A stretch of DNA of 64,000 bases from Dehalococcoidia bacterium (GTDB lineage Bacteria > Chloroflexota > Dehalococcoidia > SZUA-161 > SpSt-899). The position numbers were made by a program, and so were the translations under genes. Below, in pieces: positions 1 to 64,000 of this stretch. Numbering within the stretch: position 1 is the stretch's first letter; every line of letters starts with the position of its first letter. The stretch is taken from assembly GCA_034434815.1 (NCBI GenBank), contig DAOTYO010000059.1:3082-67081 (forward strand). The letters are read 5' to 3'. The notes below the pieces were generated by a model. That model did not search any database and had not been told where the DNA came from. It saw nothing but the letters and a program-made list of their open reading frames with translations.

Positions 1-299
1 AGGGGCTGATCATACTGGGAGATCTGATAGCCTTTCATGAGGTCCGGATAAGGATAGTTCTTGCGGTCGAATTTGGTGAAAGTGGGAATGGTGCAATTCA
101 GAGCCAAGCCCGTCATGATCGTGAATTCGACCGCCTTCCGATTGATCGTGGGCAGAACTCCCGGCATGCCCAAGCACACGGGACACACATGGGTATTCGG
201 AGGGGCGTTCACATAATCGGTGCTGCACCGGCAAAACATCTTGCTGGCAGTGGTGAGCTGCGCATGGACTTCCAGACCTATGATCGTCTCGTACTTCAT
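1..299 (-). CDS. gatB: Asp-tRNA(Asn)/Glu-tRNA(Gln) amidotransferase subunit B, 5' part (runs off window)
   Basis: Missing from the ORF track. Manual translation from ATG 299 gives [15 protein letters not shown]...[12 protein letters not shown]...[19 protein letters not shown], the signature GatB N-terminus. Confidence 0.95.
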
Positions 300-379
300 T
301 ACAAATCCGGTGCCCGCTGGCTTCAGAACGAGAGTTAGTATAGCAAATCCCTTGTATCGGCGGCAAGCCGAACGTGAAG

Positions 380-575
380 CCCAGAAGGAGCGCTTGAAGG
401 AGAGAGGGCAAAAGATATTCCTCTCCGGGGGGGTGGGGGTGTCCCTCAAGAATGGGATCGAGAAGCCCGATCGTTCATGGGGTGTGGGGGGACTGGGGGG
501 CAAGGCCCGCAGTGAGGTGATCAAGGTCATTCACCCTGAGAGTGAGGGATGCAAAATAGAATCGCTGTTTTTCAG
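380..575 (-). mobile_element. MITE copy A (opposite orientation to B-G; internal deletion removes the G4 motif)
   Basis: Ends CCCAGAAGGAGCGCTT and AATCGCTGTTTTTCAG. Internal GAGAAGCCCGATCGTTCATGGGGTGTGGG and TTCACCCTGAGAGTGA match the other copies. No clear TSD. Confidence 0.8.
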
Positions 576-693
576 GTTCATTCCGAATGCCGCAAGCGGA
601 TCGGGTTTTTTCTCTACGCCCTGCTTTTTTGAGGGATGCCAACAATGACAGGCCCCTCTTCTGCTGATACAATTTTGGTATGAGGAGGGCGAT

Positions 694-1110
694 ATGCAGA
701 AGTTCTTGGCAAGGATCATATTGCTCGGCATATTGATCTGTGCTCTCATCGGAGTGGGGTGGGGATGCGGTGGGGGCGGAGGGAGTTCAACCGCCACCAA
801 AGAAACCGGCACTCGAATTACGGAGCCGAAAGAACTGATCGAAGCGACCGATCAGATTGAAGAGGCTTTCACCCGAGGAGATCCGGAACAACTGGAAACT
901 TACATTCATCCCGATACCCTTGAACTCTATAAAACGGTCATTGAGGAGAACGCCGAAAAGCTGGCGGGATTTGCCGAGATCTTCAAGACCCGAAAGCTCC
1001 TCTGGACCGACGGCCTTCAGGCGGTATATGAGGTGACCTACGAAGGGCAGAAATTCGAGATCACCATGGTCTTGGATACGGATGGAAATTGGAAACTGGC
1101 GGATTTCTAG
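694..1110 (+). CDS. Putative lipoprotein, possibly NTF2-like small domain
   Basis: RBS GAGGAGG, hydrophobic signal ending GWG-C, Gly/Ser/Thr linker, C-terminal DGNWKL hairpin. Confidence 0.7.
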   Translation: MQKFLARIILLGILICALIGVGWGCGGGGGSSTATKETGTRITEPKELIEATDQIEEAFTRGDPEQLETYIHPDTLELYKTVIEENAEKLAGFAEIFKTRKLLWTDGLQAVYEVTYEGQKFEITMVLDTDGNWKLADF

Positions 1111-1125
1111 CCGGAGGAAGCATTG

Positions 1126-3204
1126 ATGAAAAAGTGGATCGCCCTCTTCATGGTTATCACGTTGCTGACGCCGATCTATTCCGGGGCTCTGACGCCATCC
1201 ACCGCACTGGGTTACGATAACAAAACCGCGCACCGCGAGTTCAACAGAGCCATTGTGGATAAGTTCGTCGAGAGATCGGCACGCTTGCCTGAATTTCAGA
1301 GCTATTTCTTTTCCCTCGATTCAGTGGATCTGAAAGGGCCGGTCATCACCAAATCGGGTTGGTGGGATCCGACTACCGAGGAGAAAGAGCTCACGGCGCG
1401 GGAGTGGATCATCGAGGGGGGATATACGGCGGATGAACCGGAAGTCCCCGCCGCCTATCGGCACTTCTATGATCCACTGGGCCTGAACAACGGGAAGAAA
1501 TACCTGACCGATATCAACCGAGCCCTTGCCGTGTTCAATCCCGAAGTGGATGCCATTTTCTGGCATTTTTACGGCAACGATCCGAACGGCATCAATGAGT
1601 GGACGTGGGAAAATGGCAAGAAGTACATCATCAATGCCCTTCAATCGGCGGATGAGGCCACCCGGAACGGTTACCTTGCCAGAGCCTTCCGGTGTCTGGG
1701 AGAGGTTCTCCACAACACCGCCGATATGGGATGCCCGCCGCACGTTCGGAATGATGCTCACGGGGGGTATCCGGGGTTGGGGGGATCGGATCCATATGAA
1801 TCCGGCTTCAATCCCGCATGGGGGAATAAATACGCCGGTGGAGCGTGCGATCCAAACCTGAAGTCCCTCTTCACGGGTGCAACAACCGCGATCGAAATCA
1901 ACAAGGCCATGGCCGAGTTCACCAACGAGTATTTCTTCTCTCAAGATACCATCTCGGGGACGGGGGTAGAGACCTATACCTCTCGAAACGGGATGAAGGA
2001 CTATCCCTCCCCGAAGCTCGAGAAATTGGAGTACGAAGACGACTCATTCAACTACGTCTATACCTTCCCCAGCGGACGGAAGGTCCAGCTTTGCAATGAC
2101 CAATCGGTGTTCTTGGGCTATATAACCCGGAATTTCCGGGCGGCGCCGCGGGTCACGCTCAGGAATGTCGAATCGCAGGCGACCGAGCTCGTGCCGGCGA
2201 TCGTGGAAGCGGGCGTGAATGTGATGCGCAATTTCATCCCTCGCTTTGAGATAACGGTTCGGTTCGATCCCGAGCAAAAGGAGCTGAGCGGCGAGATCAA
2301 ACATATTCCCACCGATGAGTATCCCAATACCATCAACTATAGCGGGCCGGTGAAATTCTTGGTCAACAACAGAGTATCGAAGATCGAGGCCCAAGCGTCC
2401 GGCGGTAAGTTCTCGGTCAAGGCCCCCGATCTCAAAGGGAGCGAAAAGGTCGTTGCCTACATCTCTTTTGGCGGGATCCAGATACGCTCTCCGGAAGCCG
2501 ATACCGCTATGGCGGAGATCACATTCAGCACCGAATGGAGCGAAACAACGGATCCAGAACGATTCCACGGATATACCGAATTCGATAGTCCGGATGATAA
2601 GGATGATGAGCCTGAGCATTATGAGCTGTGGTATACGGGCCCAAAGGTTGTTACCAATCTCTTCCTTTCGGGAACCATCCGCGGGCCTGCGGGGACGGGG
2701 GTGAAGACAATGGAGGAGTGGGGTAAATGTGCCGCCACCGTGTACTGTGTGAAAAACAAAGAGCTAGATGTGGAGTTGAAGCTCTCTTACTCGGTGGAGC
2801 CCTCCGAATGGGTGTGGGATGCCAAAGTGTTGGACTACGGTAGAGGCGCGCCAACCTACGATGCGCTTCAGTTCACATTCGAAGGATTCCGCTATGAACT
2901 CACGGATAATCGCCCCGAGGAGAAGAAGAAAATCGAACTCCCCGATATCGCCGTGGTCTCATTCGATAAGGCGAAACGGGAATACACCATCCGCTTCAAA
3001 TTCGATCCCAAGTTCCACTTCGAAGGGGACCCCATCACCGAAGGGCTCCATATTTACCTTTACCCGATCATTTCGTGTATCAGCGGTACAACGCAGGGGC
3101 CCTGTTCCAAACCGCAATGGGATCGGTTTAATGAGAGGGGGGATATCGTAGCCACAGCAAGTGCGCGGTACGTCGTTGACATTGATTTCTGGGAAGACTA
3201 CTAA
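1126..3204 (+). CDS. Secreted protein with Zn-dependent phospholipase C/P1-nuclease-like N-terminal domain and uncharacterised C-terminal beta domains
   Basis: RBS GGAGG, ATG 1126, signal peptide. Motifs TAH, RHFYDP, GEVLHNTADMGCPPHVRNDAH and PYE resemble PLC/P1 Zn ligands. Confidence 0.6.
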   Translation: MKKWIALFMVITLLTPIYSGALTPSTALGYDNKTAHREFNRAIVDKFVERSARLPEFQSYFFSLDSVDLKGPVITKSGWWDPTTEEKELTAREWIIEGGYTADEPEVPAAYRHFYDPLGLNNGKKYLTDINRALAVFNPEVDAIFWHFYGNDPNGINEWTWENGKKYIINALQSADEATRNGYLARAFRCLGEVLHNTADMGCPPHVRNDAHGGYPGLGGSDPYESGFNPAWGNKYAGGACDPNLKSLFTGATTAIEINKAMAEFTNEYFFSQDTISGTGVETYTSRNGMKDYPSPKLEKLEYEDDSFNYVYTFPSGRKVQLCNDQSVFLGYITRNFRAAPRVTLRNVESQATELVPAIVEAGVNVMRNFIPRFEITVRFDPEQKELSGEIKHIPTDEYPNTINYSGPVKFLVNNRVSKIEAQASGGKFSVKAPDLKGSEKVVAYISFGGIQIRSPEADTAMAEITFSTEWSETTDPERFHGYTEFDSPDDKDDEPEHYELWYTGPKVVTNLFLSGTIRGPAGTGVKTMEEWGKCAATVYCVKNKELDVELKLSYSVEPSEWVWDAKVLDYGRGAPTYDALQFTFEGFRYELTDNRPEEKKKIELPDIAVVSFDKAKREYTIRFKFDPKFHFEGDPITEGLHIYLYPIISCISGTTQGPCSKPQWDRFNERGDIVATASARYVVDIDFWEDY

Positions 3205-3295
3205 ATCAAGAAGGGGAACCGGCCGCGAGCTCATCGTGGTTCTCTAAGGAAGAGGAAGTCTACCGGAACTCGGGGTACACGTCCGGAAAACCGCC

Positions 3296-3325
3296 TTGAC
3301 GAACCCCCGTCCGTCGGGCTAGAAT
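3296..3325 (+). promoter_or_regulatory. Sigma70-type promoter of tRNA-Phe/tRNA-Gly
   Basis: TTGACG-N18-TAGAAT, 8 nt before tRNA-Phe. Confidence 0.75.
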
Positions 3326-3333
3326 CTTATCGA

Positions 3334-3408
3334 GCCGAGGTAGCTCAGCGGTAGAGCACCGCACTGAAAATGCGGGTGTCGGCGGTTCGATTCCACCCCT
3401 CGGCACCA
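3334..3408 (+). tRNA. tRNA-Phe(GAA)
   Basis: GCCGAGG...CCTCGGC acceptor stem with ACCA end, anticodon arm CCGCA-CTGAAAA-TGCGG, GTTCGA T loop. Confidence 0.97.
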
Positions 3409-3414
3409 TAACGA

Positions 3415-3489
3415 GCGGAAGTAGTTCAGCGGTAGAATGCCTCCTTGCCAAGGAGGAGGTCGCGGGTTCAAATCCCGTCTTCCGCTCCA
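3415..3489 (+). tRNA. tRNA-Gly(GCC)
   Basis: GCGGAAG...CTTCCGC acceptor stem with TCCA end, anticodon arm CCTCC-TTGCCAA-GGAGG. Confidence 0.97.
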
Positions 3490-3532
3490 AAGCAAGGATC
3501 CCCTGAGAAGACCCCCGGAGTCCCCTTCTTTG

Positions 3533-5281
3533 CTAAAGCCCCTCTCTGGCTTCGACAACCGAGCGGATCCGGCTCAGAAAGCTCTCGAGGGACACACCCT
3601 TGAGGTTCTCACCCGTCCGCAATCGGATTGAAAGGGAAGAATCCCGGGCTTCGGCATCGCCCAGAATGACCATGTACGGCACCTTGGCCATCTGGGCTTC
3701 CCGGATCTTGTAGTTGAGGCGCTCGTTGCTCTCGTCCACTTCGGCGCGGATGGCGTTCCGCTTGAGCTCGGCGGCGATCTTGCGGGCATAGTCGAGGTGC
3801 CGATCGGCGATGGGGATCACCTGAACCTGTACGGGCGCAAGCCATACGGGGAAGGCCCCGGCATAGTGCTCTGTGAGGACGCCGAAGAACCGCTCGAGGC
3901 TTCCCAAAAGCGCGCGGTGAACCATGTAGGGGCGGCGCTCCTTTCCGTCCTCCCCGATGAAGGTCAGATCGAACCGTTCGGGAACGTTGAAGTCGAACTG
4001 GATGGTCGAGCACTGCCAAGCCCGCCCCAATGCATCTTTGATCTTGATATCGATCTTCGGACCGTAGAAGACCGCCTCGCCTTCCTTGCGCTCGTGGGGC
4101 AGATTTCGGGCCTCGAGGGCCTTGACCAGCGAAGCTTCCGCTTGATCCCACATGGCGTTGCTCCCGGCATACTTCTCGGGGGTATGGGGATCGCGCACAC
4201 TGAGTTCCACCTTGAAATTCGTAAACCCGAAGCCGCGGAGCATGTTCAAGCTGAAATCGAGCACCCGGAGGATTTCGCCTTCGATCTGTTCGGGCGTGCA
4301 GAAGATATGGGCATCGTCTTGCGTGAAGCCCCGCACCCGCAGAAGTCCGTGTAGGGTACCGCTCCGCTCGTAGCGATAGACCGTCCCGAGCTCTGCCCAC
4401 CGTAGAGGCAATTCCCGGTAAGAGCGGAGCTTGGTCTTGTAGATCATGATATGGAACGGACAGTTCATAGGTTTGATGTAGTAGTCCTGTCCGTCGATAT
4501 CCATGGGGGAATACATGCTTTCCCGATAGAAATTCAGGTGTCCCGAAGTCTCCCAGAGGTGCGCCCGCCCGATGTGTGGGGTGAAGACGATATCATAGCC
4601 GCCTTCGAGATGCAACTTGCGCCAGTAATCTTCGATGAGCACGCGGATCCGTCCCCCCTTGGGGTGCCAGTAGGCCAAGCCTGCGCCGGCTTCCTCGTGA
4701 AAGCTGATGAGATCCAGTTGTTTGATCAGCCTTCGGTGATCGCGGGCCTCGATCTCGGCGAGTTTCTTCAAATAGTCATCGAGCTCTTTCTGAGTCCTGA
4801 AGGCGGTCCCGTAGATTCGCTGGAGCATGGGGCGCCGCTCGTCGCCTCGCCAATAGGCCCCCGCAGTACTGAGGAGCTTGAATGCCCCGATCCGGCCCGT
4901 GGAGCTCACATGGGGCCCGCGGCAGAGATCGGTGAAATCGCCGCTCTTGTAAATGGAGACCGTTCCTTCGTCGAGATCGCGGATGAGCTCGAGTTTGTAC
5001 GGTTGAGAAGCGAAAAGCGCCTGTGCTTTCTCGCGGGGTATCTCCTCCCGGGTGAAAGGGGCATCTCTCCGGACGAGATCGCGCATCTTTTCTTCAATTG
5101 CGCTGAGATCTTCGGGGGTGAGGGGGCGGGGGAGATCGAAATCATAGTAGAACCCGTCTTCAGTCGCGGGTCCGATCCCGAATTTGGCTCCGGGGAAAAG
5201 TGTTTGTACGGCCTCTGCCATCACATGGGAAGCCGAATGGCGCATCGTTTCAAGCTCGGTATCTTTAGCTTCGCTTTCCAT
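3533..5281 (-). CDS. thrS: Threonine--tRNA ligase (short form without TGS domain)
   Basis: RHSASHVMA, DLCRGPH, KPMNCPFH, YRYERSG, RVRGFTQDDAH, FYGPKID motifs. Confidence 0.97.
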   Translation of the reverse strand: MESEAKDTELETMRHSASHVMAEAVQTLFPGAKFGIGPATEDGFYYDFDLPRPLTPEDLSAIEEKMRDLVRRDAPFTREEIPREKAQALFASQPYKLELIRDLDEGTVSIYKSGDFTDLCRGPHVSSTGRIGAFKLLSTAGAYWRGDERRPMLQRIYGTAFRTQKELDDYLKKLAEIEARDHRRLIKQLDLISFHEEAGAGLAYWHPKGGRIRVLIEDYWRKLHLEGGYDIVFTPHIGRAHLWETSGHLNFYRESMYSPMDIDGQDYYIKPMNCPFHIMIYKTKLRSYRELPLRWAELGTVYRYERSGTLHGLLRVRGFTQDDAHIFCTPEQIEGEILRVLDFSLNMLRGFGFTNFKVELSVRDPHTPEKYAGSNAMWDQAEASLVKALEARNLPHERKEGEAVFYGPKIDIKIKDALGRAWQCSTIQFDFNVPERFDLTFIGEDGKERRPYMVHRALLGSLERFFGVLTEHYAGAFPVWLAPVQVQVIPIADRHLDYARKIAAELKRNAIRAEVDESNERLNYKIREAQMAKVPYMVILGDAEARDSSLSIRLRTGENLKGVSLESFLSRIRSVVEAREGL

Positions 5282-5309
5282 CGTTCCGTCCTGTCTTCAA
5301 TTCCAACAG

Positions 5310-5338
5310 ATTTTATAGCCTTTGCCGCCGTCCGTCAA
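5310..5338 (-). promoter_or_regulatory. Sigma70-type promoter of thrS
   Basis: TTGACG-N17-TAAAAT on minus strand. Confidence 0.65.
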
Positions 5339-5370
5339 ATTCGGGCCGAACCGCGAAAGGGGGCGATCGA

Positions 5371-6321
5371 TCACCATTCGAACGCCCGATCTCGTTCGAA
5401 ATCCGGCCGATAGCACCGCTCGCTCTCCATATCCTGAACCCATCCCCGGTAGAATCCCAGCCGATAGAACTCTTCCAACACTTCATTGTACTCTTCCCCG
5501 GTGATGGAACGGCTCAGCTCGGGGTGATCGGCCACTTCGGGCGTCGGGTAATACTGCGCCATGAGGGAAACGTGAACCGAAGGGGAAAGCTCCTCCGCGA
5601 TGAAGCGGAGGCATGCTTTGCTGTTCTCCACCTCTCCGGGTAAGATCAAGTGCCGAACGATCAAGCCGGACTCCGCCACCCCGTCCTCCCCCACCGCTAG
5701 GTTGGAGCCTTTTTGCCGGAACATCTCCTCGAGCGCCGCCCCCGCCACTTCGGGGTAATCCGGCGTCTGAGAAAAGCGCCGGGCAAGCGATGGGTCCATG
5801 TACTTCAGATCGGGAAGATAAACATCGATCCATCCTTCTAGAGAGGCGATGATTTCCTTTCGATCGTACCCGTTGGTGTTCATCACAAAGATCGGCCGGC
5901 GGCCCCGGGCCTTGAGGGCCAAGATGATGGCCTTCATCTGGGGGATGCAGTGGGAAGGCGAAACGAAGCCCACCGCCCGAACACCGGTATCGAGGATGGC
6001 TTCGATGCGCCGGATGACCTCTTCCAGATCGAGCTCGTGCGCTGGATCGGAACGGTTGTTTCGACTGATCTGGAAATTCTGGCAGAAGAGGCATTGCATA
6101 TTGCAATGGGTGAAGAACACATTGCAGATCCCCTTCGGGCCGGAGATCACCGGCTCTTCTCCGCGATGGGGGAAGATCGAAGCGATGGAGAATCCGGCCC
6201 CCGTTCGGCAAAAGCCGAGCCGACCCGCGGTGCGGTCCACATGACATCCCCGCGGACATACCGCGCAATCCTTGAGCTCGTTCAGCGGGGAAAGGATTTC
6301 CGACGTGATTGGCGAAGGCAT
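5371..6321 (-). CDS. Radical SAM protein, PflX (PFL-activating-enzyme-like) family
   Basis: CAVCPRGC N-terminal motif, CNMQCLFCQN SAM cluster motif, YLPDLKY, VRHLILPG. Start trimmed to MPSPITSE. Confidence 0.85.
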   Translation of the reverse strand: MPSPITSEILSPLNELKDCAVCPRGCHVDRTAGRLGFCRTGAGFSIASIFPHRGEEPVISGPKGICNVFFTHCNMQCLFCQNFQISRNNRSDPAHELDLEEVIRRIEAILDTGVRAVGFVSPSHCIPQMKAIILALKARGRRPIFVMNTNGYDRKEIIASLEGWIDVYLPDLKYMDPSLARRFSQTPDYPEVAGAALEEMFRQKGSNLAVGEDGVAESGLIVRHLILPGEVENSKACLRFIAEELSPSVHVSLMAQYYPTPEVADHPELSRSITGEEYNEVLEEFYRLGFYRGWVQDMESERCYRPDFERDRAFEW

Positions 6322-6439
6322 CGTGATCTTCAAGGCACGGGATTTCCGGATTTCATTATAGCCCTTTCCGGCTCCCCCGTCGCTTTGTGGCCCACGGACG
6401 AGAGAAAGGCCCGATCCCTCGTGCCATCGGGCCTGAGGC

Positions 6440-8359
6440 TCAACGCGATTCATCGCCGGCCAGAAGTCCCCGCCGGGCCAGATCATCGGCCACCATCTTC
6501 AGCCCCAAGCGCTCCAGAGTTTCGCGGGTTTGAAGTCCGGAGTTCGGATCCCATCCCCTGAGCCGGTAGAACTCGTCTTTCATGGCTTCGAAATCCTTCC
6601 GGGCGATCACCGAGCCGATGCGGGAAGTGATCTTTCCCCCCTTGCCCGGAACGAGGCAATCGGGGTCCATCACTCCCCTTTTGAGCGGCATGGTATGCCA
6701 TTCCTCCGGAAGCCGATCGTCCAATCTGGGCCGGTGGCCATCGCGCAGAAGAAGGGCCCGCTGGAGGTTGAACACCCGTTCGCCGATGCGGTACAAACCT
6801 TCTTCATCGAGGTCGTTTCCGGCCACCGCCGAGTAGAGTTTGCTCTCGATCGTCGGGTCCCCGACGTGATCGGGAGTCGCCTTTGAAGCGAGAATGGGAT
6901 ACACCCAATCGCAGAGGATCAAGCACTCCTTGGCGTATTGCCGATCCTGAATCATCCGGGCTGCGAGGGCTTTCCCCTCGTACGAAGAGAAATCGCCCGC
7001 CGCCTCGCTCCCCCAGAAGCGTTTGGCGATGCTCCGGATCACCTCACTGGTCACGTAGGCGTCTTTGGATTTCTTGACCCAACTGACCCACTGGGCCAGA
7101 GGCATGCCGATTTCGTGGAGGGCCTGAATGGGTTCCCTCGGTTCGAAGGCCCAGAGGAGGGCGGTGGTGATGTACAGCCGCGGCTCGTAGGGATCGGGGC
7201 GGCGGATGAGGGAGGGGGCTTCCCCGCCGATCTGCCCCGCCGCTCGTTCCAATCCTTGCGCCAGCACATCCCCGAACCCTTGCCGGAAGGCGATCATCCG
7301 AACCAGCGCTTCGATGAACTCGATGCTTCCCATTTTGGAGAAAGGGAGCCCCGTCTGTTCTTCGGTGAGGATGCCGGCCTTGAAGCAGCGGCTCAGCCAT
7401 CCGAGCATGAGCTCGAGCGACCATGTATCGAGTCCATAATCATCGCACAGCCGATTGGCCTGAAAGGGGACATCGTTCTGCTTGCCGTAGTATTTCCATG
7501 ACCACTGCAAATAGAACATGCCCGATTGGCACATGTATTTCCCACGGTGGCCCGCGGCATCCGTATAGGTGACCCGGATGCAGTTGCCGGCGCAACCGTA
7601 GCACGGGGCCTTCTTCGTGCCCGGGCCGGAGGCCATGAAGTCCATTCCCCAAGCGATGAAAGCTTCGCCGCGCACCTTCCGGAAGTAATCGGTGAGTTGC
7701 TGCAATTCTTCGGGCCGGGCCACGGGGATTTTGCTGCGCTCGCCTTTGATGGCGATGGCCTTGAGCCTCTTTGAGCCCATCACCGCCCCCAACCCCCCGG
7801 ATCCGCTGGCATCGTCATCGGCCAGAATACCGGCGGTGGTGACCCGATTCTCGCCCGCGGGGCCGATGGCCACCACGCGCATCGAATCCCCCCATTCCCT
7901 CTTCAGCGCGTCTCGAGTCCGAGCGGCCCCTTTTCCCCACAGCGGGGAGGCATCTTTGAGTTCGGCGGTGCCGTTGCGGACGAGAAGGTAGACCGGCCTT
8001 TCCGCTCGGCCTTCGATGATCAACCCATCGAATCCGGCGAACTTGAGCTCCGCTCCCAATCGTCCACCGAGATTCCCATAGCAGAACTTCTCCGGCGTGT
8101 TGAGGGCCGATTTCCCGAAGATGCCCCATCGCGATCCCGCGATCGCGGGGATCCCCGCAAGGGGCCCGAGGGCGAATATCAGCCGGTTCCCGGGATCGAA
8201 GGCCCGGGTTTCGGGGGGAACCTCATCCCAGACCACCTTGGCCGCTATCCCGCGCCCGCCGATGAAGTCCGGTGCATAGTCGGAGGTAGGGATCGGGGTG
8301 ATGGTTTGCGAAGTCAGATTCACCCGGAGCATTTTCCCCGCATATCCGTAAGTACTCAT
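6440..8359 (-). CDS. Aldehyde:ferredoxin oxidoreductase family (W/Mo) enzyme
   Basis: YGYAGKMLRVNL, GGRG, GAELKFAGFDG, GAVMGSKRLKAIA, CYGC...C, YYxxRGWD-type tail. Confidence 0.92.
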   Translation of the reverse strand: MSTYGYAGKMLRVNLTSQTITPIPTSDYAPDFIGGRGIAAKVVWDEVPPETRAFDPGNRLIFALGPLAGIPAIAGSRWGIFGKSALNTPEKFCYGNLGGRLGAELKFAGFDGLIIEGRAERPVYLLVRNGTAELKDASPLWGKGAARTRDALKREWGDSMRVVAIGPAGENRVTTAGILADDDASGSGGLGAVMGSKRLKAIAIKGERSKIPVARPEELQQLTDYFRKVRGEAFIAWGMDFMASGPGTKKAPCYGCAGNCIRVTYTDAAGHRGKYMCQSGMFYLQWSWKYYGKQNDVPFQANRLCDDYGLDTWSLELMLGWLSRCFKAGILTEEQTGLPFSKMGSIEFIEALVRMIAFRQGFGDVLAQGLERAAGQIGGEAPSLIRRPDPYEPRLYITTALLWAFEPREPIQALHEIGMPLAQWVSWVKKSKDAYVTSEVIRSIAKRFWGSEAAGDFSSYEGKALAARMIQDRQYAKECLILCDWVYPILASKATPDHVGDPTIESKLYSAVAGNDLDEEGLYRIGERVFNLQRALLLRDGHRPRLDDRLPEEWHTMPLKRGVMDPDCLVPGKGGKITSRIGSVIARKDFEAMKDEFYRLRGWDPNSGLQTRETLERLGLKMVADDLARRGLLAGDESR

Positions 8360-8463
8360 GGCATCTCCTTCGGCACGATCGGCCTTTCCCCGGTGTGGTT
8401 TTCTCTATGGTAGCACATGACCGGCGCCTCCGCCCTTCCCGAACGGAACATCGAAGGGAATTC

Positions 8464-9990
8464 TCAGGGCCGGATTCCGCCCGGGCGCGGTTCGACGGGC
8501 GTTCCCTTGTAGCGGCTTGCCGCCGTTTCCAGAGCGGAGATCAGGACATTGCGGAGATCGCGGGGATCTATGATCTCATCGTAATTCATGGTATCGGCCA
8601 CTGCCCACGGCCCGCCCGCTTCCGCCGCGGCGAGGGCGGACTGCGTTTGAGAATCGGCATGGGCGGCCGTTCCCCCGCCCCCCGCCGGCATCGCCCCCAG
8701 TGTTGCCCCCGGGAAGGCCAGCGTGATCGTCTGCCGATCGAAGGGATTCATGGCCATGAGGGAACTCCCGAATCCGTACGCCTTGCGCACCGTCACGTGC
8801 AATTTGGGGGAGCGGATTCGGGCCTGCGCGGCATACATCCGTGCCGCGGATCGGAGAGCCCCCGATCGCTCGGCGGCGGTTCCGGCCATGATGCCGGGGT
8901 TATCGGCCAGAAAGATCACCGGCAAGTGAAAGGCGTCGGCAAGCTCAAGGAAACGGGCGGCCTTATCGGCCGCGGGGCTATCGATGGTGCCGCTCCGGAC
9001 GGCCGGTTGATTGGCCAGAATGGCCACCGCCCGCCCCCCCAACCGCGCGAGGGCGGTGATGATGGAGTCGCCGTAAAGGGGCTGAATCTCGAGCACCGTT
9101 CCGGAATCGGCCAGCATTTCGATCAAGCGGCGGGCATCGTACGGCCGGCGCGGATCGGGGGGGATGAGGTCGAGGATACCTTCCAGAAGACGTGGGCCAT
9201 CCGTGGGGGGGTCCTCGGGAGGAAGACTCCACGCGTTTGAAGGGAGATAAGATAGGTATCTTCGCACGAGGTGAAGGGCCTCTTCATCGGTGGGGACGAT
9301 ATTGTGGACAACGCCGCTGATTCGGGCATGGACCTCGGTCCCCCCGAGTTGGGTCGGCGTCACCCGCTCGCCGGTGGCGGCTTCGACGAGCGGAGGCCCG
9401 GCGGAGAAGATGGCCGAGCCTTCCACCATGATCACAAAGTCCATGAGCATGGCGGTGAGCGCTCCGTGGCCTGCGGAAACGCCCATCACCGCGGCTACCG
9501 TGGGAACCTTTCCGGAAAGCTCTGCCAGCGCTTGGAGATCGTTGGGCGCATAAGGGTAGCGCTCGAGCCAATTGGTGGCCCGTTCCCCCGCCCCCTCGAG
9601 CAAAATGATCAGCGGCACGCGTTCTTGAGCCGCGAGAAGCGCAAGGCGCAGCCGCTTGGCATAAGTCCCCAGTCCAATGGATCCCCCCTTTACGGTGAAA
9701 TCCTCTGCGCCGACCACCACGGGCCGGCCGTCGATCTTTCCGAAGCCCGCGATCAAGGCATCGGCCGGGATGGGCGTCTTGCCCGGGCCGGTTCCGCTTC
9801 CCACGAAGGTGCCGATCTCGGTGAAGCTTCCGGGATCGAGGAGTACCTCGATCCGTCGGCGGGCGTTCAATCGCCCGCCGGCATCGTGTCGGGCCACCTT
9901 GTCGGGCCCTCCCATCCGATGGACTGCCGTTCGTCTTTGATGAAGATCGTCCAAAAGCGGGGTCCAATCATCCTTGTTCATTTTCGTCAT
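8464..9990 (-). CDS. Acyl-CoA carboxylase carboxyltransferase subunit (or decarboxylase)
   Basis: ARRRIEVLLDPGSF, EDFTVKGGS, LLEGAGER, LADNPGIMAG, RKAYG, YDEIIDP. Start trimmed to MTKMNK. Confidence 0.88.
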   Translation of the reverse strand: MTKMNKDDWTPLLDDLHQRRTAVHRMGGPDKVARHDAGGRLNARRRIEVLLDPGSFTEIGTFVGSGTGPGKTPIPADALIAGFGKIDGRPVVVGAEDFTVKGGSIGLGTYAKRLRLALLAAQERVPLIILLEGAGERATNWLERYPYAPNDLQALAELSGKVPTVAAVMGVSAGHGALTAMLMDFVIMVEGSAIFSAGPPLVEAATGERVTPTQLGGTEVHARISGVVHNIVPTDEEALHLVRRYLSYLPSNAWSLPPEDPPTDGPRLLEGILDLIPPDPRRPYDARRLIEMLADSGTVLEIQPLYGDSIITALARLGGRAVAILANQPAVRSGTIDSPAADKAARFLELADAFHLPVIFLADNPGIMAGTAAERSGALRSAARMYAAQARIRSPKLHVTVRKAYGFGSSLMAMNPFDRQTITLAFPGATLGAMPAGGGGTAAHADSQTQSALAAAEAGGPWAVADTMNYDEIIDPRDLRNVLISALETAASRYKGTPVEPRPGGIRP

Positions 9991-10163
9991 CGGAGACCTC
10001 GAGTCCTTTTGGGGAGAGTTTACCGGAGCCCGGATGCAATTGGCAAGGGAATGCTTTGACCCGAAAGGAGCGATCGAAGGAGCCGGATCGTCCATCCCCT
10101 CCCTTCACATTTCATCCTCGGTAGGGTAGAATACCGCCATCATCGCGGATTGTGAGGTGTGCC

Positions 10164-10649
10164 ATGGAACTCCATTTGATCCCCATCGAAAAGCCCGAAG
10201 ATCTGAACTTCATCCTCGGCCAGACGCACTTCATCAAATCGGTGGAGGACCTTCACGAAGCCCTCGTTCAAGCGGTGCCCGGGATCAAGTTTGGATTGGC
10301 CTTTTGCGAGGCCAGCGGGCCCACGCTGGTCCGCGTCTCGGGAACGGATAAATCGCTCATCGAGCTTGCCCGGAGGAATGCTCTGGCGATCGGGGCGGGG
10401 CACTCTTTCATCATCATGCTCGGGGTGGGGTATTTCCCCCTCAACGTTCTGAACGCGGTGAAAATGGTTCCGGAGGTCTGCCGCATCTTCTGTGCTACCG
10501 CCAATCCCACTCAAGTGGTTGTGGCGGAGAGCGAACAAGGCCGGGGTATCCTTGGGGTGATCGATGGCTTCCGCCCCAAAGGCGTGGAGACGGAAGCGGA
10601 TGCGGCGCATCGGAAGGAGTTCCTCCGGAAGATCGGATACAAGCTCTAA
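10164..10649 (+). CDS. Adenosine-specific kinase (DUF355) family
   Basis: NFILGQTHFIKSVEDL, FGLAFCEASG, AGHSF, IFCATANP, GRGILGVIDG. Confidence 0.88.
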   Translation: MELHLIPIEKPEDLNFILGQTHFIKSVEDLHEALVQAVPGIKFGLAFCEASGPTLVRVSGTDKSLIELARRNALAIGAGHSFIIMLGVGYFPLNVLNAVKMVPEVCRIFCATANPTQVVVAESEQGRGILGVIDGFRPKGVETEADAAHRKEFLRKIGYKL

Positions 10650-10689
10650 GCGGGGTTGATCTCTGTTTCCCCGGATCGAAGGTGCGCGA

Positions 10690-11172
10690 ATGGCAAAGTG
10701 CAGCGCCGGACTCCTCGTGTACCGGCTCCGAGAAGGAAAACCGGAGGTTTTTCTGGTGCATCCCGGCGGGCCTTACTGGGCCCGGAAGGATGAAGGGGCC
10801 TGGACCATTCCCAAGGGAGAGCCTTCTTCGGGTGAAGAACTGCTCGAAGCCGCGAAGCGCGAGTTTAGGGAGGAAACCGGCTTTTCGCCCGCGGGGAAAT
10901 ACGTGCCCCTTGAACCGATCAAACAGGCCGGCGGCAAGGTGATCCATGCTTGGGCTGTTCGCGGTGATCTGGATCCGCTCGATCTCGAGAGCAACACCTT
11001 TTCCATGGAATGGCCCCCTCGTTCCGGGAAGCTTCAGAGTTTCCCCGAAGTGGATCGTGCCGGATGGTTTCCCATTGATCTTGCCCGAGGGAAGATCTTG
11101 AAGGGTCAGGTTGCCCTTCTCGATCAACTCCAGAACATCGTTGCGGAGGAGGCCGAGCATGGCCGAGAATGA
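10690..11172 (+). CDS. NUDIX hydrolase
   Basis: Nudix box W-T-I-P-K-G-E...AAKREFREETG; HPGGP and FPEVDRA motifs. Confidence 0.9.
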   Translation: MAKCSAGLLVYRLREGKPEVFLVHPGGPYWARKDEGAWTIPKGEPSSGEELLEAAKREFREETGFSPAGKYVPLEPIKQAGGKVIHAWAVRGDLDPLDLESNTFSMEWPPRSGKLQSFPEVDRAGWFPIDLARGKILKGQVALLDQLQNIVAEEAEHGRE

Positions 11173-11689
11173 AATCCCTTCCATTATCTTGCCCCGGGGC
11201 GACGATTGGATCGTCCGCGTGAGGACCCGGGCCGAGCAGTATATGAGGCGATACGAAAGCTGCTCCCAGAGCGTGCTCAGCGCGTTCATGGAAGAGTTTG
11301 GAATTCGCGATCCGCTGGTGTTGGCCGCCGCAGGCGGTTTGCACGGCGGGCTGACCGCATCCCTTACCTGCGGCGTTCATACCGGTGGAGCCATGGTGCT
11401 CGGCCTTCTCATGGGGCGCACCCGCATCGAGCAAGGGCTGGACGGCCTCTTCCCAATCATGCTGCCGATGCAAGAGCTCATGGCCCGCCTCAACCGGCGT
11501 CTGGGATCCCATTCGTGCCGCGAGTTGACCGGCGTGGACTTCACCGATCTCGATCAGGCGATCAAATTCTTTGCTTCCGAGGGGCACGAAAAGTGTATCG
11601 CCCGCGTGGCCGATGGTGCCGAGGAGATCGCGATCTTTCTCAAGGAGCTCAACGAGCGCGGCCAGTTGTTCCGTCCCCGCCTCGGGTGA
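11159..11689 (+). CDS. C-GCAxxG-C-C family putative redox protein
   Basis: SCSQSVL, TCGVHTGG, GSHSCRELTG, KC pattern. Start at ATG 11159. Confidence 0.8.
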   Translation: MAENEIPSIILPRGDDWIVRVRTRAEQYMRRYESCSQSVLSAFMEEFGIRDPLVLAAAGGLHGGLTASLTCGVHTGGAMVLGLLMGRTRIEQGLDGLFPIMLPMQELMARLNRRLGSHSCRELTGVDFTDLDQAIKFFASEGHEKCIARVADGAEEIAIFLKELNERGQLFRPRLG

Positions 11690-11701
11690 ATCCCCGTCGT
11701 T

Positions 11702-11916
11702 CCCCAGAACAGCGATTCCGTTTTGTAGCCTTCATCTTCAAGGTGAGTGCTCATGATCATCTCATCCCGGGCCTTGCCCCGGAATTCCCCCGTACCCCAT
11801 GAACGATCCGGCTTCTTCGCTCCCACCCACCCGCCCAAAGGTTTTTTGGGGGACACCCCCCGATCCCCCCGAGAGAGGTGTCTTCTGCACGGTCTTCTTC
11901 GATCGCTCTTTTCGGG
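11702..11916 (+). mobile_element. MITE copy B
   Basis: TIRs CCCCAGAACAGCGATT / GATCGCTCTTTTCGGG; perfect 5-bp TSD TCGTT at 11697-11701 and 11917-11921. Confidence 0.88.
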
Positions 11917-12003
11917 TCGTTCCAATTGGTTGCATCTCCCTCGATAGGCCTCTATAATGAGGGAGCGGCTCAGTGTTCTGTACGGATGAAAGGAGTTTCC
12001 CCT

Positions 12004-12930
12004 ATGGCGGACTTGCACCCGCACCTCGAGTACAAAAGGCCCGAGAAGTTCGATAAGGTGATCTATGAGAAGAAAGGCAACATCGCCTATATCACCCTGA
12101 ACGATCCCGAACACCGCAACGTGACCGATTGGCCCGGTCAAGGGGGCATCACGGATCAATTCTTCTTTGCTCTGGACGATGCCGAGTTCGATGACGATAT
12201 CAAAGTGGTGGTGATCCGTGGTGCGGGCAAGGACTTTCAAGCGGGGCACGATCTTCGGGAGGTGGGATTCATCTATGGGATGGGTACCGGTCAACCCGGA
12301 GAACGGCACGCGAGCCAGCGCATCCGGTACTCGGTGGATCGGGGATTCTTCCACGATACGCAGATGAAGATCTTCCTTCATCCCAAGATCACTATCTGTC
12401 AGTGCCATGGCAATTGCCTCGGATCGGGGGTGTACTATCCGCTCCTTTCCGATCTAGCGGTGGCGGCGACCAATGCGCGGTTTGCCACTGTGGAACAGCG
12501 TCTGGGATTTGCCGGAAGCGGCTCTCAGGTGGCCCTTCTCATGAGGACTATCGGGATCAAACGGGCGCTGGGGATGCTTCTCACGGGGGCGTCGATCAGC
12601 GGAGAAGAGGCGGCCCGGATCGGGCTTGTCACCAAAGCCGTTCCGCCGGAGCATCTCGAGGAGGAAGTCCAGAAGCTCGCCGAATCCATGGCCCTTCTCC
12701 CGCGCGATGGCATTGCCATCGGGAAGGCCACCCGTCGGCTCATCTACGAGCAATGGGGGCTCACCAACGGGATCGTGTATATCTCTCACACGATGTTCAC
12801 CAATCTCCGGTGGGAACCCGATGAATACAACTTTTTCAAGGAGCGCCGGGATAGGGGAACGAAGGAAGGATTCAAAGGGAGAGACGAGCGTTACAAGGGC
12901 AAGGTTGAGAAACTCGATATGGACGCTTAG
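12004..12930 (+). CDS. Enoyl-CoA hydratase/isomerase (crotonase) family
   Basis: IAYITLNDPE, VVVIRGAGKDFQAGHDL, LLTGASISGEEAARIGLV. Confidence 0.88.
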   Translation: MADLHPHLEYKRPEKFDKVIYEKKGNIAYITLNDPEHRNVTDWPGQGGITDQFFFALDDAEFDDDIKVVVIRGAGKDFQAGHDLREVGFIYGMGTGQPGERHASQRIRYSVDRGFFHDTQMKIFLHPKITICQCHGNCLGSGVYYPLLSDLAVAATNARFATVEQRLGFAGSGSQVALLMRTIGIKRALGMLLTGASISGEEAARIGLVTKAVPPEHLEEEVQKLAESMALLPRDGIAIGKATRRLIYEQWGLTNGIVYISHTMFTNLRWEPDEYNFFKERRDRGTKEGFKGRDERYKGKVEKLDMDA

Positions 12931-13017
12931 GGAGTGATTCGAGTTGACTTCTAGGCGGGAAAGAGGGGCGGATGTCTATCGGAGCTCCGCCCCTTTATCA
13001 TGTTTTTGGGAGCCGCT

Positions 13018-14382
13018 ATGAACCCCGAGATCATCGAGAGACTCAGAGCCATCGTGGGGCCTGAATTCGTGGCCGATAAGGACTACGATCTCATCGCTTA
13101 CGCCCGGGCTTGGAGCTATGAGGGGCCGCGTCTACCGGAAGCGATTGTGGTGCCCGGTTCGGCCGAGGAGGTTTCCGAGATCATGCGCCTTGCCGGCCGA
13201 ACGGGCACGCCGGTGACCGTGCGGGCCGGGGGCACCACCACCACGGGAATGGCCTTGCCCCGCCAAGGTGGGATCGTGCTCGATCTCAACCGTATGGATC
13301 GCATCTATGGCATCGATGAGGATGCGATGGCGGTCAGCATGCAGTCCGGGGTGACGGTCTATCGGCTCATCAAGTACATCGAGCGGCGGGGCTTCAAGAT
13401 CCCGTGGCTCCCCGAGTTCGGTGGGGGCGTCACGATCGGCGGGTGGACCGCGTTCAACGGGGTGGGGGCGGGGGGATCGGTTTACGGCCGGGTGGGCGAC
13501 TTCATCGTGGGGCTTCAAGTGGTTCTTCCCACCGGCGAGATCGTTCGCACCGGATCGGCTTCCTTCAAAGGGGCCAAACAATTTGCCCGATACCTCGGCA
13601 CGGGGCCGGACCTCACGGGGCTGTATCTGAATTCCCTTGGCGTCTCCGGGGTGATCACGGAAGTCACCATGCGGGTCTATCCCATCCCCGAAGCACTCGG
13701 TTGGGTCTCGTTCGGCTTCGAAACCCCTGAAGAAGCTCAAGAGGGGATCAAGAAGCTCGTGCGGGCCAATATCGCCTACGGGATCACTTGTGTGGATGAC
13801 GAGATGTTCAAAACGATCCGGCTTCCACCGCCCGCGCCGTGGGTTGTCCAATTCTTTGCCGAAGGGTGGAAGCCCGAGGTCGATTTTCGGGTGCGGAAGG
13901 CTCGCGAGATCATCGCGGGAGCCGGGTTCGGGAAGGAGCTTCCCCAAAATACGCCGCGAATCCTCTGGGGCGGGGCCCGGGGCACATCCCTCCGCTCGAA
14001 GCCGCCCCGCCGTTACATGTGCGTGGGATGCTTCCATCCACTGGATGCGACTGCGGCGGTTTTCAACGTGTACAATGCCGTCGGCCGGAAGTACAATTTG
14101 CGGCGCGGCATGCTCTGGTGGACATGTCAGACCTACGCCAACGCCTTCCCGGTGTACGTGTACGATGAACTCGCCGATGGGCCGGAGCTCGCCGCTCGTG
14201 CCGCCCGGGAGTGCCGCGAGGGGTGGGGCGCCGTCGGCGCCGTTCCGGATTATCCGGGACCCGATCCGGATTGCACCGAGGACATTGCGCCGGAGTACCT
14301 TGGCCTGTGGAAGCGTATCAAGGAGGCCCTCGATCCCTATCATATCATGCATCGGGGCCAATCCCCCGTGATCGAACGGTGA
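13018..14382 (+). CDS. FAD-binding oxidoreductase (GlcD/LldD-like)
   Basis: PEAIVVPGSAEEV, RAGGT, LDLNRMDRI, GLQVVLPTGE, GVITEV, IKEALDP. Confidence 0.85.
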   Translation: MNPEIIERLRAIVGPEFVADKDYDLIAYARAWSYEGPRLPEAIVVPGSAEEVSEIMRLAGRTGTPVTVRAGGTTTTGMALPRQGGIVLDLNRMDRIYGIDEDAMAVSMQSGVTVYRLIKYIERRGFKIPWLPEFGGGVTIGGWTAFNGVGAGGSVYGRVGDFIVGLQVVLPTGEIVRTGSASFKGAKQFARYLGTGPDLTGLYLNSLGVSGVITEVTMRVYPIPEALGWVSFGFETPEEAQEGIKKLVRANIAYGITCVDDEMFKTIRLPPPAPWVVQFFAEGWKPEVDFRVRKAREIIAGAGFGKELPQNTPRILWGGARGTSLRSKPPRRYMCVGCFHPLDATAAVFNVYNAVGRKYNLRRGMLWWTCQTYANAFPVYVYDELADGPELAARAARECREGWGAVGAVPDYPGPDPDCTEDIAPEYLGLWKRIKEALDPYHIMHRGQSPVIER

Positions 14383-14412
14383 TTCCCTTTTCATCCGCAA
14401 AGGAGATGCCCG

Positions 14413-15627
14413 ATGGCTTTTGAAAGACTCGAGAAGTACCGCGAGATCATTTGGAACGATCAAGCGTGCGGCGTTTGCCAGCGGGGGCCATGGAATCCGT
14501 ATCGTCCCTTCGGCCCCACCTCCGATCGACTGTGCCCCGAATACGAGAAGTTCCGCACCATCACCCACTCAGCCCAGGGGCGGATACAGGCGGCAAGGTG
14601 GCTTCTCGAGGGCAAGCTTCCGGTAAGCGATGATTTCGTAAAGGTGACTTACGATTGTCTTCTCTGCGGGGCGTGCAGCACCGTGGGCTGTGTGGTGGAT
14701 CAGGCGCATGTTCCGATGTTCCGGGATCTCAGGGCCGATCTCGTGGCCATGGGCAAAGGCCCGATCGAGCCGTTCCGGAAGACCGGCTCCTTGATCCGGA
14801 GAGAGGGCAATCGTTTCGGAAGGCCGAAGGAGGAGCGGGCGAAGTGGGCCGAGGGGATGGATATTTCTCCAAAGGCCGATCTCGTTTACTTCGCCGGATG
14901 TGTGGCCTCATATCGGGCTCCGGAAGTGGCCCGGTCCACGGCAACGGTGTTGATTCGGGCCGGCGTCCCCTTCGCCATCCTCGGAGCCGAAGAATGGTGT
15001 TGCGGTCAACCGCTCCTGAGTTCCGGTCAAGTGGAGGCCTTCGCCTCCGTGGCCGAGCACAATGTGCGGGCCTTCCGGAATGCCGGCGCACGGCGGGTTG
15101 TCACCGCTTGCGGGTGTTGCTACCACACCCTCAAATTCGATTATCCCCCGATCACGGGGGACACCGGTTTCGAGGTGCTCCATATCACCCAGATCCTCGC
15201 CGATCTGATCGGGAATGGGGGGCTCCGGCCGAAACAGTCCTTCGACCACAGAGTGGCCTATCAGGATCCCTGTCATCTGGCAAGGCTGGGAAGCAGAATC
15301 ACCGCCGAACCCCGCGCCATCCTCAAGTCCGTTCCCGGCATCGAACTGGTGGAGATGGAAGGGAACGGCAAGGATACCCAGTGCTGCGGGAGATTTCCGG
15401 TGGAGCTCCCGGATCTCTCGCTTTATACCGGCATCAACCGGATCCGGGATGCCCGGGCCGCCGGTGCGGATACCCTCGTCACCGCGTGCTCGTTCTGCCA
15501 TTGGAACCTGACCCGCGCTGGGGGAAATGTGAAAGAGAGCCTCAAAGTTATGGATATCACCCAGATTTTGGCACATTCCCTCGGCTGTGGGCCGGAATTG
15601 CCCCCGCTTGAGGAAAGGCGTAGATGA
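14413..15627 (+). CDS. Fe-S binding protein with two CCG domains (GlcF/HdrD-like)
   Basis: CGVC...C, CLLCGACSTVGC, YFAGC, EWCCG, YQDPCHL, QCCG, TACSFC. Confidence 0.88.
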   Translation: MAFERLEKYREIIWNDQACGVCQRGPWNPYRPFGPTSDRLCPEYEKFRTITHSAQGRIQAARWLLEGKLPVSDDFVKVTYDCLLCGACSTVGCVVDQAHVPMFRDLRADLVAMGKGPIEPFRKTGSLIRREGNRFGRPKEERAKWAEGMDISPKADLVYFAGCVASYRAPEVARSTATVLIRAGVPFAILGAEEWCCGQPLLSSGQVEAFASVAEHNVRAFRNAGARRVVTACGCCYHTLKFDYPPITGDTGFEVLHITQILADLIGNGGLRPKQSFDHRVAYQDPCHLARLGSRITAEPRAILKSVPGIELVEMEGNGKDTQCCGRFPVELPDLSLYTGINRIRDARAAGADTLVTACSFCHWNLTRAGGNVKESLKVMDITQILAHSLGCGPELPPLEERRR

Positions 15628-15637
15628 GGATGCTTTT

Positions 15638-16771
15638 ATGAACGAACCCGAGGTCATCGTCCCCGGCAGAGCCAACGGCGAAGGCATGATCATCCGGTAC
15701 CGGACGCGCGGGGGGACGGAAGTTTTTGGCCTTCCCCTTCCCAATATCCACGGGAACCAGAGCTGGGATTTGGGGCCCACATGGTGTTATCTCGTCACCG
15801 GCCCAAAGACGATCTTGATCGATGCCGGGCGCATGGGGAACATCGGGATCCTCGAGCGCCATCTTCGCACCATCGGGAAAGGGTTTGCCGGGATCGATGC
15901 TGTGATCGTCACGCACGGGCACGAGGATCATGACGGGCAACTTGCTGAAGTCATTGCCGAATCGGGCGCCGAACTGTGGGCTCATCCCATCTACAGGGAT
16001 CTCATCTCATATCACCCGGATGTGACCGAAGGGGCACCACACCCCGAATATCCCGGCTCTTGCCGGGCGTGCACCATGCCCTTCACGTATGTTCAGGGGA
16101 ATTGTCTTCCATACCATCGTAAACGGAGCGGACTGAGGGTGGATCGAATCGTGCGAGAGGATTCGCCGATGAACGGGTTTGGGTTCCTCTTCACCCCCGG
16201 CCACAGTCCGGACTCCATGTGCATCACGCTCGAAGGCGAGATCGTCTTTACCGGCGATACCGTTCTCCCGGGGATCACTCCGCACCCATCCATGGCGCGC
16301 ACCTTCGAGGTCAACCGGCTCATCCTCCCGGAAGAGTACCGGGGCCAAAATCAGCTTTACGGACTCATGAACTACATCCGGTCGCTCCGCAAGGTCGGCT
16401 CGTCCGAATACACGGCTTCTCTCCTCGCCTTTCCGGCGCACCGGCTTTTCTGGGAAGGCCGCTTCAATCTCTATCGAACGAAGGATCGGGTTCGGGAGAT
16501 CATCCAATTCCATCTAGACCGTTTCCGTGCCATTCTTGAGATCGCCTCCGGTGGGCCGGTGAGCATCGAGTACATATGCGAGAGACATTTCACCGCAGCG
16601 CAACTCGAAGGTTTCGGGCGGTTACTGGCCCGGAATGAAGTGATGGCGCATTTGGAGGTATTGAAAAGCTACGGCGATGTGACATGGGATGGCCGCCCCG
16701 AAGGATCGGTGCAGTCATCCGGATCCTTTCGAACGCTCGAGGCGATCGCGGATTTTATGCCTCCCCTCTAA
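15638..16771 (+). CDS. Metallo-beta-lactamase fold hydrolase
   Basis: LIDAG, THGHEDHDG, TPGHSPD, FTGD, PAH. Confidence 0.88.
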   Translation: MNEPEVIVPGRANGEGMIIRYRTRGGTEVFGLPLPNIHGNQSWDLGPTWCYLVTGPKTILIDAGRMGNIGILERHLRTIGKGFAGIDAVIVTHGHEDHDGQLAEVIAESGAELWAHPIYRDLISYHPDVTEGAPHPEYPGSCRACTMPFTYVQGNCLPYHRKRSGLRVDRIVREDSPMNGFGFLFTPGHSPDSMCITLEGEIVFTGDTVLPGITPHPSMARTFEVNRLILPEEYRGQNQLYGLMNYIRSLRKVGSSEYTASLLAFPAHRLFWEGRFNLYRTKDRVREIIQFHLDRFRAILEIASGGPVSIEYICERHFTAAQLEGFGRLLARNEVMAHLEVLKSYGDVTWDGRPEGSVQSSGSFRTLEAIADFMPPL

Positions 16772-16794
16772 AAGGGGCACGGCCGCTGGGGCCG

Positions 16795-17811
16795 TCACGG
16801 ACAGGGAATGTTCTCGTGGAGGCCGTTCCAGCAGTGCCAATCGTTATCCCCGAAGTGTTTGAAGTCCTTCACGCGCCCCTCTTGAGTGGTCCGGTTCCAC
16901 TCGATGTACGTGTGATTATCTTGCCCCTTGTTGTAGATATCGGCATAGGCGTCGTAAGGGGCATCCTTGGGACTGATCCGGTGGAAGATGTAGCCCCCGT
17001 TCTCCCGGCCGCCGGGCTCAATGTTGGTGTATCGGATATCGCTGGCGCCGTCGGCGGCGTTCTGGTGCCAATCGATCCGGATCAGCTCCACGGGGTGGGT
17101 GGGCTTATCGTACAGAATCCAGAATCCCCCCGTGGGGGGAAGATCCGATTCGCCGTAGTACCAGAGGAAATCGGTGAACTCACCTTCCTTCGAAATGAAC
17201 ATTTCCCATCGCACGCCCTGCGGGATGTACTGGCCGCGCAGTCTAGCGGAATAGACACTGCCGGCCACCCGCACGCTGTAGGACCAGACCCATGACCCAT
17301 CGGTCTGCTGAAGCGGGATGTTGTGGAAAGCGGCCACGAAGGCGGCCACCGGCACCGCCATGCCGACGGTGATGATCACCGTCCAGAGTCCCACCTGAAA
17401 GGCGGCGAAGCTCCAATTGGTGTAATCGCCCCAGACCGCATCTCCGAAGGGAGAGGCGGTTTTCAGGGGCGACTTGAATGCGGCGAACTGGAGAATCGCA
17501 TTCGACGGCACAGCCGATGAGGCTCCGCCGGCGCTCTCGAACGTGCTGAGGTCCATGAGGAACGAGGGCAGTGGGGGGAGTTCGGGGGGGGTGGTGGGGG
17601 AGGGGGAAGCCGGTGCGGGCTCCGCCGTTGGGGTCGGGGAAGCAAAATCTTGAAGATCCATGAGGAATGAAGATGTCGGCGGCAGAGCCGGCGGGGAGCC
17701 GGTGGACGCGGGTTCGGTGGATGTTTTCTCCCCACATTCCGCCAGAACCATCGCTACTAGGGCGGCTGCGAGAAATAGATGCATCCATCGCCCTTCACCC
17801 AGTCGTGACAT
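16795..17811 (-). CDS. Hypothetical exported protein/lipoprotein with duplicated PxLPPxxSFLMDL motif
   Basis: RBS GGAGG, ATG 17811, hydrophobic signal followed by C-GEK, Pro/Thr-rich linker, aromatic-rich beta domain ending WHCWN...CP. Confidence 0.7.
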   Translation of the reverse strand: MSRLGEGRWMHLFLAAALVAMVLAECGEKTSTEPASTGSPPALPPTSSFLMDLQDFASPTPTAEPAPASPSPTTPPELPPLPSFLMDLSTFESAGGASSAVPSNAILQFAAFKSPLKTASPFGDAVWGDYTNWSFAAFQVGLWTVIITVGMAVPVAAFVAAFHNIPLQQTDGSWVWSYSVRVAGSVYSARLRGQYIPQGVRWEMFISKEGEFTDFLWYYGESDLPPTGGFWILYDKPTHPVELIRIDWHQNAADGASDIRYTNIEPGGRENGGYIFHRISPKDAPYDAYADIYNKGQDNHTYIEWNRTTQEGRVKDFKHFGDNDWHCWNGLHENIPCP

Positions 17812-17889
17812 CGCTTCCCCACCTCCGATATTATGAGTTGGAAGAAGTCTATCACATGGCTCCCCGGCTTTGCAAGCTGAGGCCTTCCT

Positions 17890-18105
17890 CCCCAAAATAG
17901 CGATTCCGCTTTGTAACCCTCACCCTTAGGGTGAATGACCTTGATTACCTTATTTCGGAGCTTACCCCGGAATTCTCCCACACCCCATGAACGATCCGGC
18001 TTCTCCGATCCCACCCACCCGCCCAAATGGTTTTTGGGGGGACACCCCCAATTCCCCCCGAGAGATGTGTCTTATGCCCTCGCTTCTTCAATCGCTCCTT
18101 TTGGG
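17890..18105 (+). mobile_element. MITE copy C
   Basis: TIRs CCCCAAAATAGCGATT / AATCGCTCCTTTTGGG; full internal match including CCCACCCACCCGCCC. Confidence 0.88.
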
Positions 18106-18199
18106 TCCCCTTGTTTTCCTTGACGGAGGATTCCGCAACCGGCTATCATGAAGACACTCGCTGCTTTCCGCAGCGGAATAGGGAACCCGGACTTCTCGA

Positions 18200-18850
18200 A
18201 TGTACCGCAGCACCCGGATCGAGGCCGTCATTTTCGATTTCGGCGGGGTCTTCACCGAGTCGCCGTACGCTGCGCTGGAAGCGTTCGGGGCCGAACTCGG
18301 CCTTTCCGGAACAGAGATCCGGGAGCTCGTCCTCGGCCGCCCCGAAGAGGATGGGGATCACCCCTGGCATCGACTGGAACGCGGCGAGATCTCGTTGGCT
18401 CAAGCACGAGAGGAAATCCTGCACCTTGGGCGCAAGCTGCACGGTGCTGAGGTGGATATCTACCGGTTTTTCGAAAGAATGCCGCGCGATGCCGGCCTGC
18501 GCCATGCGCTGGTGGAGCATGTCCACCGTCTAAAGCTCGAAGGCTACCGGACGGCGATCGTCACCAACAATATCCGTGAATTTGCCGATGGATGGCGCTC
18601 CCTCTTGCCGGTGAGCGATCTGTTCGATGTGATCGTGGACTCGAGCCTCGAGGGAGTCCGCAAACCGAACCCCGCCATCTTTCGCCTTGCCCTTCACCGC
18701 ATGGGCGCCCCGCCGCCGGCGCGCACCGTCTTTCTCGATGATTTCGAGGCCAATCTCGTTGCGGCCCGCTCTTTGGGCCTGCATACCATACTTGTCGAGG
18801 GTGATATCGCTCGCGCCATCGCGGCCCTCGATGCCCTCCTCGAGAGATGA
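18200..18850 (+). CDS. HAD-family phosphatase
   Basis: Motif I FDFGGV, IVTN, RKPNPAIF, FLDD. Confidence 0.9.
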   Translation: MYRSTRIEAVIFDFGGVFTESPYAALEAFGAELGLSGTEIRELVLGRPEEDGDHPWHRLERGEISLAQAREEILHLGRKLHGAEVDIYRFFERMPRDAGLRHALVEHVHRLKLEGYRTAIVTNNIREFADGWRSLLPVSDLFDVIVDSSLEGVRKPNPAIFRLALHRMGAPPPARTVFLDDFEANLVAARSLGLHTILVEGDIARAIAALDALLER

Positions 18851-18941
18851 CCCCACACTGCTCATCCGGAAGATCACATCCCTCAAAAGTGGGATTGCGC
18901 CTCTGCCTCCGAGACGGTACACTGGAATCGTCGGGCACGAA

Positions 18942-19046
18942 ATGACTCCTATGGTCAAGATACTCGTTGTGGCGGCATGCATCACCTTCATCTATATGGG
19001 GGCACTCGTCAAGATCATCTACCTCCGCCGCAAAAGGCGAATCTGA
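18942..19046 (+). CDS. Small single-TM membrane peptide (34 aa)
   Basis: MTPMVKILVVAACITFIYMGALVKIIYLRRKRRI, preceded by TTGCGC-N17-TACACT. RBS is weak. Confidence 0.45.
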   Translation: MTPMVKILVVAACITFIYMGALVKIIYLRRKRRI

Positions 19047-19105
19047 AATCGCCTGAAGCCGGCTTCCCGATGCCCCTATCTTCTTTTCCGGAGCGAGGAT
19101 CATCC

Positions 19106-19675
19106 ATGGCCGATGGCACAATTCAACCCAAGATCGAACTAGACCGTCTCATCCGGGGGCTCGAGGAGACGATTTCGCTTTGTGAAGCCGCGCGGCGTCT
19201 TCTCGCAAGCCGGGGTAACGGCGAGGGCACGCTTCCTGATGGGCTCCCGGTCATTCTCGAAAGATACATCATCACGGAGAGCGGTCTTCTCTTCGAACCC
19301 GAGCATCCGGAATACCCGACCCGCAGCATTCCCGCCGCCCTCAACTATCTCCGATTCCATGCGGATTATCTCAAGATCGAGCATCCGGAGGCGGTCATCG
19401 AAAGGCTCATTCGCTTCGGGCATGAACCGAAACAGTTCGAGGGCATCCCGGATCCATGGATCACTCAGCTTCTCCGCAAGGAATTCGCCGAGCGCCTTCC
19501 GCGGGAAAACGCCCCGGACGCCGGTGAGCTTTCGGCCGCTCTTCATACCGTCCGTTTGCTCCGCGGCAAGTTCCCGATCGATCCTTCCGATCGGGCGGAG
19601 ATCGGAAGGGCAACCGAGGTTCTTCTGGCCTACGCCGGCGACTTCACCCGCACCGTGCGTCAGGGGTATTTTTAA
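19106..19675 (+). CDS. Hypothetical protein
   Basis: RBS GAGG, ATG 19106; fills the gap between the small ORF and the next gene; no motif recognised. Confidence 0.6.
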   Translation: MADGTIQPKIELDRLIRGLEETISLCEAARRLLASRGNGEGTLPDGLPVILERYIITESGLLFEPEHPEYPTRSIPAALNYLRFHADYLKIEHPEAVIERLIRFGHEPKQFEGIPDPWITQLLRKEFAERLPRENAPDAGELSAALHTVRLLRGKFPIDPSDRAEIGRATEVLLAYAGDFTRTVRQGYF

Positions 19676-19690
19676 GACGATGGGGGAAAC

Positions 19691-20680
19691 GTGAAAAGGC
19701 TTCTCATGGCGTTGCTCGTTGCCCCGGCTCTATTGGTGGCGATCCCGCTGGCGGCATGTACCTCGTCTTCGGACTGCAGTGAGTGCGAGGCCGAGCGCGA
19801 TGCACTGAAGGATACCATTGCCCATCTTCAAAATGAGAGCACTGCTTTCGAAAATGATCGGGATGCTTTGGAGAGCGCCCTGGCCGCGGCAGAGGCCGAG
19901 CGCGATGCTCTCAGAGCAGAACTGGAAGAATCTCAGTCGAGATATATCGACGCCGCCGGCAGACTCGAGGAGCTCCAAACGGCCCACGAGAATCTACTGG
20001 CGGATCTCCAGTCCTCCGACTTGCGGAACCCCTCGTGGGAGGATCTCAAACGTTTCCTTAAAGAGGACCGCACGGATGCCCTCCAATACAAGCCCGGGGA
20101 ATTCGATTGTGAGGGATTTGCCATCAATCTCCGGGATGCCGCCGCAAGGCGCGGCTTCCGATCCGCCTTCGTGGCCATCGGTTTCGGAGAAGGCACGGTG
20201 GGCCATGCCCTCAATGCCTTTCAAACCACCGACCGCGGCCTCATTTACGTGGACGTGACCGAGCGGGATTCCATCGCGTATGTGGAGAAGGGCAAACCCT
20301 ACGGGACGATCGTATTGGAAGGGGTGAAGGCGACCTATATCGATTGTTCCGTTCGTCCGGAGGCCTTTTGGAAGCAACCTTTGGGTTACAAGCAATACGG
20401 GGGAAGCTTGTTCGCTTATGCGTACTATGAGGACTACTCCGCCCGTTGGGCTTTCTGTGATGCAAGTATCTCCGCTTACAATGCCGAAGTTCAAAGCTAC
20501 AACACCGCCGTGGAGGCGTTCAATTGGGGCATGGGGAGCTATTCATATGCGCAATTGACGGCATGGAGCGACCGACTCGAAGCATGGTCGGAGAATCTTT
20601 CTGCCCTCCAAGCCGATCTAGGGGGCGTACAGATCGCGTCCTTGGGAACGGTGGATACCATCGAGACCTACTGGAATTGA
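19691..20680 (+). CDS. Lipoprotein with coiled coil and transglutaminase/papain-like Cys-His domain
   Basis: Lipobox LAA-C, heptad-rich region, FDCEGFA...GHALNAF...YVD. Confidence 0.65.
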   Translation: MKRLLMALLVAPALLVAIPLAACTSSSDCSECEAERDALKDTIAHLQNESTAFENDRDALESALAAAEAERDALRAELEESQSRYIDAAGRLEELQTAHENLLADLQSSDLRNPSWEDLKRFLKEDRTDALQYKPGEFDCEGFAINLRDAAARRGFRSAFVAIGFGEGTVGHALNAFQTTDRGLIYVDVTERDSIAYVEKGKPYGTIVLEGVKATYIDCSVRPEAFWKQPLGYKQYGGSLFAYAYYEDYSARWAFCDASISAYNAEVQSYNTAVEAFNWGMGSYSYAQLTAWSDRLEAWSENLSALQADLGGVQIASLGTVDTIETYWN

Positions 20681-20683
20681 GTC

Positions 20684-21580
20684 TCAAGCATTCTGCGATT
20701 GGCCGAAAAGCGCTTCGCCGACCCTTTCGAGACGCCTCGTCCCCTTGATCTCGTAGGGGAAAAGGGGGACCTCGATTGTCGGGATGCCCTTTCCCCGGAT
20801 GAGCTCGATATACCGCTTTTGCTCGGCGCCCTTGGTCTTCAGGAAATCCGAATCGAGCGTTCGAATAACGTTGTTGATGATCACGCGGTTGAACGCAAAG
20901 CCATGCCGGGCAAATTCCGCGAACACGCCATCGAGCTGCCGGACGGCCAGCGCCTCCGGGATGGTCACAAGGTTGAACGCCACTTCGGACCTGAGGAATT
21001 CCATATCCTCGGCGGAAAGTTCCGACCATTCCTCCAGAATCTTCAGGATGGGGCGTTTGCTCCGCCCCCCGATTTTGAGGCGGGCATAGATCTTGGGGGC
21101 GGGCCTCAGGTGTTCGCGGAGCATCTCCGGCATGTTGAGGAGATGGATCGTCTGGCCGAGGGGGGCGGTATCCCATACGATCCGCTGATAGGCCCGGTTT
21201 TGGGTCAGCGTGCGGATGTAGTCCACCATGAACTCCTCTTGAAGCCCCGGGAGGATGGAGGTGATGAAATCCACGAACTCCGCATATTCGATCGAAACGA
21301 AGGACGAAAAGACCTCGTACACCTCCCGCCCGAATTTGGCGTCCCACATTGCCTTGACTTCCGCAAGGCCCAGCTCGGCGAGCCACAAATTCTCCTCGAC
21401 TTTGGCCGGCTTCTCCGTTGGAGCGATCTCGAAGATATCGCGGAGGGAAGGGGTGGGGTCGGTGGAGATGACGAGGGTTTTGAATCCTTTTCGCGCCCAG
21501 TGGAGGGCCGTGGCACCGGCACATGTGGTCTTACCTACTCCCCCCTTGCCGCCGAACATGAGGACGGGCTTCTCAATCAT
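20684..21580 (-). CDS. ArsA/GET3-family ATPase (single domain)
   Basis: GKGGVGKTT, STDP, WDTAPLG, VTIPE. Confidence 0.88.
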   Translation of the reverse strand: MIEKPVLMFGGKGGVGKTTCAGATALHWARKGFKTLVISTDPTPSLRDIFEIAPTEKPAKVEENLWLAELGLAEVKAMWDAKFGREVYEVFSSFVSIEYAEFVDFITSILPGLQEEFMVDYIRTLTQNRAYQRIVWDTAPLGQTIHLLNMPEMLREHLRPAPKIYARLKIGGRSKRPILKILEEWSELSAEDMEFLRSEVAFNLVTIPEALAVRQLDGVFAEFARHGFAFNRVIINNVIRTLDSDFLKTKGAEQKRYIELIRGKGIPTIEVPLFPYEIKGTRRLERVGEALFGQSQNA

Positions 21581-21653
21581 GAATTACGGCCTCCGGATTC
21601 GCTGACGCGCCTGTTCGTTTAGATGGTCACGTCCTCACCTAAACCCCGGGCTC

Positions 21654-22853
21654 TTATCCCGTCTTCACGATCCAATCGCAGTAGTGGCACCGGAAGGCCT
21701 TTGGAATACCGGGAACCCTGTAGAGCTTTGGGGTTACATGCTTCTCCCTGTTGGTCACGCAGCGTTCGTTGGGGCAGGAGGCATGCTCCGGGATGTTTCG
21801 AGCCGGCCTAGGGGTGGGTGTTCGGAGGCTTTCCCCGATCTTCGGCTCCACGACCCCCAGAACGAGGGCGATGAGCGCCATTCGGACCGGCACGCCGTAT
21901 CCGGCCTGCCGGAAATAGGCGGCGCGCTTGTCCTGATCCACTTCATAGGAAAGTTCGTTCACACGGGGCAAGGGATGCATGATGACGGCATCGCTGCGGG
22001 ATCCCGCAAGGAGAAACCGGTTGATCTGATAGCTTTTCTCATCGGCCTCGGTTGCCCCTTCCCGAACGGCAAACCGTTCCCGTTGCAATCGGGTGAAGTA
22101 CAGCACATCGAGGTTTCCCAATAAGAAATTGGCGAATCCCCTCTGCCGTCCTCTTTTACGATTGTCCTGGCCTTCCATCACCAGTGAGCCTTCTCCCAGA
22201 TCTTCGAGTGATTTGTACTCCGTCAGCTTGCATTTATATCCTTTGAGGATCTGCCGTACATGATCCGGCAACTCGAATCCCGGAGGGGCGATGCAGGTGA
22301 TCTCGGCGCCGAATCGGGCCAGAGCGACTGCCAGTGAGTGGACGGTGCGGCCATGCCTCAAATCCCCGCAGAGGGCCACATTCTTGCCCTTGATCCCTCC
22401 GGTTTCCTTGCGGATCGTGTAGAGATCCAGAAGGGTCTGGGTGGGGTGCTCGTGGGCGCCGTCGCCGCCGCTGATGAGGGGCACCGAAGAGTACTCGGAA
22501 GCAAGACGGGTGGAACCATCGAGCGGATGGCGCATGACGATCACATCGGCGTATTTCTCGAGGACTCGGATGGTATCGGCGATGGTCTCGCCCTTGGCCA
22601 CGGAGGAGGTCACCTGAGCTTCGGCGTGGCTCACCACCGTGCCCCCGAGCCGGTGCATGGCGGTCTCGAAGGAACTGCGGGTGCGGGTGCTGGGTTCATA
22701 GAAGAGGGTATAGAGCTCTTTGCCCTCGCAGAGGTCGAGCTTGCGCCGCTTCACGAGGGCCATATCCATCTCCTCGGCAAGTTCGAGAACGGCCTCGATC
22801 TCCTCGTTGGAGAAATCGTTGATCGTGATCAGATGCCTTCCCGCGAGGGTCAC
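21654..22853 (-). CDS. pyrB: Aspartate carbamoyltransferase catalytic chain with fused C-terminal PyrI-like Zn domain
   Basis: [35 protein letters not shown]; tail CPNERCVT...CHYC. Confidence 0.93.
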
Positions 22854-23413
22854 TCCCGCCCCCCACCGGTTGATCCCTCAGCCCCGACGATGATCACCTC
22901 GTCCATTCCATCCACTTCTTTCAGGTGCACTTGAACCCTTTCGTTCCGCGCCGAGGGGACGTTCTTTCCGACGAAATCGGCCTTGATCGGCATCTCCCGA
23001 TGGCCCCGGTCGATGAGTACAGCCAAATGAACCGATTTGGGCCGCCCCCAGTCGATGAGGGCATCAATTGCAGCGCGGGCGCTGCGGCCGGTGAAGAGGA
23101 CATCATCCACCAGAATGACTCGCTTATCGGCGATGCGGGTGGGGATATCGCTGGGTTGCACCGTGAGGTCCCTGGGCAGGGAATCAAGGTCATCTCGATA
23201 AAGGGTGAAATCGAGCACGCCGACGGGGATCTCTCTCTGCTCGATCTGGCCGATGAGCGCCGCGAGGCGTTGTGCGAGGGGATATCCCCGCGTCCGCACT
23301 CCGATGAGAATCAGATCCCGGCAGTCATCATGGCAGCGCTCCACAATTTCATGCGCTAGGCGCTTCAGCATGCGGCTTATCTCCTGTTCGGAGAGGATCA
23401 CTCTCTCGGCCAT
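22850..23413 (-). CDS. pyrR: Bifunctional pyr regulator/uracil phosphoribosyltransferase
   Basis: [36 protein letters not shown]. Confidence 0.95.
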
Positions 23414-23497
23414 GAAAGCTCCCGCCTCCGCCGGTCCCGTCCGTTGCCGGCGGACCGCCAATCCTCAAGTGTGATTATAACAAGGGCGGCGGCCTTT

Positions 23498-24310
23498 TCA
23501 TACATGCCGCACCGGGATGCCTTTTGCGGCGAGGTAGGCCTTCACCTCCCGGATGGAGCACGTGCCGTAATGGAAGAGGCTTGCGGCGAGGACGGCATCC
23601 GCTTTGCCTTCCGTGATGGCTTCATAGAAATGCTCGAACCGCCCCGCCCCACCGCTGGCGATCACCGGCACATTCACCGCCTCGGAAACGGCCCGGGTGA
23701 GCTCGATATCGTACCCGTCCTGATGCCCATCGCAATCCATGCTCGTCAGAAGGATCTCCCCCGCACCCAGCCGCACCACTTCCCGGGCCCATTTCACGGC
23801 ATCGATCCCCGTGGGCCTGCGGCCGCCGTGCGTATAGACCTCCCATCGCGAATCCGCATCGAGCGCCAAGGGGCCCCCGTGGCCGGCGGCCGAGCGAATC
23901 GCGCCGGTCACGCGTTTAGCATCGATCGCCACCACGATGCACTGGCTCCCGAACTTGGTCGCCCCTTCCGCTACGATGTTCGGGCGGTGCACCGCCTCGG
24001 TGTTGATCGAGACCTTGTCCGCCCCCGCCTCGAGGATACGCCGCATATCCTGAATGGTGCGCAACCCGCCCCCCACGGTGAAGGGGATGAACACTTGCTG
24101 GGAGACCCGTTCCACGACGTTCACCATGATCTCGCGGGCATCGGAGGAGGCGGTGATATCGAGGAACACCAGCTCATCGGCCCCTTCCCGGTCGTAAAAG
24201 GCCGCCAGTTCCACCGGATCCCCGGCATCGCGCAGTTGCACGAAACTCACCCCCTTGACCACCCGGCCGCCCGTAACATCGAGGCAAGGAATGACGCGCT
24301 TTGTCAGCAT
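23498..24310 (-). CDS. hisF: Imidazole glycerol phosphate synthase, cyclase subunit
   Basis: [40 protein letters not shown]. Confidence 0.97.
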
Positions 24311-24322
24311 GATCGGTCGCCT

Positions 24323-24931
24323 TCACCCTAAGCTGAACTTGATGAAATTCTCGAGGAATCGGAGCCCCACATCGCCGCTCTTCTCCGGATGGAACTGCGT
24401 AGCAACGAGGTTTCCTTTCACCAGCACGCTGCAGAACGCGACCCCGTAATCGGTCTCCCCGGCCACCAGCGCGCGATCGAGAGGATCGGCATAATAGCTG
24501 TGAACGAAGTAGAAATCAGCCTCATCCGGGATGCCCTCGAAGATGGGATGCCGGATCTTCTGCTTCACCTGATTCCAGCCCATCTGGGGAACCTTCAAGC
24601 CCGGCGGAAGAAGGCGGACCGTCCCGGGGACGATGTTCAGGCAATCGCACCCGCCCCCTTCCTCTGAGAAAGTGAGGAGCACCTGAAGCCCTAGGCAGAT
24701 CCCCAAGAAAGGCCGGCCTTCGGTGATCACCCGTTTGATCGGTTCGATGAGCCCTAAATGTTGAAGGCTTGCCATGGTATCGCGGGCGGCCCCCACGCCC
24801 GGGAGGATCACCGCTCGGGCATTGGATACCCGTTCAGGGGCGCTCGTCACCTCTGCCGCATGACCCAGACGGGCCACGGCCTTGGCCACACTGCGCAGAT
24901 TTCCCGCACCGTAGTCGATGATCGCGATCAT
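24323..24931 (-). CDS. hisH: Imidazole glycerol phosphate synthase, glutaminase subunit
   Basis: IIDYGAGNLRSV, LGICLG, FYFVHSY, QFHPEKS. Confidence 0.97.
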   Translation of the reverse strand: MIAIIDYGAGNLRSVAKAVARLGHAAEVTSAPERVSNARAVILPGVGAARDTMASLQHLGLIEPIKRVITEGRPFLGICLGLQVLLTFSEEGGGCDCLNIVPGTVRLLPPGLKVPQMGWNQVKQKIRHPIFEGIPDEADFYFVHSYYADPLDRALVAGETDYGVAFCSVLVKGNLVATQFHPEKSGDVGLRFLENFIKFSLG

Positions 24932-25058
24932 GCTTGCTTTCATCCCTTGCCCTCTTGGGGATATGGGCGAGTTTCCCGCACCGGCACAGATTGTATTCTA
25001 GCATACACGGAATCATTCTTGCCCGTTGTTCCGGTAACCCGCCGCGCTTTTGGGGGTC

Positions 25059-25275
25059 GCCAAAAAGAGCGATTCCGCTTTGCAGTCTTCACCCTCGGGT
25101 GAATAACCATTAGCCCCTTATCCGGACTTTGTACCGGAATTCCTCCACCCCCCATGAACGAGCGGGCTTCTCCGATCCCACCCACCCGCCCAAAGGGTTT
25201 TCTTGGGGGGCACCCCCAATCCCCCCGGCTTAAGAGGTATCTTTTGCACTCTCTTTTTCAATTGCTCTTTTTGGG
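25059..25275 (+). mobile_element. MITE copy D
   Basis: TIRs GCCAAAAAGAGCGATT / AATTGCTCTTTTTGGG; internal TTCACCCTCGGGTGAA hairpin and G4 motif. Confidence 0.88.
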
Positions 25276-25289
25276 GGATTGTCCCCCGC

Positions 25290-25318
25290 TTGACGCTCAT
25301 CCGGCAAGATGCTATATT
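25290..25318 (+). promoter_or_regulatory. Sigma70-type promoter of tRNA(CAT)
   Basis: TTGACG-N17-TATATT. Confidence 0.7.
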
Positions 25319-25335
25319 GAAGCACGGCGAGTCGT

Positions 25336-25408
25336 GGCAGCGTAGCTCAGTTGGTAGAGCAGGGGACTCATAAGCCCTTGGTCGCTAGTTCAAGTCTAGC
25401 CGCTGCCA
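25336..25408 (+). tRNA. tRNA with CAT anticodon (elongator Met more likely than Ile2); CCA not encoded
   Basis: GGCAGCG...CGCTGCC acceptor stem, loop CTCATAA, GTTCAA T loop. Not initiator (no C1:A72 mismatch). Confidence 0.9.
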
Positions 25409-25459
25409 CTTTCCTTCCTCTTTCTCCGTCCGAACTGCTCTCCTGAAGAAGCAATCCCG

Positions 25460-25606
25460 CCTAGGGAGTTTGTTTTCCCACGAGGATCACCTTGTGCTCC
25501 GTGATGTTTGCCACGGTAGCTTCGCCGGAGGTTGTGGAGTATGAAGGGATAGGGACCCGCCGCCAACCCGCTACTCGCCGGAGGAGGCTTTCCCGATCCC
25601 TCTAGG
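25460..25606. ncRNA. Candidate structured RNA or repeat between tRNA and clpP
   Basis: Hairpins CACGAGG-ATCA-CCTTGTG and CCGTG-N8-CACGG, nested TAGC/GCTA and GGTTG/CAACC, direct repeat TCGCCGGAGG x2. Confidence 0.25.
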
Positions 25607-26195
25607 GGAGCTTTTGGAGGATCTGGTCGATCACACCGTATTCGAGGGCTTGTTTGGCATCGAGCCAGTAGTTCCGATCGCAATCCCTCTCGATTATTTC
25701 GATCGATTTTCCCGTCCGCTGGCTGATGATGGAGTAAAGCCGGGAACGGACTCGAAGCATCTCCTCGGCTTCGATCTGCAGATCTGTGGCCGGGCCGGTG
25801 ATATGGCCCGAGATGAGCGGTTGATGCAGAAGCACAGTGGCGTTGGGAAGCGCATAGCGCTTGCCTTTGGTGCCGCCCATGAGTAGCACTGCCCCCATGC
25901 TCGCTGCTAGCCCCACACAGTAAGTTCGGATATCGCAACTCACGAATTGCATGATATCGTATATCGCCAGGCCCGCTGTGACCGACCCGCCGAAGGAATT
26001 GATGTAGAAGTGAATATCGGACTTGGGATCCTCGCTGTGTAGGAAGAGCATCTGGGCGATGATGGAGTTGGCGGTCTCCTCCTCGATCGCCCCTCCCAGA
26101 AAGATGATGCGATTCTTGAGGAGCCGTGAATAGATATCGTAGGCGCGTGTGCCGGCCTCGGTCGTTTCGATGACGATGGGCGTTTCAAACTGCAT
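25602..26195 (-). CDS. clpP: ATP-dependent Clp protease proteolytic subunit
   Basis: [27 protein letters not shown] (Ser), HQP (His). Confidence 0.95.
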
Positions 26196-26206
26196 TCTCT
26201 ACCCCC

Positions 26207-26809
26207 TCATTTGGATTTGGCGGTGAGGATTTCATCGATCAGGCCCCATTCCTTTGCCTCTTCAGCGCTCATATAACGATCGCGTTCCGTTTCTTTCTGA
26301 ATCTTCTCGAGGCTCTGCCCCGTGTGTTTGGCCACGATCTCGTTGAGCATTTGCTTGGTCTTGATGATCTCTTCGGCCTGAATCTTGATATCCGCCGCTT
26401 GCCCGCCCAAGCCGCCGGTGGGCTGATGCAACATGATCTTGGCATGCGGCAGAGCATAGCGTTTGCCTTTGGTGCCGGCACACAGAATGATGGCGGCAAG
26501 GCTGGCCGTCATGCCCACGCAGATGGTGGATACCTCGCACCGGATGAATTGCATCGTATCATAGATGGCCATGCCGGCATGGACGTATCCACCGGGGCTG
26601 TGGATATAGAGGTGGATGTCCTTATCCGGGTCTTCCCGCTCGAGATAGAGGAGTTGCGCCACGATCAAGTTGGCGATTTGATCGTCGATCGGCGTGCCGA
26701 TGAAGATGATCCGTTCCTTGAGAAGGAGCGAGAATATGTCGAAAGCCCGTTCCCCCCGTGCCCCGCTTTCGATCACCATGGGAATGATATTTTGTGGCCG
26801 AAGGTCCAT
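26207..26809 (-). CDS. clpP: ATP-dependent Clp protease proteolytic subunit (second paralog)
   Basis: [26 protein letters not shown] (Ser), [13 protein letters not shown]. Confidence 0.95.
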
Positions 26810-26881
26810 ATGCTGCCTCCTTGTTCCTTTTTGCGGGCGATGGCAAGAGGATTCAGCAGTAACCCGATTCCCCGCCGGATT

Positions 26882-28213
26882 TTAAGTACCCTCGGCGGCC
26901 GGAGGGGGCTCCTCCGCCGGCGCCGAAGGCGAAGCGCTTCCGCTGCCCGTTGCGATCTCCACCAATCGGTCCAGTGTCTTCTGGGTGAGAAGCCGTCCGC
27001 GGAGGGAATCGCGGGCCACAGGGGATTTGAATATCTCTTTCACCCGCTCGCTGTGCTCCCCCGATTCCTTGATGATTCGCTCGATCTCGGCGTCGATATC
27101 CGCTTCCGATACTTGAATCCCTTCGACTTCATGCAGTTTGTTGAGCACCAGCGATCCGATCACCCGCTTCTCGGCGATGGGGCGGAGTTCCTCCTTGAAT
27201 TGCTCGGCGGTGATCTTTCTTATGCGGAGGTAATCATCGAATTTCATCCCACCGTAGCTTCTGAGCCGTTCCTCGGCCAGATGGACAATCTCGTTTTCCG
27301 TGAGAACCGCAGGGAATTCCACCTTGGAGATTTTGACGATCTCCTCCATGATCCGGGCCTCGAGATTCTCGCGGGCATCCCGTTCGGCGGCGGCCCGCAT
27401 GTTCTCCCGGATCCTTTCCTTCAGTTGCTCTACCGTTTCCACCCCTTCACTGACGCTTTTGGCGAACGCGTCGTTCACTTCGGGAAGGTGCTGTTCCTTG
27501 ATCTCCGATACCGTCACCTTGAAAGTGCAGTCCTTGCCCCTGAGTTCCGGGGTTTGATAGTCGTCGGGAAAGCGCAGGGTGAATTCCTTGGTTTGGCCCG
27601 GTTGCATTCCCTCAATCTGTTGGGCGAAGCCGATGACCGGCACGGTGGAATCGGCGGTGAGCTTGTATTGAGAGCCCTTCACGTGGATGATCTCTTTGCC
27701 CTCGACCTCGCCGGTGATATCGGCGATGACCATATCATCCATGCGGGCCTCATGATCGGCCGGTTCCCATGTGGAGTACAGACGGCGGAGACGTTCCAGT
27801 GCCTCCTGAATGTTCTCCTCCGTGATCTCCACTTTATCGGGGGTCACCCGGATGGAGCGGTAATCCCCGAGTTCGATCACCGGCCGCACCGGAACGGTGG
27901 CCTTGAAGATAGGGGGGTCGAGTTGGACGATCTTCAAATCGGGTTGCCCGATGGCATCGATGGCCTCTTGCTGAATCGCCCGATCGTAGAGTTCCGGCAC
28001 GAGATGATCGAGCGCTTCCGCATCGACGGTTTCCTTGCCGAGATGGCGCTCCAACATGGCGCGGGGGGCTTTCCCCTTGCGGAACCCCGGCACCGTCACT
28101 CGATTGGCCAGCCGCCGGTAGGCTCCTTCCACCGCTTTGGACATCTCCTCCGGCTCGATCTCAACGGTGAGGGCCACTTGGCACCCTTCAATTCTTTCCG
28201 AAGTGACTTTCAA
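26882..28213 (-). CDS. tig: Trigger factor
   Basis: VPGFRKGKAP ribosome-binding motif, FKBP-like middle domain; position upstream of clpP. Confidence 0.95.
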   Translation of the reverse strand: MKVTSERIEGCQVALTVEIEPEEMSKAVEGAYRRLANRVTVPGFRKGKAPRAMLERHLGKETVDAEALDHLVPELYDRAIQQEAIDAIGQPDLKIVQLDPPIFKATVPVRPVIELGDYRSIRVTPDKVEITEENIQEALERLRRLYSTWEPADHEARMDDMVIADITGEVEGKEIIHVKGSQYKLTADSTVPVIGFAQQIEGMQPGQTKEFTLRFPDDYQTPELRGKDCTFKVTVSEIKEQHLPEVNDAFAKSVSEGVETVEQLKERIRENMRAAAERDARENLEARIMEEIVKISKVEFPAVLTENEIVHLAEERLRSYGGMKFDDYLRIRKITAEQFKEELRPIAEKRVIGSLVLNKLHEVEGIQVSEADIDAEIERIIKESGEHSERVKEIFKSPVARDSLRGRLLTQKTLDRLVEIATGSGSASPSAPAEEPPPAAEGT

Positions 28214-28283
28214 CGAAAACCTCCTCAGAGTAGCCTATCTATTATAACAGTGAACCTCAGAGGGTTAAAGTCCACATGTGTGG

Positions 28284-28495
28284 GCCCAAAGCGCGATTCA
28301 GTTTTGCATCCTTCACCCTCGGGTGAAAAACCATTAACGACTCATCCGGACTTTGTACCGGAATTCCCCCATCCCCCATGAACGATCCGGCTTCTCCGAT
28401 CCCCCCATCCGCCCAAAGGATTTTTGGGGGATATCCCCCAAATCCCCCCGAGAGAGGTATCTTGGGCACGCTCTTCTTCAATCGCTCTTTTTGGG
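28284..28495 (+). mobile_element. MITE copy E
   Basis: Ends GCCCAAAGCGCGATT / AATCGCTCTTTTTGGG; near-TSD TGTGG / TATGG. Confidence 0.85.
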
Positions 28496-28527
28496 TATGG
28501 TTGCTCGACGTCGATCCCGGCGTGCCG

Positions 28528-29307
28528 TCAATTTCTCAATCCCGCGGAGATTTTCAGTGCCCCGACGGGGCATTTCTCCACGCATCGGGCGCACTGGGTG
28601 CAGTCGGTCCCGTTGCCGATATCCTCTACTTTCCCGATCCCGCCCGGGCATGATTTCAGGCAGTTCTGGCATTCCGTACATCTCGACCGATCCAACCGGA
28701 TCTTAACCAGACCGGTGCGGTTGAACGCCCCCAGTATCGCCCCGAGCGGACAAAGGTACCGGCACCAGAAGCGGGCGAAGAGAAAGACGAGGATGAGCGT
28801 AACGGCAAGGGTCGCGATGTGGACGTAGAAGAATGTGCCGAACGGGAATTCCGGGGAAGCGAAGCGATGGGGAATAGAGGCGAAGATGCTTCCTCCCGGG
28901 CAGACCTTGCAAAAGGCGGAATCGGTCAGAAGCCATGCCGCGATGAGGATTCCGCCGAGTGAAAGGTATTTGGTGAGCGGCACCGGCGGGAGTTTGGCAG
29001 CGTCGTTGCGGCGGATGCGGGCCACCAAATCCTGAATAGCTCCGAAAGGGCATGCCCAGCCGCACCATCCCCGCCCCACGGCCAGCCCCGCCAGCCCCAA
29101 TGTTCCCAGCGCATAGAACGGGAAGGCGCCCAGCGCGGTGTAGTTCTGGAGCACTCCTATCGGGCAGGCCACGCTTGCCCACGGGCAGCCGTAACAGAAG
29201 AAGACCGGACAAACGATGCCCGATTTCAAGACCTGTGTGAAACCCAGATTGACGATGATCAGGGTCAGGAATTGGGTGAGAAGCCTTGCTCGACCGATGG
29301 TGATCAA
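28528..29307 (-). CDS. Membrane 4Fe-4S protein (NapH/MauN-like)
   Basis: CYGCP..ACP, WCGWACPFG, FCKVCP, WCRYLCPLG, two CxxCxxCxxxCP motifs; TTG start. Confidence 0.88.
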   Translation of the reverse strand: MITIGRARLLTQFLTLIIVNLGFTQVLKSGIVCPVFFCYGCPWASVACPIGVLQNYTALGAFPFYALGTLGLAGLAVGRGWCGWACPFGAIQDLVARIRRNDAAKLPPVPLTKYLSLGGILIAAWLLTDSAFCKVCPGGSIFASIPHRFASPEFPFGTFFYVHIATLAVTLILVFLFARFWCRYLCPLGAILGAFNRTGLVKIRLDRSRCTECQNCLKSCPGGIGKVEDIGNGTDCTQCARCVEKCPVGALKISAGLRN

Positions 29308-29447
29308 TCGCCCAACCCCAGGCAGTTGATGCAGATGAAGCGGACCATGTCCCGAACCGCCCCGTATTGATCGGCGAGATAGGCGCCCAAGATCCCGGAA
29401 AAGGTGAGGATCAGGGTCAGCCGCACGATCGGCAGAAATTTTCCCAT
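29304..29447 (-). CDS. Small membrane peptide with C-terminal CxxC (CD1871A-like)
   Basis: MGKFLPIVRLTLILTFSGILGAYLADQYGAVRDMVRFICINCLGLGD; stop overlaps the next start. Confidence 0.7.
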   Translation of the reverse strand: MGKFLPIVRLTLILTFSGILGAYLADQYGAVRDMVRFICINCLGLGD

Positions 29448-29460
29448 CGAATGCCGCCGC

Positions 29461-30057
29461 TCACTCATGGATACCGACCCACAGATTCCAGGCCTCTTCC
29501 ATTCCTTGGCGGAAGATCTCCGCGGGGTAATAGCCGATGATCCGGCCGATCTCTTCCCCGTTCGGTCGGGTGAAGACCGTGGTCGGTACCCCGCCGATGC
29601 CATATTCCTGATAGAGGGAGGATTTGCCCGCGTTGCTCTTCACCGGGATGAAGCGTTCGTTCACGAGCGCGATCACCGCCGCATCGGTGAAGGTGTACTG
29701 ATCGAGCTTCTTGCAAGCCGGGCACACATCCGTATAGAAATTCACCATGATGGGTTTATTCTCTACCTCAGCCGTACGCAGGGCCTCGGCCCAATCCCGG
29801 ATCCACTGGATGGATTTTGGGATTGAGGGCGAATCTGAAGGGGCAACGGGGGTTGTTTCCGGAGGGGAAGAAGGGATGGTGGGGGTGACAAAGGTATCGC
29901 CGGGGGCATCGGCTGCGGGGTGCAAAGGATTGGAGCCGGCCTCGTTTGAGCACCCTTCCCCTCCGAATCCAAGCAAGGCTGTGAGGAGGGCCATCAGAGC
30001 GATGCACTTTCCGAACTCTTTGAACGGGAGAGGACGGCGCTTGGATTCTTCAGGCAT
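29461..30057 (-). CDS. Thioredoxin-family exported/lipoprotein
   Basis: Signal peptide, Pro/Thr/Ser linker, FYTDVCPACK, GVPT. Confidence 0.85.
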   Translation of the reverse strand: MPEESKRRPLPFKEFGKCIALMALLTALLGFGGEGCSNEAGSNPLHPAADAPGDTFVTPTIPSSPPETTPVAPSDSPSIPKSIQWIRDWAEALRTAEVENKPIMVNFYTDVCPACKKLDQYTFTDAAVIALVNERFIPVKSNAGKSSLYQEYGIGGVPTTVFTRPNGEEIGRIIGYYPAEIFRQGMEEAWNLWVGIHE

Positions 30058-30216
30058 ACACTGATTATATCAGAGTCTTGCCGCGGGGCCCGAGATCGCT
30101 TCTGTCGTTCTGTTTGGGATACCGTCACCTTTACCTTTGCTCTGGCCTTGTAGCGACCACGGAAGGAACCTTATCCCCTCGTCAAATTCGGGTACATATA
30201 CAAGCTCGTTTGGCGG

Positions 30217-30284
30217 ACTTAACGGCACGCGCTTCAGCCGCCGCGAAGCGAGCGGAGCGTGCCGGCTGGATGCGCTGGTTAGGC
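30217..30284 (-). mobile_element. Integron attC site (68 bp)
   Basis: Minus strand: R'' GCCTAAC, L''-side CATCCAGCCG, L'-side CGGCTGAAGC, R' GTTAAGT (RYYYAAC...GTTRRRY). The cassette gene stop lies inside R''. Confidence 0.85.
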
Positions 30285-30804
30285 AGTGGCGCTCACACTA
30301 TTGATGAAGCTGGCCACGGCCTGGCAGAAATCTTCCCAGTGGAGCATGTGTTTTCGCAGCGCCGACATTTTGAAGTTGTTCTGCTTCCCCCGCGGGAGAT
30401 ATTACCCATGACTGCACGGCGAGCCGCTTCAGAATCGATGAAGGCGTACCGGCGTGATTGATGGGAACACTTTGCGTCTGCGATCGTCCAGCGGAGGGGG
30501 CGGTCGAGAACCGTAGCCTCGTCCCCTCTGGCAAGGAGCGCATCCACCTGAGGCCCGGCTCCCTTCGCGAGTTGCCGATCCCCACACCTCCCATGCGCTG
30601 GCCGCCAAAAACCTTGACCTCGATCCATCTTACCGTGGGTCCACTCTCCGTGTCGATGAGAACCGCAATGTCGAAGCCGAACCTTGGGAGTATGACCGCT
30701 TTCTGTGCGTGGTTCTTCAGCGCAAGCTTCACGACCTCTCGGACTGCGGACTCGAACCGCTCCTCTGGATAGACATCTTTGGGCTCGTCCAAAGACATGG
30801 CCAT
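30279..30804 (-). pseudogene. Integron cassette gene, possible PD-(D/E)XK nuclease fold, two frameshifts
   Basis: RBS GGAGG. Three frame segments join into one protein: MAMSLDEPK...FDIAVLI...IEVK...GN / GPQVDALL...ISRG / KQNNFKMS...SATA*. Shifts near 30557 and at the C5 run 30387-30391. Confidence 0.7.
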
Positions 30805-30813
30805 TTCCATCAC

Positions 30814-30975
30814 CTCCTAATAAATTAGATCGATCCGCATTAGACGCGGGACTCTTGTTTTCTAACCGTATAAGCCTCGAAATATCGCCCCGAAGGCGCG
30901 GTAAGGTTGTTCTCCGTCGTCTCTTGATGCGGACTCGGCCATTTATCCGGGAATGTTATGCGGATCGGCATAAGA
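30814..30975 (-). mobile_element. Putative attI / integron control region downstream of intI
   Basis: TCTAAT-TT-ATTAGG at the cassette start (TTAGG complements the attC R''), 12-bp inverted repeat CGATCCGCAT(T/A)A, palindrome TTATGCGGATCGGCATAA. Confidence 0.55.
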
Positions 30976-30985
30976 GCCTTTTCCC

Positions 30986-31149
30986 CTATAACCCGTCCAC
31001 TGGACTACGCACACCAGAAGGCCCGCGGTTCAGGATATGGGGATGAATCATGGCGGTGCTCGTATCCTTGTGCCCCGTAATTCTTGCACGGCCCGAAGAT
31101 CATGGCCGCCTTCAAACAAATGGGTCGCAAAGGAATGCGGGGAGGTATG
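30986..31149 (-). pseudogene. intI: Integron integrase 3' fragment (dead)
   Basis: [24 protein letters not shown] / [29 protein letters not shown]. IntI-type C-terminus with a 1-nt deletion; catalytic Arg->Pro and Tyr->His. Confidence 0.8.
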
Positions 31150-31154
31150 ATAAG

Positions 31155-31227
31155 TGGAGCTGAGGAGATTCGAACTCCTGACCTCCTGCGTGCAAAGCAG
31201 GCGCTCTCCCAGCTAAGCTACAGCCCC
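31155..31227 (-). tRNA. tRNA-Ala(TGC); CCA not encoded
   Basis: GGGGCTGTAGCTTAGCTGGGAGAGCGCCTGCTTTGCACGCAGGAGGTCAGGAGTTCGAATCTCCTCAGCTCCA, G3:U70 pair; upstream TTTACA-N17-TAAAAT. Confidence 0.97.
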
Positions 31228-31343
31228 ACGTTCAGATTTTATTTTAGCCTCAAAATCCATCCGTGTAAATTGGGCCTATGGGAGGGCTCTCTGCGGTGAG
31301 CGATTTCCCGCAGTGCATCGAGCGCCGTGCGCTCTTGCAACCT

Positions 31344-32054
31344 CTAGATCGCCAGCCCGTGCTCCCGGAGCAGCGCCCGATCGGCCAGGATCCGGGCGGT
31401 GGGGCCGTCGGCGGCGATGCGGCCCTGATCCAAGATGATGCACCGCTCGCACAGCGTTCCGATCACTTCGAGATCGTGAGAGGTGATGATCCGGGTCATG
31501 GGCAGACTCCGGATGAGTTCGATGAAGGCCCATTTGGCCCGCGGGTCGAGGTTGCTCGTAGGCTCGTCCACTACGAGGATCTCCGGGTCCATGGCGAGCA
31601 CGGTGGCGATGGCGATGCGTTTCTTCTCCCCGATGCTCAAATGATGCGGCGAACGTTTCTCGTATCCGTTCATTCCCACCGCTCCGAGCGCCCGTTTCAC
31701 TCGCGCCTCTGTTTCTTCGGTCGAACACCCCATGTTGATCGGCCCGAAGGCCACGTCATCGAACACCGTGGGCGAAAAGAGCTGATCATCGGGGTTCTGG
31801 AAGACAAGCCCCACCTTGCTCCGCACCCATTTGAGGTTCTTTTTCTCCACCGGAACGCCCAAGATCTTGACGGCGCCGTTGCGGCTCTCGAGGATGCCGT
31901 TCAAGTGGAGGAGCAATGTGGATTTGCCGGCCCCGTTCGGCCCGATGAGCGCCACCGTCTGACCGATGGGGATGGAAAGGGTGATGCCCTGAAGCGCCCA
32001 TTGGCCATCGGGATAGCGGAAGGAAAGATCCGTGAGTTCGACAGCGTGATCCAT
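31344..32054 (-). CDS. cbiO: ECF Co/Ni transporter ATPase
   Basis: GPNGAGKST, FQNPDDQ, LSIGEKKR, VVDEPT, HD. Confidence 0.9.
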   Translation of the reverse strand: MDHAVELTDLSFRYPDGQWALQGITLSIPIGQTVALIGPNGAGKSTLLLHLNGILESRNGAVKILGVPVEKKNLKWVRSKVGLVFQNPDDQLFSPTVFDDVAFGPINMGCSTEETEARVKRALGAVGMNGYEKRSPHHLSIGEKKRIAIATVLAMDPEILVVDEPTSNLDPRAKWAFIELIRSLPMTRIITSHDLEVIGTLCERCIILDQGRIAADGPTARILADRALLREHGLAI

Positions 32055-32072
32055 AGCTCCGCCCGTGCAAGT

Positions 32073-32843
32073 TCAATACGGATAGAGGGCGATCGCGATC
32101 ACAGCGGAGGAGAAAATGGCGCCGAAATGCACATCGGCGGGCCGGAGGCGCAGGCGCGAGGATGCCTTCACCCGCCCTTCGAATCCGCGGGCGAGCATCG
32201 CGGCATAGACCCTTTCCGCCCGTTCATAGCTCCGAATGAAGAGGGTGCCGATCATGTTGCCGATGCTTCGCAGTTGATGCCGGCGCCCGCCGCCGAAGTT
32301 CCGGCTATCCCGTGCTTGCCGCAGGCGCCCCACTTCCTCCACTAGAACGAAAAGATAGCGGTACATGAAGGAGAGGATCATCACCATCACGCGGGGCAGT
32401 CCCAATCGCTCCAATCCGATGAGGAGATCCGGCAGAGGAGTGGTGGCCGAGAGAACGATCAAGCCGAGGATGGAAAGAAAGGCCTTCACCATGATCGAAA
32501 GGAAGATCTCGAAGCCCTCGCGGAAGATCGAGATGTGCCATCCCCCGAGATCGAACCCCCCCATCACCTCATCGCCCTTGAAGAAGAGATTGAACACCGC
32601 GATGAGAAGCACGAACGGCACGATGACGAGGGAGCGCTTGATCACGAAGAGAAGGGGAAGTCTGGAAAGGAAGATCACGGCGAGGATGAGTCCGCCGTAA
32701 AGGGCGAAAGCGAGGGCATGTTCGAAGGGGGTGAGGGAGACGGCGAGGAGAAAGGCAAAAGTGGTTATCAGCTTGGTCCGGGGATCGAGCCGATGGATCA
32801 GGCTATCGAGGGTTACGTACCGATCGAGGAAATCGTGCGGCAT
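32073..32843 (-). CDS. cbiQ: ECF Co/Ni transporter T component
   Basis: HRLDPRTK, MYRY, RSYERAERVYAAMLARGF. Confidence 0.9.
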   Translation of the reverse strand: MPHDFLDRYVTLDSLIHRLDPRTKLITTFAFLLAVSLTPFEHALAFALYGGLILAVIFLSRLPLLFVIKRSLVIVPFVLLIAVFNLFFKGDEVMGGFDLGGWHISIFREGFEIFLSIMVKAFLSILGLIVLSATTPLPDLLIGLERLGLPRVMVMILSFMYRYLFVLVEEVGRLRQARDSRNFGGGRRHQLRSIGNMIGTLFIRSYERAERVYAAMLARGFEGRVKASSRLRLRPADVHFGAIFSSAVIAIALYPY

Positions 32844-33137
32844 TCAGGCCCCCTCGCGCCGAAAGGCCCTCAGGACCCGGGCTCCCCCATAGACGAGGGC
32901 GAAGATCCCCACTGTTCCCACTAATCCCGCGAGGATGGTGGCCACGGACTCGTTGTGCACGCCCGGGAACACATAGTCAGCGATGATCTCATAGGGGGAA
33001 TCCTTGGCCTTCTCGATGAACCCTTTATCTTCGGCCACCTTCTCCAGCCCATCCGGCGAACTGGAGGCTAAAGGCGAAAGGAAGGCCACCAGAATGCACA
33101 GAAGCAGCGCCACATGCCACCATCTGACCCACTTCAT
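32844..33137 (-). CDS. PDGLE-domain protein (NikN/CbiN-like)
   Basis: ASSSPDGLEKVA and two TM segments. Confidence 0.88.
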   Translation of the reverse strand: MKWVRWWHVALLLCILVAFLSPLASSSPDGLEKVAEDKGFIEKAKDSPYEIIADYVFPGVHNESVATILAGLVGTVGIFALVYGGARVLRAFRREGA

Positions 33138-33147
33138 CTTCGCACCT

Positions 33148-33786
33148 CTAAACCTTTTCGATCTGAAGGAGATCGGAACGCGTCGCCCACACGAACCCGA
33201 GCACCACCGCGGTGATGAGCCCCTCGACGAGACCGATGAGGGCATGGACTCCCGCCATCGCCGGGAGGGCAACCCCCAGCGGGGAGGCATCCGAGCCGGC
33301 TAATTCGAAGGAGCACAGTACGGAAGCGATGAACACCGAGGCCCAACCGGCGGCAAATCCGCCGATGAGCGTTCCCCGTCGATCCACCCCGATCACTTTC
33401 GTGGTCAGGGTATAGACTCCGAATCCGATCCAGCACCCCGCCACCCCCATGTTCAGGACATTGGCTCCGAGCGCCAGAAGCCCTCCATCCTGAAAGATGA
33501 GACTCTGCACGAGGAGCACGCAGGCCATGACCAGAAGCCCGCCCCATGGTCCTAGAAGGATCGCGGCAAGCGCCGCTCCCAGAAGATGCCCCGAGGTGCC
33601 CCCCGCGATCGGGAAGTTCAGCATCTGGGCGGCGAAGATGAACGCCGCCATGATCCCCATGAGCGGCACATGCTTCTCACCGAGCTTCTTGCCCGCCGCT
33701 CGGGTGGCGAAGGCTACCCCTCCGGCGGAGACGGCATATGTCACCCCGATCGTGGCTCCATTCAAAAATCCATCCGGGATGTGCAT
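33148..33786 (-). CDS. cbiM: ECF Co/Ni transporter S component (CbiM/NikM)
   Basis: Metal-binding N-terminus MHIPDG, GGTSGH, HALIG. Confidence 0.92.
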   Translation of the reverse strand: MHIPDGFLNGATIGVTYAVSAGGVAFATRAAGKKLGEKHVPLMGIMAAFIFAAQMLNFPIAGGTSGHLLGAALAAILLGPWGGLLVMACVLLVQSLIFQDGGLLALGANVLNMGVAGCWIGFGVYTLTTKVIGVDRRGTLIGGFAAGWASVFIASVLCSFELAGSDASPLGVALPAMAGVHALIGLVEGLITAVVLGFVWATRSDLLQIEKV

Positions 33787-33824
33787 GGGATAATCCTCCC
33801 TTGAGCGCACTTCAGCACAGAAGT

Positions 33825-33848
33825 GTAATTGCAATCATTCGCAATTAT
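33825..33848. promoter_or_regulatory. Inverted-repeat operator overlapping the cbiM promoter
   Basis: GTAATTGC-AATCATTC-GCAATTAT; a TTGACT -35 lies just upstream on the minus strand. Confidence 0.5.
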
Positions 33849-33887
33849 GCTATCACGAGGGGCGGTTTAAGTCAAGCGTTGCGTTCG

Positions 33888-34098
33888 GCCCAAATGGGGG
33901 GCAATTGGAAAGAGGAGTGCAGAGGGGCATTCCCCTTTGGCCGGGGTTTGGGGTGACCCTAAAAAGAACCTTTGGTCGGGTTGGGTGGGATCGCCGATGC
34001 CGGATTTTCTGAGGGGAAGGGAAAGGGGATTGCGGGTCAAGTCCCGCCCGGGATGAGGGTAATAATTTGCTCCTCATGAGGGTGACGCTGTTTTTGGC
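33888..34098 (-). mobile_element. MITE copy H (divergent subfamily)
   Basis: Ends CCCAAATGGGGGGCAATTG / GACGCTGTTTTTGGC; perfect 5-bp TSD TTCGG at 33883-33887 and 34099-34103; colinear with the reverse complement of copy D. Confidence 0.8.
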
Positions 34099-34103
34099 TT
34101 CGG

Positions 34104-34144
34104 CCCGAAAGGAGCAATTGGGGGTAAGGGATTGCCGGGACCCG
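34104..34144 (+). repeat. MITE-type end plus 25-bp direct repeat (left of island)
   Basis: CCCGAAAGGAGCAATT (TIR-like) followed by GGGGGTAAGGGATTGCCGGGACCCG. Confidence 0.7.
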
Positions 34145-34194
34145 CTCAATTTATGTCGAAAGGACTTCTTAATGTGTTTGCTTGAGATAATTTA

Positions 34195-34215
34195 ATTATT
34201 CTGTTTTAGAATAAT
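34195..34215. promoter_or_regulatory. Perfect 8-5-8 inverted repeat (operator candidate)
   Basis: ATTATTCT-GTTTT-AGAATAAT in an AT-rich tract upstream of the promoter. Confidence 0.45.
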
Positions 34216-34246
34216 GATATTGTTATGCGGATTATTGAGATCTATA

Positions 34247-34275
34247 TTGACAAAACCGATTCAAGGAAATACGAT
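34247..34275 (+). promoter_or_regulatory. Sigma70-type promoter of island genes
   Basis: TTGACA-N17-TACGAT. Confidence 0.65.
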
Positions 34276-34444
34276 GAAGGAGTAATAATGGGTCATTTGA
34301 GAAGGAGGGTGTAGGGATTCTTCCCTGCCGGGGTTCAGAGTGTCTCCGAGTATAAACATCCCCAAGGTGTGGGGTTCCCGAAAGCCCGCGGAAAACGCTG
34401 CCATTTCGATATAACCAAATTCGAATTGAAAGGAGAATCAGAAC

Positions 34445-35110
34445 TTGAAAAAACTATCCATGCTCTACCGAAGAAGGCGGGTGCCTTTTCTCATCTGCTC
34501 GGGATTGATGCTTGCTGCTGTGATCGCGGGAATAACTACGGCGGCCATCGCTTTTGGGACTGAACCAACTCCCAAAGTGAATCTTTCCCCCAGTTGTACT
34601 CCCGAGACAAATTCTGAGAGAATCAGGGAATACGAACGGATCATGGCGGATTTCCAAGAGAAAACCACCGGAATGACCGACGAACAGAAACGTGCGGCGA
34701 TAGATGAACTGGACAGAGTGTTGGAAGAAAAGGGATTCATCAAGAAGTTCAGCCTGAAGGGCATGGAAACCCGGGGATCCCAGATCCTCATAGCTGGCCA
34801 AGTAGTCAAACTCCCTGCTGACGCCGAACTCAATGGTATGATTTCTTCTATAAATCCCGTCATAACCGATGGGCAAATATCGAGCGAAGCGAAATCCATT
34901 GTTCCGAGCCTGCCGGTACTGTGGATAACCCGAGGGAACTCGTACGTATGGATTGGGCTGGATTCCGGCGTGATCGTTTCGGGAATGATCTCTGCCGGCG
35001 AAGAGGGGGCCTTTGATTTTCTGAAGGAGTATTTCCCGGCTCAAGCCAGAGCTATTGATGCCCTGCCCATTCGAGATCCCGAAACACTCAAGCTCGAGGT
35101 GACGGAGTGA
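34445..35110 (+). CDS. Hypothetical membrane-anchored protein
   Basis: RBS AAAGGAG, TTG start, basic then hydrophobic N-terminus; GTGA coupling to the next gene. Confidence 0.7.
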   Translation: MKKLSMLYRRRRVPFLICSGLMLAAVIAGITTAAIAFGTEPTPKVNLSPSCTPETNSERIREYERIMADFQEKTTGMTDEQKRAAIDELDRVLEEKGFIKKFSLKGMETRGSQILIAGQVVKLPADAELNGMISSINPVITDGQISSEAKSIVPSLPVLWITRGNSYVWIGLDSGVIVSGMISAGEEGAFDFLKEYFPAQARAIDALPIRDPETLKLEVTE

Positions 35111-36132
35111 AACGGTCAATCTGGATTACGGTCATTGCAGCTATTCTGTTTGCTGAAATCCTGTCAACGGCGGTATACGCATTCGACTATGAGACTCAAC
35201 GAGATGGCGCAACCACACAGAGAAGCTATGTTTTCTGATACTGGGCTGTTTCAAATACCTCAATGTTCTGGAATACTCCCAACAACCCTCCGCCGGCCTT
35301 TGTGGCGGGAGTGCAACAGGCCATCCAGTCTTGGACAAGCACAGTGCCAAAGTTGACGTGGAGCCAGTCCACCGCTGCCCCAGATGTCACCTTTTAGATT
35401 GCAACGTTGCCTCCCGGTACCCCTGGAGCTATGGCATTCGACACGTGGGTTTGGGACTCTGTTCGGCAGGCCTATTATTGGACAAAGGCAACGGTCTATG
35501 TTGCAACTGGAGTGCACTTCACTACAGCCGGCCTAAAAGCTGACCTCTGCCACGAGATTGGTCACCTCTATGGCATCGATGATCAATACACCGTGGGCGG
35601 GTGCGCAAGCAGCCCCAATTCCATAATGCAGGGAGCACATCTTGATGGCCAAGGCAGAGTTGATTGCCAAACCTATTGCCCCCCACCAAACTATACCCCC
35701 ATCTGTATTTATGCTCCAACCAGTTGGGATACAGGAAGAGTCAATACCTACTGGGGCCAAGGAGAGGCCAAGAACTTAAGCGCCGTACCCAACGGCTCCC
35801 AAGTCATCATCACGTGGGACGACTACAGTTGGGCCGAGAACGCCTATCAGCTCTATTTCTACAAGTGGAATGGCTCATCATGGCAATATCTCACGATGGT
35901 TGCCGTGTCTAGTAACACTGGCTCTCACGATACCGTGATCAACAGAACGATCTCCTATGTCTGGACGGGATCTGGGCCCGGTAACTATTATGTTGTGGTG
36001 AAACCGTATTTCATAAAATACGGTCAATACGGAACTTCCCAAGTCAAGACGTTCACTTTGTCGCAAAAACAGCGATGGGGGTGGGGGGTAAGGGATTGCC
36101 GGGACCCGAGCGGCTTTTTCGACTTCCCGTGA
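35107..36132 (+). pseudogene. Secreted matrixin-like zinc metalloprotease with FN3-like tail, two in-frame stops
   Basis: One frame from GTG 35107: signal peptide MKRSIWITV...AVYA, TGA 35236-35238, TAG 35395-35397, HEIGHLYGID motif. Confidence 0.75.
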
Positions 36133-36146
36133 CGGCGTTTTCCGGG
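36062..36146 (+). repeat. Short MITE-related element / right direct repeat
   Basis: GCAAAAACAGCGAT (TIR-like), the same 25-mer at 36084-36108, and a possible right end GACGGCGTTTTCCGGG. Confidence 0.6.
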
Positions 36147-36212
36147 CGGCACGAGCACTGATATCGCCTTCCGGCACCGCCCGAGATCATCGAAATGGGG
36201 ACGCGCCGGGGG

Positions 36213-37127
36213 TCATATCCCTTGGCGATTCTGCCGCTCTTTGCTTCTGGGGTGTGCCTCCAGATACCGCCGGCGCATTTGCCCCTTGGTCACATGGGTG
36301 TAAACTTGCGTGCTGGAAAGATTGGCGTGCCCCAGAAGCTCTTGCACGACCCTGAGATCGGCGCCGCCGTCGAGCATGTGCGTAGCGAAGGTATGCCGCA
36401 GGGTGTGGGGATGGACCCGTTCGCTGAGGCCAACTTGCTGGGCGTATGCCTTGAGGAGGTACTGGATCCGCCGCTCGGCGATCCGCTCGCCGTATCGGTT
36501 CAGGAAAAGGGCCTTCGTCTTTCGGTTGCCTAGGAGCTTGGGTCTTCCGGTCTTCAAATATGCTTCCAACGCTGCGGCCGCGGGGGTGCCCATGAGAACC
36601 ATCCGCTCTTTTGATCCCTTTCCTCGGACCCGGATCTGCCGCGTGGCCACGTCCACTTGATTGGTGTCGAGGGAAACGATCTCGCTGAGCCTCAGTCCGG
36701 AGGCATAGAGCAACTCGAGCAAAGCGCGATCGCGAAGGCCGTAGGGGGTGGAGATATCCGGGGCTTCGATCAACGTGCGGATTTCATTTGCGGTCAGGAA
36801 ATCCGGAAGGCGTCTTTCACGTTTGGGACCGGATATTTTGCTCAGGGGGTCATCATGAATCAAGCCTTCATTGTTGAGAAACCGGAAGAAGGAGCGCAGG
36901 GCGCTCAGTTTGCGGGCCACGCTGGCCCGCACGATTCCGGAGTCCAGAAGCTCCCCCAAGTATTGGCGGACGTGCGTCGCTGAGACCTCTTCCAGTGATG
37001 GAACGCCGGTTCTCCGAAGGAAATCAAGAAAGCCGAGGACATCGGTGGAATAGTTTCTCACCGTGTAAGGGGAGAGATTGCGTTCCGTGCCCAGATGAAG
37101 GGTAAACTTCTCGAGAAACGCTTCCAT
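36213..37127 (-). CDS. xerC: Tyrosine recombinase XerC/D
   Basis: R(D)RALLELLYASGLR, GKGSKER, HPHTLRHTFATH, LLGH...TQVYT; dprA-topA-xerC synteny. Confidence 0.9.
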   Translation of the reverse strand: MEAFLEKFTLHLGTERNLSPYTVRNYSTDVLGFLDFLRRTGVPSLEEVSATHVRQYLGELLDSGIVRASVARKLSALRSFFRFLNNEGLIHDDPLSKISGPKRERRLPDFLTANEIRTLIEAPDISTPYGLRDRALLELLYASGLRLSEIVSLDTNQVDVATRQIRVRGKGSKERMVLMGTPAAAALEAYLKTGRPKLLGNRKTKALFLNRYGERIAERRIQYLLKAYAQQVGLSERVHPHTLRHTFATHMLDGGADLRVVQELLGHANLSSTQVYTHVTKGQMRRRYLEAHPRSKERQNRQGI

Positions 37128-37200
37128 GACGTTTCGCGCCCTCAAAGCAACGCTGCGATGCCGCTACATGATTCCCTTGCTGTGGGTATGGGCCCTCCGG

Positions 37201-39312
37201 CTAGGCTGTGGCGGATTCCTTCTCTTTGATCTCCTCGATACTCCCCTCGTATGAGCACTTGGCGCATTTGGCCATCTCGCCTTTGGGGATCAGCAAGCCG
37301 CCGCATTCGGGGCAAGGTGTTGTCAGCGGCTTCTCCCATGTCGCAAAATCGCACTCGGGGTACCGGCTGCAGCCGTAGAATACGCGCTTCCGCTTGGTGC
37401 GGCGCTCCACCAATTTGGCCCCGCATTTCGGGCAGAGGATATTCATCTCTGCCCGGAGCGGGCGGGCATTCCGGCAAGCCGGGAAATTGCTGCACGCCAT
37501 GAATCGTCCGTATCTTCCCCGCTTGATGACCATCGGGCTCCCGCATTTCTCGCACACCTCGTTCGTTGGCTCGGCGGGGGCCTTTTTCTTGGGCATGTTG
37601 GCATAGGCATCGTTCACTTTGGCGGCAAAGACATCGTAGAAAGCCTTGAGCGCGGGAACCCACTCGATCTCCCCGGTGGAGATCTCATCCAATTTCTCTT
37701 CCATCCGGGCGGTGAACTGGGTATCCACGATTTCGTTGAAGTGATTCACGAGGAGATCGGTGACGGTACATCCCATATCCGTGGGTTTGAACTGTCCTTT
37801 CTCTTTCACCACATAGTCACGCTCTTGAATGGTGGAAAGGATCGGCGCGTAGGTGCTCGGCCGTCCGATGCCGTTCTCCTCGAGGGCCTTGATGAGGGTG
37901 GCCTCCGTGTAACGCGGCGGCGGCTTGGTGAAGTGCTGTTCCGGGAAGAGTTTCACGAGATCGAGCTTATCCCCCTTCGAAAGCTCCGGCAGAGCGGTCT
38001 TCTGCTCCTTGCCGTTTTCCTCTTCGTCCGCCCCTTCGCTGTAAAGGGCGAGGAAGCCGGGGAAGGAAAGCACGGAACTTCCGGCGCGGAACAAGTACTT
38101 GTTCGTTGCGCTCTGGGCTTGGATATCCACGGTGGTGCTATCGAAGAGGGCGGCGGCCATTTGGCTTGCGACCATCCGCTTCCAGATGAGATCGTAGAGC
38201 TTGTACTGATCCGGCGTAAGGTAGGCCTTCAACGAAGCCGGCTCGCGCCGGATGGAGGTGGGCCGGATGGCCTCATGGGCTTCCTGAGCCCCTTTGACCT
38301 TCTTCTTGAAGATGCGCGGGGAGGCCGGAACATAATCCTTGCCGAACGTATCGGCGATGTACTGACGCGTCTCGGCGATCGCTTGAGGGGCCACATGGGT
38401 GGAATCGGTGCGCATGTAGGTGATGAGCCCGATCGCCTCTTCTTCCCCGATCGGGATTCCCTCGTACAGGGCCTGTGCCGCCGCCATGGTGCGCTTGGCG
38501 CTGAACCGAAGCTTGCGCCATGCCTCTTGCTGCAAAGTACTGGTGATGAACGGGGCTACGGGCTGCCGGGGCACCGTCTTGCGTTTGATTTCGGCGACGG
38601 TGTAGCTTGCCTTTTCCAGATCAGCGCATAGCGCCTCGGCCTCCGATTGGGTGCCGATCGAAAGCTTCTTGCCCTTGCCGATCCCCACAAGCTCCGCCCG
38701 GAAGATCGAATCCCCTTTCTTGAGATCGGCTTCGATGGACCAATATTCGGTGGGAACGAAGTTCTGGATCTCGCGTTCCCGATCGACGATCATTTTGACC
38801 GCCACGGATTGCACTCGCCCCGCGGAAAGGCCCTTCATCACCTTGCGCCACAGGATCGGGCTGATCTTGTAACCGACGAGGCGATCGAGGATCCGGCGGG
38901 CCTGCTGGGCGTTGACAAGCTGCATATCGATCTCGCGGGGGTGCTTGAACGCCTCTTCCACCGCCTCCTTGGTGATCTCATGAAACACCACCCGCTTGAT
39001 CGGCATTTTGTCGAGCTTGGCCGCCTGCACGACATGCCATGAAATGGCCTCTCCCTCCCGATCGGGATCCGTAGCCAGATAGAGGGCCTTGGCATTTTTG
39101 GCGGCGGCCTTTATCTCGTTGATGATCTTCTGTTTCTTTTTCAAAACGACGTATTTAGCGGCGAACCCGTTCTCCGGTTCCACGCCCAGATCTTTTTCCG
39201 GCAGATCCCGCACGTGGCCCATCGTTGCCTTCACGGCGTAATCGGACTTGAGGATCCGCCCGATGGTCTTCGCCTTTGCGGGCGATTCTACAATGACAAG
39301 ATTCTTAGCCAT
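37201..39312 (-). CDS. topA: DNA topoisomerase I
   Basis: LVIVESPAKAK, ATDPDREGEAI, SAGRVQS, ITYMRTDS, C-terminal Zn ribbons. Confidence 0.97.
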   Translation of the reverse strand: MAKNLVIVESPAKAKTIGRILKSDYAVKATMGHVRDLPEKDLGVEPENGFAAKYVVLKKKQKIINEIKAAAKNAKALYLATDPDREGEAISWHVVQAAKLDKMPIKRVVFHEITKEAVEEAFKHPREIDMQLVNAQQARRILDRLVGYKISPILWRKVMKGLSAGRVQSVAVKMIVDREREIQNFVPTEYWSIEADLKKGDSIFRAELVGIGKGKKLSIGTQSEAEALCADLEKASYTVAEIKRKTVPRQPVAPFITSTLQQEAWRKLRFSAKRTMAAAQALYEGIPIGEEEAIGLITYMRTDSTHVAPQAIAETRQYIADTFGKDYVPASPRIFKKKVKGAQEAHEAIRPTSIRREPASLKAYLTPDQYKLYDLIWKRMVASQMAAALFDSTTVDIQAQSATNKYLFRAGSSVLSFPGFLALYSEGADEEENGKEQKTALPELSKGDKLDLVKLFPEQHFTKPPPRYTEATLIKALEENGIGRPSTYAPILSTIQERDYVVKEKGQFKPTDMGCTVTDLLVNHFNEIVDTQFTARMEEKLDEISTGEIEWVPALKAFYDVFAAKVNDAYANMPKKKAPAEPTNEVCEKCGSPMVIKRGRYGRFMACSNFPACRNARPLRAEMNILCPKCGAKLVERRTKRKRVFYGCSRYPECDFATWEKPLTTPCPECGGLLIPKGEMAKCAKCSYEGSIEEIKEKESATA

Positions 39313-40409
39313 CAACCTACCTTCGTGCCCTTTGCGGCGGCATAATTCATGTTCCCCAATTGGCTTACCATACCCTTGAGCTCCATTAAAGTCAAGGTGC
39401 TGCTCACAATGGATACGGGCAGTGAGCACGCCCGGCAGAGATCGTCGATGTGGGCCGGCCCCTGCGCAAGGTATCGGAGGATGAGCGATTCGGTTTCGTC
39501 CTCCGGCTGCAGATCGGTAAGCGCCAGTTGCTTGGGGATGGTGCTCAGATTCAACTCCTCGAGGATATCCTCCACTCCCAATACGGCTTTGGCGCCATCG
39601 CGGATCAGCCGATTGGTCCCGGTGCTCATCGGCGAGAGGATGCTCCCGGGAACGGCGAACACCTCTCGGTCTTGTTCCAGAGCCATGCGGGCGGTGATGA
39701 GGGCCCCGCTGTTTTCACCGGCTTCGATGACGAGGGTCCCCAAGGCCAGCCCGCTCATGATGCGGTTTCGCCGGGGAAAGTGTTCCGCCCGCGGCTTTGT
39801 TCCCGGCGGGTAATCGCTGACCAGAGCGCCGCTTTGCATGATCTCCTCGGCGAGCCTCCGATTCTCCGGGGGATAGATGATGTCCACTCCGGAGGCAAGG
39901 ACGGCTACCGTTCGACCCCCCGCCGAGAGCGCCGCCCGATGGACGATGGTATCGATTCCCCGGGCAAGGCCGCTCACGATGGTGATGTCGTGTCGGACCA
40001 GATCGGCGGTGAGGCGTTCGGCGATTTCTCGCCCATACATGGTCGGCCGGCGGGTGCCTACCACCGCTAGTGACCATTCATCCCCCGGTACGAATGACCC
40101 CCGCGCATAGAGAACGGGCGGCGAGTCGTAGATTTCCTTGAGCCTTCGGGGGAAAAGAGGATCGTCCTGAGGAATGGCCCTCACCCCCAGTTTCTCGATC
40201 CTTTCCATTTCGGCATCGAGATCGAATTTGGGCCGTGTCTCCACGATCATCTGAATTGATTTGCCGTCGAGGCCCGCCGCCCGCAACTCGGCCGCCTCTG
40301 CCTCCCAAGCACGCTTCAGGTCACCGAAGTGCTCGATCAAACGGCTGAATCGTACCCGGCCGATGCCGGGGATCAAGTTGAAACCGACCCAATATTTCAC
40401 CTCAGACAT
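39312..40409 (-). CDS. dprA: DNA-processing protein DprA
   Basis: AVVGTR, IVSGLARGID, FPRRNRIMSG, VFAVPG, C-terminal wHTH. Confidence 0.95.
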   Translation of the reverse strand: MSEVKYWVGFNLIPGIGRVRFSRLIEHFGDLKRAWEAEAAELRAAGLDGKSIQMIVETRPKFDLDAEMERIEKLGVRAIPQDDPLFPRRLKEIYDSPPVLYARGSFVPGDEWSLAVVGTRRPTMYGREIAERLTADLVRHDITIVSGLARGIDTIVHRAALSAGGRTVAVLASGVDIIYPPENRRLAEEIMQSGALVSDYPPGTKPRAEHFPRRNRIMSGLALGTLVIEAGENSGALITARMALEQDREVFAVPGSILSPMSTGTNRLIRDGAKAVLGVEDILEELNLSTIPKQLALTDLQPEDETESLILRYLAQGPAHIDDLCRACSLPVSIVSSTLTLMELKGMVSQLGNMNYAAAKGTKVG

Positions 40410-40459
40410 TCGCTTGCTCGATCGACAAAGGTGGTGATGAGGAGACCTTGGGCGAGGGA

Positions 40460-41107
40460 TCAGTCTTGATACGCACGGGCGTAAGCCGTCTTGAGTTTCT
40501 TGAGGAACTCAGCGAGCTGTTCGGTATCCATCGCCGCCATTTCGGGTGTGAGCGCGAGGAAAAGCGGAAACGGGCCCGCCGGAGACCTCGTCGTCGTCCT
40601 CCCCTCCGCTTTGCGGGAAGCGCCGGGAGACTTCTTCAGATCGCCGCCTTTTTCCTTGCGGACGAGCCCCAGATCGATCTCCGCCATCTCACAGAGCTGA
40701 ACGAAGAAGCGCGTCGTCTTGGCGGCCATTTCCGGCCCCAAACCGCTCTCCACCACAAAATGGTTGTAGATATCTTCCTGAGAACACGGGCGGCCGTTGA
40801 GGCACGCGAATACATTCTTGTAGGCATTCCGGACGATCTCTTGCAAAGCAGAGGTGAAGGTTGCCCCCTTCGTCTTGAGGAGTTTGCTCTTTTCTGTGGG
40901 CCTTCCCTCTTCATCGATGATGCCCAAAAATCGGAGCGCCCCGATCACCTTGTACTCATTCCCGGGCGCGATCTTGTTGAGCCGAAGAAAATTCCCATCC
41001 ACCTTGGCCGGAGTGGTTTTGCACATGAGTTGCAGCGCTTGCATCATCCCTTTGGTAGGACCGTACGGCAACGTTGGACCGATATCTGTCCGCGATGCTT
41101 CCGCCAT
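40460..41107 (-). CDS. DUF5343-like protein
   Basis: ALRFLGIIDEEGRPT motif resembles DUF5343 as I recall it; start trimmed to MAEASR. Confidence 0.6.
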   Translation of the reverse strand: MAEASRTDIGPTLPYGPTKGMMQALQLMCKTTPAKVDGNFLRLNKIAPGNEYKVIGALRFLGIIDEEGRPTEKSKLLKTKGATFTSALQEIVRNAYKNVFACLNGRPCSQEDIYNHFVVESGLGPEMAAKTTRFFVQLCEMAEIDLGLVRKEKGGDLKKSPGASRKAEGRTTTRSPAGPFPLFLALTPEMAAMDTEQLAEFLKKLKTAYARAYQD

Positions 41108-41360
41108 TTGTCCCCCCGTGGACTCGCCCTTCGGGCAAGTCCGTGGTGTGGAGTATAACATCGGCTATTTGGACTGTCAAGGCGCGCAGCCACCGGCATA
41201 AAATGAGATTGGGGAAGATCCGATGTGAGTTATGGAGAAATCGGGGGAGGGCTCTCGACCCCTTCCATGGCGGTCGGTCCTTCTTTCCCGGAGGCAGAGG
41301 GGGTTCGTGGCTCGGGAACGGACGAATCTGCGGACTCGGACTGTGGGCCGCTCAGGGCAT

Positions 41361-42485
41361 TTAGCTCAGAATCTCTTTTGCCATCTCTGAAACCATCCGG
41401 GCGATGGCGGGCGAGGCGGTCAGCCCCGGCGATTCAATCCCTATCAAATTGATGAGCCCCTCAAGCCCGCGATCGACTTCGTGGGCAATGACGAAATCTC
41501 GGAACGCTTCATCGGGCCCCTGAAGCTTGGGCCGGATTCCGGCAAAATCCGGCTGAACGTCTTTCAACTCAAGGAAAGGAAGGAATTGCCGGGCCGTGGT
41601 GAAGAACTCCCGCTCGATGCCTTTGTCCACCCGATAGTCCACAACCTCGGTATAGCGGGCATTCGGTCCGAGCCGCATCCGGCCATCGATCCCAAGGGTA
41701 AGGTGAACGCCCAGAGCGGTTTTCTCCGGTGGGGGATAGATGAGCCGGGACACCTTGCCATGCCACCGGGGACTGATGCTGGCGTAGTTGCCCTTGCAGT
41801 AGTGAAGGCGGTAGCCCGCCTCATCAATGGCGATTCCGGCAAGCCCGGCGATTCGATCGGACCCCAGACCGGCGGCGTTGATGGCAATTTGAGCGGCGAG
41901 TTCGGAAATCCCTTCTGAATCCCGGATTTGGAGGGCATAGCCGGAGCCGCTCCTCTCGATCCCGATCACTTCCGCCCCGAAGAGGAAATCGGCACCGTTT
42001 GCCCGCGCCTTTTGGTACAAGAACTCCATCAGTTTGTGGACGCTGATGATCCCCGTCGAAGGGGAAAGGAGCCCCGCCCGGGCGTGGACGTTGGGTTCAA
42101 GGCGCTTCACCTCCGCTTCGGAAAGGATGGAGAGGTCTCCCACGCCGTTGTTCTCTGCCCTTTGCTTGAGCGCCTCGAGGTGCGCCGTCTCCCGATCATC
42201 GGAAGCGACGATGATCTTGCCGATCCGTCTGTGAGGGATGCCGTGTTTTGCGCACAGCTCGTAAAGAAGGGTGCGCCCTTCCACACAGAGTCGTGCCTTC
42301 AGCGAGCCTTGGGGATAGTATATTCCGGCATGAACGACCTCACTGTTTCGGCTGCTCGTCTCGGCGCCGAAGGTGGCGTTCCTTTCGATCACCCAGACGT
42401 CCTTGAAGCGAGCCGAGATCTCGGCCGCTATGGCCAATCCCACCACCCCCGCCCCGATAATGGCGACATTCGCATTGAAGGCCAT
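41361..42485 (-). CDS. FAD-dependent oxidoreductase (L-2-hydroxyglutarate oxidase/DAO family)
   Basis: IIGAGVVG, ETSSRNSEVVHAGIYY, FAGIRPK, GIESPGLTAS. Confidence 0.88.
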   Translation of the reverse strand: MAFNANVAIIGAGVVGLAIAAEISARFKDVWVIERNATFGAETSSRNSEVVHAGIYYPQGSLKARLCVEGRTLLYELCAKHGIPHRRIGKIIVASDDRETAHLEALKQRAENNGVGDLSILSEAEVKRLEPNVHARAGLLSPSTGIISVHKLMEFLYQKARANGADFLFGAEVIGIERSGSGYALQIRDSEGISELAAQIAINAAGLGSDRIAGLAGIAIDEAGYRLHYCKGNYASISPRWHGKVSRLIYPPPEKTALGVHLTLGIDGRMRLGPNARYTEVVDYRVDKGIEREFFTTARQFLPFLELKDVQPDFAGIRPKLQGPDEAFRDFVIAHEVDRGLEGLINLIGIESPGLTASPAIARMVSEMAKEILS

Positions 42486-42578
42486 CGGAGAGGTGTTCCA
42501 TCTCAGATTGTACAGGCGGGGGGGCATCGAGGAACTCGATGCCCCCCCGCCCTTCTTCATTGTGAGCTGAAAGCTTGC

Positions 42579-44171
42579 TTACTTATCGAGAATCTCCAGC
42601 GCTTCCTCGCGGTAGCAGTCCATCAGATACGGGATGCCCGTCACCTTCGCGCACTCCTCGGTAAGCGACATGAGGTCCCGGCGGGAGATCGCCGGCACGC
42701 TGAAGCACCGTGCCCCGGCCATGAGTTGTTGCAGGCCTACCTTGATCTTCTGCGAGTAGCTGTAGATGCCGATGGCCCCCAGCGGGATATTCTTGATTTC
42801 GCTGGCGCCCACAAGGTTCTTGACCTCTTCGTAACACACGAAGATCTCTTCGACCGTTGACCCGAACTGACTGACCGTGTTGGGGAGCTTCCCATCCTTG
42901 AGCCACTGCGCGATGTTCTTGCCCACCATGCCGGGGATCATGAGGGCTCGTCCCATGCACACGGCTTTGGTGAAGGGGGACCCGAGGGCAAGGGCCTTGA
43001 ATACGCCGTCTTCGCTCGAGAAGCCTCCGGCAAAGGCGATATCGGGCGGACGCTGGCCCTTATCCGCTAGACGCTTGCAAAATTCGTATGCCGCCGAATG
43101 CAGATACAGACTCGGGATGCCCCACTCCTCCATCATCCGCCATGGACTCATGCCCGTGCCGCCGGAGGCCCCATCGATGGTGAGAAGATCGATCTTGGCG
43201 TTGGAACCCCATTTGATGGCCATGGCCAGTTCGCGCAGGCTGTATGCCCCGGTCTTGAGGGTGATACGCTTGAAGCCGATCTTGCGCAGCCGCTCGACTT
43301 CCTTGTAAAAACCTTCCTCATCAATGAATCCGAGCCGGCTGTGCCGCTCGAATTCCTTGATGGCCCCATCCTTGAAAGCCGCTTGATTGATGGGATTGGA
43401 GGGATCGGGAGTAACGATGTAGCCACGCCGCTGGAGTTCGAGGGCGCGGTCGAGGCTGTTCACCTTGATTTCCCCGCCGATGCATTTAGCTCCTTGACCC
43501 CACTTCAGTTCGATGGTGGTCAGGCCGTGCTTCTTATGAACGTATTCGGCCACCCCCAGCCGGGTATCTTCCACATTCATTTGGACGAGCATCTCGCCCC
43601 AGCCTTGATAGTATCGCCGGTACTGCTCGATCCGCCGGTCCATATCCGGCGAAAGGGCGATCTTACCCTTCGAATCCAATTGAAGGCCGGGATCGACGCC
43701 GCACACATTTTCCCCGCATACAATGGTCACGCCGCTGATGGCCGCGCCCACAGCGAAGTGTTCCCAGTTCTTGCGGGCGATTTCGGTGGAGCCCAGGGCA
43801 CCGGTGAAGATGGGCACTTTCATCTTCACCTTGATATCCCAACCGTAATCCGTCTCGGTGTTGACCAAGGGGAAAGTCGCCGTATCGGGATTGCCCTTGA
43901 CACCTTTGGGAAGGCCCTTTGCCCCCAAGGCGTACCCCTGAATATTGAGATGCGAATAGTCTATGGGATAGTCCTTATCGCATCCGGCGGTGATTTCACC
44001 GAAGGGGCCCGGGTAGAGGAGCTCCCGGCCGCGAAAAGTCGCTTTGAACACTTCGCAGTTGCCGGTACACCCGTCCAAACACCGCGAGCAGAGGCCGCTG
44101 GACGGTACCACGCTCCTCGATCGATTGGCGGTTCGGGTGGCTTCGTTAGCGTTGGGGGACCTGAGATTCAC
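42579..44171 (-). CDS. Stand-alone FMN-binding glutamate synthase family protein
   Basis: GTG start with RBS AGGAG; CSRCLDGC..C, IELKWGQGAK.IGGE, TIDGASGGTGMSP, AGG, MGRA. Confidence 0.85.
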   Translation of the reverse strand: MNLRSPNANEATRTANRSRSVVPSSGLCSRCLDGCTGNCEVFKATFRGRELLYPGPFGEITAGCDKDYPIDYSHLNIQGYALGAKGLPKGVKGNPDTATFPLVNTETDYGWDIKVKMKVPIFTGALGSTEIARKNWEHFAVGAAISGVTIVCGENVCGVDPGLQLDSKGKIALSPDMDRRIEQYRRYYQGWGEMLVQMNVEDTRLGVAEYVHKKHGLTTIELKWGQGAKCIGGEIKVNSLDRALELQRRGYIVTPDPSNPINQAAFKDGAIKEFERHSRLGFIDEEGFYKEVERLRKIGFKRITLKTGAYSLRELAMAIKWGSNAKIDLLTIDGASGGTGMSPWRMMEEWGIPSLYLHSAAYEFCKRLADKGQRPPDIAFAGGFSSEDGVFKALALGSPFTKAVCMGRALMIPGMVGKNIAQWLKDGKLPNTVSQFGSTVEEIFVCYEEVKNLVGASEIKNIPLGAIGIYSYSQKIKVGLQQLMAGARCFSVPAISRRDLMSLTEECAKVTGIPYLMDCYREEALEILDK

Positions 44172-45204
44172 GTTCGCACTTCTCCTTTCGATGTTTTTTG
44201 AATTCACTATCCAATGCCTCGAATTCGACGAGGTCTTGGTAGTCCATAAGAGTGGCCATGGCCCGGTTTTCCGCCTCGATCCCCTCCTCCTCCGCTGCGG
44301 CCACGGGGTTCATTCCACCGATCAAAACCATGCCGATCTTGTTCGGATGGACGGGGACCTCACACACGGGGGCGCTTGTGGAACCCATGATCAGAACATT
44401 CCCCAATCCCGCCTCGCGCAGTTGGGAAATCACATCTTCCGCCAGTTTGCGGCATGCGGCGGGAATTTCGCGGAAGTTGGCCAGAATCTTTCCGTTCCCT
44501 TGTCTTGCGGCATGCAAGACGGTGGTCATCTTCCCCCGGATGAACACTTCCGAAGGGTCGAGGGAAGAGCCGGCATAATGGATGAGCTCCACGAACCGCG
44601 ACGGGCGCCCGTGCTGTAATTGCAAGATACCGCCAAAACGGGAATCCATGGGAATGCCGGCCTTGAGAAGAACGCCATTGGTTACCACACTGCAGACCGT
44701 CGCTAGACCGATCTTTCCTTCCGGGACCCGAATCAAGCCCAGTGATTCTCCCTCCGCGCGGATCGCTATCCGGCTCCCGGCGCAAAGCCCCGCCTTGAAT
44801 ACGGGAGCCATGACCGTGAGGGCCTTCCGGAATTTATCCGCGGCGAAGAAGGAAACGTTCACCGGTATCAGACCTTTGCGGGTCTTGGGATCGAAGGTGG
44901 TCTGGAACCCCAGAATCTCGATCCGGGATATGGCAAATCCCACCTTATCTTGAACGAGGGCGCTTTCCGCTTCTTCGAGGCCTTGCTCGGTGATCCGCCT
45001 CCCATCCCGCCCCGCCAGAGTGGTGAGCCCCCGCTCATCCATGAGTTTGAGATGGTACCGTACCGCCCGCTCGGTAAGGTCGATGCCGTGCTCTCTCAGA
45101 TGCCGTGCGATCACCCGTGCGCCAAGGGGCTCGCGGCTCTCCCTCAGAATCCTCAGGATGGTGAGGACTTTTCTCTCGACCTCTTGGGTTTCTGTTCCGA
45201 TCAT
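44146..45204 (-). CDS. nrpR: NrpR-family regulator (wHTH + NRD/DUF128), paralog a
   Basis: TERAVRYHLKLMDERG, GR.IT..G, ATVCSVVTNG, SSLDPSEVFI, IGGMNP. Confidence 0.88.
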   Translation of the reverse strand: MIGTETQEVERKVLTILRILRESREPLGARVIARHLREHGIDLTERAVRYHLKLMDERGLTTLAGRDGRRITEQGLEEAESALVQDKVGFAISRIEILGFQTTFDPKTRKGLIPVNVSFFAADKFRKALTVMAPVFKAGLCAGSRIAIRAEGESLGLIRVPEGKIGLATVCSVVTNGVLLKAGIPMDSRFGGILQLQHGRPSRFVELIHYAGSSLDPSEVFIRGKMTTVLHAARQGNGKILANFREIPAACRKLAEDVISQLREAGLGNVLIMGSTSAPVCEVPVHPNKIGMVLIGGMNPVAAAEEEGIEAENRAMATLMDYQDLVEFEALDSEFKKHRKEKCERESQVPQR

Positions 45205-45251
45205 GCCGATTTGACTTTCCGGTTAACTTTTTCCTCGACCCGGTATGGTTA

Positions 45252-45445
45252 TACCCATAATACGGTAAAAGGTTGCCGATGTTGTGCCCGCATCATCCTA
45301 TCATTGTTTGTGTATGCTGTCAAGAGCATAGTGATTATCGGCAAAATTACCTGATATTATTGCCAATATCATTTGCCACAATCGGCAAGGCGGCAATATG
45401 GTGTTCCGATCACCATTGACAAAGGGTGTTCAGGCCTCTTAGAAT
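45252..45445. promoter_or_regulatory. Divergent promoters of nrpR a/b with repeated CGG(C/T)AA half-sites
   Basis: Minus strand TTGACA-N17-TAGGAT (45295-45323); plus strand TTGACA-N18-TAGAAT (45416-45445); palindromes CGGTAA-N4-TTGCCG and TTGCC-N6-GGCAA. Confidence 0.6.
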
Positions 45446-45454
45446 TCAGCCATC

Positions 45455-46462
45455 ATGAGCGGAAAAGTACGGAAAAAGGCTCTGGCAATATTGAATGTCC
45501 TTCGATCTGCCGAAGGCCCTCTTCCCAGCGGGGAGATCGCCCGTGCCCTGCTTTCGCTCGGGCTCGAGGTCAGCGAGCGCACGGTTCGCTTCTATCTCCA
45601 ACAGATGGATCAGGAAGGTCTCACGGAGACGATCGGAAAACGCGGCCACAGGATCACTTCTCTGGGACTTAAGGAGATAGATAGCTCCGGCACCATTCAA
45701 CGGGTAGGGCTTCTTTCGGCAAAAATCGATCGGATGACTTATGCGATGGGCTTCGATCTCACCACGAAGTCGGGCACGGTGGTAGTGAATCTCACCTTGG
45801 TTGAGCCGAGGGCGCTTGCGGAACGAGCGGAGATGATCTGCAAGGTGTATTCGGAGGGATACGCGATGGGGCGTCTCCTTTCGCTTCTGGGCCCCGGCGA
45901 GCGGCTCGGCGACCTCGCCGTTCCGGAAGGCATGGTGGGGATCGCCACCGTGTGTTCCGTGACGCTCAATGGCGTGCTACTCAAACGGGGTATCCCCACC
46001 AACTCCCGCTTCGGCGGGCTTCTCGAGCTTCGGCAGAGGCTTCCCACGAGGTTTGTGGAGATCATCATGTATGAAGGGACGAGCATCGATCCGCTTGAGG
46101 TGTTCATCCGGAGCGGTATGACGGATTATCTGGGGGCGATCCGTTCGGGCGATGGGCGGATCGGGGCCAGCTTTCGGGAGTTTCCCGCGGAGAGCCGGGG
46201 CGTTGTGGAGGATCTGGCTCAGAGGCTCGAGCGGGTAGGGTTGGGGGGATTCATGGCGATCGGGAGGCCGAGTCAACCGCTTTTGGAGATCCCGGTGAGC
46301 GAGGGGAGAGTCGGGGCGATCGTCATCGGCGGCTTGAACCCCGTCGCCATCTTTGAAGAGACGGGGCTTCGGGTTCAATCGCGGGTCATGGCGGGGATCA
46401 TGGATTTCAATCGTCTGTTCGGGTATGAGGAGCTTCCCTCCCGGATCCGCTCCCTCATGTGA
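45455..46462 (+). CDS. nrpR: NrpR-family regulator, paralog b
   Basis: SERTVRFYL, ATVCSVTLNG, TSIDPLEVFI, IGGLNP. Confidence 0.88.
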   Translation: MSGKVRKKALAILNVLRSAEGPLPSGEIARALLSLGLEVSERTVRFYLQQMDQEGLTETIGKRGHRITSLGLKEIDSSGTIQRVGLLSAKIDRMTYAMGFDLTTKSGTVVVNLTLVEPRALAERAEMICKVYSEGYAMGRLLSLLGPGERLGDLAVPEGMVGIATVCSVTLNGVLLKRGIPTNSRFGGLLELRQRLPTRFVEIIMYEGTSIDPLEVFIRSGMTDYLGAIRSGDGRIGASFREFPAESRGVVEDLAQRLERVGLGGFMAIGRPSQPLLEIPVSEGRVGAIVIGGLNPVAIFEETGLRVQSRVMAGIMDFNRLFGYEELPSRIRSLM

Positions 46463-46466
46463 TGCG

Positions 46467-47471
46467 TTAGCGGTGAAGGATATCCGGGAAAGGGATCAGC
46501 GCTTCATAAGGGAGGAGGGTGCTCATGGCCCGGTTCTCAGCGGAGATCCCCCCTTCTTCGGCCGCCGCCACGGGATTCATCCCCCCGATGAGGATCATCC
46601 CGATCTTGTTGGGTTGCACGGGGATCTCGCAGACCGGAGTGCTTGTGTTTCCCATGAGGAGGAGTTCCCCCAACCCCGCCGATTTGAGCCCGGCCACCAC
46701 CTCCTCGACCACAGGCCGGCATACCGCAGGGACCTCCCGGAAATTGGCGAGTATCTTCCCGCTGCCTTGGCGGGCCGCTTGGGCTACCGAGGTCATCTTG
46801 CCGCGGATGAAGACTTCAGAGGGATCGAGGGAGGAGCCCGCATAGTGAATGAGCTCCACAAAACGCAGGGGTTGCCGATTGCGGATCTGAAGGATGCCGC
46901 CGAAGCGGGAATCCATCGGCACCCCCGCTTTGAGAAGCGTCCCGTTGATGACGATGCTGCATACCGTCGCCAGACCGACCTTTCCTTCGGGAACCAAAAG
47001 CTCGCCGAGTTTTTCACCCGATCGAGCGATGGCCACCCGGTCGCCGGCGCATATCCCCGCCTTGAAAACCGGCGCCATCAGATTGAGGGCCTTGGCTAGT
47101 TTCTCCTCAGGGAAAAACGACACGTTCACCGGCACCATGCCGGTACGGGTCTTCCAATTGAAGTCCGTCCGGAAAGCCAGAAGCTCGATCTTGGTGATGG
47201 CCAATCCCACCTTATCCTGAACCAGGGCACTGCTGAGCTCATCCAGACCGGCGGACGTGATCACCCGGCCGTCTCGCCCCACGAGTTGCGTGAGGCCTCT
47301 TTCATCCATGAGTTTGAGGTGATAGCGGACGGCCCTTTCCGTCAGATCAACGCCATGAACCTTGAGCTCTCGGGCGATCACCCGGGCCCCCAGCGGTTGA
47401 CGCGATTCACTCAGGATGCGAAGGATGGCGATGCTCTTGCGTTCCACCTCTCGGGTCTCACTGCCGATCAT
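46467..47471 (-). CDS. nrpR: NrpR-family regulator, paralog c (closely similar to a)
   Basis: Same motifs as paralog a with long identical stretches; RBS AAGGAG 8 nt before ATG 47471. Confidence 0.88.
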   Translation of the reverse strand: MIGSETREVERKSIAILRILSESRQPLGARVIARELKVHGVDLTERAVRYHLKLMDERGLTQLVGRDGRVITSAGLDELSSALVQDKVGLAITKIELLAFRTDFNWKTRTGMVPVNVSFFPEEKLAKALNLMAPVFKAGICAGDRVAIARSGEKLGELLVPEGKVGLATVCSIVINGTLLKAGVPMDSRFGGILQIRNRQPLRFVELIHYAGSSLDPSEVFIRGKMTSVAQAARQGSGKILANFREVPAVCRPVVEEVVAGLKSAGLGELLLMGNTSTPVCEIPVQPNKIGMILIGGMNPVAAAEEGGISAENRAMSTLLPYEALIPFPDILHR

Positions 47472-47643
47472 GCTCACGTCTCCTTGTGCCGATATTCGGA
47501 ATGAGGGGTTCTATAGGTAAATCATGAAACAGGGATGAGTGTCATGTCAAGCTTTCGGAGGCCTTTAGGGGGAAGAAGCGTAGGAAATGTGCGTGGAAAA
47601 GGGGGAATCCGGTCCGGATTCCCCCTTTTTCGGAAACCCAGCG

Positions 47644-48987
47644 TCAGAGGATGGGAAGATACCGCTTGATCTCGTAGTCGGTCACATAGGTGCGGTACCG
47701 ATCCCATTCGATTTTCTTGTTCTCGATGAATTTCTGGAACACGTGCTCGCCGAGCGCTTTACGCACCAGTGGGCTGTTTTCGGCAAGGGTGATGGCCTCT
47801 TGGAGGCTCCCGGGCAGGGTGCCGATCCCCCGGCGCTTGCGCTCTTCATCGCTCATCTCATAGACGTTCTCTTCGACCGGCTCGGGCACTTCGTACTTAT
47901 TGACGATCCCTTCGAGCCCCGCCGCCAACATGACGCTGAAGGCAAGGTATGGGTTGCACGCCGGATCGGGAGAGCGGAACTCGATCCGGGTGGCCTTCTC
48001 CCGGCCGGGTTTGTACTCCGGTACCCGAATGAGATCCGAGCGGTTGCGCCGTGCCCACGAGAGATACACCGGCGCCTCATACCCGGGAACCAGCCGTTTG
48101 TATGAATTGACCCACTGGTTGCACACGGCGGTGATCTCCGGCGCATGTCTGAGGAGCCCGGCGATGAAGTGTTTGGCGATCGCCGAGAGATGATACTTAT
48201 CGTTCGGATCGAAGAAGGCGTTCTGATTGCCCTTGAAAAGGGATTGGTGGCAATGCATGCCGCTTCCGTTGATCCCGAAGATCGGCTTGGGCATGAAGGT
48301 GGCGTACACGCCGTGCCGCAGGGCCACTTGCTTCACCACCAGCCGATAGGTCATCACATTATCGGCCATGGTGAGGGCATCCGTATAGCGCATGTCTATC
48401 TCGTGCTGACTCTGGGCCACCTCGTGATGGGAATACTCGATCCCGATGCCCATCTCCTCGAGGGCCAGCACCGTGTCCCGGCGGTAGTCGGTGGCGGCAT
48501 CGAGGGGGATCAGATCGAAGTATCCGCCTTGGTCCAAGGCTTCGGTGGAGTTCGAATCCTTGAAATAGAAGTACTCAAGCTCCGGTCCGACGTAATAGGT
48601 GTATCCCATCTCGGCGGCGCGCTGGAGGTTCTTCTTGAGGACGTGTCGGGGATCCCCTTCGAACGGTTCACCGGTGGGCTTGTAGATATCGCAGAACATC
48701 CGCGCCACGGCCCGGTGTTCCTTGGGGCGCCACGGGATGAGGCAGAAGGTATCCGGATCCGGCAGGGCGATCATATCGCTCTCGTCGATCCGGGCGAAAC
48801 CTTCGATCGAAGACCCGTCGAATCCCATCCCCTCCTCCAGAGCACCCTCCAGTTCCTCTACCGTGATGGCGAAACTCTTGAGGAACCCCAAAATATCGGT
48901 GAACCATAGACGAATGAATTTGACGTCATGCTCCTTGGCCTTCTTGAGCACATAAGCCTTGCTTTCCTCTCGGTTCTTCGGTCCCAT
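47644..48987 (-). CDS. glnA: Glutamine synthetase type I
   Basis: FDGSSIEGF, GPELEY, HHEVA..QHEI, FMPKP, NGSGMH, YKRLVPGYEAP, IEFRSPD. Confidence 0.97.
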   Translation of the reverse strand: MGPKNREESKAYVLKKAKEHDVKFIRLWFTDILGFLKSFAITVEELEGALEEGMGFDGSSIEGFARIDESDMIALPDPDTFCLIPWRPKEHRAVARMFCDIYKPTGEPFEGDPRHVLKKNLQRAAEMGYTYYVGPELEYFYFKDSNSTEALDQGGYFDLIPLDAATDYRRDTVLALEEMGIGIEYSHHEVAQSQHEIDMRYTDALTMADNVMTYRLVVKQVALRHGVYATFMPKPIFGINGSGMHCHQSLFKGNQNAFFDPNDKYHLSAIAKHFIAGLLRHAPEITAVCNQWVNSYKRLVPGYEAPVYLSWARRNRSDLIRVPEYKPGREKATRIEFRSPDPACNPYLAFSVMLAAGLEGIVNKYEVPEPVEENVYEMSDEERKRRGIGTLPGSLQEAITLAENSPLVRKALGEHVFQKFIENKKIEWDRYRTYVTDYEIKRYLPIL

Positions 48988-49127
48988 AGCGATCTCCTTT
49001 CGAATTGATTGAGTGGAGGCAATTACCGTTCAAAGCCGCTTTTCATTCCCTCATATTGTATCACCTATGCCCGCGCCTGTCTTTCAATCCATGGTAGCGG
49101 GGGAATATTTCGGGAAGATTACGTTTC

Positions 49128-50689
<1,562 letters not shown>

Positions 50690-50734
50690 CTCCGAACTCC
50701 CTACGTTTCTTGATCTTCATCATACGGGCGGATT

Positions 50735-50772
50735 GTTTCCGGTGTTTTGCACTTCTGTTACGGCTGTGTTAC
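50735..50772 (-). promoter_or_regulatory. Four 11-bp periodic boxes upstream of amtB (GlnR/OmpR-like)
   Basis: GTAAC-N6-GTAAC-N6-GCAAA-N6-GAAAC on the minus strand. Confidence 0.55.
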
Positions 50773-50852
50773 GGGGGCAAGACAACGAGATGGTCGAGGG
50801 GCGGGGAAAGGGGGTACTGATGGGAAGGGGGGCGTTTCTGCTCCGGGCGCTG

Positions 50853-52445
50853 CTAGAAGCGGGCTGCCGGCTGGTATTCCCCGTAAACGTCCCGCAGGGC
50901 ATCGCAGATCTCGCCGAGCGTGGCGTAACAGCGGACGGCCTCCAACATCGGCGGCATGATGTTCTCGTTGCCGGAAGCGGCGCGTTTCAGATCCCGCAGG
51001 GCTTGCTTCACCGCCGCTCGATCCCGTTCGGCTCTTACCCGGTTGAGTCGCGCCAGATGCCGGCGCTCGGCCTCTTCATCCACGCGGAGGATAGGGATGG
51101 TGATGGGCTCGTCGAGCTGGCCCTCGTTCACGCCCATGATCACTTTCCGCTTGGTATCGATCTCCCGCTGGTACTTGAAGGCGGCCTCGGCGATCTCCGC
51201 CTGAAAGAAGCCCGTCTCGATCCCCGCCAGAACCCCCCCGATGGCTTCGATTCTTTCGAAGTAATCGTAAACGGCCCGCTCCATCTCGTTGGTGAGGGCT
51301 TCGACCATATAGCTTCCCCCCAGCGGATCCACGCTTCGGGTCACTCCGGTTTCATGGGCGATGATCTGCTGGGTTCTCAGAGCCGTCAGCACCGCCTTCT
51401 CCGAGGGCAGGGCCAGCGCCTCGTCCATCGAATTCGTATGGAGCGATTGGGTTCCCCCCAGCACCGCCGCCAGCGCTTGAAAAGCGGTGCGGACGATGTT
51501 GTTCTCCGGTTGTTGTGCCGTGAGGGTACACCCCGCCGTCTGGGTATGAAAGCGAAGCCACTGGGAGCGCTCGTTGGCGCCGAACCGCTCCTTCATCTCC
51601 CGGGCCCAGATGCGGCGGGCGGCGCGGAATTTGGCGATCTCTTCGAAGAAATCGCTGTGGGCGTTGAAGAAGAACGAAAGGCGCGGCGCAAAATCGTTCA
51701 CCTTCAGTCCCCGTTCGATCGCCGCTTGCACATAGGTGAGGCCGTCGGCCAGAGTGAAGGCCAGCTCCTGCGCCGCCGTTGATCCCGCTTCGCGGATGTG
51801 GTATCCGCTGATGCTGATGGTGTTCCACTTCGGCAGATATTTCGATCCGAATTCGATCGTATCCACCACGAGGCGCATCGAGGGTTCGGGCGGGAAGATA
51901 TAGGAGTTCTGGGCGATATACTCCTTGAGGATATCGTTTTGAATGGTGCCGCCCAGTTTTGCCATCGGGATGCCCCGTTTTTCGGCGGCCGCGATGTACA
52001 TCGCCCAGATCGCCGCCGCCGGGCCGTTGATCGTCATGGAGGTGGTGATTTTATCCACGGGGATGCCATCGAAAAGGATCTCCATATCGGCCAAGGAGGA
52101 GACGGCGACGCCGCATTTGCCGAATTCTCCTCTGGCGCGAGGGTGATCGGTATCGTATCCGATCAGCGTGGGGTAATCGAACGCCACGCTCAGGCCCGTC
52201 TCGCCGTGCTTCAAAAGGTACTTGTACCGGGCGTTGGTCGCCTCCGCGTCGCCGAATCCGGCGAACATGCGCATGGTCCAGAGCTTACCGCGGTATCCGG
52301 TGGCATGGATGCCCCGCGTGAACGGATACCGGCCGGGGAGGCCCAGATCCCTTTCGTAGTCGAATCCGGAAAGGTGCTCCGGCGTGTAAACGGGCTCGAT
52401 GGGGATCCCTGAATCCGTGGTGGGCCTGATCTCTTCCTTCCTCAT
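50853..52445 (-). CDS. B12-dependent acyl-CoA mutase large subunit, isobutyryl-CoA mutase-type residues
   Basis: [49 protein letters not shown]; no B12-binding domain. Confidence 0.88.
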
Positions 52446-52458
52446 GGGTGTTCTCCGT

Positions 52459-53601
52459 TTATTTGACCCCCAGAATCTGTCGGGCGATGGTCCACCGCTG
52501 CATCTCGGAGGTGCCCTCGTAGATCTCCGTGATCCGCTGATCGCGGGCGTATCGCTCGAGGGGGAAATCCTTGACATAACCGTAGCCGCCATGGATTTGC
52601 AACGCTTTGTGGCACACGCGGTGCGCCGCCTCGGAGGCAAAGAGTTTGGCCATGGCGGATTCCTTGAGGGGGGCATGTCCGAGCTTTCCCGTAAGCCATG
52701 CCGCCCGATAGACGAGGAGCCGGGCCGCATCGAGATCGGTGGCCATATCGGCGATCATCCATTGGATGGCTTGCATCCGGGCTAGCTCCATGCCGAATTG
52801 CTTTCTTTCCTTGGAGTAAGCTACCGCTGCATCAAAGGCGGCCTGAGCGATCCCCAGCGCCTGTGCCGCAACGCACACGCGGCTGGCATCGATGGCCGAG
52901 AGGGCGATCTTGAATCCCTCCCCTTCCTCACCGATGAGGTTCTCCGCCGGAACCCGGCACTCATCGAAGAGGAGTTCGGCGGTGGAGGAGGGATGCAAGC
53001 CCATCTTCCTCTCGATCTTCCCCACCGCAAAGCCCGGGAAACCCTTCTCCACGATGAATCCGCTGATCCCCTTATAGCCGAGCGAGCGATCCCGGGTGGC
53101 GAATACCGTGAGGATATCCGCCTCCGCCCCGTTGGTGATGAACAGCTTGCTCCCGTTCAGAATGTAGTGATCGCCCCGGCGCGTGTATCGGGTGCCGAGG
53201 GCGGCCACATCGCTGCCGGCCGCCGCTTCCGTGAGCGCGAAGGCGGCCAGTTTGCCGCCGATCACCTCGGGGATGTACCGGCGTTTTTGCGCCTCGTTTC
53301 CGAAGAGGGTGATCGGATACATGGCCAGACCCACCGCCGCAAGATACATTGCCCCCAAGCCCCCCGAGCCGCGGGAGATCTCCTCGGTGGCGATGGCGAA
53401 GGTGAGTTCGTCTCCGCTCCCTCCGTATTCTTCCGGGAAGTGAACCCCGAAAAAGCCGAGCTCGGCCATCTTTTCAATCGTATCGAAGGGGAATTGCTCA
53501 TGCTCGTCCCACGCGGCGGCGTGCGGCTCGATCTCTTTGGCGACAAATTCCCTCAGCATCCGCTGAAAGAGGATATGATCTTCACCCAGTTCAAAATCCA
53601 T
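52459..53601 (-). CDS. Acyl-CoA dehydrogenase (short/branched-chain type)
   Basis: [41 protein letters not shown]. Confidence 0.93.
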
Positions 53602-53775
53602 TCCGATCCTCCTTCTCCCCGGAACGCCGGCACCAGAGGCAATCTTCCCTTCCCTTAGGGGTATGGTATCATATCCCCCGCTCTCCGGAGGATAAAGCCG
53701 ATCTCCGGCCGGCGCGGAAAGCGTTCGATTTTGCCTCTCTTTGAGAGGAAACTGTAAGCAAGCCTCGACTACCCG

Positions 53776-55038
53776 CTAGCGGGAGACGATGCTGGTGTAG
53801 GGAGACATGATGGCGAACACGGCAAGGTGCCCCAAGAGAAAAGCGATCACGAGCCCGCGGATGGCCCATGCGCCCCCGTATCTGAAGTTGGATGAGAGGT
53901 GCCATATCTGGGAGAGCGCCAGCGAGAGGATCATGTAGAGAGCTCCGATGCTCGGATAGAAGTAGAATTTGAACATGATCCGATCGCTGACAAGATCGCT
54001 CAGGATCAGACTGAGATAAGTGGCCGCAAACCAACCCAGAGCAAAGAGGCACAGGGAGTTCCCTCGAACGGCGGGCAGTCCCCACAAGGGCGGTTCGGAG
54101 GTGCCCGAAGGGGAGGGGTATCCCCCACGATTCAGGAGCCGCGGCAGAGGATTGGACGAGCGCCGGAGGGCCCGGTAGGTCCCGAAAGCCATGATCGGAA
54201 TGATCAACGCCCCCAACGTATAGTTGGGGCATCCCTGATAAGCCGGTTTATACCAGAACCACATCGGCTCCCAAAACTTGATCACCCATTCCCACGGATG
54301 GCTCATGGCCTCATGATGGCTGCCCGAAAAGGTGATGCTCGATAGCAGACGATACATTTCGGAGAGCCGCTCCCAAGGCCAATGGAATTTGTGGAGTGCG
54401 AGGAGTTCCAATGGCGGCAGCAGGGCCAGAAACACCACAGCGGCGGAGATGATGAGCTTAAGTCCCTCGCGCCACTCGCCGCGGCGCACGAAGAACCAGT
54501 GGAGCAAGATGGGAATGATGGCAAGTACCCCGGTGAGTTTCACCAGAGTGCCGAGTGCCACCATTGCCCCCGCCCCGATGTATTTGCCCCTCAGATACAA
54601 GAGAAAGGCGGCCAGCATCAGGGTGACCACGAATTCCTCGAGCATGGCCACGTGCGATTGCGCAAAATGGTTGTTATCGAAAGCAAACAGAAACACAGCG
54701 AGCAGGGGAACCCACTTTCGAGCGGTGAGATTCTGGCAGATGAGATAGAACAGGATGATCGAGGCGGCGCCGAAGAGAATGGGGAAGAATCGCCATCCGA
54801 ACGGTTCGTCTCCGAAAGCCCAGATCCCCAAGGCAATGAGGAGCTTCCCGAGCGGCGGGTGTTCCACATTCCCCATGGATTCTCCATCGAGGAAGCGATT
54901 GGCCGCTTTCACATAGTGCTGTTCATCGAACATCTGGCTGTGGACTTGATCGATGATAACGAAGTGCAGGATGAGAATGAGGGCGGCAAGCGATAGGGCC
55001 AGCAGGTTTTCCGGCTTCTTGAACCAGTGGAGGGACAT
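53776..55038 (-). CDS. GT-C (PMT/ArnT-like, GT39) membrane glycosyltransferase
   Basis: MFDEQHY, EHPPLGK, GWRF, SHPWEW, multiple TM helices. Confidence 0.85.
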   Translation of the reverse strand: MSLHWFKKPENLLALSLAALILILHFVIIDQVHSQMFDEQHYVKAANRFLDGESMGNVEHPPLGKLLIALGIWAFGDEPFGWRFFPILFGAASIILFYLICQNLTARKWVPLLAVFLFAFDNNHFAQSHVAMLEEFVVTLMLAAFLLYLRGKYIGAGAMVALGTLVKLTGVLAIIPILLHWFFVRRGEWREGLKLIISAAVVFLALLPPLELLALHKFHWPWERLSEMYRLLSSITFSGSHHEAMSHPWEWVIKFWEPMWFWYKPAYQGCPNYTLGALIIPIMAFGTYRALRRSSNPLPRLLNRGGYPSPSGTSEPPLWGLPAVRGNSLCLFALGWFAATYLSLILSDLVSDRIMFKFYFYPSIGALYMILSLALSQIWHLSSNFRYGGAWAIRGLVIAFLLGHLAVFAIMSPYTSIVSR

Positions 55039-55166
55039 CGGGGCCTTCTATTTTTTCCTTCTAGTATACTCGTAAAAGAAGGTTCGATCAAAAAAACGGG
55101 ACCATGGACGATGTGGAGAAGAAATCCAGAAGTGCCTTCACAGCCAAACGGAGTTTGGGCTTCGTT

Positions 55167-57419
55167 TCAGTCCCCTTTCCCGTTCCCGGATTGCCCCATG
55201 TCCGCTCGCGGACGGCCGTCATGGGCTTTCTCCCTTTGGATTCGGGGCAGCCATTCGAGCCACTTCGGCAGATACCAATTGCGGTTACCCAGCAATCGCA
55301 TGGCGGATGGTACGATCACCGAGCGGATGACGCTGGCATCCAGAAAAACGGCCACCGCCAGCCCGAAGCCCATCTGCTGGAACATCACCAGATCCCCGGC
55401 GGCAAATGCAACGAACACGATCACCATGATGAGCGCGGCGCCGGTGATGATTCCTCCCGTGGTCCTCAGCCCGAAGGCTACCGACTCGGTGTTATCCCGC
55501 GTTGCATCGAATTGCTCCCGGATCCGGCTGAGCAAGAACACATGATAATCCATCGAGAGCCCGAAGAGGATACAGAAGAGGAAAATCGGTACCCAAGCCT
55601 CGAACGCGTTCGTTTGCTGAAACCCCAGAATGCCCGCCCCGATTCCGTGCTGAAAGACCAGCACCACCAATCCGTATGCGGCCCCGACGGAAAGGAGATT
55701 CATGAGGATGGCCTTGGTCGGGACCACGATGGATCGAAAGACGATGGTAAGAAGCGCGAAGCTCAGGCTCAGCACGAAGGCGAACACGATGGGCATGTAA
55801 TGGCCGGTGAGGTTGATGTAATCAATGTGAATCGCTGTGGAGCCGGTGACGAACACTTGGGCTTCGGTGCCGGCAAAGGCTTCCGGGATATGGGTCTTTC
55901 GAAGGGCTTTCACCGCTCGGATCGCCTCTTCTTCCGTAGGATCGCCCATCACGGGGGCTGAGATGAGGGCGATATCCCGTTCCGGACCAATCTGAAGAGA
56001 GGGCTTGCCGAAGAAAGCCGGGTCGGATTGGATAGTATCCATCAGTTGCTCGATCCCGTTCTTCACCCCTTCATCATCGATCGGCCCAAGGACGACGATC
56101 TTTGCCGGCGTGAGGAGGCCGAAGGAGAAATCCTCCTGAAGGATGCGGAACCCTTCTTTTGATTCGATGCTTTCCGGGAGGGTGCTCACGCCTGCGGCGC
56201 CCAACTCCATCGAGAGAATGGGCACGGCGGCGGCCATGAGGATCGCTACAGAAAGGATCAAGCTGAGCACCGGTCGGCGCATGACCCGGCGGGTGGCCCA
56301 ATCCCAGAAGCTGGGTTGACCTGCGCCGGTTCGGCCAAGGGTTCGGCCGGGGAAGGGAATGCGCCATGAATTGATCCGATCGCCGAGGATGCTCAGCATT
56401 GCGGGAAGGAGCGTGAGCGCGGCGCTTACGGCCATTGTCACCGCCAGAATGGCTCCCGTGGCAAGGCTCCGGAAGAGCGTCATGGGAACCATGAGCATGC
56501 CGAAGAGGGCGAGCACGACCGTTATGCCACTGAACAGCACGGCCCTGCTCGCCGTCCCGCCCGCGATCTCGATGGCTTGGAGTTTTTCCATCCCCCGCCT
56601 TCGTTCTTCTCGATAGCGGGAAAGGATGAAGAGGGAATAATCGATGCCGAGCGAAAGGCCCATCGCCACGATCATGTTGGTCACGAAAACGGAGAACTCA
56701 TAGCCTTGCCCGATCACGGCCGTCAGTCCGATGGCGATGAGGATGGCAAAGCCCCCGATGATCAGGGGAAGAAAAGCGGCCACGATCGCGCCGAAGACGA
56801 TCACCAGAACCACGAGGGCGATCGGGATGCCGAAGAACTCCGCCGTTCGAAGATCTTTTTCCGCTACTTCCATCCAATCCTTGCTCAGGCTGGCATCCCC
56901 GGTGATGAGGATGGTGAAGGGGCTTTCTCTATCGGCCCGGTTGACGATTGCCCGCACCCGGTCGATGTGCTTCTCCGCATCATTGAGGTCCCCGGCCATG
57001 ACGAGGGGCACGATGGTCGTCCGCCGATCCGCTGAGACGAGCGCTTCCGCACCGGTCCGATAGTAGGAGAGTCCGCTTTCCACGATAGAGGGGCCGAGGG
57101 CGAGGATCTCATCGTACAGGGCCTCGACGGCGGTGCGGAACTCGGCATCATCCACGGTGAGGGGGCTTTGCGGCGGGGAGCGGACGATGACGATCTCCTC
57201 GATCTTGCGGGGCATTTGGAGGCGCTCTTCGATGAGGTCTGAGCCCCGTTTGGATTCGGGGGTGGTGGCGAAGTTTACCTCGCTCGTGAGCACATCTTGG
57301 AGGAACAGAGAGGCTAGAACGATGGCGATGATCAGGCAGAGCCCCCAGATGCCGATCATTCTCCATGGATGGCGGGCGCTGGTGCGGGCCAGCGAAGCGG
57401 GGGATAGATGTTTGAACAT
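55167..57419 (-). CDS. MMPL/RND-family transporter
   Basis: GLSLGIDYSLF, TASRAVLFSG, GLSMDYHVFL, TGAALIM, LDASVIR. Confidence 0.92.
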   Translation of the reverse strand: MFKHLSPASLARTSARHPWRMIGIWGLCLIIAIVLASLFLQDVLTSEVNFATTPESKRGSDLIEERLQMPRKIEEIVIVRSPPQSPLTVDDAEFRTAVEALYDEILALGPSIVESGLSYYRTGAEALVSADRRTTIVPLVMAGDLNDAEKHIDRVRAIVNRADRESPFTILITGDASLSKDWMEVAEKDLRTAEFFGIPIALVVLVIVFGAIVAAFLPLIIGGFAILIAIGLTAVIGQGYEFSVFVTNMIVAMGLSLGIDYSLFILSRYREERRRGMEKLQAIEIAGGTASRAVLFSGITVVLALFGMLMVPMTLFRSLATGAILAVTMAVSAALTLLPAMLSILGDRINSWRIPFPGRTLGRTGAGQPSFWDWATRRVMRRPVLSLILSVAILMAAAVPILSMELGAAGVSTLPESIESKEGFRILQEDFSFGLLTPAKIVVLGPIDDEGVKNGIEQLMDTIQSDPAFFGKPSLQIGPERDIALISAPVMGDPTEEEAIRAVKALRKTHIPEAFAGTEAQVFVTGSTAIHIDYINLTGHYMPIVFAFVLSLSFALLTIVFRSIVVPTKAILMNLLSVGAAYGLVVLVFQHGIGAGILGFQQTNAFEAWVPIFLFCILFGLSMDYHVFLLSRIREQFDATRDNTESVAFGLRTTGGIITGAALIMVIVFVAFAAGDLVMFQQMGFGLAVAVFLDASVIRSVIVPSAMRLLGNRNWYLPKWLEWLPRIQREKAHDGRPRADMGQSGNGKGD

Positions 57420-57437
57420 TGAACCCTTTGCCGGTGA

Positions 57438-57935
57438 TCAGTCCTGACGTTTAGCGCACTCGGATCCCTTGCCCGAGAGCATCTCAAGTCCATGGGGCAG
57501 GGCGGGAAGGATCGCTTCGAGACATTCGCGAACGGCCCTGGGGCTTCCGGGAAGGTTGATGACGAGCGTCCGTTTGATGATGCCGGAAACCCCCCGGCTC
57601 AGCATTCCGCGGGGGGTCTTCTTCATGCTTTCGGCGCGCATGGCTTCGGAAAAACCGGGGGTGAGTTTCTCGAGCACGGCCAGGGTTGCCTCGGGGGTCA
57701 CGTCTCGTGGGGCAAGGCCGGTTCCGCCGGTGGTCAGAATGAGATCGATCCCCGTGGCATCGGCCCATTCGATGAGCGTGCCGGAGATGGCATCCTTCTC
57801 ATCGGGGACGATCTTGTAGCGAACGACCCGTGCCCCCATGCCTGTGATGATCTCCCGGATGACTTGACCGCTCTCATCCTTACGTTCCCCCCGGGAGCCC
57901 TTATCGCTGATGGTCAGTATGCCTACGGTGAACAT
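57438..57935 (-). CDS. mog: Molybdopterin adenylyltransferase (Mog/MoaB)
   Basis: LTISDK, DESG, TTGGTG.APRDVTPEAT, LPGSP. Confidence 0.9.
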   Translation of the reverse strand: MFTVGILTISDKGSRGERKDESGQVIREIITGMGARVVRYKIVPDEKDAISGTLIEWADATGIDLILTTGGTGLAPRDVTPEATLAVLEKLTPGFSEAMRAESMKKTPRGMLSRGVSGIIKRTLVINLPGSPRAVRECLEAILPALPHGLEMLSGKGSECAKRQD

Positions 57936-57981
57936 CTTTTTTATCCCTTTCGGCATTCGGTGGCGATGGTGCCGGATGCCC

Positions 57982-59238
57982 CTACCGTTGCTTGAAATAG
58001 GTGATGACCTCGCCCGGCGCAAGGCGCCGTTGCTGCCCGTCGGCCATCTCCTTGAGCATCACCAAGCCGTCCCGGAGCTCGTCTTCCCCGATGATCAGCA
58101 CATGTCCGGCCCCGAGCGCATTGGCCTGACGCAATTGGGCCTTCAGGCTTCGCCCGGGGGAAGCGGTGATCACCCCGATCCCTTCGCGCCGGAGGCGGGC
58201 TGCGTACTCCATGGCTTTCGTCTCTGTGCCCTCGCCGAAGAAAGCGATGAAAACCCCCGGTTTGCCGGGGCGCGGGATCTCGACTCCGGCCCGCTGCAAG
58301 TTGAGAATGACGCGCTCGATGCCCGTGGCAAAGCCGATCGCGGGGGTGGGTTTTCCGCCAAGGGCTTCGATGAGATTATCGTATCGCCCTCCTCCCCCCA
58401 CCGTGCTTTGGGCCCCTTGAGCCCCGGGCGGTTGGATCTCGAAGACCGTCTTGGTATAGTAATCGAGCCCGCGTACGAGCCGGTGCTCCACTTCGAACGG
58501 GTGATTGAGCAACCGGAGGTGGCTCTCGAGGGACTGAAAGTGCCGGGCGCATTCCCCGCAAAGGTGATCCGTGCTGCGGGGGGCCTTCTCCGTGAGGGGG
58601 ATGCACATTTCGTTCTTGCAATCGAGAAGCCTCAGGGGATTGCGTTCCGCCCGCCGTTTGCAATCGGGGCACAAGCGGTCCAGTTTATCCGCGTAATAAG
58701 CCTTGAGGCGATTGAGGTATTCCGGCCGGCAGTTGGGGCACCCGATGCTGTTGATCTTGAGGACAAGGTCTCTCAAGCCCAGAGAGGAATAGAAAGCGAT
58801 GGCCATGTCGATGACTTCGGCATCGAGGAGAGGGGATGCGTCTCCGATGGCCTCGGCGCCGAATTGCCAGTGCTGGCGGAAGCGGCCTGCCTGCGGCCTT
58901 TCGTACCGGAAGATCGGCGCGATGTAGTACAAACGGACGGGTTGAGGGAGGTTGGCCATGCCGTGCTCGATATAGGCCCGGCACACGGGCGCCGTTCCTT
59001 CGGGCCGGAGCGTGAGGGGGTCTTTGCTCCGGTCTTCGAAGGTGTACATCTCCTTCTCGACGATGTCCGTTCCTTCGCCGATGCCTCTCACGAACAGACG
59101 CGCATCTTCGAATACCGGCGTGTCGATCCGCTCGTATCCGTAAAGGCGGCAGACCGCGGCGGCCTTCTCCTTTACAAAATGCCAGAGCGCTTGATCTTGG
59201 GGCAGGATATCAACGGTGCCGCGCGGCGTGCGATACAC
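57982..59238 (-). CDS. hisS: Histidine--tRNA ligase
   Basis: PRGTVD, KEMY, LRPEGTA, RYERPQAGR, LVRGLDYY, GGGRYD. Confidence 0.97.
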   Translation of the reverse strand: MYRTPRGTVDILPQDQALWHFVKEKAAAVCRLYGYERIDTPVFEDARLFVRGIGEGTDIVEKEMYTFEDRSKDPLTLRPEGTAPVCRAYIEHGMANLPQPVRLYYIAPIFRYERPQAGRFRQHWQFGAEAIGDASPLLDAEVIDMAIAFYSSLGLRDLVLKINSIGCPNCRPEYLNRLKAYYADKLDRLCPDCKRRAERNPLRLLDCKNEMCIPLTEKAPRSTDHLCGECARHFQSLESHLRLLNHPFEVEHRLVRGLDYYTKTVFEIQPPGAQGAQSTVGGGGRYDNLIEALGGKPTPAIGFATGIERVILNLQRAGVEIPRPGKPGVFIAFFGEGTETKAMEYAARLRREGIGVITASPGRSLKAQLRQANALGAGHVLIIGEDELRDGLVMLKEMADGQQRRLAPGEVITYFKQR

Positions 59239-59310
59239 TCCCCGTCTCCTTAAGAAAAGTCCATTCTAGCATATCCCATGGAATCGATACGTGTAAAGAT
59301 TGGGTATCTT

Positions 59311-59519
59311 GCCAAGAAGAGCGATTCAGCTTTGCGGTCTTCACCCTCGGGTGACTGACCATGTGATCACCTCATTCCGGACTTTGTCCCGGAATTCCCC
59401 CACCCCATGAACGATCGGCCTTCTCCGATCCCACCCACCCGCCCTAAGGGGCTTCTTGGGGACACCCCCAATCCCCCGAGAGAGGTATCTTGTGGACTCT
59501 CTTCTTCAATGGGCGTGGG
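59311..59519 (+). mobile_element. MITE copy F (right TIR degenerate)
   Basis: Left end GCCAAGAAGAGCGATT; colinear internal match including the hairpin and G4 motif. Confidence 0.83.
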
Positions 59520-59525
59520 CACGAG

Positions 59526-59554
59526 TTGCATTTGCGCAGGCGGGGATTTACAAT
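59526..59554 (+). promoter_or_regulatory. Sigma70-type promoter of serC-serA
   Basis: TTGCAT-N17-TACAAT. Confidence 0.65.
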
Positions 59555-59643
59555 AGAGCGCGGTTGACCTTGTCGGCCGATTTGAACTCTGCTCAAGTGC
59601 AAGCTTGATCCGCCCATGACGGGTACGAGTGAAAGGGGACGAG

Positions 59644-60735
59644 ATGACCAAAAGAGCGATCAATTTCAATCCCGGTCCTGCGGCGGTTCCGCTGGAAGTG
59701 TTGAAGATCGTTCAAGAGGAACTGCTCGATTACCGCGGGACGGGGATTTCGATCCTTGAGAGCTCTCATCGGGCACCGGAGTATGAAGAGATCAATGATA
59801 CGACGATCGCCCTCGTGCGCGAGCTATTCGGATTGGGCGAGGAGTATCATGTGCTGTTCATGACGGGGGGGGCATCCACTCAATTCGCCCTCGTACCGAT
59901 GAATTTCCTCACTCCCGGCCAAGTGGGCGTATATGTAGATACCGGCGAGTGGCCCTCCAAGGCGATGAAGGAGTGCCAGATTTTCGGTGAGGCATATGTG
60001 GCTTTCTCCTCCAAATCCGAGGGATATCGGCGTGTCCCCCGAATGGACGAGATCAAGTACCCCCGGAATGCAGCGTACGTACACATTTGCTCGAACAATA
60101 CGATCGAGGGCACGCAGTTCCACGAGTTTCCGGATACCGGCGAGATCCCCCTTGTCTGTGATATGTCGTCGGATATCGCCTCGCGCCGCATCGACTTCAA
60201 GCGATTCGTCCTCTTCTATGCCGGGGCCCAGAAAAATCTAGGGCCCTCGGGAGTGACGTTGGTGGTGATCCGCGATGATCTTCTCGCCCGGTGCAAAAAG
60301 GGCCTTCCCACCATGTTCAACTATCAGACCTTTGCCAAGCACAAGTCCCTCTATAACACACCTCCTGTGTTCGGCGTCTATTTCATGAAGCTAGTGCTGG
60401 AGTGGATCAAACGCCAGGGTGGGCTGGCCGCCGTTGAGAAGGTCAATCGGGCCAAGAAAGATCTTTTGTACAGCACCATCGATGCGCATCCGGATTTCTT
60501 CCGGGGCACGGCCGAGAGGGAGAGCCGCAGCTGGATGAACGTGACGGTGCGTTTGCCTACCGAGGATCTGGAGAAGAAGTTTGTCAAGGAAGCCAAAGCT
60601 GCCGGCATCCTCGGCGTGAAGGGGCACCGTTCGGTGGGCGGGCTCCGCTTCTCGATCTACAATGCCGTCACGATCGAGGATGTGCAGAAGACGGTAGCGT
60701 TCATGGAGGATTTCCGCAAGGCCAACGAAAGATGA
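59644..60735 (+). CDS. serC: Phosphoserine aminotransferase
   Basis: NFNPGPA, SHR, GGASTQF, DMSSD, AGAQKN (PLP Lys), YNTPP, GHRSVGG. Confidence 0.96.
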   Translation: MTKRAINFNPGPAAVPLEVLKIVQEELLDYRGTGISILESSHRAPEYEEINDTTIALVRELFGLGEEYHVLFMTGGASTQFALVPMNFLTPGQVGVYVDTGEWPSKAMKECQIFGEAYVAFSSKSEGYRRVPRMDEIKYPRNAAYVHICSNNTIEGTQFHEFPDTGEIPLVCDMSSDIASRRIDFKRFVLFYAGAQKNLGPSGVTLVVIRDDLLARCKKGLPTMFNYQTFAKHKSLYNTPPVFGVYFMKLVLEWIKRQGGLAAVEKVNRAKKDLLYSTIDAHPDFFRGTAERESRSWMNVTVRLPTEDLEKKFVKEAKAAGILGVKGHRSVGGLRFSIYNAVTIEDVQKTVAFMEDFRKANER

Positions 60736-60787
60736 TTCGGATGCTTGTCCCTTTCGCGGCCCACACGTTTCTTTGAGGGTAGGAGAG

Positions 60788-62365
60788 ATGAAAGTACTGG
60801 TTGCGGACCCCATCGGCAAGGAAGGGATCGATCTACTCACCAAGCACGGGCTTCAGGTGGATATCAAAACCGGTCTGAAGCCGGAGGAACTCCTGAGCGT
60901 CATCCCCGATTATGAGGCTCTGCTCGTCCGGAGTGAGACCAAAGTGACGGCCCAAGTGCTCAACGCGGGCAAGAAGCTTTTGGTGGTGGGGCGTGCCGGG
61001 GTGGGAGTGGATAACATTGACCTGAACGCTGCCACGGAACGAGGGATCATCGTGGTCAATGCCCCCGAAAGCAACACGCTCTCGGCGGCGGAACATACTG
61101 TTGCCCTCATGCTGGCTTTGGCACGGAACATTCCTCAAGCTCATGCGGCGCTCAAGGCCGGCAAGTGGGACCGCAAGCGCTTCACGGGGGTTGAGGTCCG
61201 CAACAAAACGATCGGAATCATCGGGTTGGGGAAGGTGGGGACCGAGGTCGCCAAACGGTGCAAGGGGCTCGACATGCAAGTGATCGGCTATGATCCGATG
61301 GTTTCGCCCGAGCATGCCCGCAACCGGGGTGTCGAGATGGTCTCTCTGGATGAACTCTTGAGCCGGTCGGACTTCATTACTGTCCATGTGCCGCTCACTC
61401 CGGCGACGAGGGGGCTCATCGGTGAAGAGGCGCTTCGCAAGGTCAAGCCCTCCGTCCGAATTCTGAATGTAGCCCGCGGTGGGGTGATTGTCGAAGAAGC
61501 GCTCTTCAAGGCAATCGAGGAAGGGCGGGTAGCCGGCGCCGCGATCGATGTATTCTCCAAGGAGCCGGCTACAGATAATATCCTTCTCAAAAGCGAGAAA
61601 GTCGTGGTGACACCTCATCTAGGTGCCTCCACGATCGAGGCCCAGGCGGGGGTAGCGGTGGATGTGGCCGAGCAGGTGATCGAAGTATTGCAGGGGCTTC
61701 CCGCCAAATATTGTGTGAATATGCCGATGGTCCCGCGCGAAGCATTGCCGGTGCTTGCGCCGTATATTCGATTGGCTTCGCTGGCCGGGAGCCTCGTCTC
61801 TCAGATCGCTGAGGGGCAGTTGAGCACCATCACTGTGAGCTACGAAGGGGAGATCACCGAGTATCCCACGGATGCCCTCAAGGCGGCCGTTATCGGGGGA
61901 TTGCTCGAGTCCGCTACCGAGGAACGGGTGAACATCGTCAATGCGAATCTAGTGGCCCAGCGGCGGGGCCTCAAGATTATCGAGCAGAAGAGTGCAGAAT
62001 GTGAGAATTATACCAGCCTGATCACGGTGGAGGTTGCCACCAGCGAAGGGGTGACCACGGCGGCGGGGACCATTCTGCGGGGTCAGCCGCACATTGTGCG
62101 GGTCAACGAATACTGGCTCGATATCGTTCCGACCGGCTCCTTCTGGCTTTTCAGCGATCATATGGACCGGCCGGGGATCATTGCGGCGGTAGCCACGGTC
62201 ACCGGCGAGGCGGATATCAACATCAGCTACATGCATGTCGCCCGCCAGAAACCGCGGGGGCGGGCGCTCATGATCCTTGCTCTCGATGAACCACTTCAGA
62301 AAGAGCACATCGAGAAGATTCTGGCCATTCCGGATATCTACACCGCAAAGTCGGTGAAGCTGTAG
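60788..62365 (+). CDS. serA: D-3-phosphoglycerate dehydrogenase
   Basis: VRSETKV, RAGVGVDNID, GLGKVG, TPHLGAST, C-terminal ACT domain. Confidence 0.96.
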   Translation: MKVLVADPIGKEGIDLLTKHGLQVDIKTGLKPEELLSVIPDYEALLVRSETKVTAQVLNAGKKLLVVGRAGVGVDNIDLNAATERGIIVVNAPESNTLSAAEHTVALMLALARNIPQAHAALKAGKWDRKRFTGVEVRNKTIGIIGLGKVGTEVAKRCKGLDMQVIGYDPMVSPEHARNRGVEMVSLDELLSRSDFITVHVPLTPATRGLIGEEALRKVKPSVRILNVARGGVIVEEALFKAIEEGRVAGAAIDVFSKEPATDNILLKSEKVVVTPHLGASTIEAQAGVAVDVAEQVIEVLQGLPAKYCVNMPMVPREALPVLAPYIRLASLAGSLVSQIAEGQLSTITVSYEGEITEYPTDALKAAVIGGLLESATEERVNIVNANLVAQRRGLKIIEQKSAECENYTSLITVEVATSEGVTTAAGTILRGQPHIVRVNEYWLDIVPTGSFWLFSDHMDRPGIIAAVATVTGEADINISYMHVARQKPRGRALMILALDEPLQKEHIEKILAIPDIYTAKSVKL

Positions 62366-62407
62366 CACAAACACGTGATGGGCTGCCGTCCCGCCCGATG
62401 GGCAAAG

Positions 62408-62433
62408 AAAGGGCACCCGCGCGGGTGCCCTTT
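62408..62433. terminator. Probably bidirectional intrinsic terminator
   Basis: Perfect inverted repeat AAAGGGCACCCG-CG-CGGGTGCCCTTT between convergent genes. Confidence 0.75.
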
Positions 62434-62475
62434 CTCATTCCTCCGAGGTGCTCAGACCTTATGACAAGCCCGCCC

Positions 62476-63297
62476 CTAGGGCGCCTGATAGGCCACTAGT
62501 TCGAAGGTCTGCTCGCCTACGTATGTGACGCCGTCCACATACTTCACGGGGGTGAGGAACTGGCCATCCACGGACCACCATTCGGTGCTGGTCTTCTCAC
62601 CGGAGGTATGGACGACCTTGTAGCAACTGAATGTGCCCGCAGGCACCGTCACATCTTCGATCCCCACCACTTCGGCAGTGAACGCGTAGTCGAGATGGAC
62701 CCCTTGCTCGGGAGCATCCACGGGAGCAGTGTAGGTCCATTGCTTTCCTACCGTGAAGGGTGCTCCCGCCTCACCCGAGTAAGTGTAGCTTCGCGAGGCC
62801 GCGATGGTCATGTTCACGCTTTTGACGGTGAGGGTGAAATCTTCCTTCACCATGCTCTGATTGGTCTTGTTGCGGGTGACGGTCTGGCCCTCGACATCCA
62901 CCGGGAATGACATCCCCATCGGGGGGAAATAGAAATTGACCTTGGCCGCTCCCTCGATGGCGGCGGTGGCGATGTATGTATCTCCCTCGCCCTCGGTCAG
63001 GGTGAAGGTCCATCGCGTCGTGGCGGGTTCGAGCTTCGGGTCGTTCCCGTAGGTGACGTCATAGATCCATCCCGGGGCGGAGAGCTGGGGCAGTTCCGGG
63101 GTGGGGCTGGGTTCGGGGGTGGGAGACGGTTCGAGGGTGGGGGTAGGGGTGGTGGTCTCCGCGGTTGCGGTGGGTTTGGGCGTTGGGGTCGGCGTTTTCT
63201 CTTCGTCTTTATCGCCGCCACAGGCGATCAGCACGGTTCCTATGGCCAGCACGATCATCATACCGATGACCATCGATTTACTCAGGATTCTGCTCAC
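62476..63297 (-). CDS. Lipoprotein with Pro/Thr-rich linker and beta-rich domain
   Basis: RBS GGAGG, GTG 63297, lipobox LIA-C, (PT)n linker, VTVPAGTFSC motif. Confidence 0.75.
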   Translation of the reverse strand: MSRILSKSMVIGMMIVLAIGTVLIACGGDKDEEKTPTPTPKPTATAETTTPTPTLEPSPTPEPSPTPELPQLSAPGWIYDVTYGNDPKLEPATTRWTFTLTEGEGDTYIATAAIEGAAKVNFYFPPMGMSFPVDVEGQTVTRNKTNQSMVKEDFTLTVKSVNMTIAASRSYTYSGEAGAPFTVGKQWTYTAPVDAPEQGVHLDYAFTAEVVGIEDVTVPAGTFSCYKVVHTSGEKTSTEWWSVDGQFLTPVKYVDGVTYVGEQTFELVAYQAP

Positions 63298-63484
63298 AAT
63301 AAACCTCCGTGTTGAAAAAATGGCTTGATGGGTTACTGCACCGCTTACTCGACCGGCGGGCCTCTCTGAGACGTGTGGATCATCGGTCCCCCCTACCGGA
63401 AGTCGCTTTCTCAAGGGCCGGGAAACTCGGCGTTTTGCGGCATTTTACCACAAGTTAATGCCGATTGCCTATAGGGAAGAATGA

Positions 63485-63699
63485 CCCAAAGGGAGCGATT
63501 CCACTTTGAAGCCTTCACTCTCGGGTGAATGAGCTTGATCACCTCGCTGCGGACCTTGTCCCCGAATTCCCCCACACCCCATGAACGATCCGGCTTTTCC
63601 GATCCCACCCACCCGCCCAAAGGGTTTTCTTGGGGGACACCCCCAATCCCCCGGCTTAGGAGGCGTCTTGGCCTTCTCTTCTTCGATCGCTCTTTTGGG
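63485..63699 (+). mobile_element. MITE copy G
   Basis: TIRs CCCAAAGGGAGCGATT / GATCGCTCTTTTGGG; perfect TSD AATGA at 63480-63484 and 63700-63704. Confidence 0.9.
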
Positions 63700-63714
63700 A
63701 ATGAAGACCTCACG

Positions 63715-64000
63715 CTATTTGGGCGGCATGCGGATGGCCCCGTCCAAACGGATGGTCTCGCCGTTCAGAAATGGGTTCTCGACGATTTGCTGAACGAGCA
63801 TGGCGAACTCGTCCGGCTTGCCGAATCGCTTCGGGAAGGGCGTTTGTTCGATGAGCTGTTCCCTCGCTTGCGGTGACATAAAGCCTGTGAGGGGTGTATC
63901 GAAGGTGCCCGGAGCGATCGTACAACATCGGATGCCGGAGCGGGCCATATCCCGGGCAATGACCAGCGTCATGCCCACCACGCCCGCCTTGGACGCGGCG
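63715..64000 (-). CDS. SDR, 3-hydroxyacyl-CoA dehydrogenase type II-like, 3' part (runs off window)
   Basis: [48 protein letters not shown]. Confidence 0.9.

Follow-up and report, generated by a model that had tools for sequence, protein, structure and literature searches.

Targeting of promoters has so far been reported for only few bacterial transposons. The TnGBS integrative conjugative elements and ISLre2, which rely on p-MULT 3 transposases of the Mutator superfamily (Brochet 2009; Guerillot 2014, PMC3942029), insert, as do 13 elements of the ISKra4 group, 15–17 bp upstream of sigmaA -35 boxes (PMC3942029). The promoter-targeting ISKra4 group corresponds to p-MULT 4 (ISKra2/4/5/6, ISCasp2/3, ISLfe1/2, and others), elements of which occur in Chloroflexi among other phyla; in this group promoters lie on either side of the element, a trait ascribed to the nearly perfect complementarity of the two inverted repeats (IRs), and promoter-targeting elements with near-perfect IRs insert in both orientations (PMC3942029). 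For TnGBS, guidance by the promoter-bound polymerase or by the DNA distortion it causes was proposed earlier. Classical MITEs (Correia/NEMIS in Neisseria, RUP, ERIC, Nezha, Chunjie; PMC3184786) target short sequences such as TA, and no report of such elements at a fixed distance upstream of a -35 box was found in the literature searched.

The window analyzed here is a stretch of 64,000 nucleotides from an uncultured Chloroflexota bacterium, for which a sequence-only reading had described eight colinear copies of a MITE. A profile built from six copies recovered all eight and gave no other significant match in the window. Colinearity holds for six of them, found on the plus strand (profile matches 11703–11916, 17891–18105, 25060–25275, 28288–28495, 59312–59515, and 63486–63699; E 1e-67 to 7e-62), and fails for 380–575 and 33889–34098, which are inverted (minus-strand matches 380–572, E 6e-39, and 33891–34086, E 2e-15). 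The copies and their target-site duplications (TSDs) are:

380..575, minus strand: copy 1, inverted, with an internal deletion of ~20 nt and no recognisable TSD
11702..11916, plus strand: copy 2, TSD TCGTT (11697–11701 / 11917–11921)
17890..18105, plus strand: copy 3, TSD as placed TTCCT/TCCCC, 2/5
25059..25275, plus strand: copy 4, profile match
28284..28495, plus strand: copy 5, TSD 4/5 (TGTGG 28279–28283, TATGG 28496–28500)
33889..34098, minus strand: copy 6, inverted and degenerate, ~17 nt missing near the 5' end, TSD TTCGG (33884–33888 / 34099–34103)
59311..59515, plus strand: copy 7, 3' inverted repeat lost, homology stopping near 59515
63485..63699, plus strand: copy 8, TSD AATGA (63480–63484 / 63700–63704)

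Alignments of 8 and 54 copies gave a repeat unit of ~215 bp (copy lengths 184–220 bp) with 16-bp terminal inverted repeats (TIRs), 5'-CCCAAAAAGAGCGATT...AATCGCTCTTTTTGGG, identical to the consensus read earlier; the ends are 5'-CCC...GGG-3', the 3'-terminal base being G. Across copies, the TIR helices are 78–84% paired. The TIRs are shared as had been claimed, with the exception of the 59311 copy, which had been drawn to 59519 and has no 3' inverted repeat. The three perfect 5-bp TSDs (TCGTT, TTCGG, AATGA) stand where they had been reported, and in place of a single near-perfect one there are two at 4/5, that of the 28284 copy and that of the 17890 copy, for which moving the left boundary 1 nt into the element gives TCCTC/TCCCC. 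For statistics, TSDs were counted within ±1 nt of the element ends in 54 distinct full-length copies, gathered in the window and in metagenome contigs that belong to the same population, and the expectation was taken from flank-swapped controls. A perfect 5-bp TSD was present in 21/54 copies (1.15 expected, binomial P ~2e-21), and at least four of the five positions agreed in 40/54 (7.4 expected), which supports movement by transposition. The TSD length is 5, with apparent lengths of 6–7 in some copies and of 10 in three cases, a slight ambiguity that arises because the element ends are runs of C and G. Every reading frame is broken by indels and there is no coding conservation, so that the TSD statistics and the broken frames together bear out the earlier definition as a non-autonomous MITE (TIRs and TSDs without coding capacity). 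Each of the eight copies in the window lies between genes, and a transposase match in Pfam is lacking for all window genes, both as previously noted. The many genome-wide copies and the old age that had been anticipated were also found: the density is 8 per 64 kb with more copies in every examined stretch of the same genome, and mean pairwise identity is 76%, with nearest neighbours at 90% or less. The ~215-bp repeat is a genuine, old MITE family of this bacterium.

The consensus of the element folds well (-77 kcal/mol, z = -4.9), which could mean that the repeat is no transposon relic but a structured non-coding RNA or a regulatory palindrome of the REP type. This good folding is due to the inverted repeats together with three short internal palindromes; the RNAalifold consensus energy is just -3.3 kcal/mol, and pairing and covariation do not exceed those of shuffles (87.4% vs. 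87.3% paired). A match to a known Rfam RNA, which the sequence-only reading had named as evidence against an inserted element, was searched for: at gathering score the window gave four tRNAs only and no family in the MITE, and the best match inside a copy scored 20.2 bits where the threshold is 45, the E-value mode returning sub-threshold chance matches. As TSDs flank the copies and their orientation in tandem gene contexts is unbiased (11 sense vs. 14 antisense), an RNA origin appears extremely unlikely. Internally, the bottom strand of the element carries a G-quadruplex-type (G4) motif:

11822..11836, minus strand: G4 motif GGGCGGGTGGGTGGG
18010–18024: same G4 motif
25177–25191: same G4 motif
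59430–59444: same G4 motif
63604–63618: same G4 motif

These five are the sole short-loop G4 motifs in the window, and conservation is somewhat higher in the motif than in the remainder of the element.

All eight window copies keep one rule of spacing to a putative promoter, with gatB, tig, hisS, cbiM, tRNA-Met, and others as neighbours:

366–361 (-35 TTGCCG) and 342–337 (-10 TATACT), minus strand: putative promoter facing the 3' end of copy 1, leading to gatB, start ~299 (gene call in locus L149)
11930–11935 (-35 TTGCAT) and 11953–11958 (-10 TATAAT), plus strand: putative promoter past the 3' end of copy 2, 17-nt spacer, leading to an enoyl-CoA hydratase gene
18120–18125 (-35 TTGACG) and 18144–18149 (-10 TATCAT), plus strand: putative promoter past the 3' end of copy 3, leading to a HAD hydrolase gene at 18200
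17875–17846, minus strand: weaker putative promoter (8/12) on the opposite side of copy 3
25290–25295 (-35 TTGACG) and 25313–25318 (-10 TATATT), plus strand: putative promoter past the 3' end of copy 4, leading to tRNA-Met (25336–25409)
28268–28263 (-35 TTAACC) and 28246–28241 (-10 TATAAT, upstream TG), minus strand: putative promoter beyond the 5' end of copy 5, leading to the trigger factor gene tig (28213–26882)
33875–33870 (-35 TTGACT) and 33852–33847 (-10 TAGCAT), minus strand: putative promoter beyond the 3' end of copy 6, leading to cbiM (33834–33148)
59297–59292 (-35 TTTACA) and 59273–59268 (-10 TATGCT), minus strand: putative promoter beyond the 5' end of copy 7, leading to hisS (59238–57982)
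63471–63466 (-35 TAGGCA) and 63447–63442 (-10 TAAAAT), minus strand: putative promoter beyond the 5' end of copy 8, leading to a DUF3108-like gene (63297–62476)

An independent promoter scan of the window also called three of these sites (copies 3, 4, and 5). Offsets were counted over 55 copies, a promoter match being a sigma70-type TTGACA-17-TATAAT with a score of at least 9/12, i.e., a consensus match in an uncultured organism. Such a match with its -35 box 12–15 nt (mode 13) outside one end was present in 38/55 copies, compared with 0–3/55 at seven control offset windows (Fisher P 5e-36). There are 21 cases of exact TTGAC at a distance of 12–14 nt from the end, where 0.34 would be expected from other offsets (P ~1e-30), and TAnnnT starts 35–38 nt from the end in 43/55 copies (control windows 0–5/55). 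In reconstructed empty sites, the sole local consensus is a TTG whose first base lies 9 nt past the TSD. A co-directional gene or tRNA follows 33/37 promoter-side flanks, typically ~70 nt on, as opposed to 27/55 low-scoring flanks, and we take the motifs beside the copies to be probably active promoters. Some 15–30% of the copies have no convincing promoter at the expected place. With nearly every copy 13 bp upstream of a putative promoter, the mobilising enzyme was probably aimed at promoters.

Outward promoters or -35 boxes in the ends are common in IS elements and MITEs (discussed in PMC3281130), and the hexamers could thus be part of the mobile unit. The -35 box, however, is set apart from the inverted repeat by the TSD, and the 13 nt that separate repeat and box (information content 0.01–0.2 bits, TSD included) are locus-specific, as is all sequence past the hexamers; being unconserved and TSD-containing, this interval marks the -35 and -10 hexamers as host DNA. 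The putative promoter is moreover found on one side only, which can be either (14 copies have it at the left end alone, 16 at the right end alone, and 3 at both), and we give a promoter carried by the element a close to negligible chance. An ordinary MITE with only an intergenic or AT-rich preference, its genic copies purged by purifying selection, was the implicit model of the sequence-only reading; it accords with the intergenic position of all copies and with an age that left selection enough time. Purging of genic copies cannot, however, yield a spacing of ±1 bp to the -35 and -10 boxes in 70–80% of copies (control offsets 0–5%), and convergent regions, the usual safe places, hold 3 of the 45 copies with classified gene contexts vs. 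17 in divergent regions, so that we consider this model very unlikely.

The copies are, with high probability, fossils of a non-autonomous MITE whose integration was aimed just upstream of sigma70-type promoters, the promoter as a whole serving as the guide. Among 21 copies without a good -35 box on either side, TAnnnT is found 18 times at offsets 34–40 (1.7 expected), and this retained spacing points to the whole promoter, not TTGACA alone. A transposase that read TTGACA (or -35 plus -10) directly, without RNA polymerase contact, would be in keeping with the sequence-specific and palindromic targets common among transposases and with TTGAC as the strongest single signal. Against it, copies whose -35 hexamer is poor (TGCACC, TACACA, TAGGCA) still stand at the usual distance from a good -10 box, half-sites do not co-occur above chance (3 observed vs. 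~6 expected), and TTGAC, if sufficient alone, should have drawn many insertions into non-essential coding DNA, where none was seen. Direct reading therefore seems unlikely, although it keeps an appreciable share of probability.

The spacing itself probably reflects target choice at integration. It could also have arisen if the element inserted only roughly near promoters and selection in the host retained the exact position, the element end or the G4 aiding transcription: the T5 tract of the element end lies ~16–20 bp upstream of the -35 box, in the UP-element zone, the inverted repeat has its T-run at about -56 to -52, the G4 motif is conserved somewhat better than the rest, and the copies have persisted for long. 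Choice at integration is favoured by the ±1 bp precision, by the experimental precedent of TnGBS (PMC3942029), and by a stacked pair at one promoter. There, a later-examined copy (locus L149, 1366–1581) has TTGTCT-17-TAGAAT at offset 13 followed by the next gene, and is itself preceded, 6 nt upstream, by an older and degenerate copy, the arrangement that two hits on one promoter would leave. Since either element end faces the promoter, so does either G4 strand, which also counts against retention by selection, and we would assign that scenario only a small probability.

For promoter-aimed integration, the following course is the likeliest. A transposase, presumably of DDE type, encoded elsewhere and possibly lost, would have bound the 16-bp TIRs and integrated the element by a 5-bp staggered cut. 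The element end stands 13 ± 1 bp ahead of the -35 box and ~37 bp ahead of the -10 box, so that the duplicated 5 bp would be at roughly -48 to -44 relative to the transcription start. As one inverted repeat is almost the same as the other, the element went in with either of its ends towards the promoter. The most likely guide would be contact of the transposase with the promoter-bound RNA polymerase holoenzyme, or else a DNA distortion caused by the polymerase.

The only recombinase in the window is an XerC/D-like tyrosine recombinase (36213–37145) beside topA and dprA. Searches of ~475 kb of this genome, of PLSDB, and of IMG/VR turned up no transposase with these TIRs, and no partner transposase emerged when 5.8 billion proteins were searched with a peptide profile. 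An empty orthologous site was likewise absent among the collected loci; in the nearest relatives (HisRS 79–82% identical) the element is missing from 27 kb, and the neighbours differ at the one locus compared (hisS, non-syntenic). IS1380-family ends begin with 5'-CC. The MITE has these and the other end features of that family (IR ~15 bp, direct repeat 4–5 bp), which are not unique to it, and the ends would thus be compatible with an IS1380-like source. IS1247 of this family, for instance, has an IR of 16/13 and a direct repeat of 5 bp, similar to the MITE (PMC3281130). No IS1380-type transposase was detected in the ~475 kb, and the literature searched holds no description of promoter targeting as a property of the family.

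Compared with TnGBS/ISLre2, the MITE shares the fixed short distance upstream of a sigma70/sigmaA -35 box, a promoter-proximal cut 7–8 bp from it (16 minus 9 in TnGBS/ISLre2, 13 minus 5 in the MITE), and the presumed logic of a safe haven that spares genes. It differs in being 215 bp and non-coding (autonomous and 1.1–52 kb in TnGBS/ISLre2), in its host (Chloroflexota vs. Firmicutes, Fusobacteria, and Synergistetes), in its repeats of 5, occasionally 6–7, bp (8–9 bp), in its IRs of ~16 bp with 5'-CCC...GGG-3' ends (18–39 bp, 3'-terminal C), and in its distance of 12–15 bp in both orientations (15–17 bp in one). Promoters on either side of the element are shared with the ISKra4 group, whose members, in contrast, have 9-bp repeats and encode their own transposase. 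In the portion of the PMC3942029 supplement compared, ISKra4-group ends read 5'-GGG...CCC-3' (ISAcas3, ISAcce1), the reverse of the MITE, and no IR resembles CCCAAAAAGAGCGATT. The behaviour of the MITE matches TnGBS/ISLre2/ISKra4 targeting, yet its 5-bp TSD and 5'-CC ends lie outside what defines that family. With the classical MITEs (PMC3184786) it has in common that it is small, non-coding, TIR-bounded, TSD-flanked, multi-copy, and intergenic. Yeast Ty3 and the Dictyostelium TRE elements, an analogy raised by Guerillot et al. (PMC3942029), insert at a fixed distance from the transcription start through contact with the initiation machinery, similar to what is proposed here, but they are retroelements of eukaryotes, with RNA polymerase III genes as their targets. 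The sequence-only reading had overlooked the main feature of the family, i.e., that its insertions stand at a fixed distance upstream of putative promoters and are not scattered through intergenic DNA.

A profile built from six of the claimed copies of the miniature inverted-repeat element (MITE) was run against the whole window and recovered all eight copies and nothing else of note. Six copies lie on the + strand and two are inverted (380-575 and 33889-34098), so the sequence-only reading, which had called all eight colinear, does not hold for this pair. Its terminal inverted repeats (TIRs; CCCAAAAAGAGCGATT / AATCGCTCTTTTTGGG) and three perfect 5-bp target-site duplications (TSDs; TCGTT, TTCGG, and AATGA) were found as described. 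Copy 59311 no longer has a 3' inverted repeat, and the one at 33889 is degenerate. Proteins of the window were 100% identical to those on metagenome contigs in ENA ERZ27247228 (a 257-kb contig), JGI 3300009503, and Logan runs, and further copies were retrieved with a 23-base pattern, which yielded 46 stretches from four JGI metagenomes. As overlaps among the 46 stretches were 99.8–100% identical, they represent one population. Window and stretches together gave 87 profile matches, 67 of them full length with flanks, corresponding to 54 distinct insertions.

A perfect 5-bp TSD abutting the element ends (± 1 nt) was present in 21 of the 54 copies, compared with 1.15 in controls in which the flanks of different copies were paired, an excess that confirms the MITE reading of the repeat family; TSDs matching at ≥ 4 of 5 bases were found in 40/54 copies (7.4 in controls). 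TSDs of 8–9 bp, as in Mutator-like elements, were rejected since most duplications are strictly 5 bp long, and those that look longer (some 6–7 bp, three 10 bp) run into the terminal C/G runs. Direct repeats of 8–10 bp occur in a few copies (L110:6963-7175, L112:4061-4267, and L102:2757-2971 in the metagenome stretches, and 11695-11703 / 11916-11923 in the window; GGGCTATCCC, GGGTGTACCC, GGTCATGGGC, GTCGTTCC). They are commoner than controls allow, and could reflect either a stagger of varying length or a slight preference for G...C targets. In the empty sites as reconstructed, the only bias beside the cut is a slight excess of G. No empty orthologous site was found among the loci compared. 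The nearest relatives of the HisRS protein are 82% and 79% identical (≤ 70% for Dehalococcoidia/Chloroflexota MAG proteins), and hisS orthologues at 79–82% identity have different upstream neighbours. The protein matches make the host an uncultured member of the Chloroflexota, probably of the class Dehalococcoidia. Judged by their sequences the copies are old, because they share 76% identity on average in pairwise comparison and no copy is more than 90% identical to its nearest neighbour.

The insertions keep a fixed distance to promoters. Counting outward from either element end, the exact word TTGAC occurs 21 times at offsets of 12–14 nt and almost nowhere else (0.34 expected, P ~1e−30). When 55 copies were scored against TTGACA-(16–18)-TATAAT (12 positions), a promoter with its −35 at offset 12–15 was found at ≥ 9/12 in 38 copies and at ≥ 8/12 in 46, while seven control offset windows gave 0–3 of 55 copies at ≥ 9/12 (Fisher P 5e−36). 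The −10 motif TAnnnT, scored independently of the −35, starts 35–38 nt from an end in 43/55 copies, compared with 0–5 in the control windows. All eight window copies keep the rule, and three of their promoter sites were also called by a promoter scan blind to the repeat.

Predicted promoters beside the window copies (promoter coordinates, strand, copy, and what follows)
366-337, - strand, beside copy 380; gatB, start ~299
11930-11958, + strand, beside copy 11702; enoyl-CoA hydratase gene
18120-18149, + strand, beside copy 17890; HAD hydrolase gene
25290-25318, + strand, beside copy 25059; tRNA-Met
28268-28241, - strand, beside copy 28284; trigger factor
33875-33847, - strand, beside copy 33889; cbiM
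59297-59268, - strand, beside copy 59311; hisS
63471-63442, - strand, beside copy 63485; DUF3108-like gene

When the flanks were aligned by their −35 hexamers, conservation was seen at the element end, dropped to 0.01–0.2 bits across the following 13 positions, and returned at TTGACa and TAtaAT, along with a trace of the TG of an extended −10. Because the 13 spacer positions lack conservation and include the duplicated 5-mer, the hexamers belong to host DNA rather than to the element. Fourteen copies have a promoter beyond the left end alone, 16 beyond the right end alone, and three beyond both. Where a gene was in reach, 31 of 37 promoter-side flanks led into a co-directional ORF, usually 46–125 nt further on, and in two of the six exceptions the flank led into a tRNA gene (the window's tRNA-Met, and tRNA-Val on metagenome stretch L117); low-scoring flanks were followed by a co-directional gene in 27/55 cases. 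In agreement with promoter-side placement, 17 copies sit in divergent intergenic regions and three in convergent ones. Promoter-directed insertion at about −49 is strongly supported statistically.

Such a distribution may arise by choice at integration or by later selection, and a pair of copies 8 kb left of the window start, on metagenome stretch L149, bears on this. The pair lies in the 9.3 kb left of the window, whose sequence served as a check on the rule. The better-preserved copy (1366-1581, - strand; its flanking 5-mers match at 4/5) keeps the spacing: TTGTCT begins after 13 nt, TAGAAT comes 17 nt beyond that hexamer, and a gene follows. A far more decayed copy (1233-1357, + strand) lies 6 nt beyond its promoter-distal end. 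This is what would be left by two successive hits on one promoter, the older copy having been pushed upstream, and the pair favours choice at integration over later selection.

We propose that a DDE transposase acting in trans bound the two nearly identical ends and made a 5-bp staggered cut, its centre ~10–11 bp upstream of the −35. The guide was more probably the promoter as a whole than the word TTGACA, because the 21 copies with a poor −35 still show 18 occurrences of TAnnnT at offsets 34–40 (1.7 expected) and the two possible half-sites do not co-occur more often than by chance. By inference, the transposase would have been directed by RNA polymerase holoenzyme sitting on the promoter or by the way the polymerase distorts the DNA; this model was put forward for TnGBS, with Ty3 as the analogue (PMC3942029).

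The repeat could instead be a structured RNA, but this was rejected: the RNAalifold consensus reached −3.3 kcal/mol, pairing plus covariation equalled shuffled controls (87.4% vs. 87.3%), and in tandem gene contexts the element showed no preference for sense (11) over antisense (14). Rfam matches in the window comprised four tRNAs and no other family, with only sub-threshold chance matches within a copy. A G-quadruplex (G4) motif, GGGCGGGTGGGTGGG, with three 1-nt loops, occurs on the bottom strand of the element in 33/54 copies. The part of the motif outside the search pattern is 90% conserved (83–85% in the rest of the element), changes favour loop positions, and the window holds no short-loop G4 motifs beyond the five within elements.

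G4 motif sites in the window
11822-11836, - strand, GGGCGGGTGGGTGGG motif
18010-18024, - strand, GGGCGGGTGGGTGGG motif
25177-25191, - strand, GGGCGGGTGGGTGGG motif
59430-59444, - strand, GGGCGGGTGGGTGGG motif
63604-63618, - strand, GGGCGGGTGGGTGGG motif

A conserved ATG (CCCCATGAACGATCC) opens a frame (MNDPASPIPPTRPKG...) at consensus ~97–215 (e.g., from window position 17987 onward), which most copies keep free of stops as far as the 3' end, and which is shifted by indels after ~17 codons. A peptide profile from this ATG, searched against 5.8 billion proteins, matched only two MITE-derived ORFs of 72–74 aa (P0121 and P0122), and a transposase start is therefore not demonstrable. Gene callers place ORFs in the copies, such as an 84-aa "gene" over the first one (394-648, + strand), and short-read contigs end inside them (ends of stretches L003 and L152); the family is thus a practical nuisance that fragments assemblies and pollutes protein sets.

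The window contains no transposase, as previously claimed; for each predicted gene this rests on either a Pfam scan or the matching contig's own gene calls. The sole recombinase is XerC/D-like (36213-37145, beside topA and dprA). The low-GC stretch at 34.1–36.2 kb was rejected as a transposase home, having no Pfam hits. Across ~475 kb of the same genome, the search for a TIR-bounded partner gave two TIR matches outside known copies (a dapA-like gene and an internally deleted copy), and neither other repeated DNA ≥ 350 bp nor a partner transposase was found. Blastn against PLSDB returned nothing, a pattern scan of IMG/VR gave seven chance matches, all in coding DNA, and a string search of the accessible part of the supplementary p-MULT (Mutator-like) tables returned no similar inverted repeat. 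The sequence-only reading had guessed an IS1380-like partner, and the ends and the 5-bp stagger are compatible with one, though not diagnostic; IS1247 of this family has IR 16/13 and DR 5 (PMC3281130).

To our knowledge, few bacterial transposons are directed to promoters: the documented cases belong to one superfamily and come mostly from Firmicutes, and the mechanism is unproven. TnGBS and ISLre2 insert 15–17 bp upstream of the sigmaA −35 in one orientation, and 13 ISKra4-group elements (IRs 83–100% complementary) show the same targeting in either orientation; the IRs of all these Mutator-like elements are 18–39 bp long with a terminal cytosine, and their insertion gives 8–9-bp repeats (Guerillot et al. 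2014, PMC3942029). The MITE behaves like the ISKra4 group in using either orientation, and its promoter-proximal cut falls in nearly the same place, 7–8 bp from the −35, but its repeats are 5 bp, and its ends (5'-CCC...GGG-3') have the opposite polarity to the GGG...CCC ends given for ISAcas3 and ISAcce1. Neither a bacterial MITE with such promoter targeting nor any account of MITEs in Dehalococcoidia was found in the literature searched. The behaviour is known; what is new is its vehicle, a high-copy MITE, and the phylum, and the end chemistry differs. The same targeting by an element with other ends and another stagger, in so distant a phylum, suggests either that the habit has a longer history and a wider spread than was assumed, or that it evolved more than once. 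We consider it possible rather than probable that a non-Mutator transposase lineage (5-bp stagger, 5'-CC ends) independently evolved RNA-polymerase-guided integration and spread until perhaps a quarter of transcription units in this genome had a copy at about −49. On this reading the copies would be a fossil promoter map, and they may also serve the promoters as modules, by means of a T-tract where UP elements lie and a strong G4 motif ~100 bp upstream. Each copy would pinpoint a predicted promoter with base-pair precision, giving a free and testable promoter annotation for an unculturable organism, and the family indicates that sigma70-type TTGACA-17-TATAAT promoters are in use in the host.

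Other features of the window were also recorded. A perfect 25-bp direct repeat (GGGGGTAAGGGATTGCCGGGACCCG) at 34120-34144 and 36084-36108 encloses 1.9 kb (34145-36083) of ~50% G+C in a 59% G+C genome, which may be a small integrated island; neither of its two ORFs (34445-35110 and 35407-36132) matches a Pfam family, the XerC/D-like gene lies after it, and the sixth MITE copy abuts the left repeat. Three NrpR-type nitrogen repressor genes, a type best known from methanogens, lie beside glnA, a P-II gene, and amt (44146-45204 and 46467-47477, with 45455-46462, and 47644-50689), and two of them are 70% identical in DNA. Two adjacent clpP paralogues (25602-26195 and 26207-26809) lie downstream of tig, and perfect or near-perfect palindromes of 30–37 bp at gene ends (47597-47629, 62406-62435, and 42515-42551) are probably terminators.

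Follow-up and report, generated by a model that had tools for sequence, protein, structure and literature searches.

A probable remnant of a co-oriented chromosomal integron at the 3' end of a tRNA-Ala gene

On the minus strand of a 64-kb stretch of DNA (the window, by which the whole stretch analysed is meant), the end of a tRNA-Ala gene runs almost directly into a fragment of a tyrosine recombinase, which is followed by a repeat-bearing region and by what resembles a single gene cassette. The locus raises the question of whether these pieces are the remains of an integron and, if so, how they came to lie against a tRNA gene and whether they can still take part in recombination. As set out below, the locus is very probably what is left of a chromosomal integron with a co-oriented ('inverted') integrase, no longer functional, in a host that probably belongs to the Chloroflexota.

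Parts of the locus and their decay

On the minus strand the order of the parts is cbiO, a promoter-like site, tRNA-Ala(TGC), the 3' end of intI, attI, a cassette and attC, as follows.

31344-32054, minus strand: cbiO, the upstream neighbour of tRNA-Ala
31154-31227, minus strand: intact tRNA-Ala(TGC), from ARAGORN and Rfam RF00005 (69.2 bits)
30986-31152, minus strand: 3' stub of intI, a pseudogene comprising the last ~55 codons (about residues 328-384 of full-length relatives), from translations, TIGR02249 and tblastn
30815-30985, minus strand: putative degenerate attI, from alignment with the regions after the intI stop in seven loci
30956-30973, minus strand: attI box 1, the 18-nt palindrome TTATGCCGATCCGCATAA, from the alignment and a pattern scan
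30866-30874, minus strand: attI middle half-site CTTATACGG, from the alignment
30832-30842, minus strand: attI box 2 TAATGCGGATC, from the alignment
30815-30821, minus strand: attI core ATTAGGA, where relatives have GTTRRRY
30223-30820, minus strand: 598-bp gene cassette that begins with TTAGGA and ends at the G of R', with the ribosome-binding site AGGAGG and a pseudogene of ~175 codons
30217-30284, minus strand: attC of 68 bp, from covariance model R1 and a register scan
30278-30284, minus strand: attC R'' GCCTAAC, read from the register
30217-30223, minus strand: attC R' GTTAAGT, read from the register

The original prediction was of a decayed integron with its integrase co-oriented with the cassette: tRNA-Ala, 5 bp, an IntI C-terminal fragment, a region of ~165 bp with inverted repeats, a cassette whose start TTAGG complements the R'' of its own attC, and a canonical 68-bp attC. 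All five elements were found where they had been placed, all on the minus strand, and the IntI-type stub, attI, cassette pseudogene and attC together agree with the reading as a decayed integron. Three further independent metagenome assemblies contain an identical sequence and a fourth matches it at 99.86% identity; the locus is therefore not an assembly artefact.

Directly after the tRNA, translations reveal the C-terminus of a tyrosine recombinase spread over three reading frames, with integrase similarity beginning at about 31152, 0-5 bp past the end of tRNA-Ala. Searches by tblastn with full-length IntI proteins (from loci L100, L108, L113 and L135) returned two segments in different frames, 31158-31072 and 31081-30983, corresponding to residues ~325-384 of ~384; a 1-nt deletion near 31076-31077 therefore breaks the frame of the stub. 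The peptide ends in LNRGPSGVRSPVDGL at a TAG stop codon (30986-30988), and the motif IHPHI is found where IYTHV is expected, the codon of the catalytic tyrosine now being CAT (His) at 31043-31045. When the frame-repaired fragment of 55 residues was used as the query in a profile search, the integron integrase model TIGR02249 gave 73 bits over profile positions 262-315 of 315, up to the end of the profile, a score that lies below the whole-protein cut-off of 265, the fragment being short. The XerD model gave 50 bits over profile positions 236-276 and the XerC model 45.5 bits, both alignments ending at residue 40-42; the gap in score arises because the last 13 residues, the tail LNRGPSGVRSPVDGL, are aligned by IntI models alone. 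The four full-length relatives used as tblastn queries, which come from metagenomes, score 427-470 bits on TIGR02249 and, judged by this profile, are bona fide IntI. By the same profile comparison the stub is assigned to the IntI type and not to the Xer or phage type, in keeping with the original prediction; the additional domain specific to IntI would fall in the deleted part. Apart from the stub, XerC is the sole tyrosine recombinase of the window. It lies at a distance of 5 kb (36213-37127, minus strand; 351 bits on TIGR02224), within the conserved dprA-topA-xerC arrangement, is 54% identical to the stub over 39 residues and does not have the IntI tail.

At the far end of the locus, the attC can be read in register as GCCTAAC-CA-GCGCAT-C-CAGCCG-G-...-CGGCTG-AAGCGC-GTGCC-GTTAAGT. 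After R'' there is a 2-nt spacer, a 6-bp stem, a C bulge, a second 6-bp stem and a G bulge, and 11 of the 12 pairs in the two stems are Watson-Crick pairs. A scan for this register (R'', 2 nt, 6-bp stem, bulge, 6-bp stem, bulge, the complementary 12-mer, a spacer of 2-8 nt and GTT) found 55 matches in 374 kb of integron loci, with ~4.5 expected, and one match in the window, the candidate attC itself, with 0.77 expected per shuffled window. The covariance model R1, which is not the published IntegronFinder model, was built from 22 natural attC sites (57-75 nt) in 15 loci of other integron arrays. Its seeds were picked by our own pairing rule, so that their pairing statistics are not independent evidence; their position in arrays next to intI genes is. 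With filters off, R1 matched 30217-30284 on the minus strand with 40.8 bits (E = 5.3e-7) over model positions 1-64 of 64, the only significant match in the 64-kb window, and the same site on the plus strand gave 10.7 bits. As a positive control, R1 found 74 sites in integron loci, with the arrays on one strand per locus, and non-seed attC sites of real arrays scored 25-50 bits. An Rfam scan of the window at gathering thresholds returned four tRNA matches only and none at attC.

Two further sites in the window were noted. Neither the runner-up for R1, at 49595-49636 (12.3 bits, E = 1.3), nor another strict RYYYAAC...GTTRRRY pair, at 45695-45806, reaches significance, and chance is the likeliest explanation of both. 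The strict-consensus scan (RYYYAAC...GTTRRRY) overlooked real attC sites of another locus, L006, in which R' is GTTAGCC, and an energy-filtered scan overlooked the attC of the window; they were replaced by the register scan and the covariance model. Unconstrained folding of 30210-30290 was no better than that of shuffles (z = -0.17 and +0.54 on the two strands), and it was dropped as a test of attC, the function of which rests on a specific register and not on minimum energy.

The attC has a poor central stem and at minimum energy folds into a competing hairpin. If the first bases of the cassette are used to complete R' (GTTAGGA, the state of the excised circle), the structure of minimum energy is the canonical fold, whose probability increases from 0.009 in the present context to 0.21, compared with 0.07-0.81 for real sites. 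The cassette start TTAGGA at 30820 complements R'' at six of seven positions, which is better than the present R' does. That the fold is restored by the cassette's own bases gives independent support for 30820 as the start of the cassette.

Behind the AGGAGG site, the cassette frame is broken. In tblastn the similarity falls into three segments, collinear but each in another frame (30807-30565, 30565-30389 and 30392-30303), and the gene is therefore a pseudogene, with frameshifts near 30565 and 30390 and with its ancestral stop codon, TAA at 30279-30281, inside R''. Once its frame is repaired, the product aligns over 95% of its length, at 40% identity, with a protein of 175 aa, P0002, which is its sole intact homologue among 5.8 billion proteins apart from copies of the window's own reading frame; as a family, these proteins are very rare. 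The gene of P0002 (L006 1472-1999) has canonical attC sites on either side and neighbours a ParE toxin cassette, and the gene family is therefore that of a genuine integron cassette. No Pfam or PDB match was found for either protein, and a single-sequence structure model of P0002 was unusable (pLDDT 35.8). By eye, a D...E-x-K pattern (FGFDIAV...WIEVK) reminiscent of PD-(D/E)xK nucleases can be read in P0002 and in the cassette protein (window 30303-30807).

The attI region and related integrons

The stop codon of the stub and the start of the cassette are 164 bp apart, and this region contains a perfect 10-nt inverted repeat (30831-30840 with 30958-30967) as well as the 18-nt palindrome of box 1, which occurs once in the 64-kb window against 0.03 expected. 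It was aligned with the regions that follow the intI stop in seven loci, from several phyla: the complete genomes of Methylomirabilis oxyfera (L089) and Prosthecochloris sp. ZM (L088), and five metagenome contigs (L090, L094, L097, L105 and L137). The window and the seven loci have a common layout, in which an 18-19-nt palindrome at the stop codon is followed ~95 nt further on by a half-site, then by a second box (at 131-133 nt from the first), an AT-rich spacer and GTTRRRY, at which the first cassette starts in the seven relatives. The same three-box layout is found in two loci with full-length intI (L113 and L158). Boxes 1 and 2 are spaced by 131 nt in the window and by 133 nt in L097 and L105; in the window 2 nt are absent from the spacer just upstream of the core, and the crossover triplet GTT has become ATT. 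As far as the alignment indicates, the 164-bp region is an attI, homologous to those of the relatives yet degenerate. A different box sequence, TTTATACAGTCTGTATAAA, is present in both boxes of L097 and L137, so the boxes co-vary between lineages. The conserved three-box layout of attI in co-oriented integrons looks real and may be undescribed.

Regarding the box sequences more widely, a TTATGCCGATCC type and a TTTATACAGTCTG type can be distinguished between lineages, both boxes changing together.

The orientation of the window locus, with the intI 3' end, attI, cassette and attC all on the minus strand, corresponds to the 'inverted integron-integrase group' described before (PMC4889954). Of ~27 related loci in which attC could be detected, 16 have intI and the array co-oriented, on the same strand with the array downstream (L088, L089, L090, L091, L094, L097, L099, L100, L108, L109, L126, L135, L136, L137, L141 and L158), and ~11 are divergent (L096, L101, L110, L130, L131, L146, L152, L156, L160, L166 and L167). 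The intI reading frame is full length in five of the co-oriented loci. Another locus, L143, had the same co-oriented layout in another scan; its attC lies below the covariance-model threshold and it is not among the 16. The original prediction had set the co-oriented layout, known in Treponema denticola, against a divergent intI in most integrons; given the published group and the frequency found here, the layout is not a rarity confined to Treponema. Integrons are known in Chloroflexi (PMC4889954; PMC3607928).

In several respects the locus resembles co-oriented chromosomal integrons such as that of Treponema denticola, in which intI is transcribed towards attI and the cassettes on one strand; here, too, attI directly follows the intI stop and attC has the canonical shape (PMC3607928, PMC4889954). 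It differs from them in that intI is reduced to 55 decayed codons, that one cassette is left and that the host is probably a member of the Chloroflexota; the nearest relatives found here come from environmental metagenomes, Methylomirabilis and Prosthecochloris, not from spirochaetes. As in the remnant of Treponema phagedenis, where cassettes and attC remain as a static array after loss of the integrase (PMC3607928), the array has outlived its integrase; unlike that remnant, the window locus is cut off on its 5' side exactly at a tRNA gene, and its attI and cassette gene have decayed too.

The order of parts, stub, attI, first cassette and attC, is also that of L088, L089 and L137. There is a likeness of form with M. 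oxyfera and Prosthecochloris sp. ZM, whose stubs are 5'-truncated (61-75 residues) and are followed by a three-box attI, a first cassette and attC; their stubs keep the consensus including the catalytic Tyr, their attI keeps the GTT core, and neither lies beside a tRNA. In M. oxyfera the truncation is due to an IS3-family element, whereas in the window the stub abuts the tRNA.

For these two loci the details are as follows. In M. oxyfera (FP565575; L089 4854-6270) the stub has 61 aligned residues with the consensus kept and is followed by an intact attI, the first cassette and attC; the IS3-family element lies directly upstream of the stub, with a further piece of intI (residues 69-104) on its far side. 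In Prosthecochloris sp. ZM (L088 6001-6225) the stub has 75 aligned residues, again with the consensus kept and followed by an intact attI, the first cassette and attC.

Truncated stubs of ~55-77 residues recur in the window, L088, L089, L097, L105 and many short database proteins, and the best 120 protein matches to the fragment are all 54-97 aa long. A mobile stub element was considered as the source of these short proteins and rejected on the basis of full-length frames, differing breakpoints and saturated third positions. A search at the DNA level mostly returned full-length intI reading frames. In an exhaustive protein search only ~12 of the best 150 cluster representatives have at least 300 aa, a count that is ambiguous given the many partial metagenome genes. 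The breakpoints of the stubs differ between loci (308-328, 269, 206 and 117), and from stub to stub the third codon positions are saturated, at 0.26-0.55 identity, against 79-94% identity of the proteins, from which it follows that the stubs are independent truncations of diverged, once functional genes. By these comparisons they are not copies of one mobile element, and no sign of DNA-level constraint is seen within the stub.

Two short proteins of another make-up, P0061 and P0121, consist of a HicA-like or MazF/PemK-like toxin N-terminus joined to the last ~58 IntI residues at RHSFATHLL. Such a make-up suggests that a deletion fused a toxin-antitoxin cassette gene to the 3' end of intI.

The junction with tRNA-Ala

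The upstream boundary of the remnant is the 3' end of tRNA-Ala, the acceptor stem of which, read from the sequence, has a G3:U70 pair; a promoter-like site lies ahead of the gene at 31269-31241. The simplest explanation of the fusion between this tRNA and intI would be a microhomology-mediated deletion. In the ancestral integron the minus-strand order would have been intI, attI and one or more cassettes, each ending in attC. A deletion would then have taken the first ~85% of intI, together with whatever lay between intI and the upstream tRNA-Ala, and would have joined the tRNA 3' end to intI codon ~328, possibly through a short microhomology, CCAC. In the equivalent codons the intI of L105 reads GCGCGCCAC, which is similar to the tRNA end CAGCTCCAC; the microhomology is only 4-6 nt long, so that it could be due to chance. 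Neutral decay would have followed: the stub would have gained its frameshift and lost the catalytic tyrosine, the attI crossover G would have changed to A with loss of 2 nt beside it, the single remaining cassette gene would have gained two frameshifts, and attC would have kept its canonical register and lost the stability of its central stem. A search of 185,579 species genomes with CbiO found no close relative of this genome, the best match being at 68%, in Dehalococcoidia and other Chloroflexota bins, a result that probably places the genome in the Chloroflexota, and no tRNA-Ala after cbiO in the relatives found by CbiO synteny; because no close relative was found, the ancestral arrangement and the deletion are not directly observed.

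The original prediction explained the junction otherwise, by an integron-bearing island whose site-specific integration into the tRNA-Ala 3' end was followed by the loss of nearly all of the island. The 3' ends of tRNA genes are classic integration sites of islands, the remnant begins 0-5 bp from the tRNA end, and in L005, a contig of a 93.5%-identical relative, the similarity breaks off at the tRNA. However, the 20-nt tRNA 3' end has no second copy in the 64-kb window at up to three mismatches, no island-type integrase is found in the window, where XerC is the only other tyrosine recombinase, and there is no compositional step across the remnant, the GC content of 0.53-0.61 matching that of the flanks. 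No tRNA lies near any of 20 related integron loci, and L005, in which a hybrid tRNA runs into 23S rRNA, is silent on the empty site. An island origin is unlikely, and the island model is neither needed nor supported; deletion at the tRNA remains the preferred explanation.

The contig L005 (1.4 kb) carries cbiO and tRNA-Ala joined to the 5' end of 23S rRNA (L005 820-1392), and its similarity to the window ends exactly at the tRNA. Since the acceptor stem of its tRNA has a C5-T68 mismatch, this tRNA is a hybrid of two tRNA-Ala(TGC) genes, and the contig is either an assembly chimera or the product of a real recombination between two tRNA-Ala copies. It was considered as an alternative, empty-site state of the locus and rejected as such.

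Elsewhere in the window, at 33950-34700, the GC content is 0.44-0.49 compared with ~0.58-0.63 in the adjoining genes. This dip lies between cbiM and an ORF of 221 aa (34445-35110) without a Pfam match, and in L003 an extra gene of 233 aa is called near the region. It may be a small foreign insert.

Present state and meaning of the remnant

Compared with a complete integron, the locus retains a cassette with its attC, as seen from the covariance model and from the canonical register and bulges. It retains a degenerate attI, of homologous architecture yet with the core ATTAGGA in place of GTTRRRY and with 2 nt missing. A consensus scan, which is not decisive for a cassette promoter Pc, found no sigma-70-like site on the minus strand in the stub or attI, the nearest being the tRNA promoter at 31269-31241. 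An intact integrase gene is lacking: ~55 codons are left, with a frameshift and a Tyr-to-His change, and in the 64-kb window tblastn with full-length IntI revealed no intact intI. The remnant is not autonomous, and its state suggests that it is now recombinationally inert or nearly so.

The original prediction had held that the site could still be used by an IntI in trans, and the locus could accordingly be seen as an integrase-less landing pad at which an IntI encoded elsewhere inserts or excises cassettes at attC or attI. The part of this that stands is the attC register: register and bulge positions are canonical, and the score is one that real sites also reach. Most of attI boxes 1 and 2 is preserved, and recognition of attC by non-cognate IntI has been described (PMC2095811; archaeal attC assays in 10.1101/2022.02.06.479319). 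Against this, attI has a mutated crossover G and a spacing shorter by 2 nt, the canonical attC fold has a probability of only 0.009 in the present context, and no intact intI and no other attC are found in 64 kb; moreover, the cassette gene and the stub have decayed and have not been replaced, which suggests no recent turnover. With attC weak, the attI core ATT and the cassette a pseudogene, use in trans is doubtful and a working landing pad improbable.

A broader form of the same idea is that the window holds a decayed copy of a cross-phylum co-oriented class, in which the stub and the three-box attI of ~165 bp would be maintained, either as a landing pad lacking its own integrase or as a read-through promoter region, for cassettes brought in by an IntI acting in trans. 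Truncated stubs recur in this class; the case for selective retention is weak, because third positions are saturated, the copy in the window is decaying and the search with the stub is biased towards stubs. It is quite unlikely that this idea is correct.

The locus may also be compared with cassettes that lie apart from any integrase. Having one attC and no intact intI within the 64-kb window, it resembles CALIN and SALIN elements and is a SALIN in IntegronFinder terms (10.1101/2022.09.11.507474). Lone attC sites that lack an integrase are frequent, and insertion at attG is one way in which they can arise (10.1101/2022.09.11.507474); the cassette could on this ground be an isolated one, inserted by an integrase at a secondary genomic site and not left by a resident integron. 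However, insertion at a random site would not carry along attI and the 3' end of intI, which here precede the cassette in the order and spacing of the relatives' resident integrons, and such an origin is very unlikely. That the stub is the leftover of a phage- or Xer-type integrase and the hairpin a terminator or chance palindrome is hardly tenable: the box II region is common to all tyrosine recombinases, Xer models reach 45-50 bits and the fold z-score of the hairpin is not significant, but the last 13 residues are aligned by IntI models alone, no T-run follows the hairpin, and attI, the cassette homologue and the attC model match all indicate an integron.

The remnant of a resident integron, to which the evidence points, is real, yet it is an ordinary kind of fossil, and the locus has no bearing on resistance or virulence. 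Its value lies in being a clean, fully resolved case of the death of a chromosomal integron, through 5' truncation of intI and then point decay of attI, the cassette gene and attC. The origin of most CALIN and SALIN elements is unclear, with no intI pseudogene left; 95% of CALINs are without a recognisable one nearby (PMC4889954). The window locus differs from most of them in that the stub and attI are kept, so that descent from a resident integron is documented and its decay is directly visible. The three-box layout could aid the annotation of attI, which current tools do not predict outside known classes. With this locus, a probable lineage of the Chloroflexota is added to the hosts of co-oriented integrons.

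Follow-up and report, generated by a model that had tools for sequence, protein, structure and literature searches.

NrpR of Methanococcus maripaludis, which consists of a wHTH domain followed by NRD1 and NRD2, is a 2-oxoglutarate (2-OG)-responsive repressor of nif, glnA, and glnK-amtB. To our knowledge, work on NrpR has been confined to methanogens, and the bacterial homologs exist only as annotations; furthermore, we know of almost no characterised transcription factors in Dehalococcoidia. The 2-OG response of NrpR and the use of NrpRI and NrpRII by Methanosarcina, which the original prediction for the present locus had taken as its background, agree with the published work (PMC11957540, PMC3960522), and NrpRII was described as a protein without DNA binding that contacts TBP (PMC3960522). 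The archaeal NrpR operator is GGAA-N6-TTCC (PMC2723118, PMC4335013), archaeal nrpR was reported not to be nitrogen-regulated (PMC9765008), and NrpR was noted to be present in "certain Bacteria" (PMC2723118). In the literature searched, we found no functional study of the bacterial proteins annotated as NrpR regulatory domain-containing or DUF128 proteins.

The window, a stretch of 64,000 nucleotides from a Dehalococcoidia bacterium, contained three nrpR genes in the order <-a b-> <-c, namely nrpR-a (44146..45204, minus strand, 352 aa), nrpR-b (45455..46462, plus strand, 335 aa), and nrpR-c (46467..47471, minus strand, 334 aa). A gltS-like gene adjoined a on one side, and glnA, glnK, and amtB flanked the cluster on the other, with c located downstream of glnA. 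The best start of c was the ATG at 47471 (MIG...), as in the c homologs, in agreement with the end coordinate given originally. In Pfam searches, a, b, and c each showed HTH_12 (PF08461; E 1e-12 to 1e-23) and exactly one NRD (PF01995; E ~1e-80 to 1e-82), that is, the N-terminal wHTH and subsequent NRD of the NrpR family (COG1693/PF01995), and tblastn of the 64-kb window detected exactly three copies of the family. The open reading frames, Pfam, and tblastn therefore agree with the original prediction of three complete wHTH-NRD genes in this order between the gltS-like gene and glnA-glnK-amtB. Its description of a and c as close and b as divergent was also borne out, since a and c shared 71% identity, whereas b showed 41% identity to a and ~42% to c by tblastn. 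The NRD fold of M. jannaschii MJ0159 (PDB 3NEK) was recognised in c by sequence (E 1.3e-21) and in b by an AF2 model (pLDDT 88.8), which matched 3NEK with an E of 8e-19, a target-normalised TM of 0.87, and an rmsd of 2.7 Å. The closest named relatives were from Dehalococcoidia/Chloroflexota MAGs, and hence the designation of the locus as bacterial was correct. The window proteins showed 63-89% identity to many MAG proteins and are members of the NrpR regulatory domain-containing/DUF128 proteins of Dehalococcoidia and Syntrophorhabdaceae. These results support the view of a, b, and c as true and complete members of the NrpR family with a single NRD, as in NrpRI, within a bacterial nitrogen-assimilation locus. 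Sequence comparison places b in an old, deep clade (b-type) separate from the a/c type; in JGI, homologs of the b type carry the annotation "NrpRI". The arrangement c> <b a> was found again in L082 (SRR27723350), L083 (ERR15087788), and L085 (ERR14790931), three independent metagenome samples and assemblies, with 77-89% identity to c.

The upstream regions of the three genes were also compared. For a, a sigma70-type promoter was predicted at 45295..45323 on the minus strand (TTGACA-17-TAGGAT, with TG), and both hexamers were conserved in L082, L085, and L083. Directly downstream of this promoter, at approximately +11 to +24 from the predicted TSS, we observed a candidate operator, ACGGTAAAAGGTTGCCGA (45262..45279; core GGTAA-N4-TTGCC at 45264-45277), which had the best PWM score in the window (20.0); the orthologous sites were located at -72/-73 in the same three relatives. 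A weak second N4-like site in the 5' UTR of a, CCGGTTAACTTTTTCCTC (45219..45236; PWM score 10.2), is of uncertain significance. Using the PWM, a 14-bp palindrome GGnAA-N4-TTnCC was found 25-75 nt upstream of 78 of the 88 a/c-type nrpR genes, with 84 of 93 sites between -75 and -25; although the PWM was trained on the same nrpR upstream regions, this training has no bearing on the unbiased palindrome count, the comparison of spacings, or the constraint on position. Exact GGCAA/GGAAA/GGTAA-N4 palindromes were present in 35 of the 88 nrpR upstream regions and in none of the 188 coding controls. When 1.19 Mb was scanned, 83 of the 107 strong N4 sites lay upstream of nrpR, and the others preceded gdh and hisF-like genes. 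On this comparative basis, GGnAA-N4-TTnCC is predicted to be the operator of a/c-type nrpR genes, and it is newly described here. Several further candidates were rejected. N4-like matches at 34123 and 36087 belonged to a direct repeat of 25 bp on either side of an inserted island, and weaker PWM matches at 29429, 22066, and 26452, either coding or upstream of an unrelated Fe-S protein, were judged to be due to chance. A regular 22-bp rule for tandem operators was also discarded, since only 7 of 78 regions had a further site spaced at 17 or 22 bp.

The gltS-like gene (42579..44171, minus strand; 530 aa from the likely start GTG at 44171) encodes the FMN domain of glutamate synthase with an N-terminal Cys-rich motif. 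From this start it shares 26 nt with the end of a, whose 18-aa C-terminal tail overlaps the beginning of the gltS-like gene, and the two genes are therefore probably co-transcribed. The commonest synteny was nrpR, an optional hisF-like gene, and then the gltS-like gene. Downstream of the gltS-like gene, an FAD oxidoreductase of the DAO family (41361..42485, minus strand) had L-2-hydroxyglutarate oxidase as its best NCBIfam match, below the cutoff, and this LhgO-like gene is probably the last or the second-to-last gene of the a operon. As judged from the sequence, the N4 candidate probably controls this a-gltS-like-(LhgO-like) operon.

Between the divergent a and b promoters, an array of GGCAA/TTGCC half-sites was observed at 45340..45396, which includes the N2-type palindrome GGCAAaaTTACC (45340-45351) and GGCAAggcGGCAA (45384-45396). 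The exact GGCAA-N2-TTGCC sequence lay 97-106 nt upstream of b-type genes in the relatives, and these positions accounted for 7-8 of its 12 occurrences in 1.3 Mb. The predicted b promoter (45416..45445, plus strand) was TTGACA-18-TAGAAT (11/12), and the string TAGAAT-TCAGCTATC-ATG was conserved across divergent b-type loci. With only 9 nt between the end of its -10 box and the ATG, this promoter points to a leaderless mRNA or one with a very short leader. The N2 palindrome was tied to b promoters; however, stand-alone b loci carried both N4 and N2 palindromes. A strict pairing, in which N4 would belong only to the a/c type and N2 only to the b type, was thus ruled out, and the operator classes are not cleanly assignable to the protein clades.

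For c, a promoter was predicted at 47521..47550 on the minus strand (TTGACA-18-CATGAT), and no N4 operator was found within 250 nt. A terminator-like hairpin after glnA (47598..47628, minus strand), with a 14-bp perfect stem followed by UUUU (dG -28.6 kcal/mol, z -4.0), separates glnA from c and has been kept by compensatory changes in L082 and L085. The original prediction had implied control of the neighbouring amtB-glnK-glnA genes (47644..50689, minus strand). This part gained no operator support: no operator of the N4 or N2 kind preceded amtB or glnA, either in the window or in its relatives, and the amtB promoters carried a different conserved repeat. An Rfam scan yielded tRNAs only and no glnA/glutamine riboswitch. 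Instead of the glnA, amtB/glnK, and nif promoters, the predicted sites were found at nrpR/gltS-like, gdh, and hisF-like genes, a difference that bears on the targets and not on the family membership.

To account for these observations, we lean towards three separately transcribed, homo-oligomeric NrpR-family repressors that would exert layered control of 2-OG-linked nitrogen assimilation, rather than one heteromeric complex. The sensing of 2-OG by a, b, and c is presumed purely by homology. Under nitrogen sufficiency, when 2-OG is low, an a/c-type protein would occupy the N4 operator and block the a-gltS-like-LhgO-like operon, and the binding of 2-OG to the NRD would release the repressor. As with archaeal nrpR, c would provide a basal pool of repressor that is not itself regulated, to which a would add negative autoregulation. 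The b protein would work independently and regulate its own gene, acting through GGCAA half-sites of different spacing in the shared 250-bp region, and would be dispensable when an a/c-type copy is present.

A more elaborate reading, which we consider rather unlikely, is that the 250-bp a/b region is a composite switch. The two clades, which diverged anciently and differ in their recognition helices, would read the same GGCAA half-site at N4 or N2 spacing, cross-regulate, and possibly form mixed oligomers, and together with an unregulated c they would produce a graded, multi-threshold response to 2-OG; if true, the bacterial NrpR circuit would have an architecture without an archaeal counterpart. 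Somewhat less probable still is a heteromeric sensor, in which dimers or tetramers mixed from a, b, and c would recognise composite operators through their different wHTH domains, as an all-DNA-binding bacterial counterpart of NrpRI/NrpRII. The tight clustering of the genes, the N4- and N2-spaced GGCAA palindromes in the shared 250-bp region, and the two-protein NrpR system already known from archaea (PMC3960522) speak for this arrangement. In most lineages, furthermore, the b-type gene adjoins an a/c-type gene on the opposite strand, and the two types were paired in ~12 of the 14 lineages examined, which a functional interaction would also fit. However, b-type genes stood alone in other phyla, beside gltS-like genes in Syntrophorhabdaceae and another lineage. 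In addition, b has decayed twice in relatives whose a/c-type copies are intact and remain under selection: that of L085 has an out-of-frame internal deletion of 331 nt (one Logan contig), and only a remnant was found in L002. Since b-type genes occur alone and have decayed beside a/c-type copies, an obligate partnership in the manner of NrpRI/NrpRII is unlikely on this comparative and indirect evidence, which favours parallel repressors arranged in a tiered circuit. The recognition helix is also the same in a and c, so that an a:c mixture would add no DNA specificity; each gene has a promoter of its own, and these lie on opposite strands; and NrpRII acts through contacts with TBP, which bacteria do not have. 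Accordingly, of the "heteromeric or tiered" circuit proposed originally, the heteromeric half is disfavoured by the distribution and decay of b, whereas the tiered half is plausible because the three separate sigma70-like promoters have different cis-elements (N4 at a, none at c, and N2 plus half-sites at b).

We assign a similarly low likelihood to sub-functionalised sensors, which would bind the same or overlapping DNA and differ in the effector that they sense, such as 2-OG as against glutamine, L-2-hydroxyglutarate, or the redox state (through the cysteines specific to the a/c type). The b type and the a/c type differed at 49 clade-specific residues, most of which were in the NRD and which included A47T and H51Y in the recognition helix, and C141, C251, and C281 were present only in the a/c type. 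These 49 residues could reflect different effectors, and the LhgO-like oxidoreductase within the regulated operon would be consistent with this possibility. However, conservation reached 90% or more in each of the two clades at 96 positions, which covered the NRD core motifs.

A redundant duplication, in which a and c would be a recent tandem duplicate kept by chance or dosage and b a relic, is improbable. On the sequence comparison, the paralogs a and c are of recent origin and have the same recognition helix. In favour of redundancy, their split is lineage-specific, both a/c-type copies of L083 were c-like (bootstrap 94%), a pattern suggestive of gene conversion or turnover, and b is decaying in some relatives. 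However, a and c each formed an orthologous group of their own, with 100% bootstrap, that is conserved across lineages with dS of 0.6-1.4. The dN/dS values were 0.07-0.11 for a, ~0.07 for b, and 0.06-0.11 for c, with 0.107 for a and 0.066 for c in the unsaturated pair L082-L085, indicating that the intact copies are under purifying selection. Moreover, the a and c promoters differed consistently, with the operator at a only. An assembly artefact or pseudogenes, which the original prediction had named as its own refutation, found no support in the window itself and can be dismissed almost entirely, since the same triplet in three independent assemblies excludes an assembly duplication and the full-length frames, the 29-59% sequence difference among the paralogs, and the purifying selection do not fit pseudogenes.

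Our description of the two-clade structure, the predicted operators, and the three-gene cluster draws only on comparative data, and the preferred model of layered repressors can be placed beside the archaeal systems. Like M. maripaludis NrpR, the window proteins have PF08461 and PF01995, the NRD fold of 3NEK, and a predicted regulon with a nitrogen-assimilation theme. The predicted operators are likewise palindromic within a 14-bp frame with GG...CC ends, and are in tandem at some promoters; the bacterial GGAAA-N4-TTTCC variants literally fit GGAA-N6-TTCC, whereas the window site GGTAA-N4-TTGCC does not match it literally and shares the 14-bp frame. In contrast to the two NRDs of M. maripaludis NrpR, each window protein has one; further differences are the bacterial host with its sigma70-type promoters, the predicted operator core GGnAA-N4-TTnCC, and the predicted targets, which are nrpR itself, gltS-like, gdh, and hisF-like genes, not glnA or amtB. 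Most bacterial copies are apparently autoregulated, whereas archaeal nrpR was reported not to be nitrogen-regulated (PMC9765008). NrpRI of Methanosarcina mazei/acetivorans has a wHTH and a single NRD, as do the window proteins, and both systems comprise several paralogs. However, the analogy fails on a defining point, because NrpRII lacks DNA binding and contacts TBP: no second subunit without an HTH that would bridge TBP/TFB was found at this locus, where a, b, and c all carry a wHTH, the promoters are sigma70-like, and the bacterial host has no TBP. The locus and its relatives provide a concrete, testable model for nitrogen/2-OG regulation in Dehalococcoidia, and a natural three-paralog case, spanning two protein clades, of how duplicated sensors divide labour. 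These findings are an incremental extension of a known family and not a new mechanism; the predicted operator echoes the archaeal one across domains, while the predicted core regulon (gltS-like, gdh, and hisF-like genes) differs.

As the original prediction had claimed, the window holds three complete genes combining a winged helix with an NRD, on which open reading frames and domain matches agree: nrpR-a (44146-45204, minus strand), nrpR-b (45455-46462, plus strand), and nrpR-c (46467-47477 or 47471, minus strand). Each product has an HTH_12 winged helix at its N-terminus and a single NRD (PF01995, E about 1e-80), and no fourth NrpR copy was found in the 64-kb window. The arrangement was also as described: the minus-strand order is amtB-glnK-glnA, c, (b on the plus strand), a, a glutamate-synthase-like gene (gltS-like), a DAO/LhgO-like (L-2-hydroxyglutarate-oxidase-like) oxidoreductase gene, DUF5343, dprA, and topA, with b and c convergent across a 4-nt gap and a and b divergent across a 250-nt spacer. 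The window, which comes from an 81.7-kb JGI metagenome contig, has Dehalococcoidia/Chloroflexota MAGs as its closest named relatives. Identity was 71% between a and c, 41% between a and b, and about 42% between b and c, which bears out the proposed closeness of a and c and the divergence of b.

The recognition helices of a and c are identical (TERAVRYHLKLMDERGL). In a set of about 240 homologs, conservation reaches at least 90% in the a/c-type as well as the b-type clade at 96 positions, which cover the NRD motifs VPEG, TVCS, NG.LLK, SRFGG, RF.E.I.Y.G.S.DP.EVFIR, FRE.PA, and GG.NP; a further 49 differ by clade, among them A47T and H51Y of the recognition helix and three cysteines confined to the a/c type. 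Furthermore, c matched PDB 3NEK (E 1e-21), and the AlphaFold model of b (pLDDT 88.8) aligned with 3NEK at a TM of 0.87, its N-terminus matching wHTH domains.

We counted 5-mer palindromes without bias upstream of nrpR genes (88 regions) and in 188 coding controls. GGCAA-N4-TTGCC occurred in 16, GGAAA-N4-TTTCC in 13, and GGTAA-N4-TTACC in 6 of the 88 upstream regions, and all three in 0 of the 188 controls. With a PWM made from these N4 sites (consensus TAGGnAAnCGnTTnCCTA), a site was found in 78/88 regions, 84 of 93 sites being located at -75 to -25 relative to the start codon. Locus DNA totalling 1.19 Mb held 107 strong PWM sites, 83 of them upstream of nrpR. The strongest other sites precede glutamate dehydrogenase, hisF-like, and ferredoxin genes, one hisF-like gene being divergent from pdxT. 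The sole strong site in the window, the candidate operator at 45262-45279 (PWM score 20), lies directly downstream of the predicted a promoter (45323-45295, TTGACA-17-TAGGAT) and is conserved at -72/-73 in the metagenome loci L082, L085, and L083.

For the gltS-like gene, GTG 44171 is the most likely start (530 aa, in agreement with homologs and with an SD sequence present), which gives it a 26-nt overlap with the end of a. Because of this overlap, a and the gltS-like gene, probably together with the LhgO-like gene, are predicted to form one operon under the N4 operator. Since the a frame runs through the SD and start of the gltS-like gene, a carries an 18-residue C-terminal extension (KKHRKEKCERESQVPQR, 44146-44171); the tail is shorter in relatives. 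The gltS-like-DAO-DUF5343 synteny was found again in several loci. The best match of the LhgO-like FAD oxidoreductase (41361-42485, minus strand), downstream of gltS-like, was L-2-hydroxyglutarate oxidase NF008726 (238 bits, under the 299-bit cutoff); if this assignment is right, an enzyme producing 2-oxoglutarate (2-OG) would be under a 2-OG-responsive repressor.

The predicted promoter of c (47550-47521) is its own and has no N4 operator; a strong hairpin after glnA, kept in relatives via compensatory changes, precedes c. In L083, where a gene for GlnE (glutamine synthetase adenylyltransferase, 1253 aa; 328-4089) takes the place of glnA directly upstream of c, c does have an N4 operator at -42 (score 17.2). 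The predicted b promoter (45416-45445) is near-consensus, its -10 box TAGAAT ending 9 nt before the ATG. The TAGAAT-TCAGCTATC-ATG block (45440-45457), without a Shine-Dalgarno sequence, is conserved at the distant b-type loci L004, L006, L082, and L083, which suggests that the b mRNA has at most a very short leader and may be leaderless. A second palindrome, GGCAA-N2-TTGCC (N2), was observed at -97 to -106 from b-type genes, whose upstream regions account for 7-8 of 12 exact occurrences in 1.3 Mb and whose -35 box is adjoined by GGCAA words. The window has a one-mismatch version, GGCAAaaTTACC (45340-45351), and more half-sites up to 45396.

Neighbour-joining analysis of 100 copies placed the b-type in a deep separate clade; a second protein search gave more than 120 b-type clusters at 63% identity or above. 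This clade ranges over Chloroflexota and Syntrophorhabdaceae/'Deltaproteobacteria', with members labelled 'NrpRI' by JGI. The a and c genes stem from a duplication specific to their lineage (bootstrap 100% for a-orthologs, 100% for c-orthologs, and 94% for c with both L083 copies). The usual state in 80 GTDB Dehalococcoidia loci is one a/c-type nrpR and a gltS-like gene after it, often separated by a hisF-like gene. This 257-aa HisF-family gene (PF00977; e.g. L058 10999-11772, L089 3860-4633, L042, L059, L066) is found in most Dehalococcoidia in that position or under a strong N4 operator of its own, in one case with pdxT as the divergent neighbour; it is missing from the a operon of the window. 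The HisF-like and GltS-like proteins are possibly an uncharacterised enzyme pair.

Pairs of b and a/c types occurred at eight loci (L004, L006, L008, L010, L014, L078, L086, L089), and two MAGs had three copies over two loci (L011+L014; L006+L017). L086, a further, differently arranged three-copy cluster, is an independent route to such a cluster: its third, more divergent copy (1-1202; 54% identity to a/c over the last 156 aa) lies 5 kb from the b/ac pair, alongside a Y1-transposase-like gene. A lone b-type gene divergent from gltS-like was observed in Syntrophorhabdaceae (L087/88) and another lineage (L091/92). Furthermore, a 331-nt out-of-frame deletion hits the NRD core of b in L085, and only a 29-aa remnant of b is left in L002.

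The best-supported reading is that of three independently transcribed NrpR-type repressors. An a/c-type protein would act on the a-gltS-like operon through its N4 operator, with c as a basal copy without regulation and a as the autoregulated copy; b would be an independent, probably autoregulated member of the older clade, dispensable given an a/c-type copy. We infer 2-OG as the effector from homology (PMC11957540) and the conserved NRD core. The evidence speaks against an obligate form of the heteromeric circuit originally proposed: b is found on its own, was lost more than once, and has a separate promoter, as do the others; some cross-talk among the copies is possible, since b/ac pairing is frequent and the control region is composite. 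An exclusive assignment of one spacing to each protein clade was ruled out, since lone b loci hold an N2 element near b plus two tandem N4 palindromes near gltS-like. An assembly artefact or pseudogenes, a concern for a and c, were ruled out by the same c> <b a> triplet in three independent assemblies (L082, amtB-glnK-glnA-c-b-a-gltS-like; L083, glnE-c-b-a-gltS-like; and L085) and by low ortholog dN/dS (Nei-Gojobori; a 0.07-0.11, b about 0.07, c 0.06-0.11), values which take in the unsaturated pair L082/L085 (dS 0.56-0.72).

Despite the adjacency, glnA-glnK-amtB does not appear to be under direct NrpR-type control: no NrpR-type palindrome was found in the amtB or glnA promoters. The amtB promoters have a different conserved element, the direct repeat GTAACA-N5-GTAACA, at 4/4 loci (window, 50735-50772, minus strand; L082, L002, L005), with GGAAAC after it in the window and L082. 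This suggests that another regulator controls amtB-glnK; the repeat resembles actinobacterial GlnR boxes. Elsewhere in the window, a perfect 25-nt direct repeat, GGGGGTAAGGGATTGCCGGGACCCG (34120-34144 and 36084-36108), which happens to fit the NrpR operator pattern, encloses a 1.96-kb low-GC (about 50%) insert beside a tyrosine recombinase gene (36213-37145, minus strand). The insert resembles a small integrated element whose ends are att-like; neither of its two ORFs (one of 221 aa, one of 241 aa with an HExxH-like motif) gave a Pfam match.

NrpR homologs have been noted in bacteria before (PMC2723118), and the literature searched yielded no functional or comparative work on these; the three-paralog cluster, the two clades, and the predicted operator and regulon would add a new variation to this known family. 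The archaeal NrpR operator is GGAA-N6-TTCC (PMC2723118), and in M. formicicum an operator of this type also lies upstream of pdxT (PMC4335013). The archaeal operator and the bacterial N4 motif have a 14-bp frame in common.
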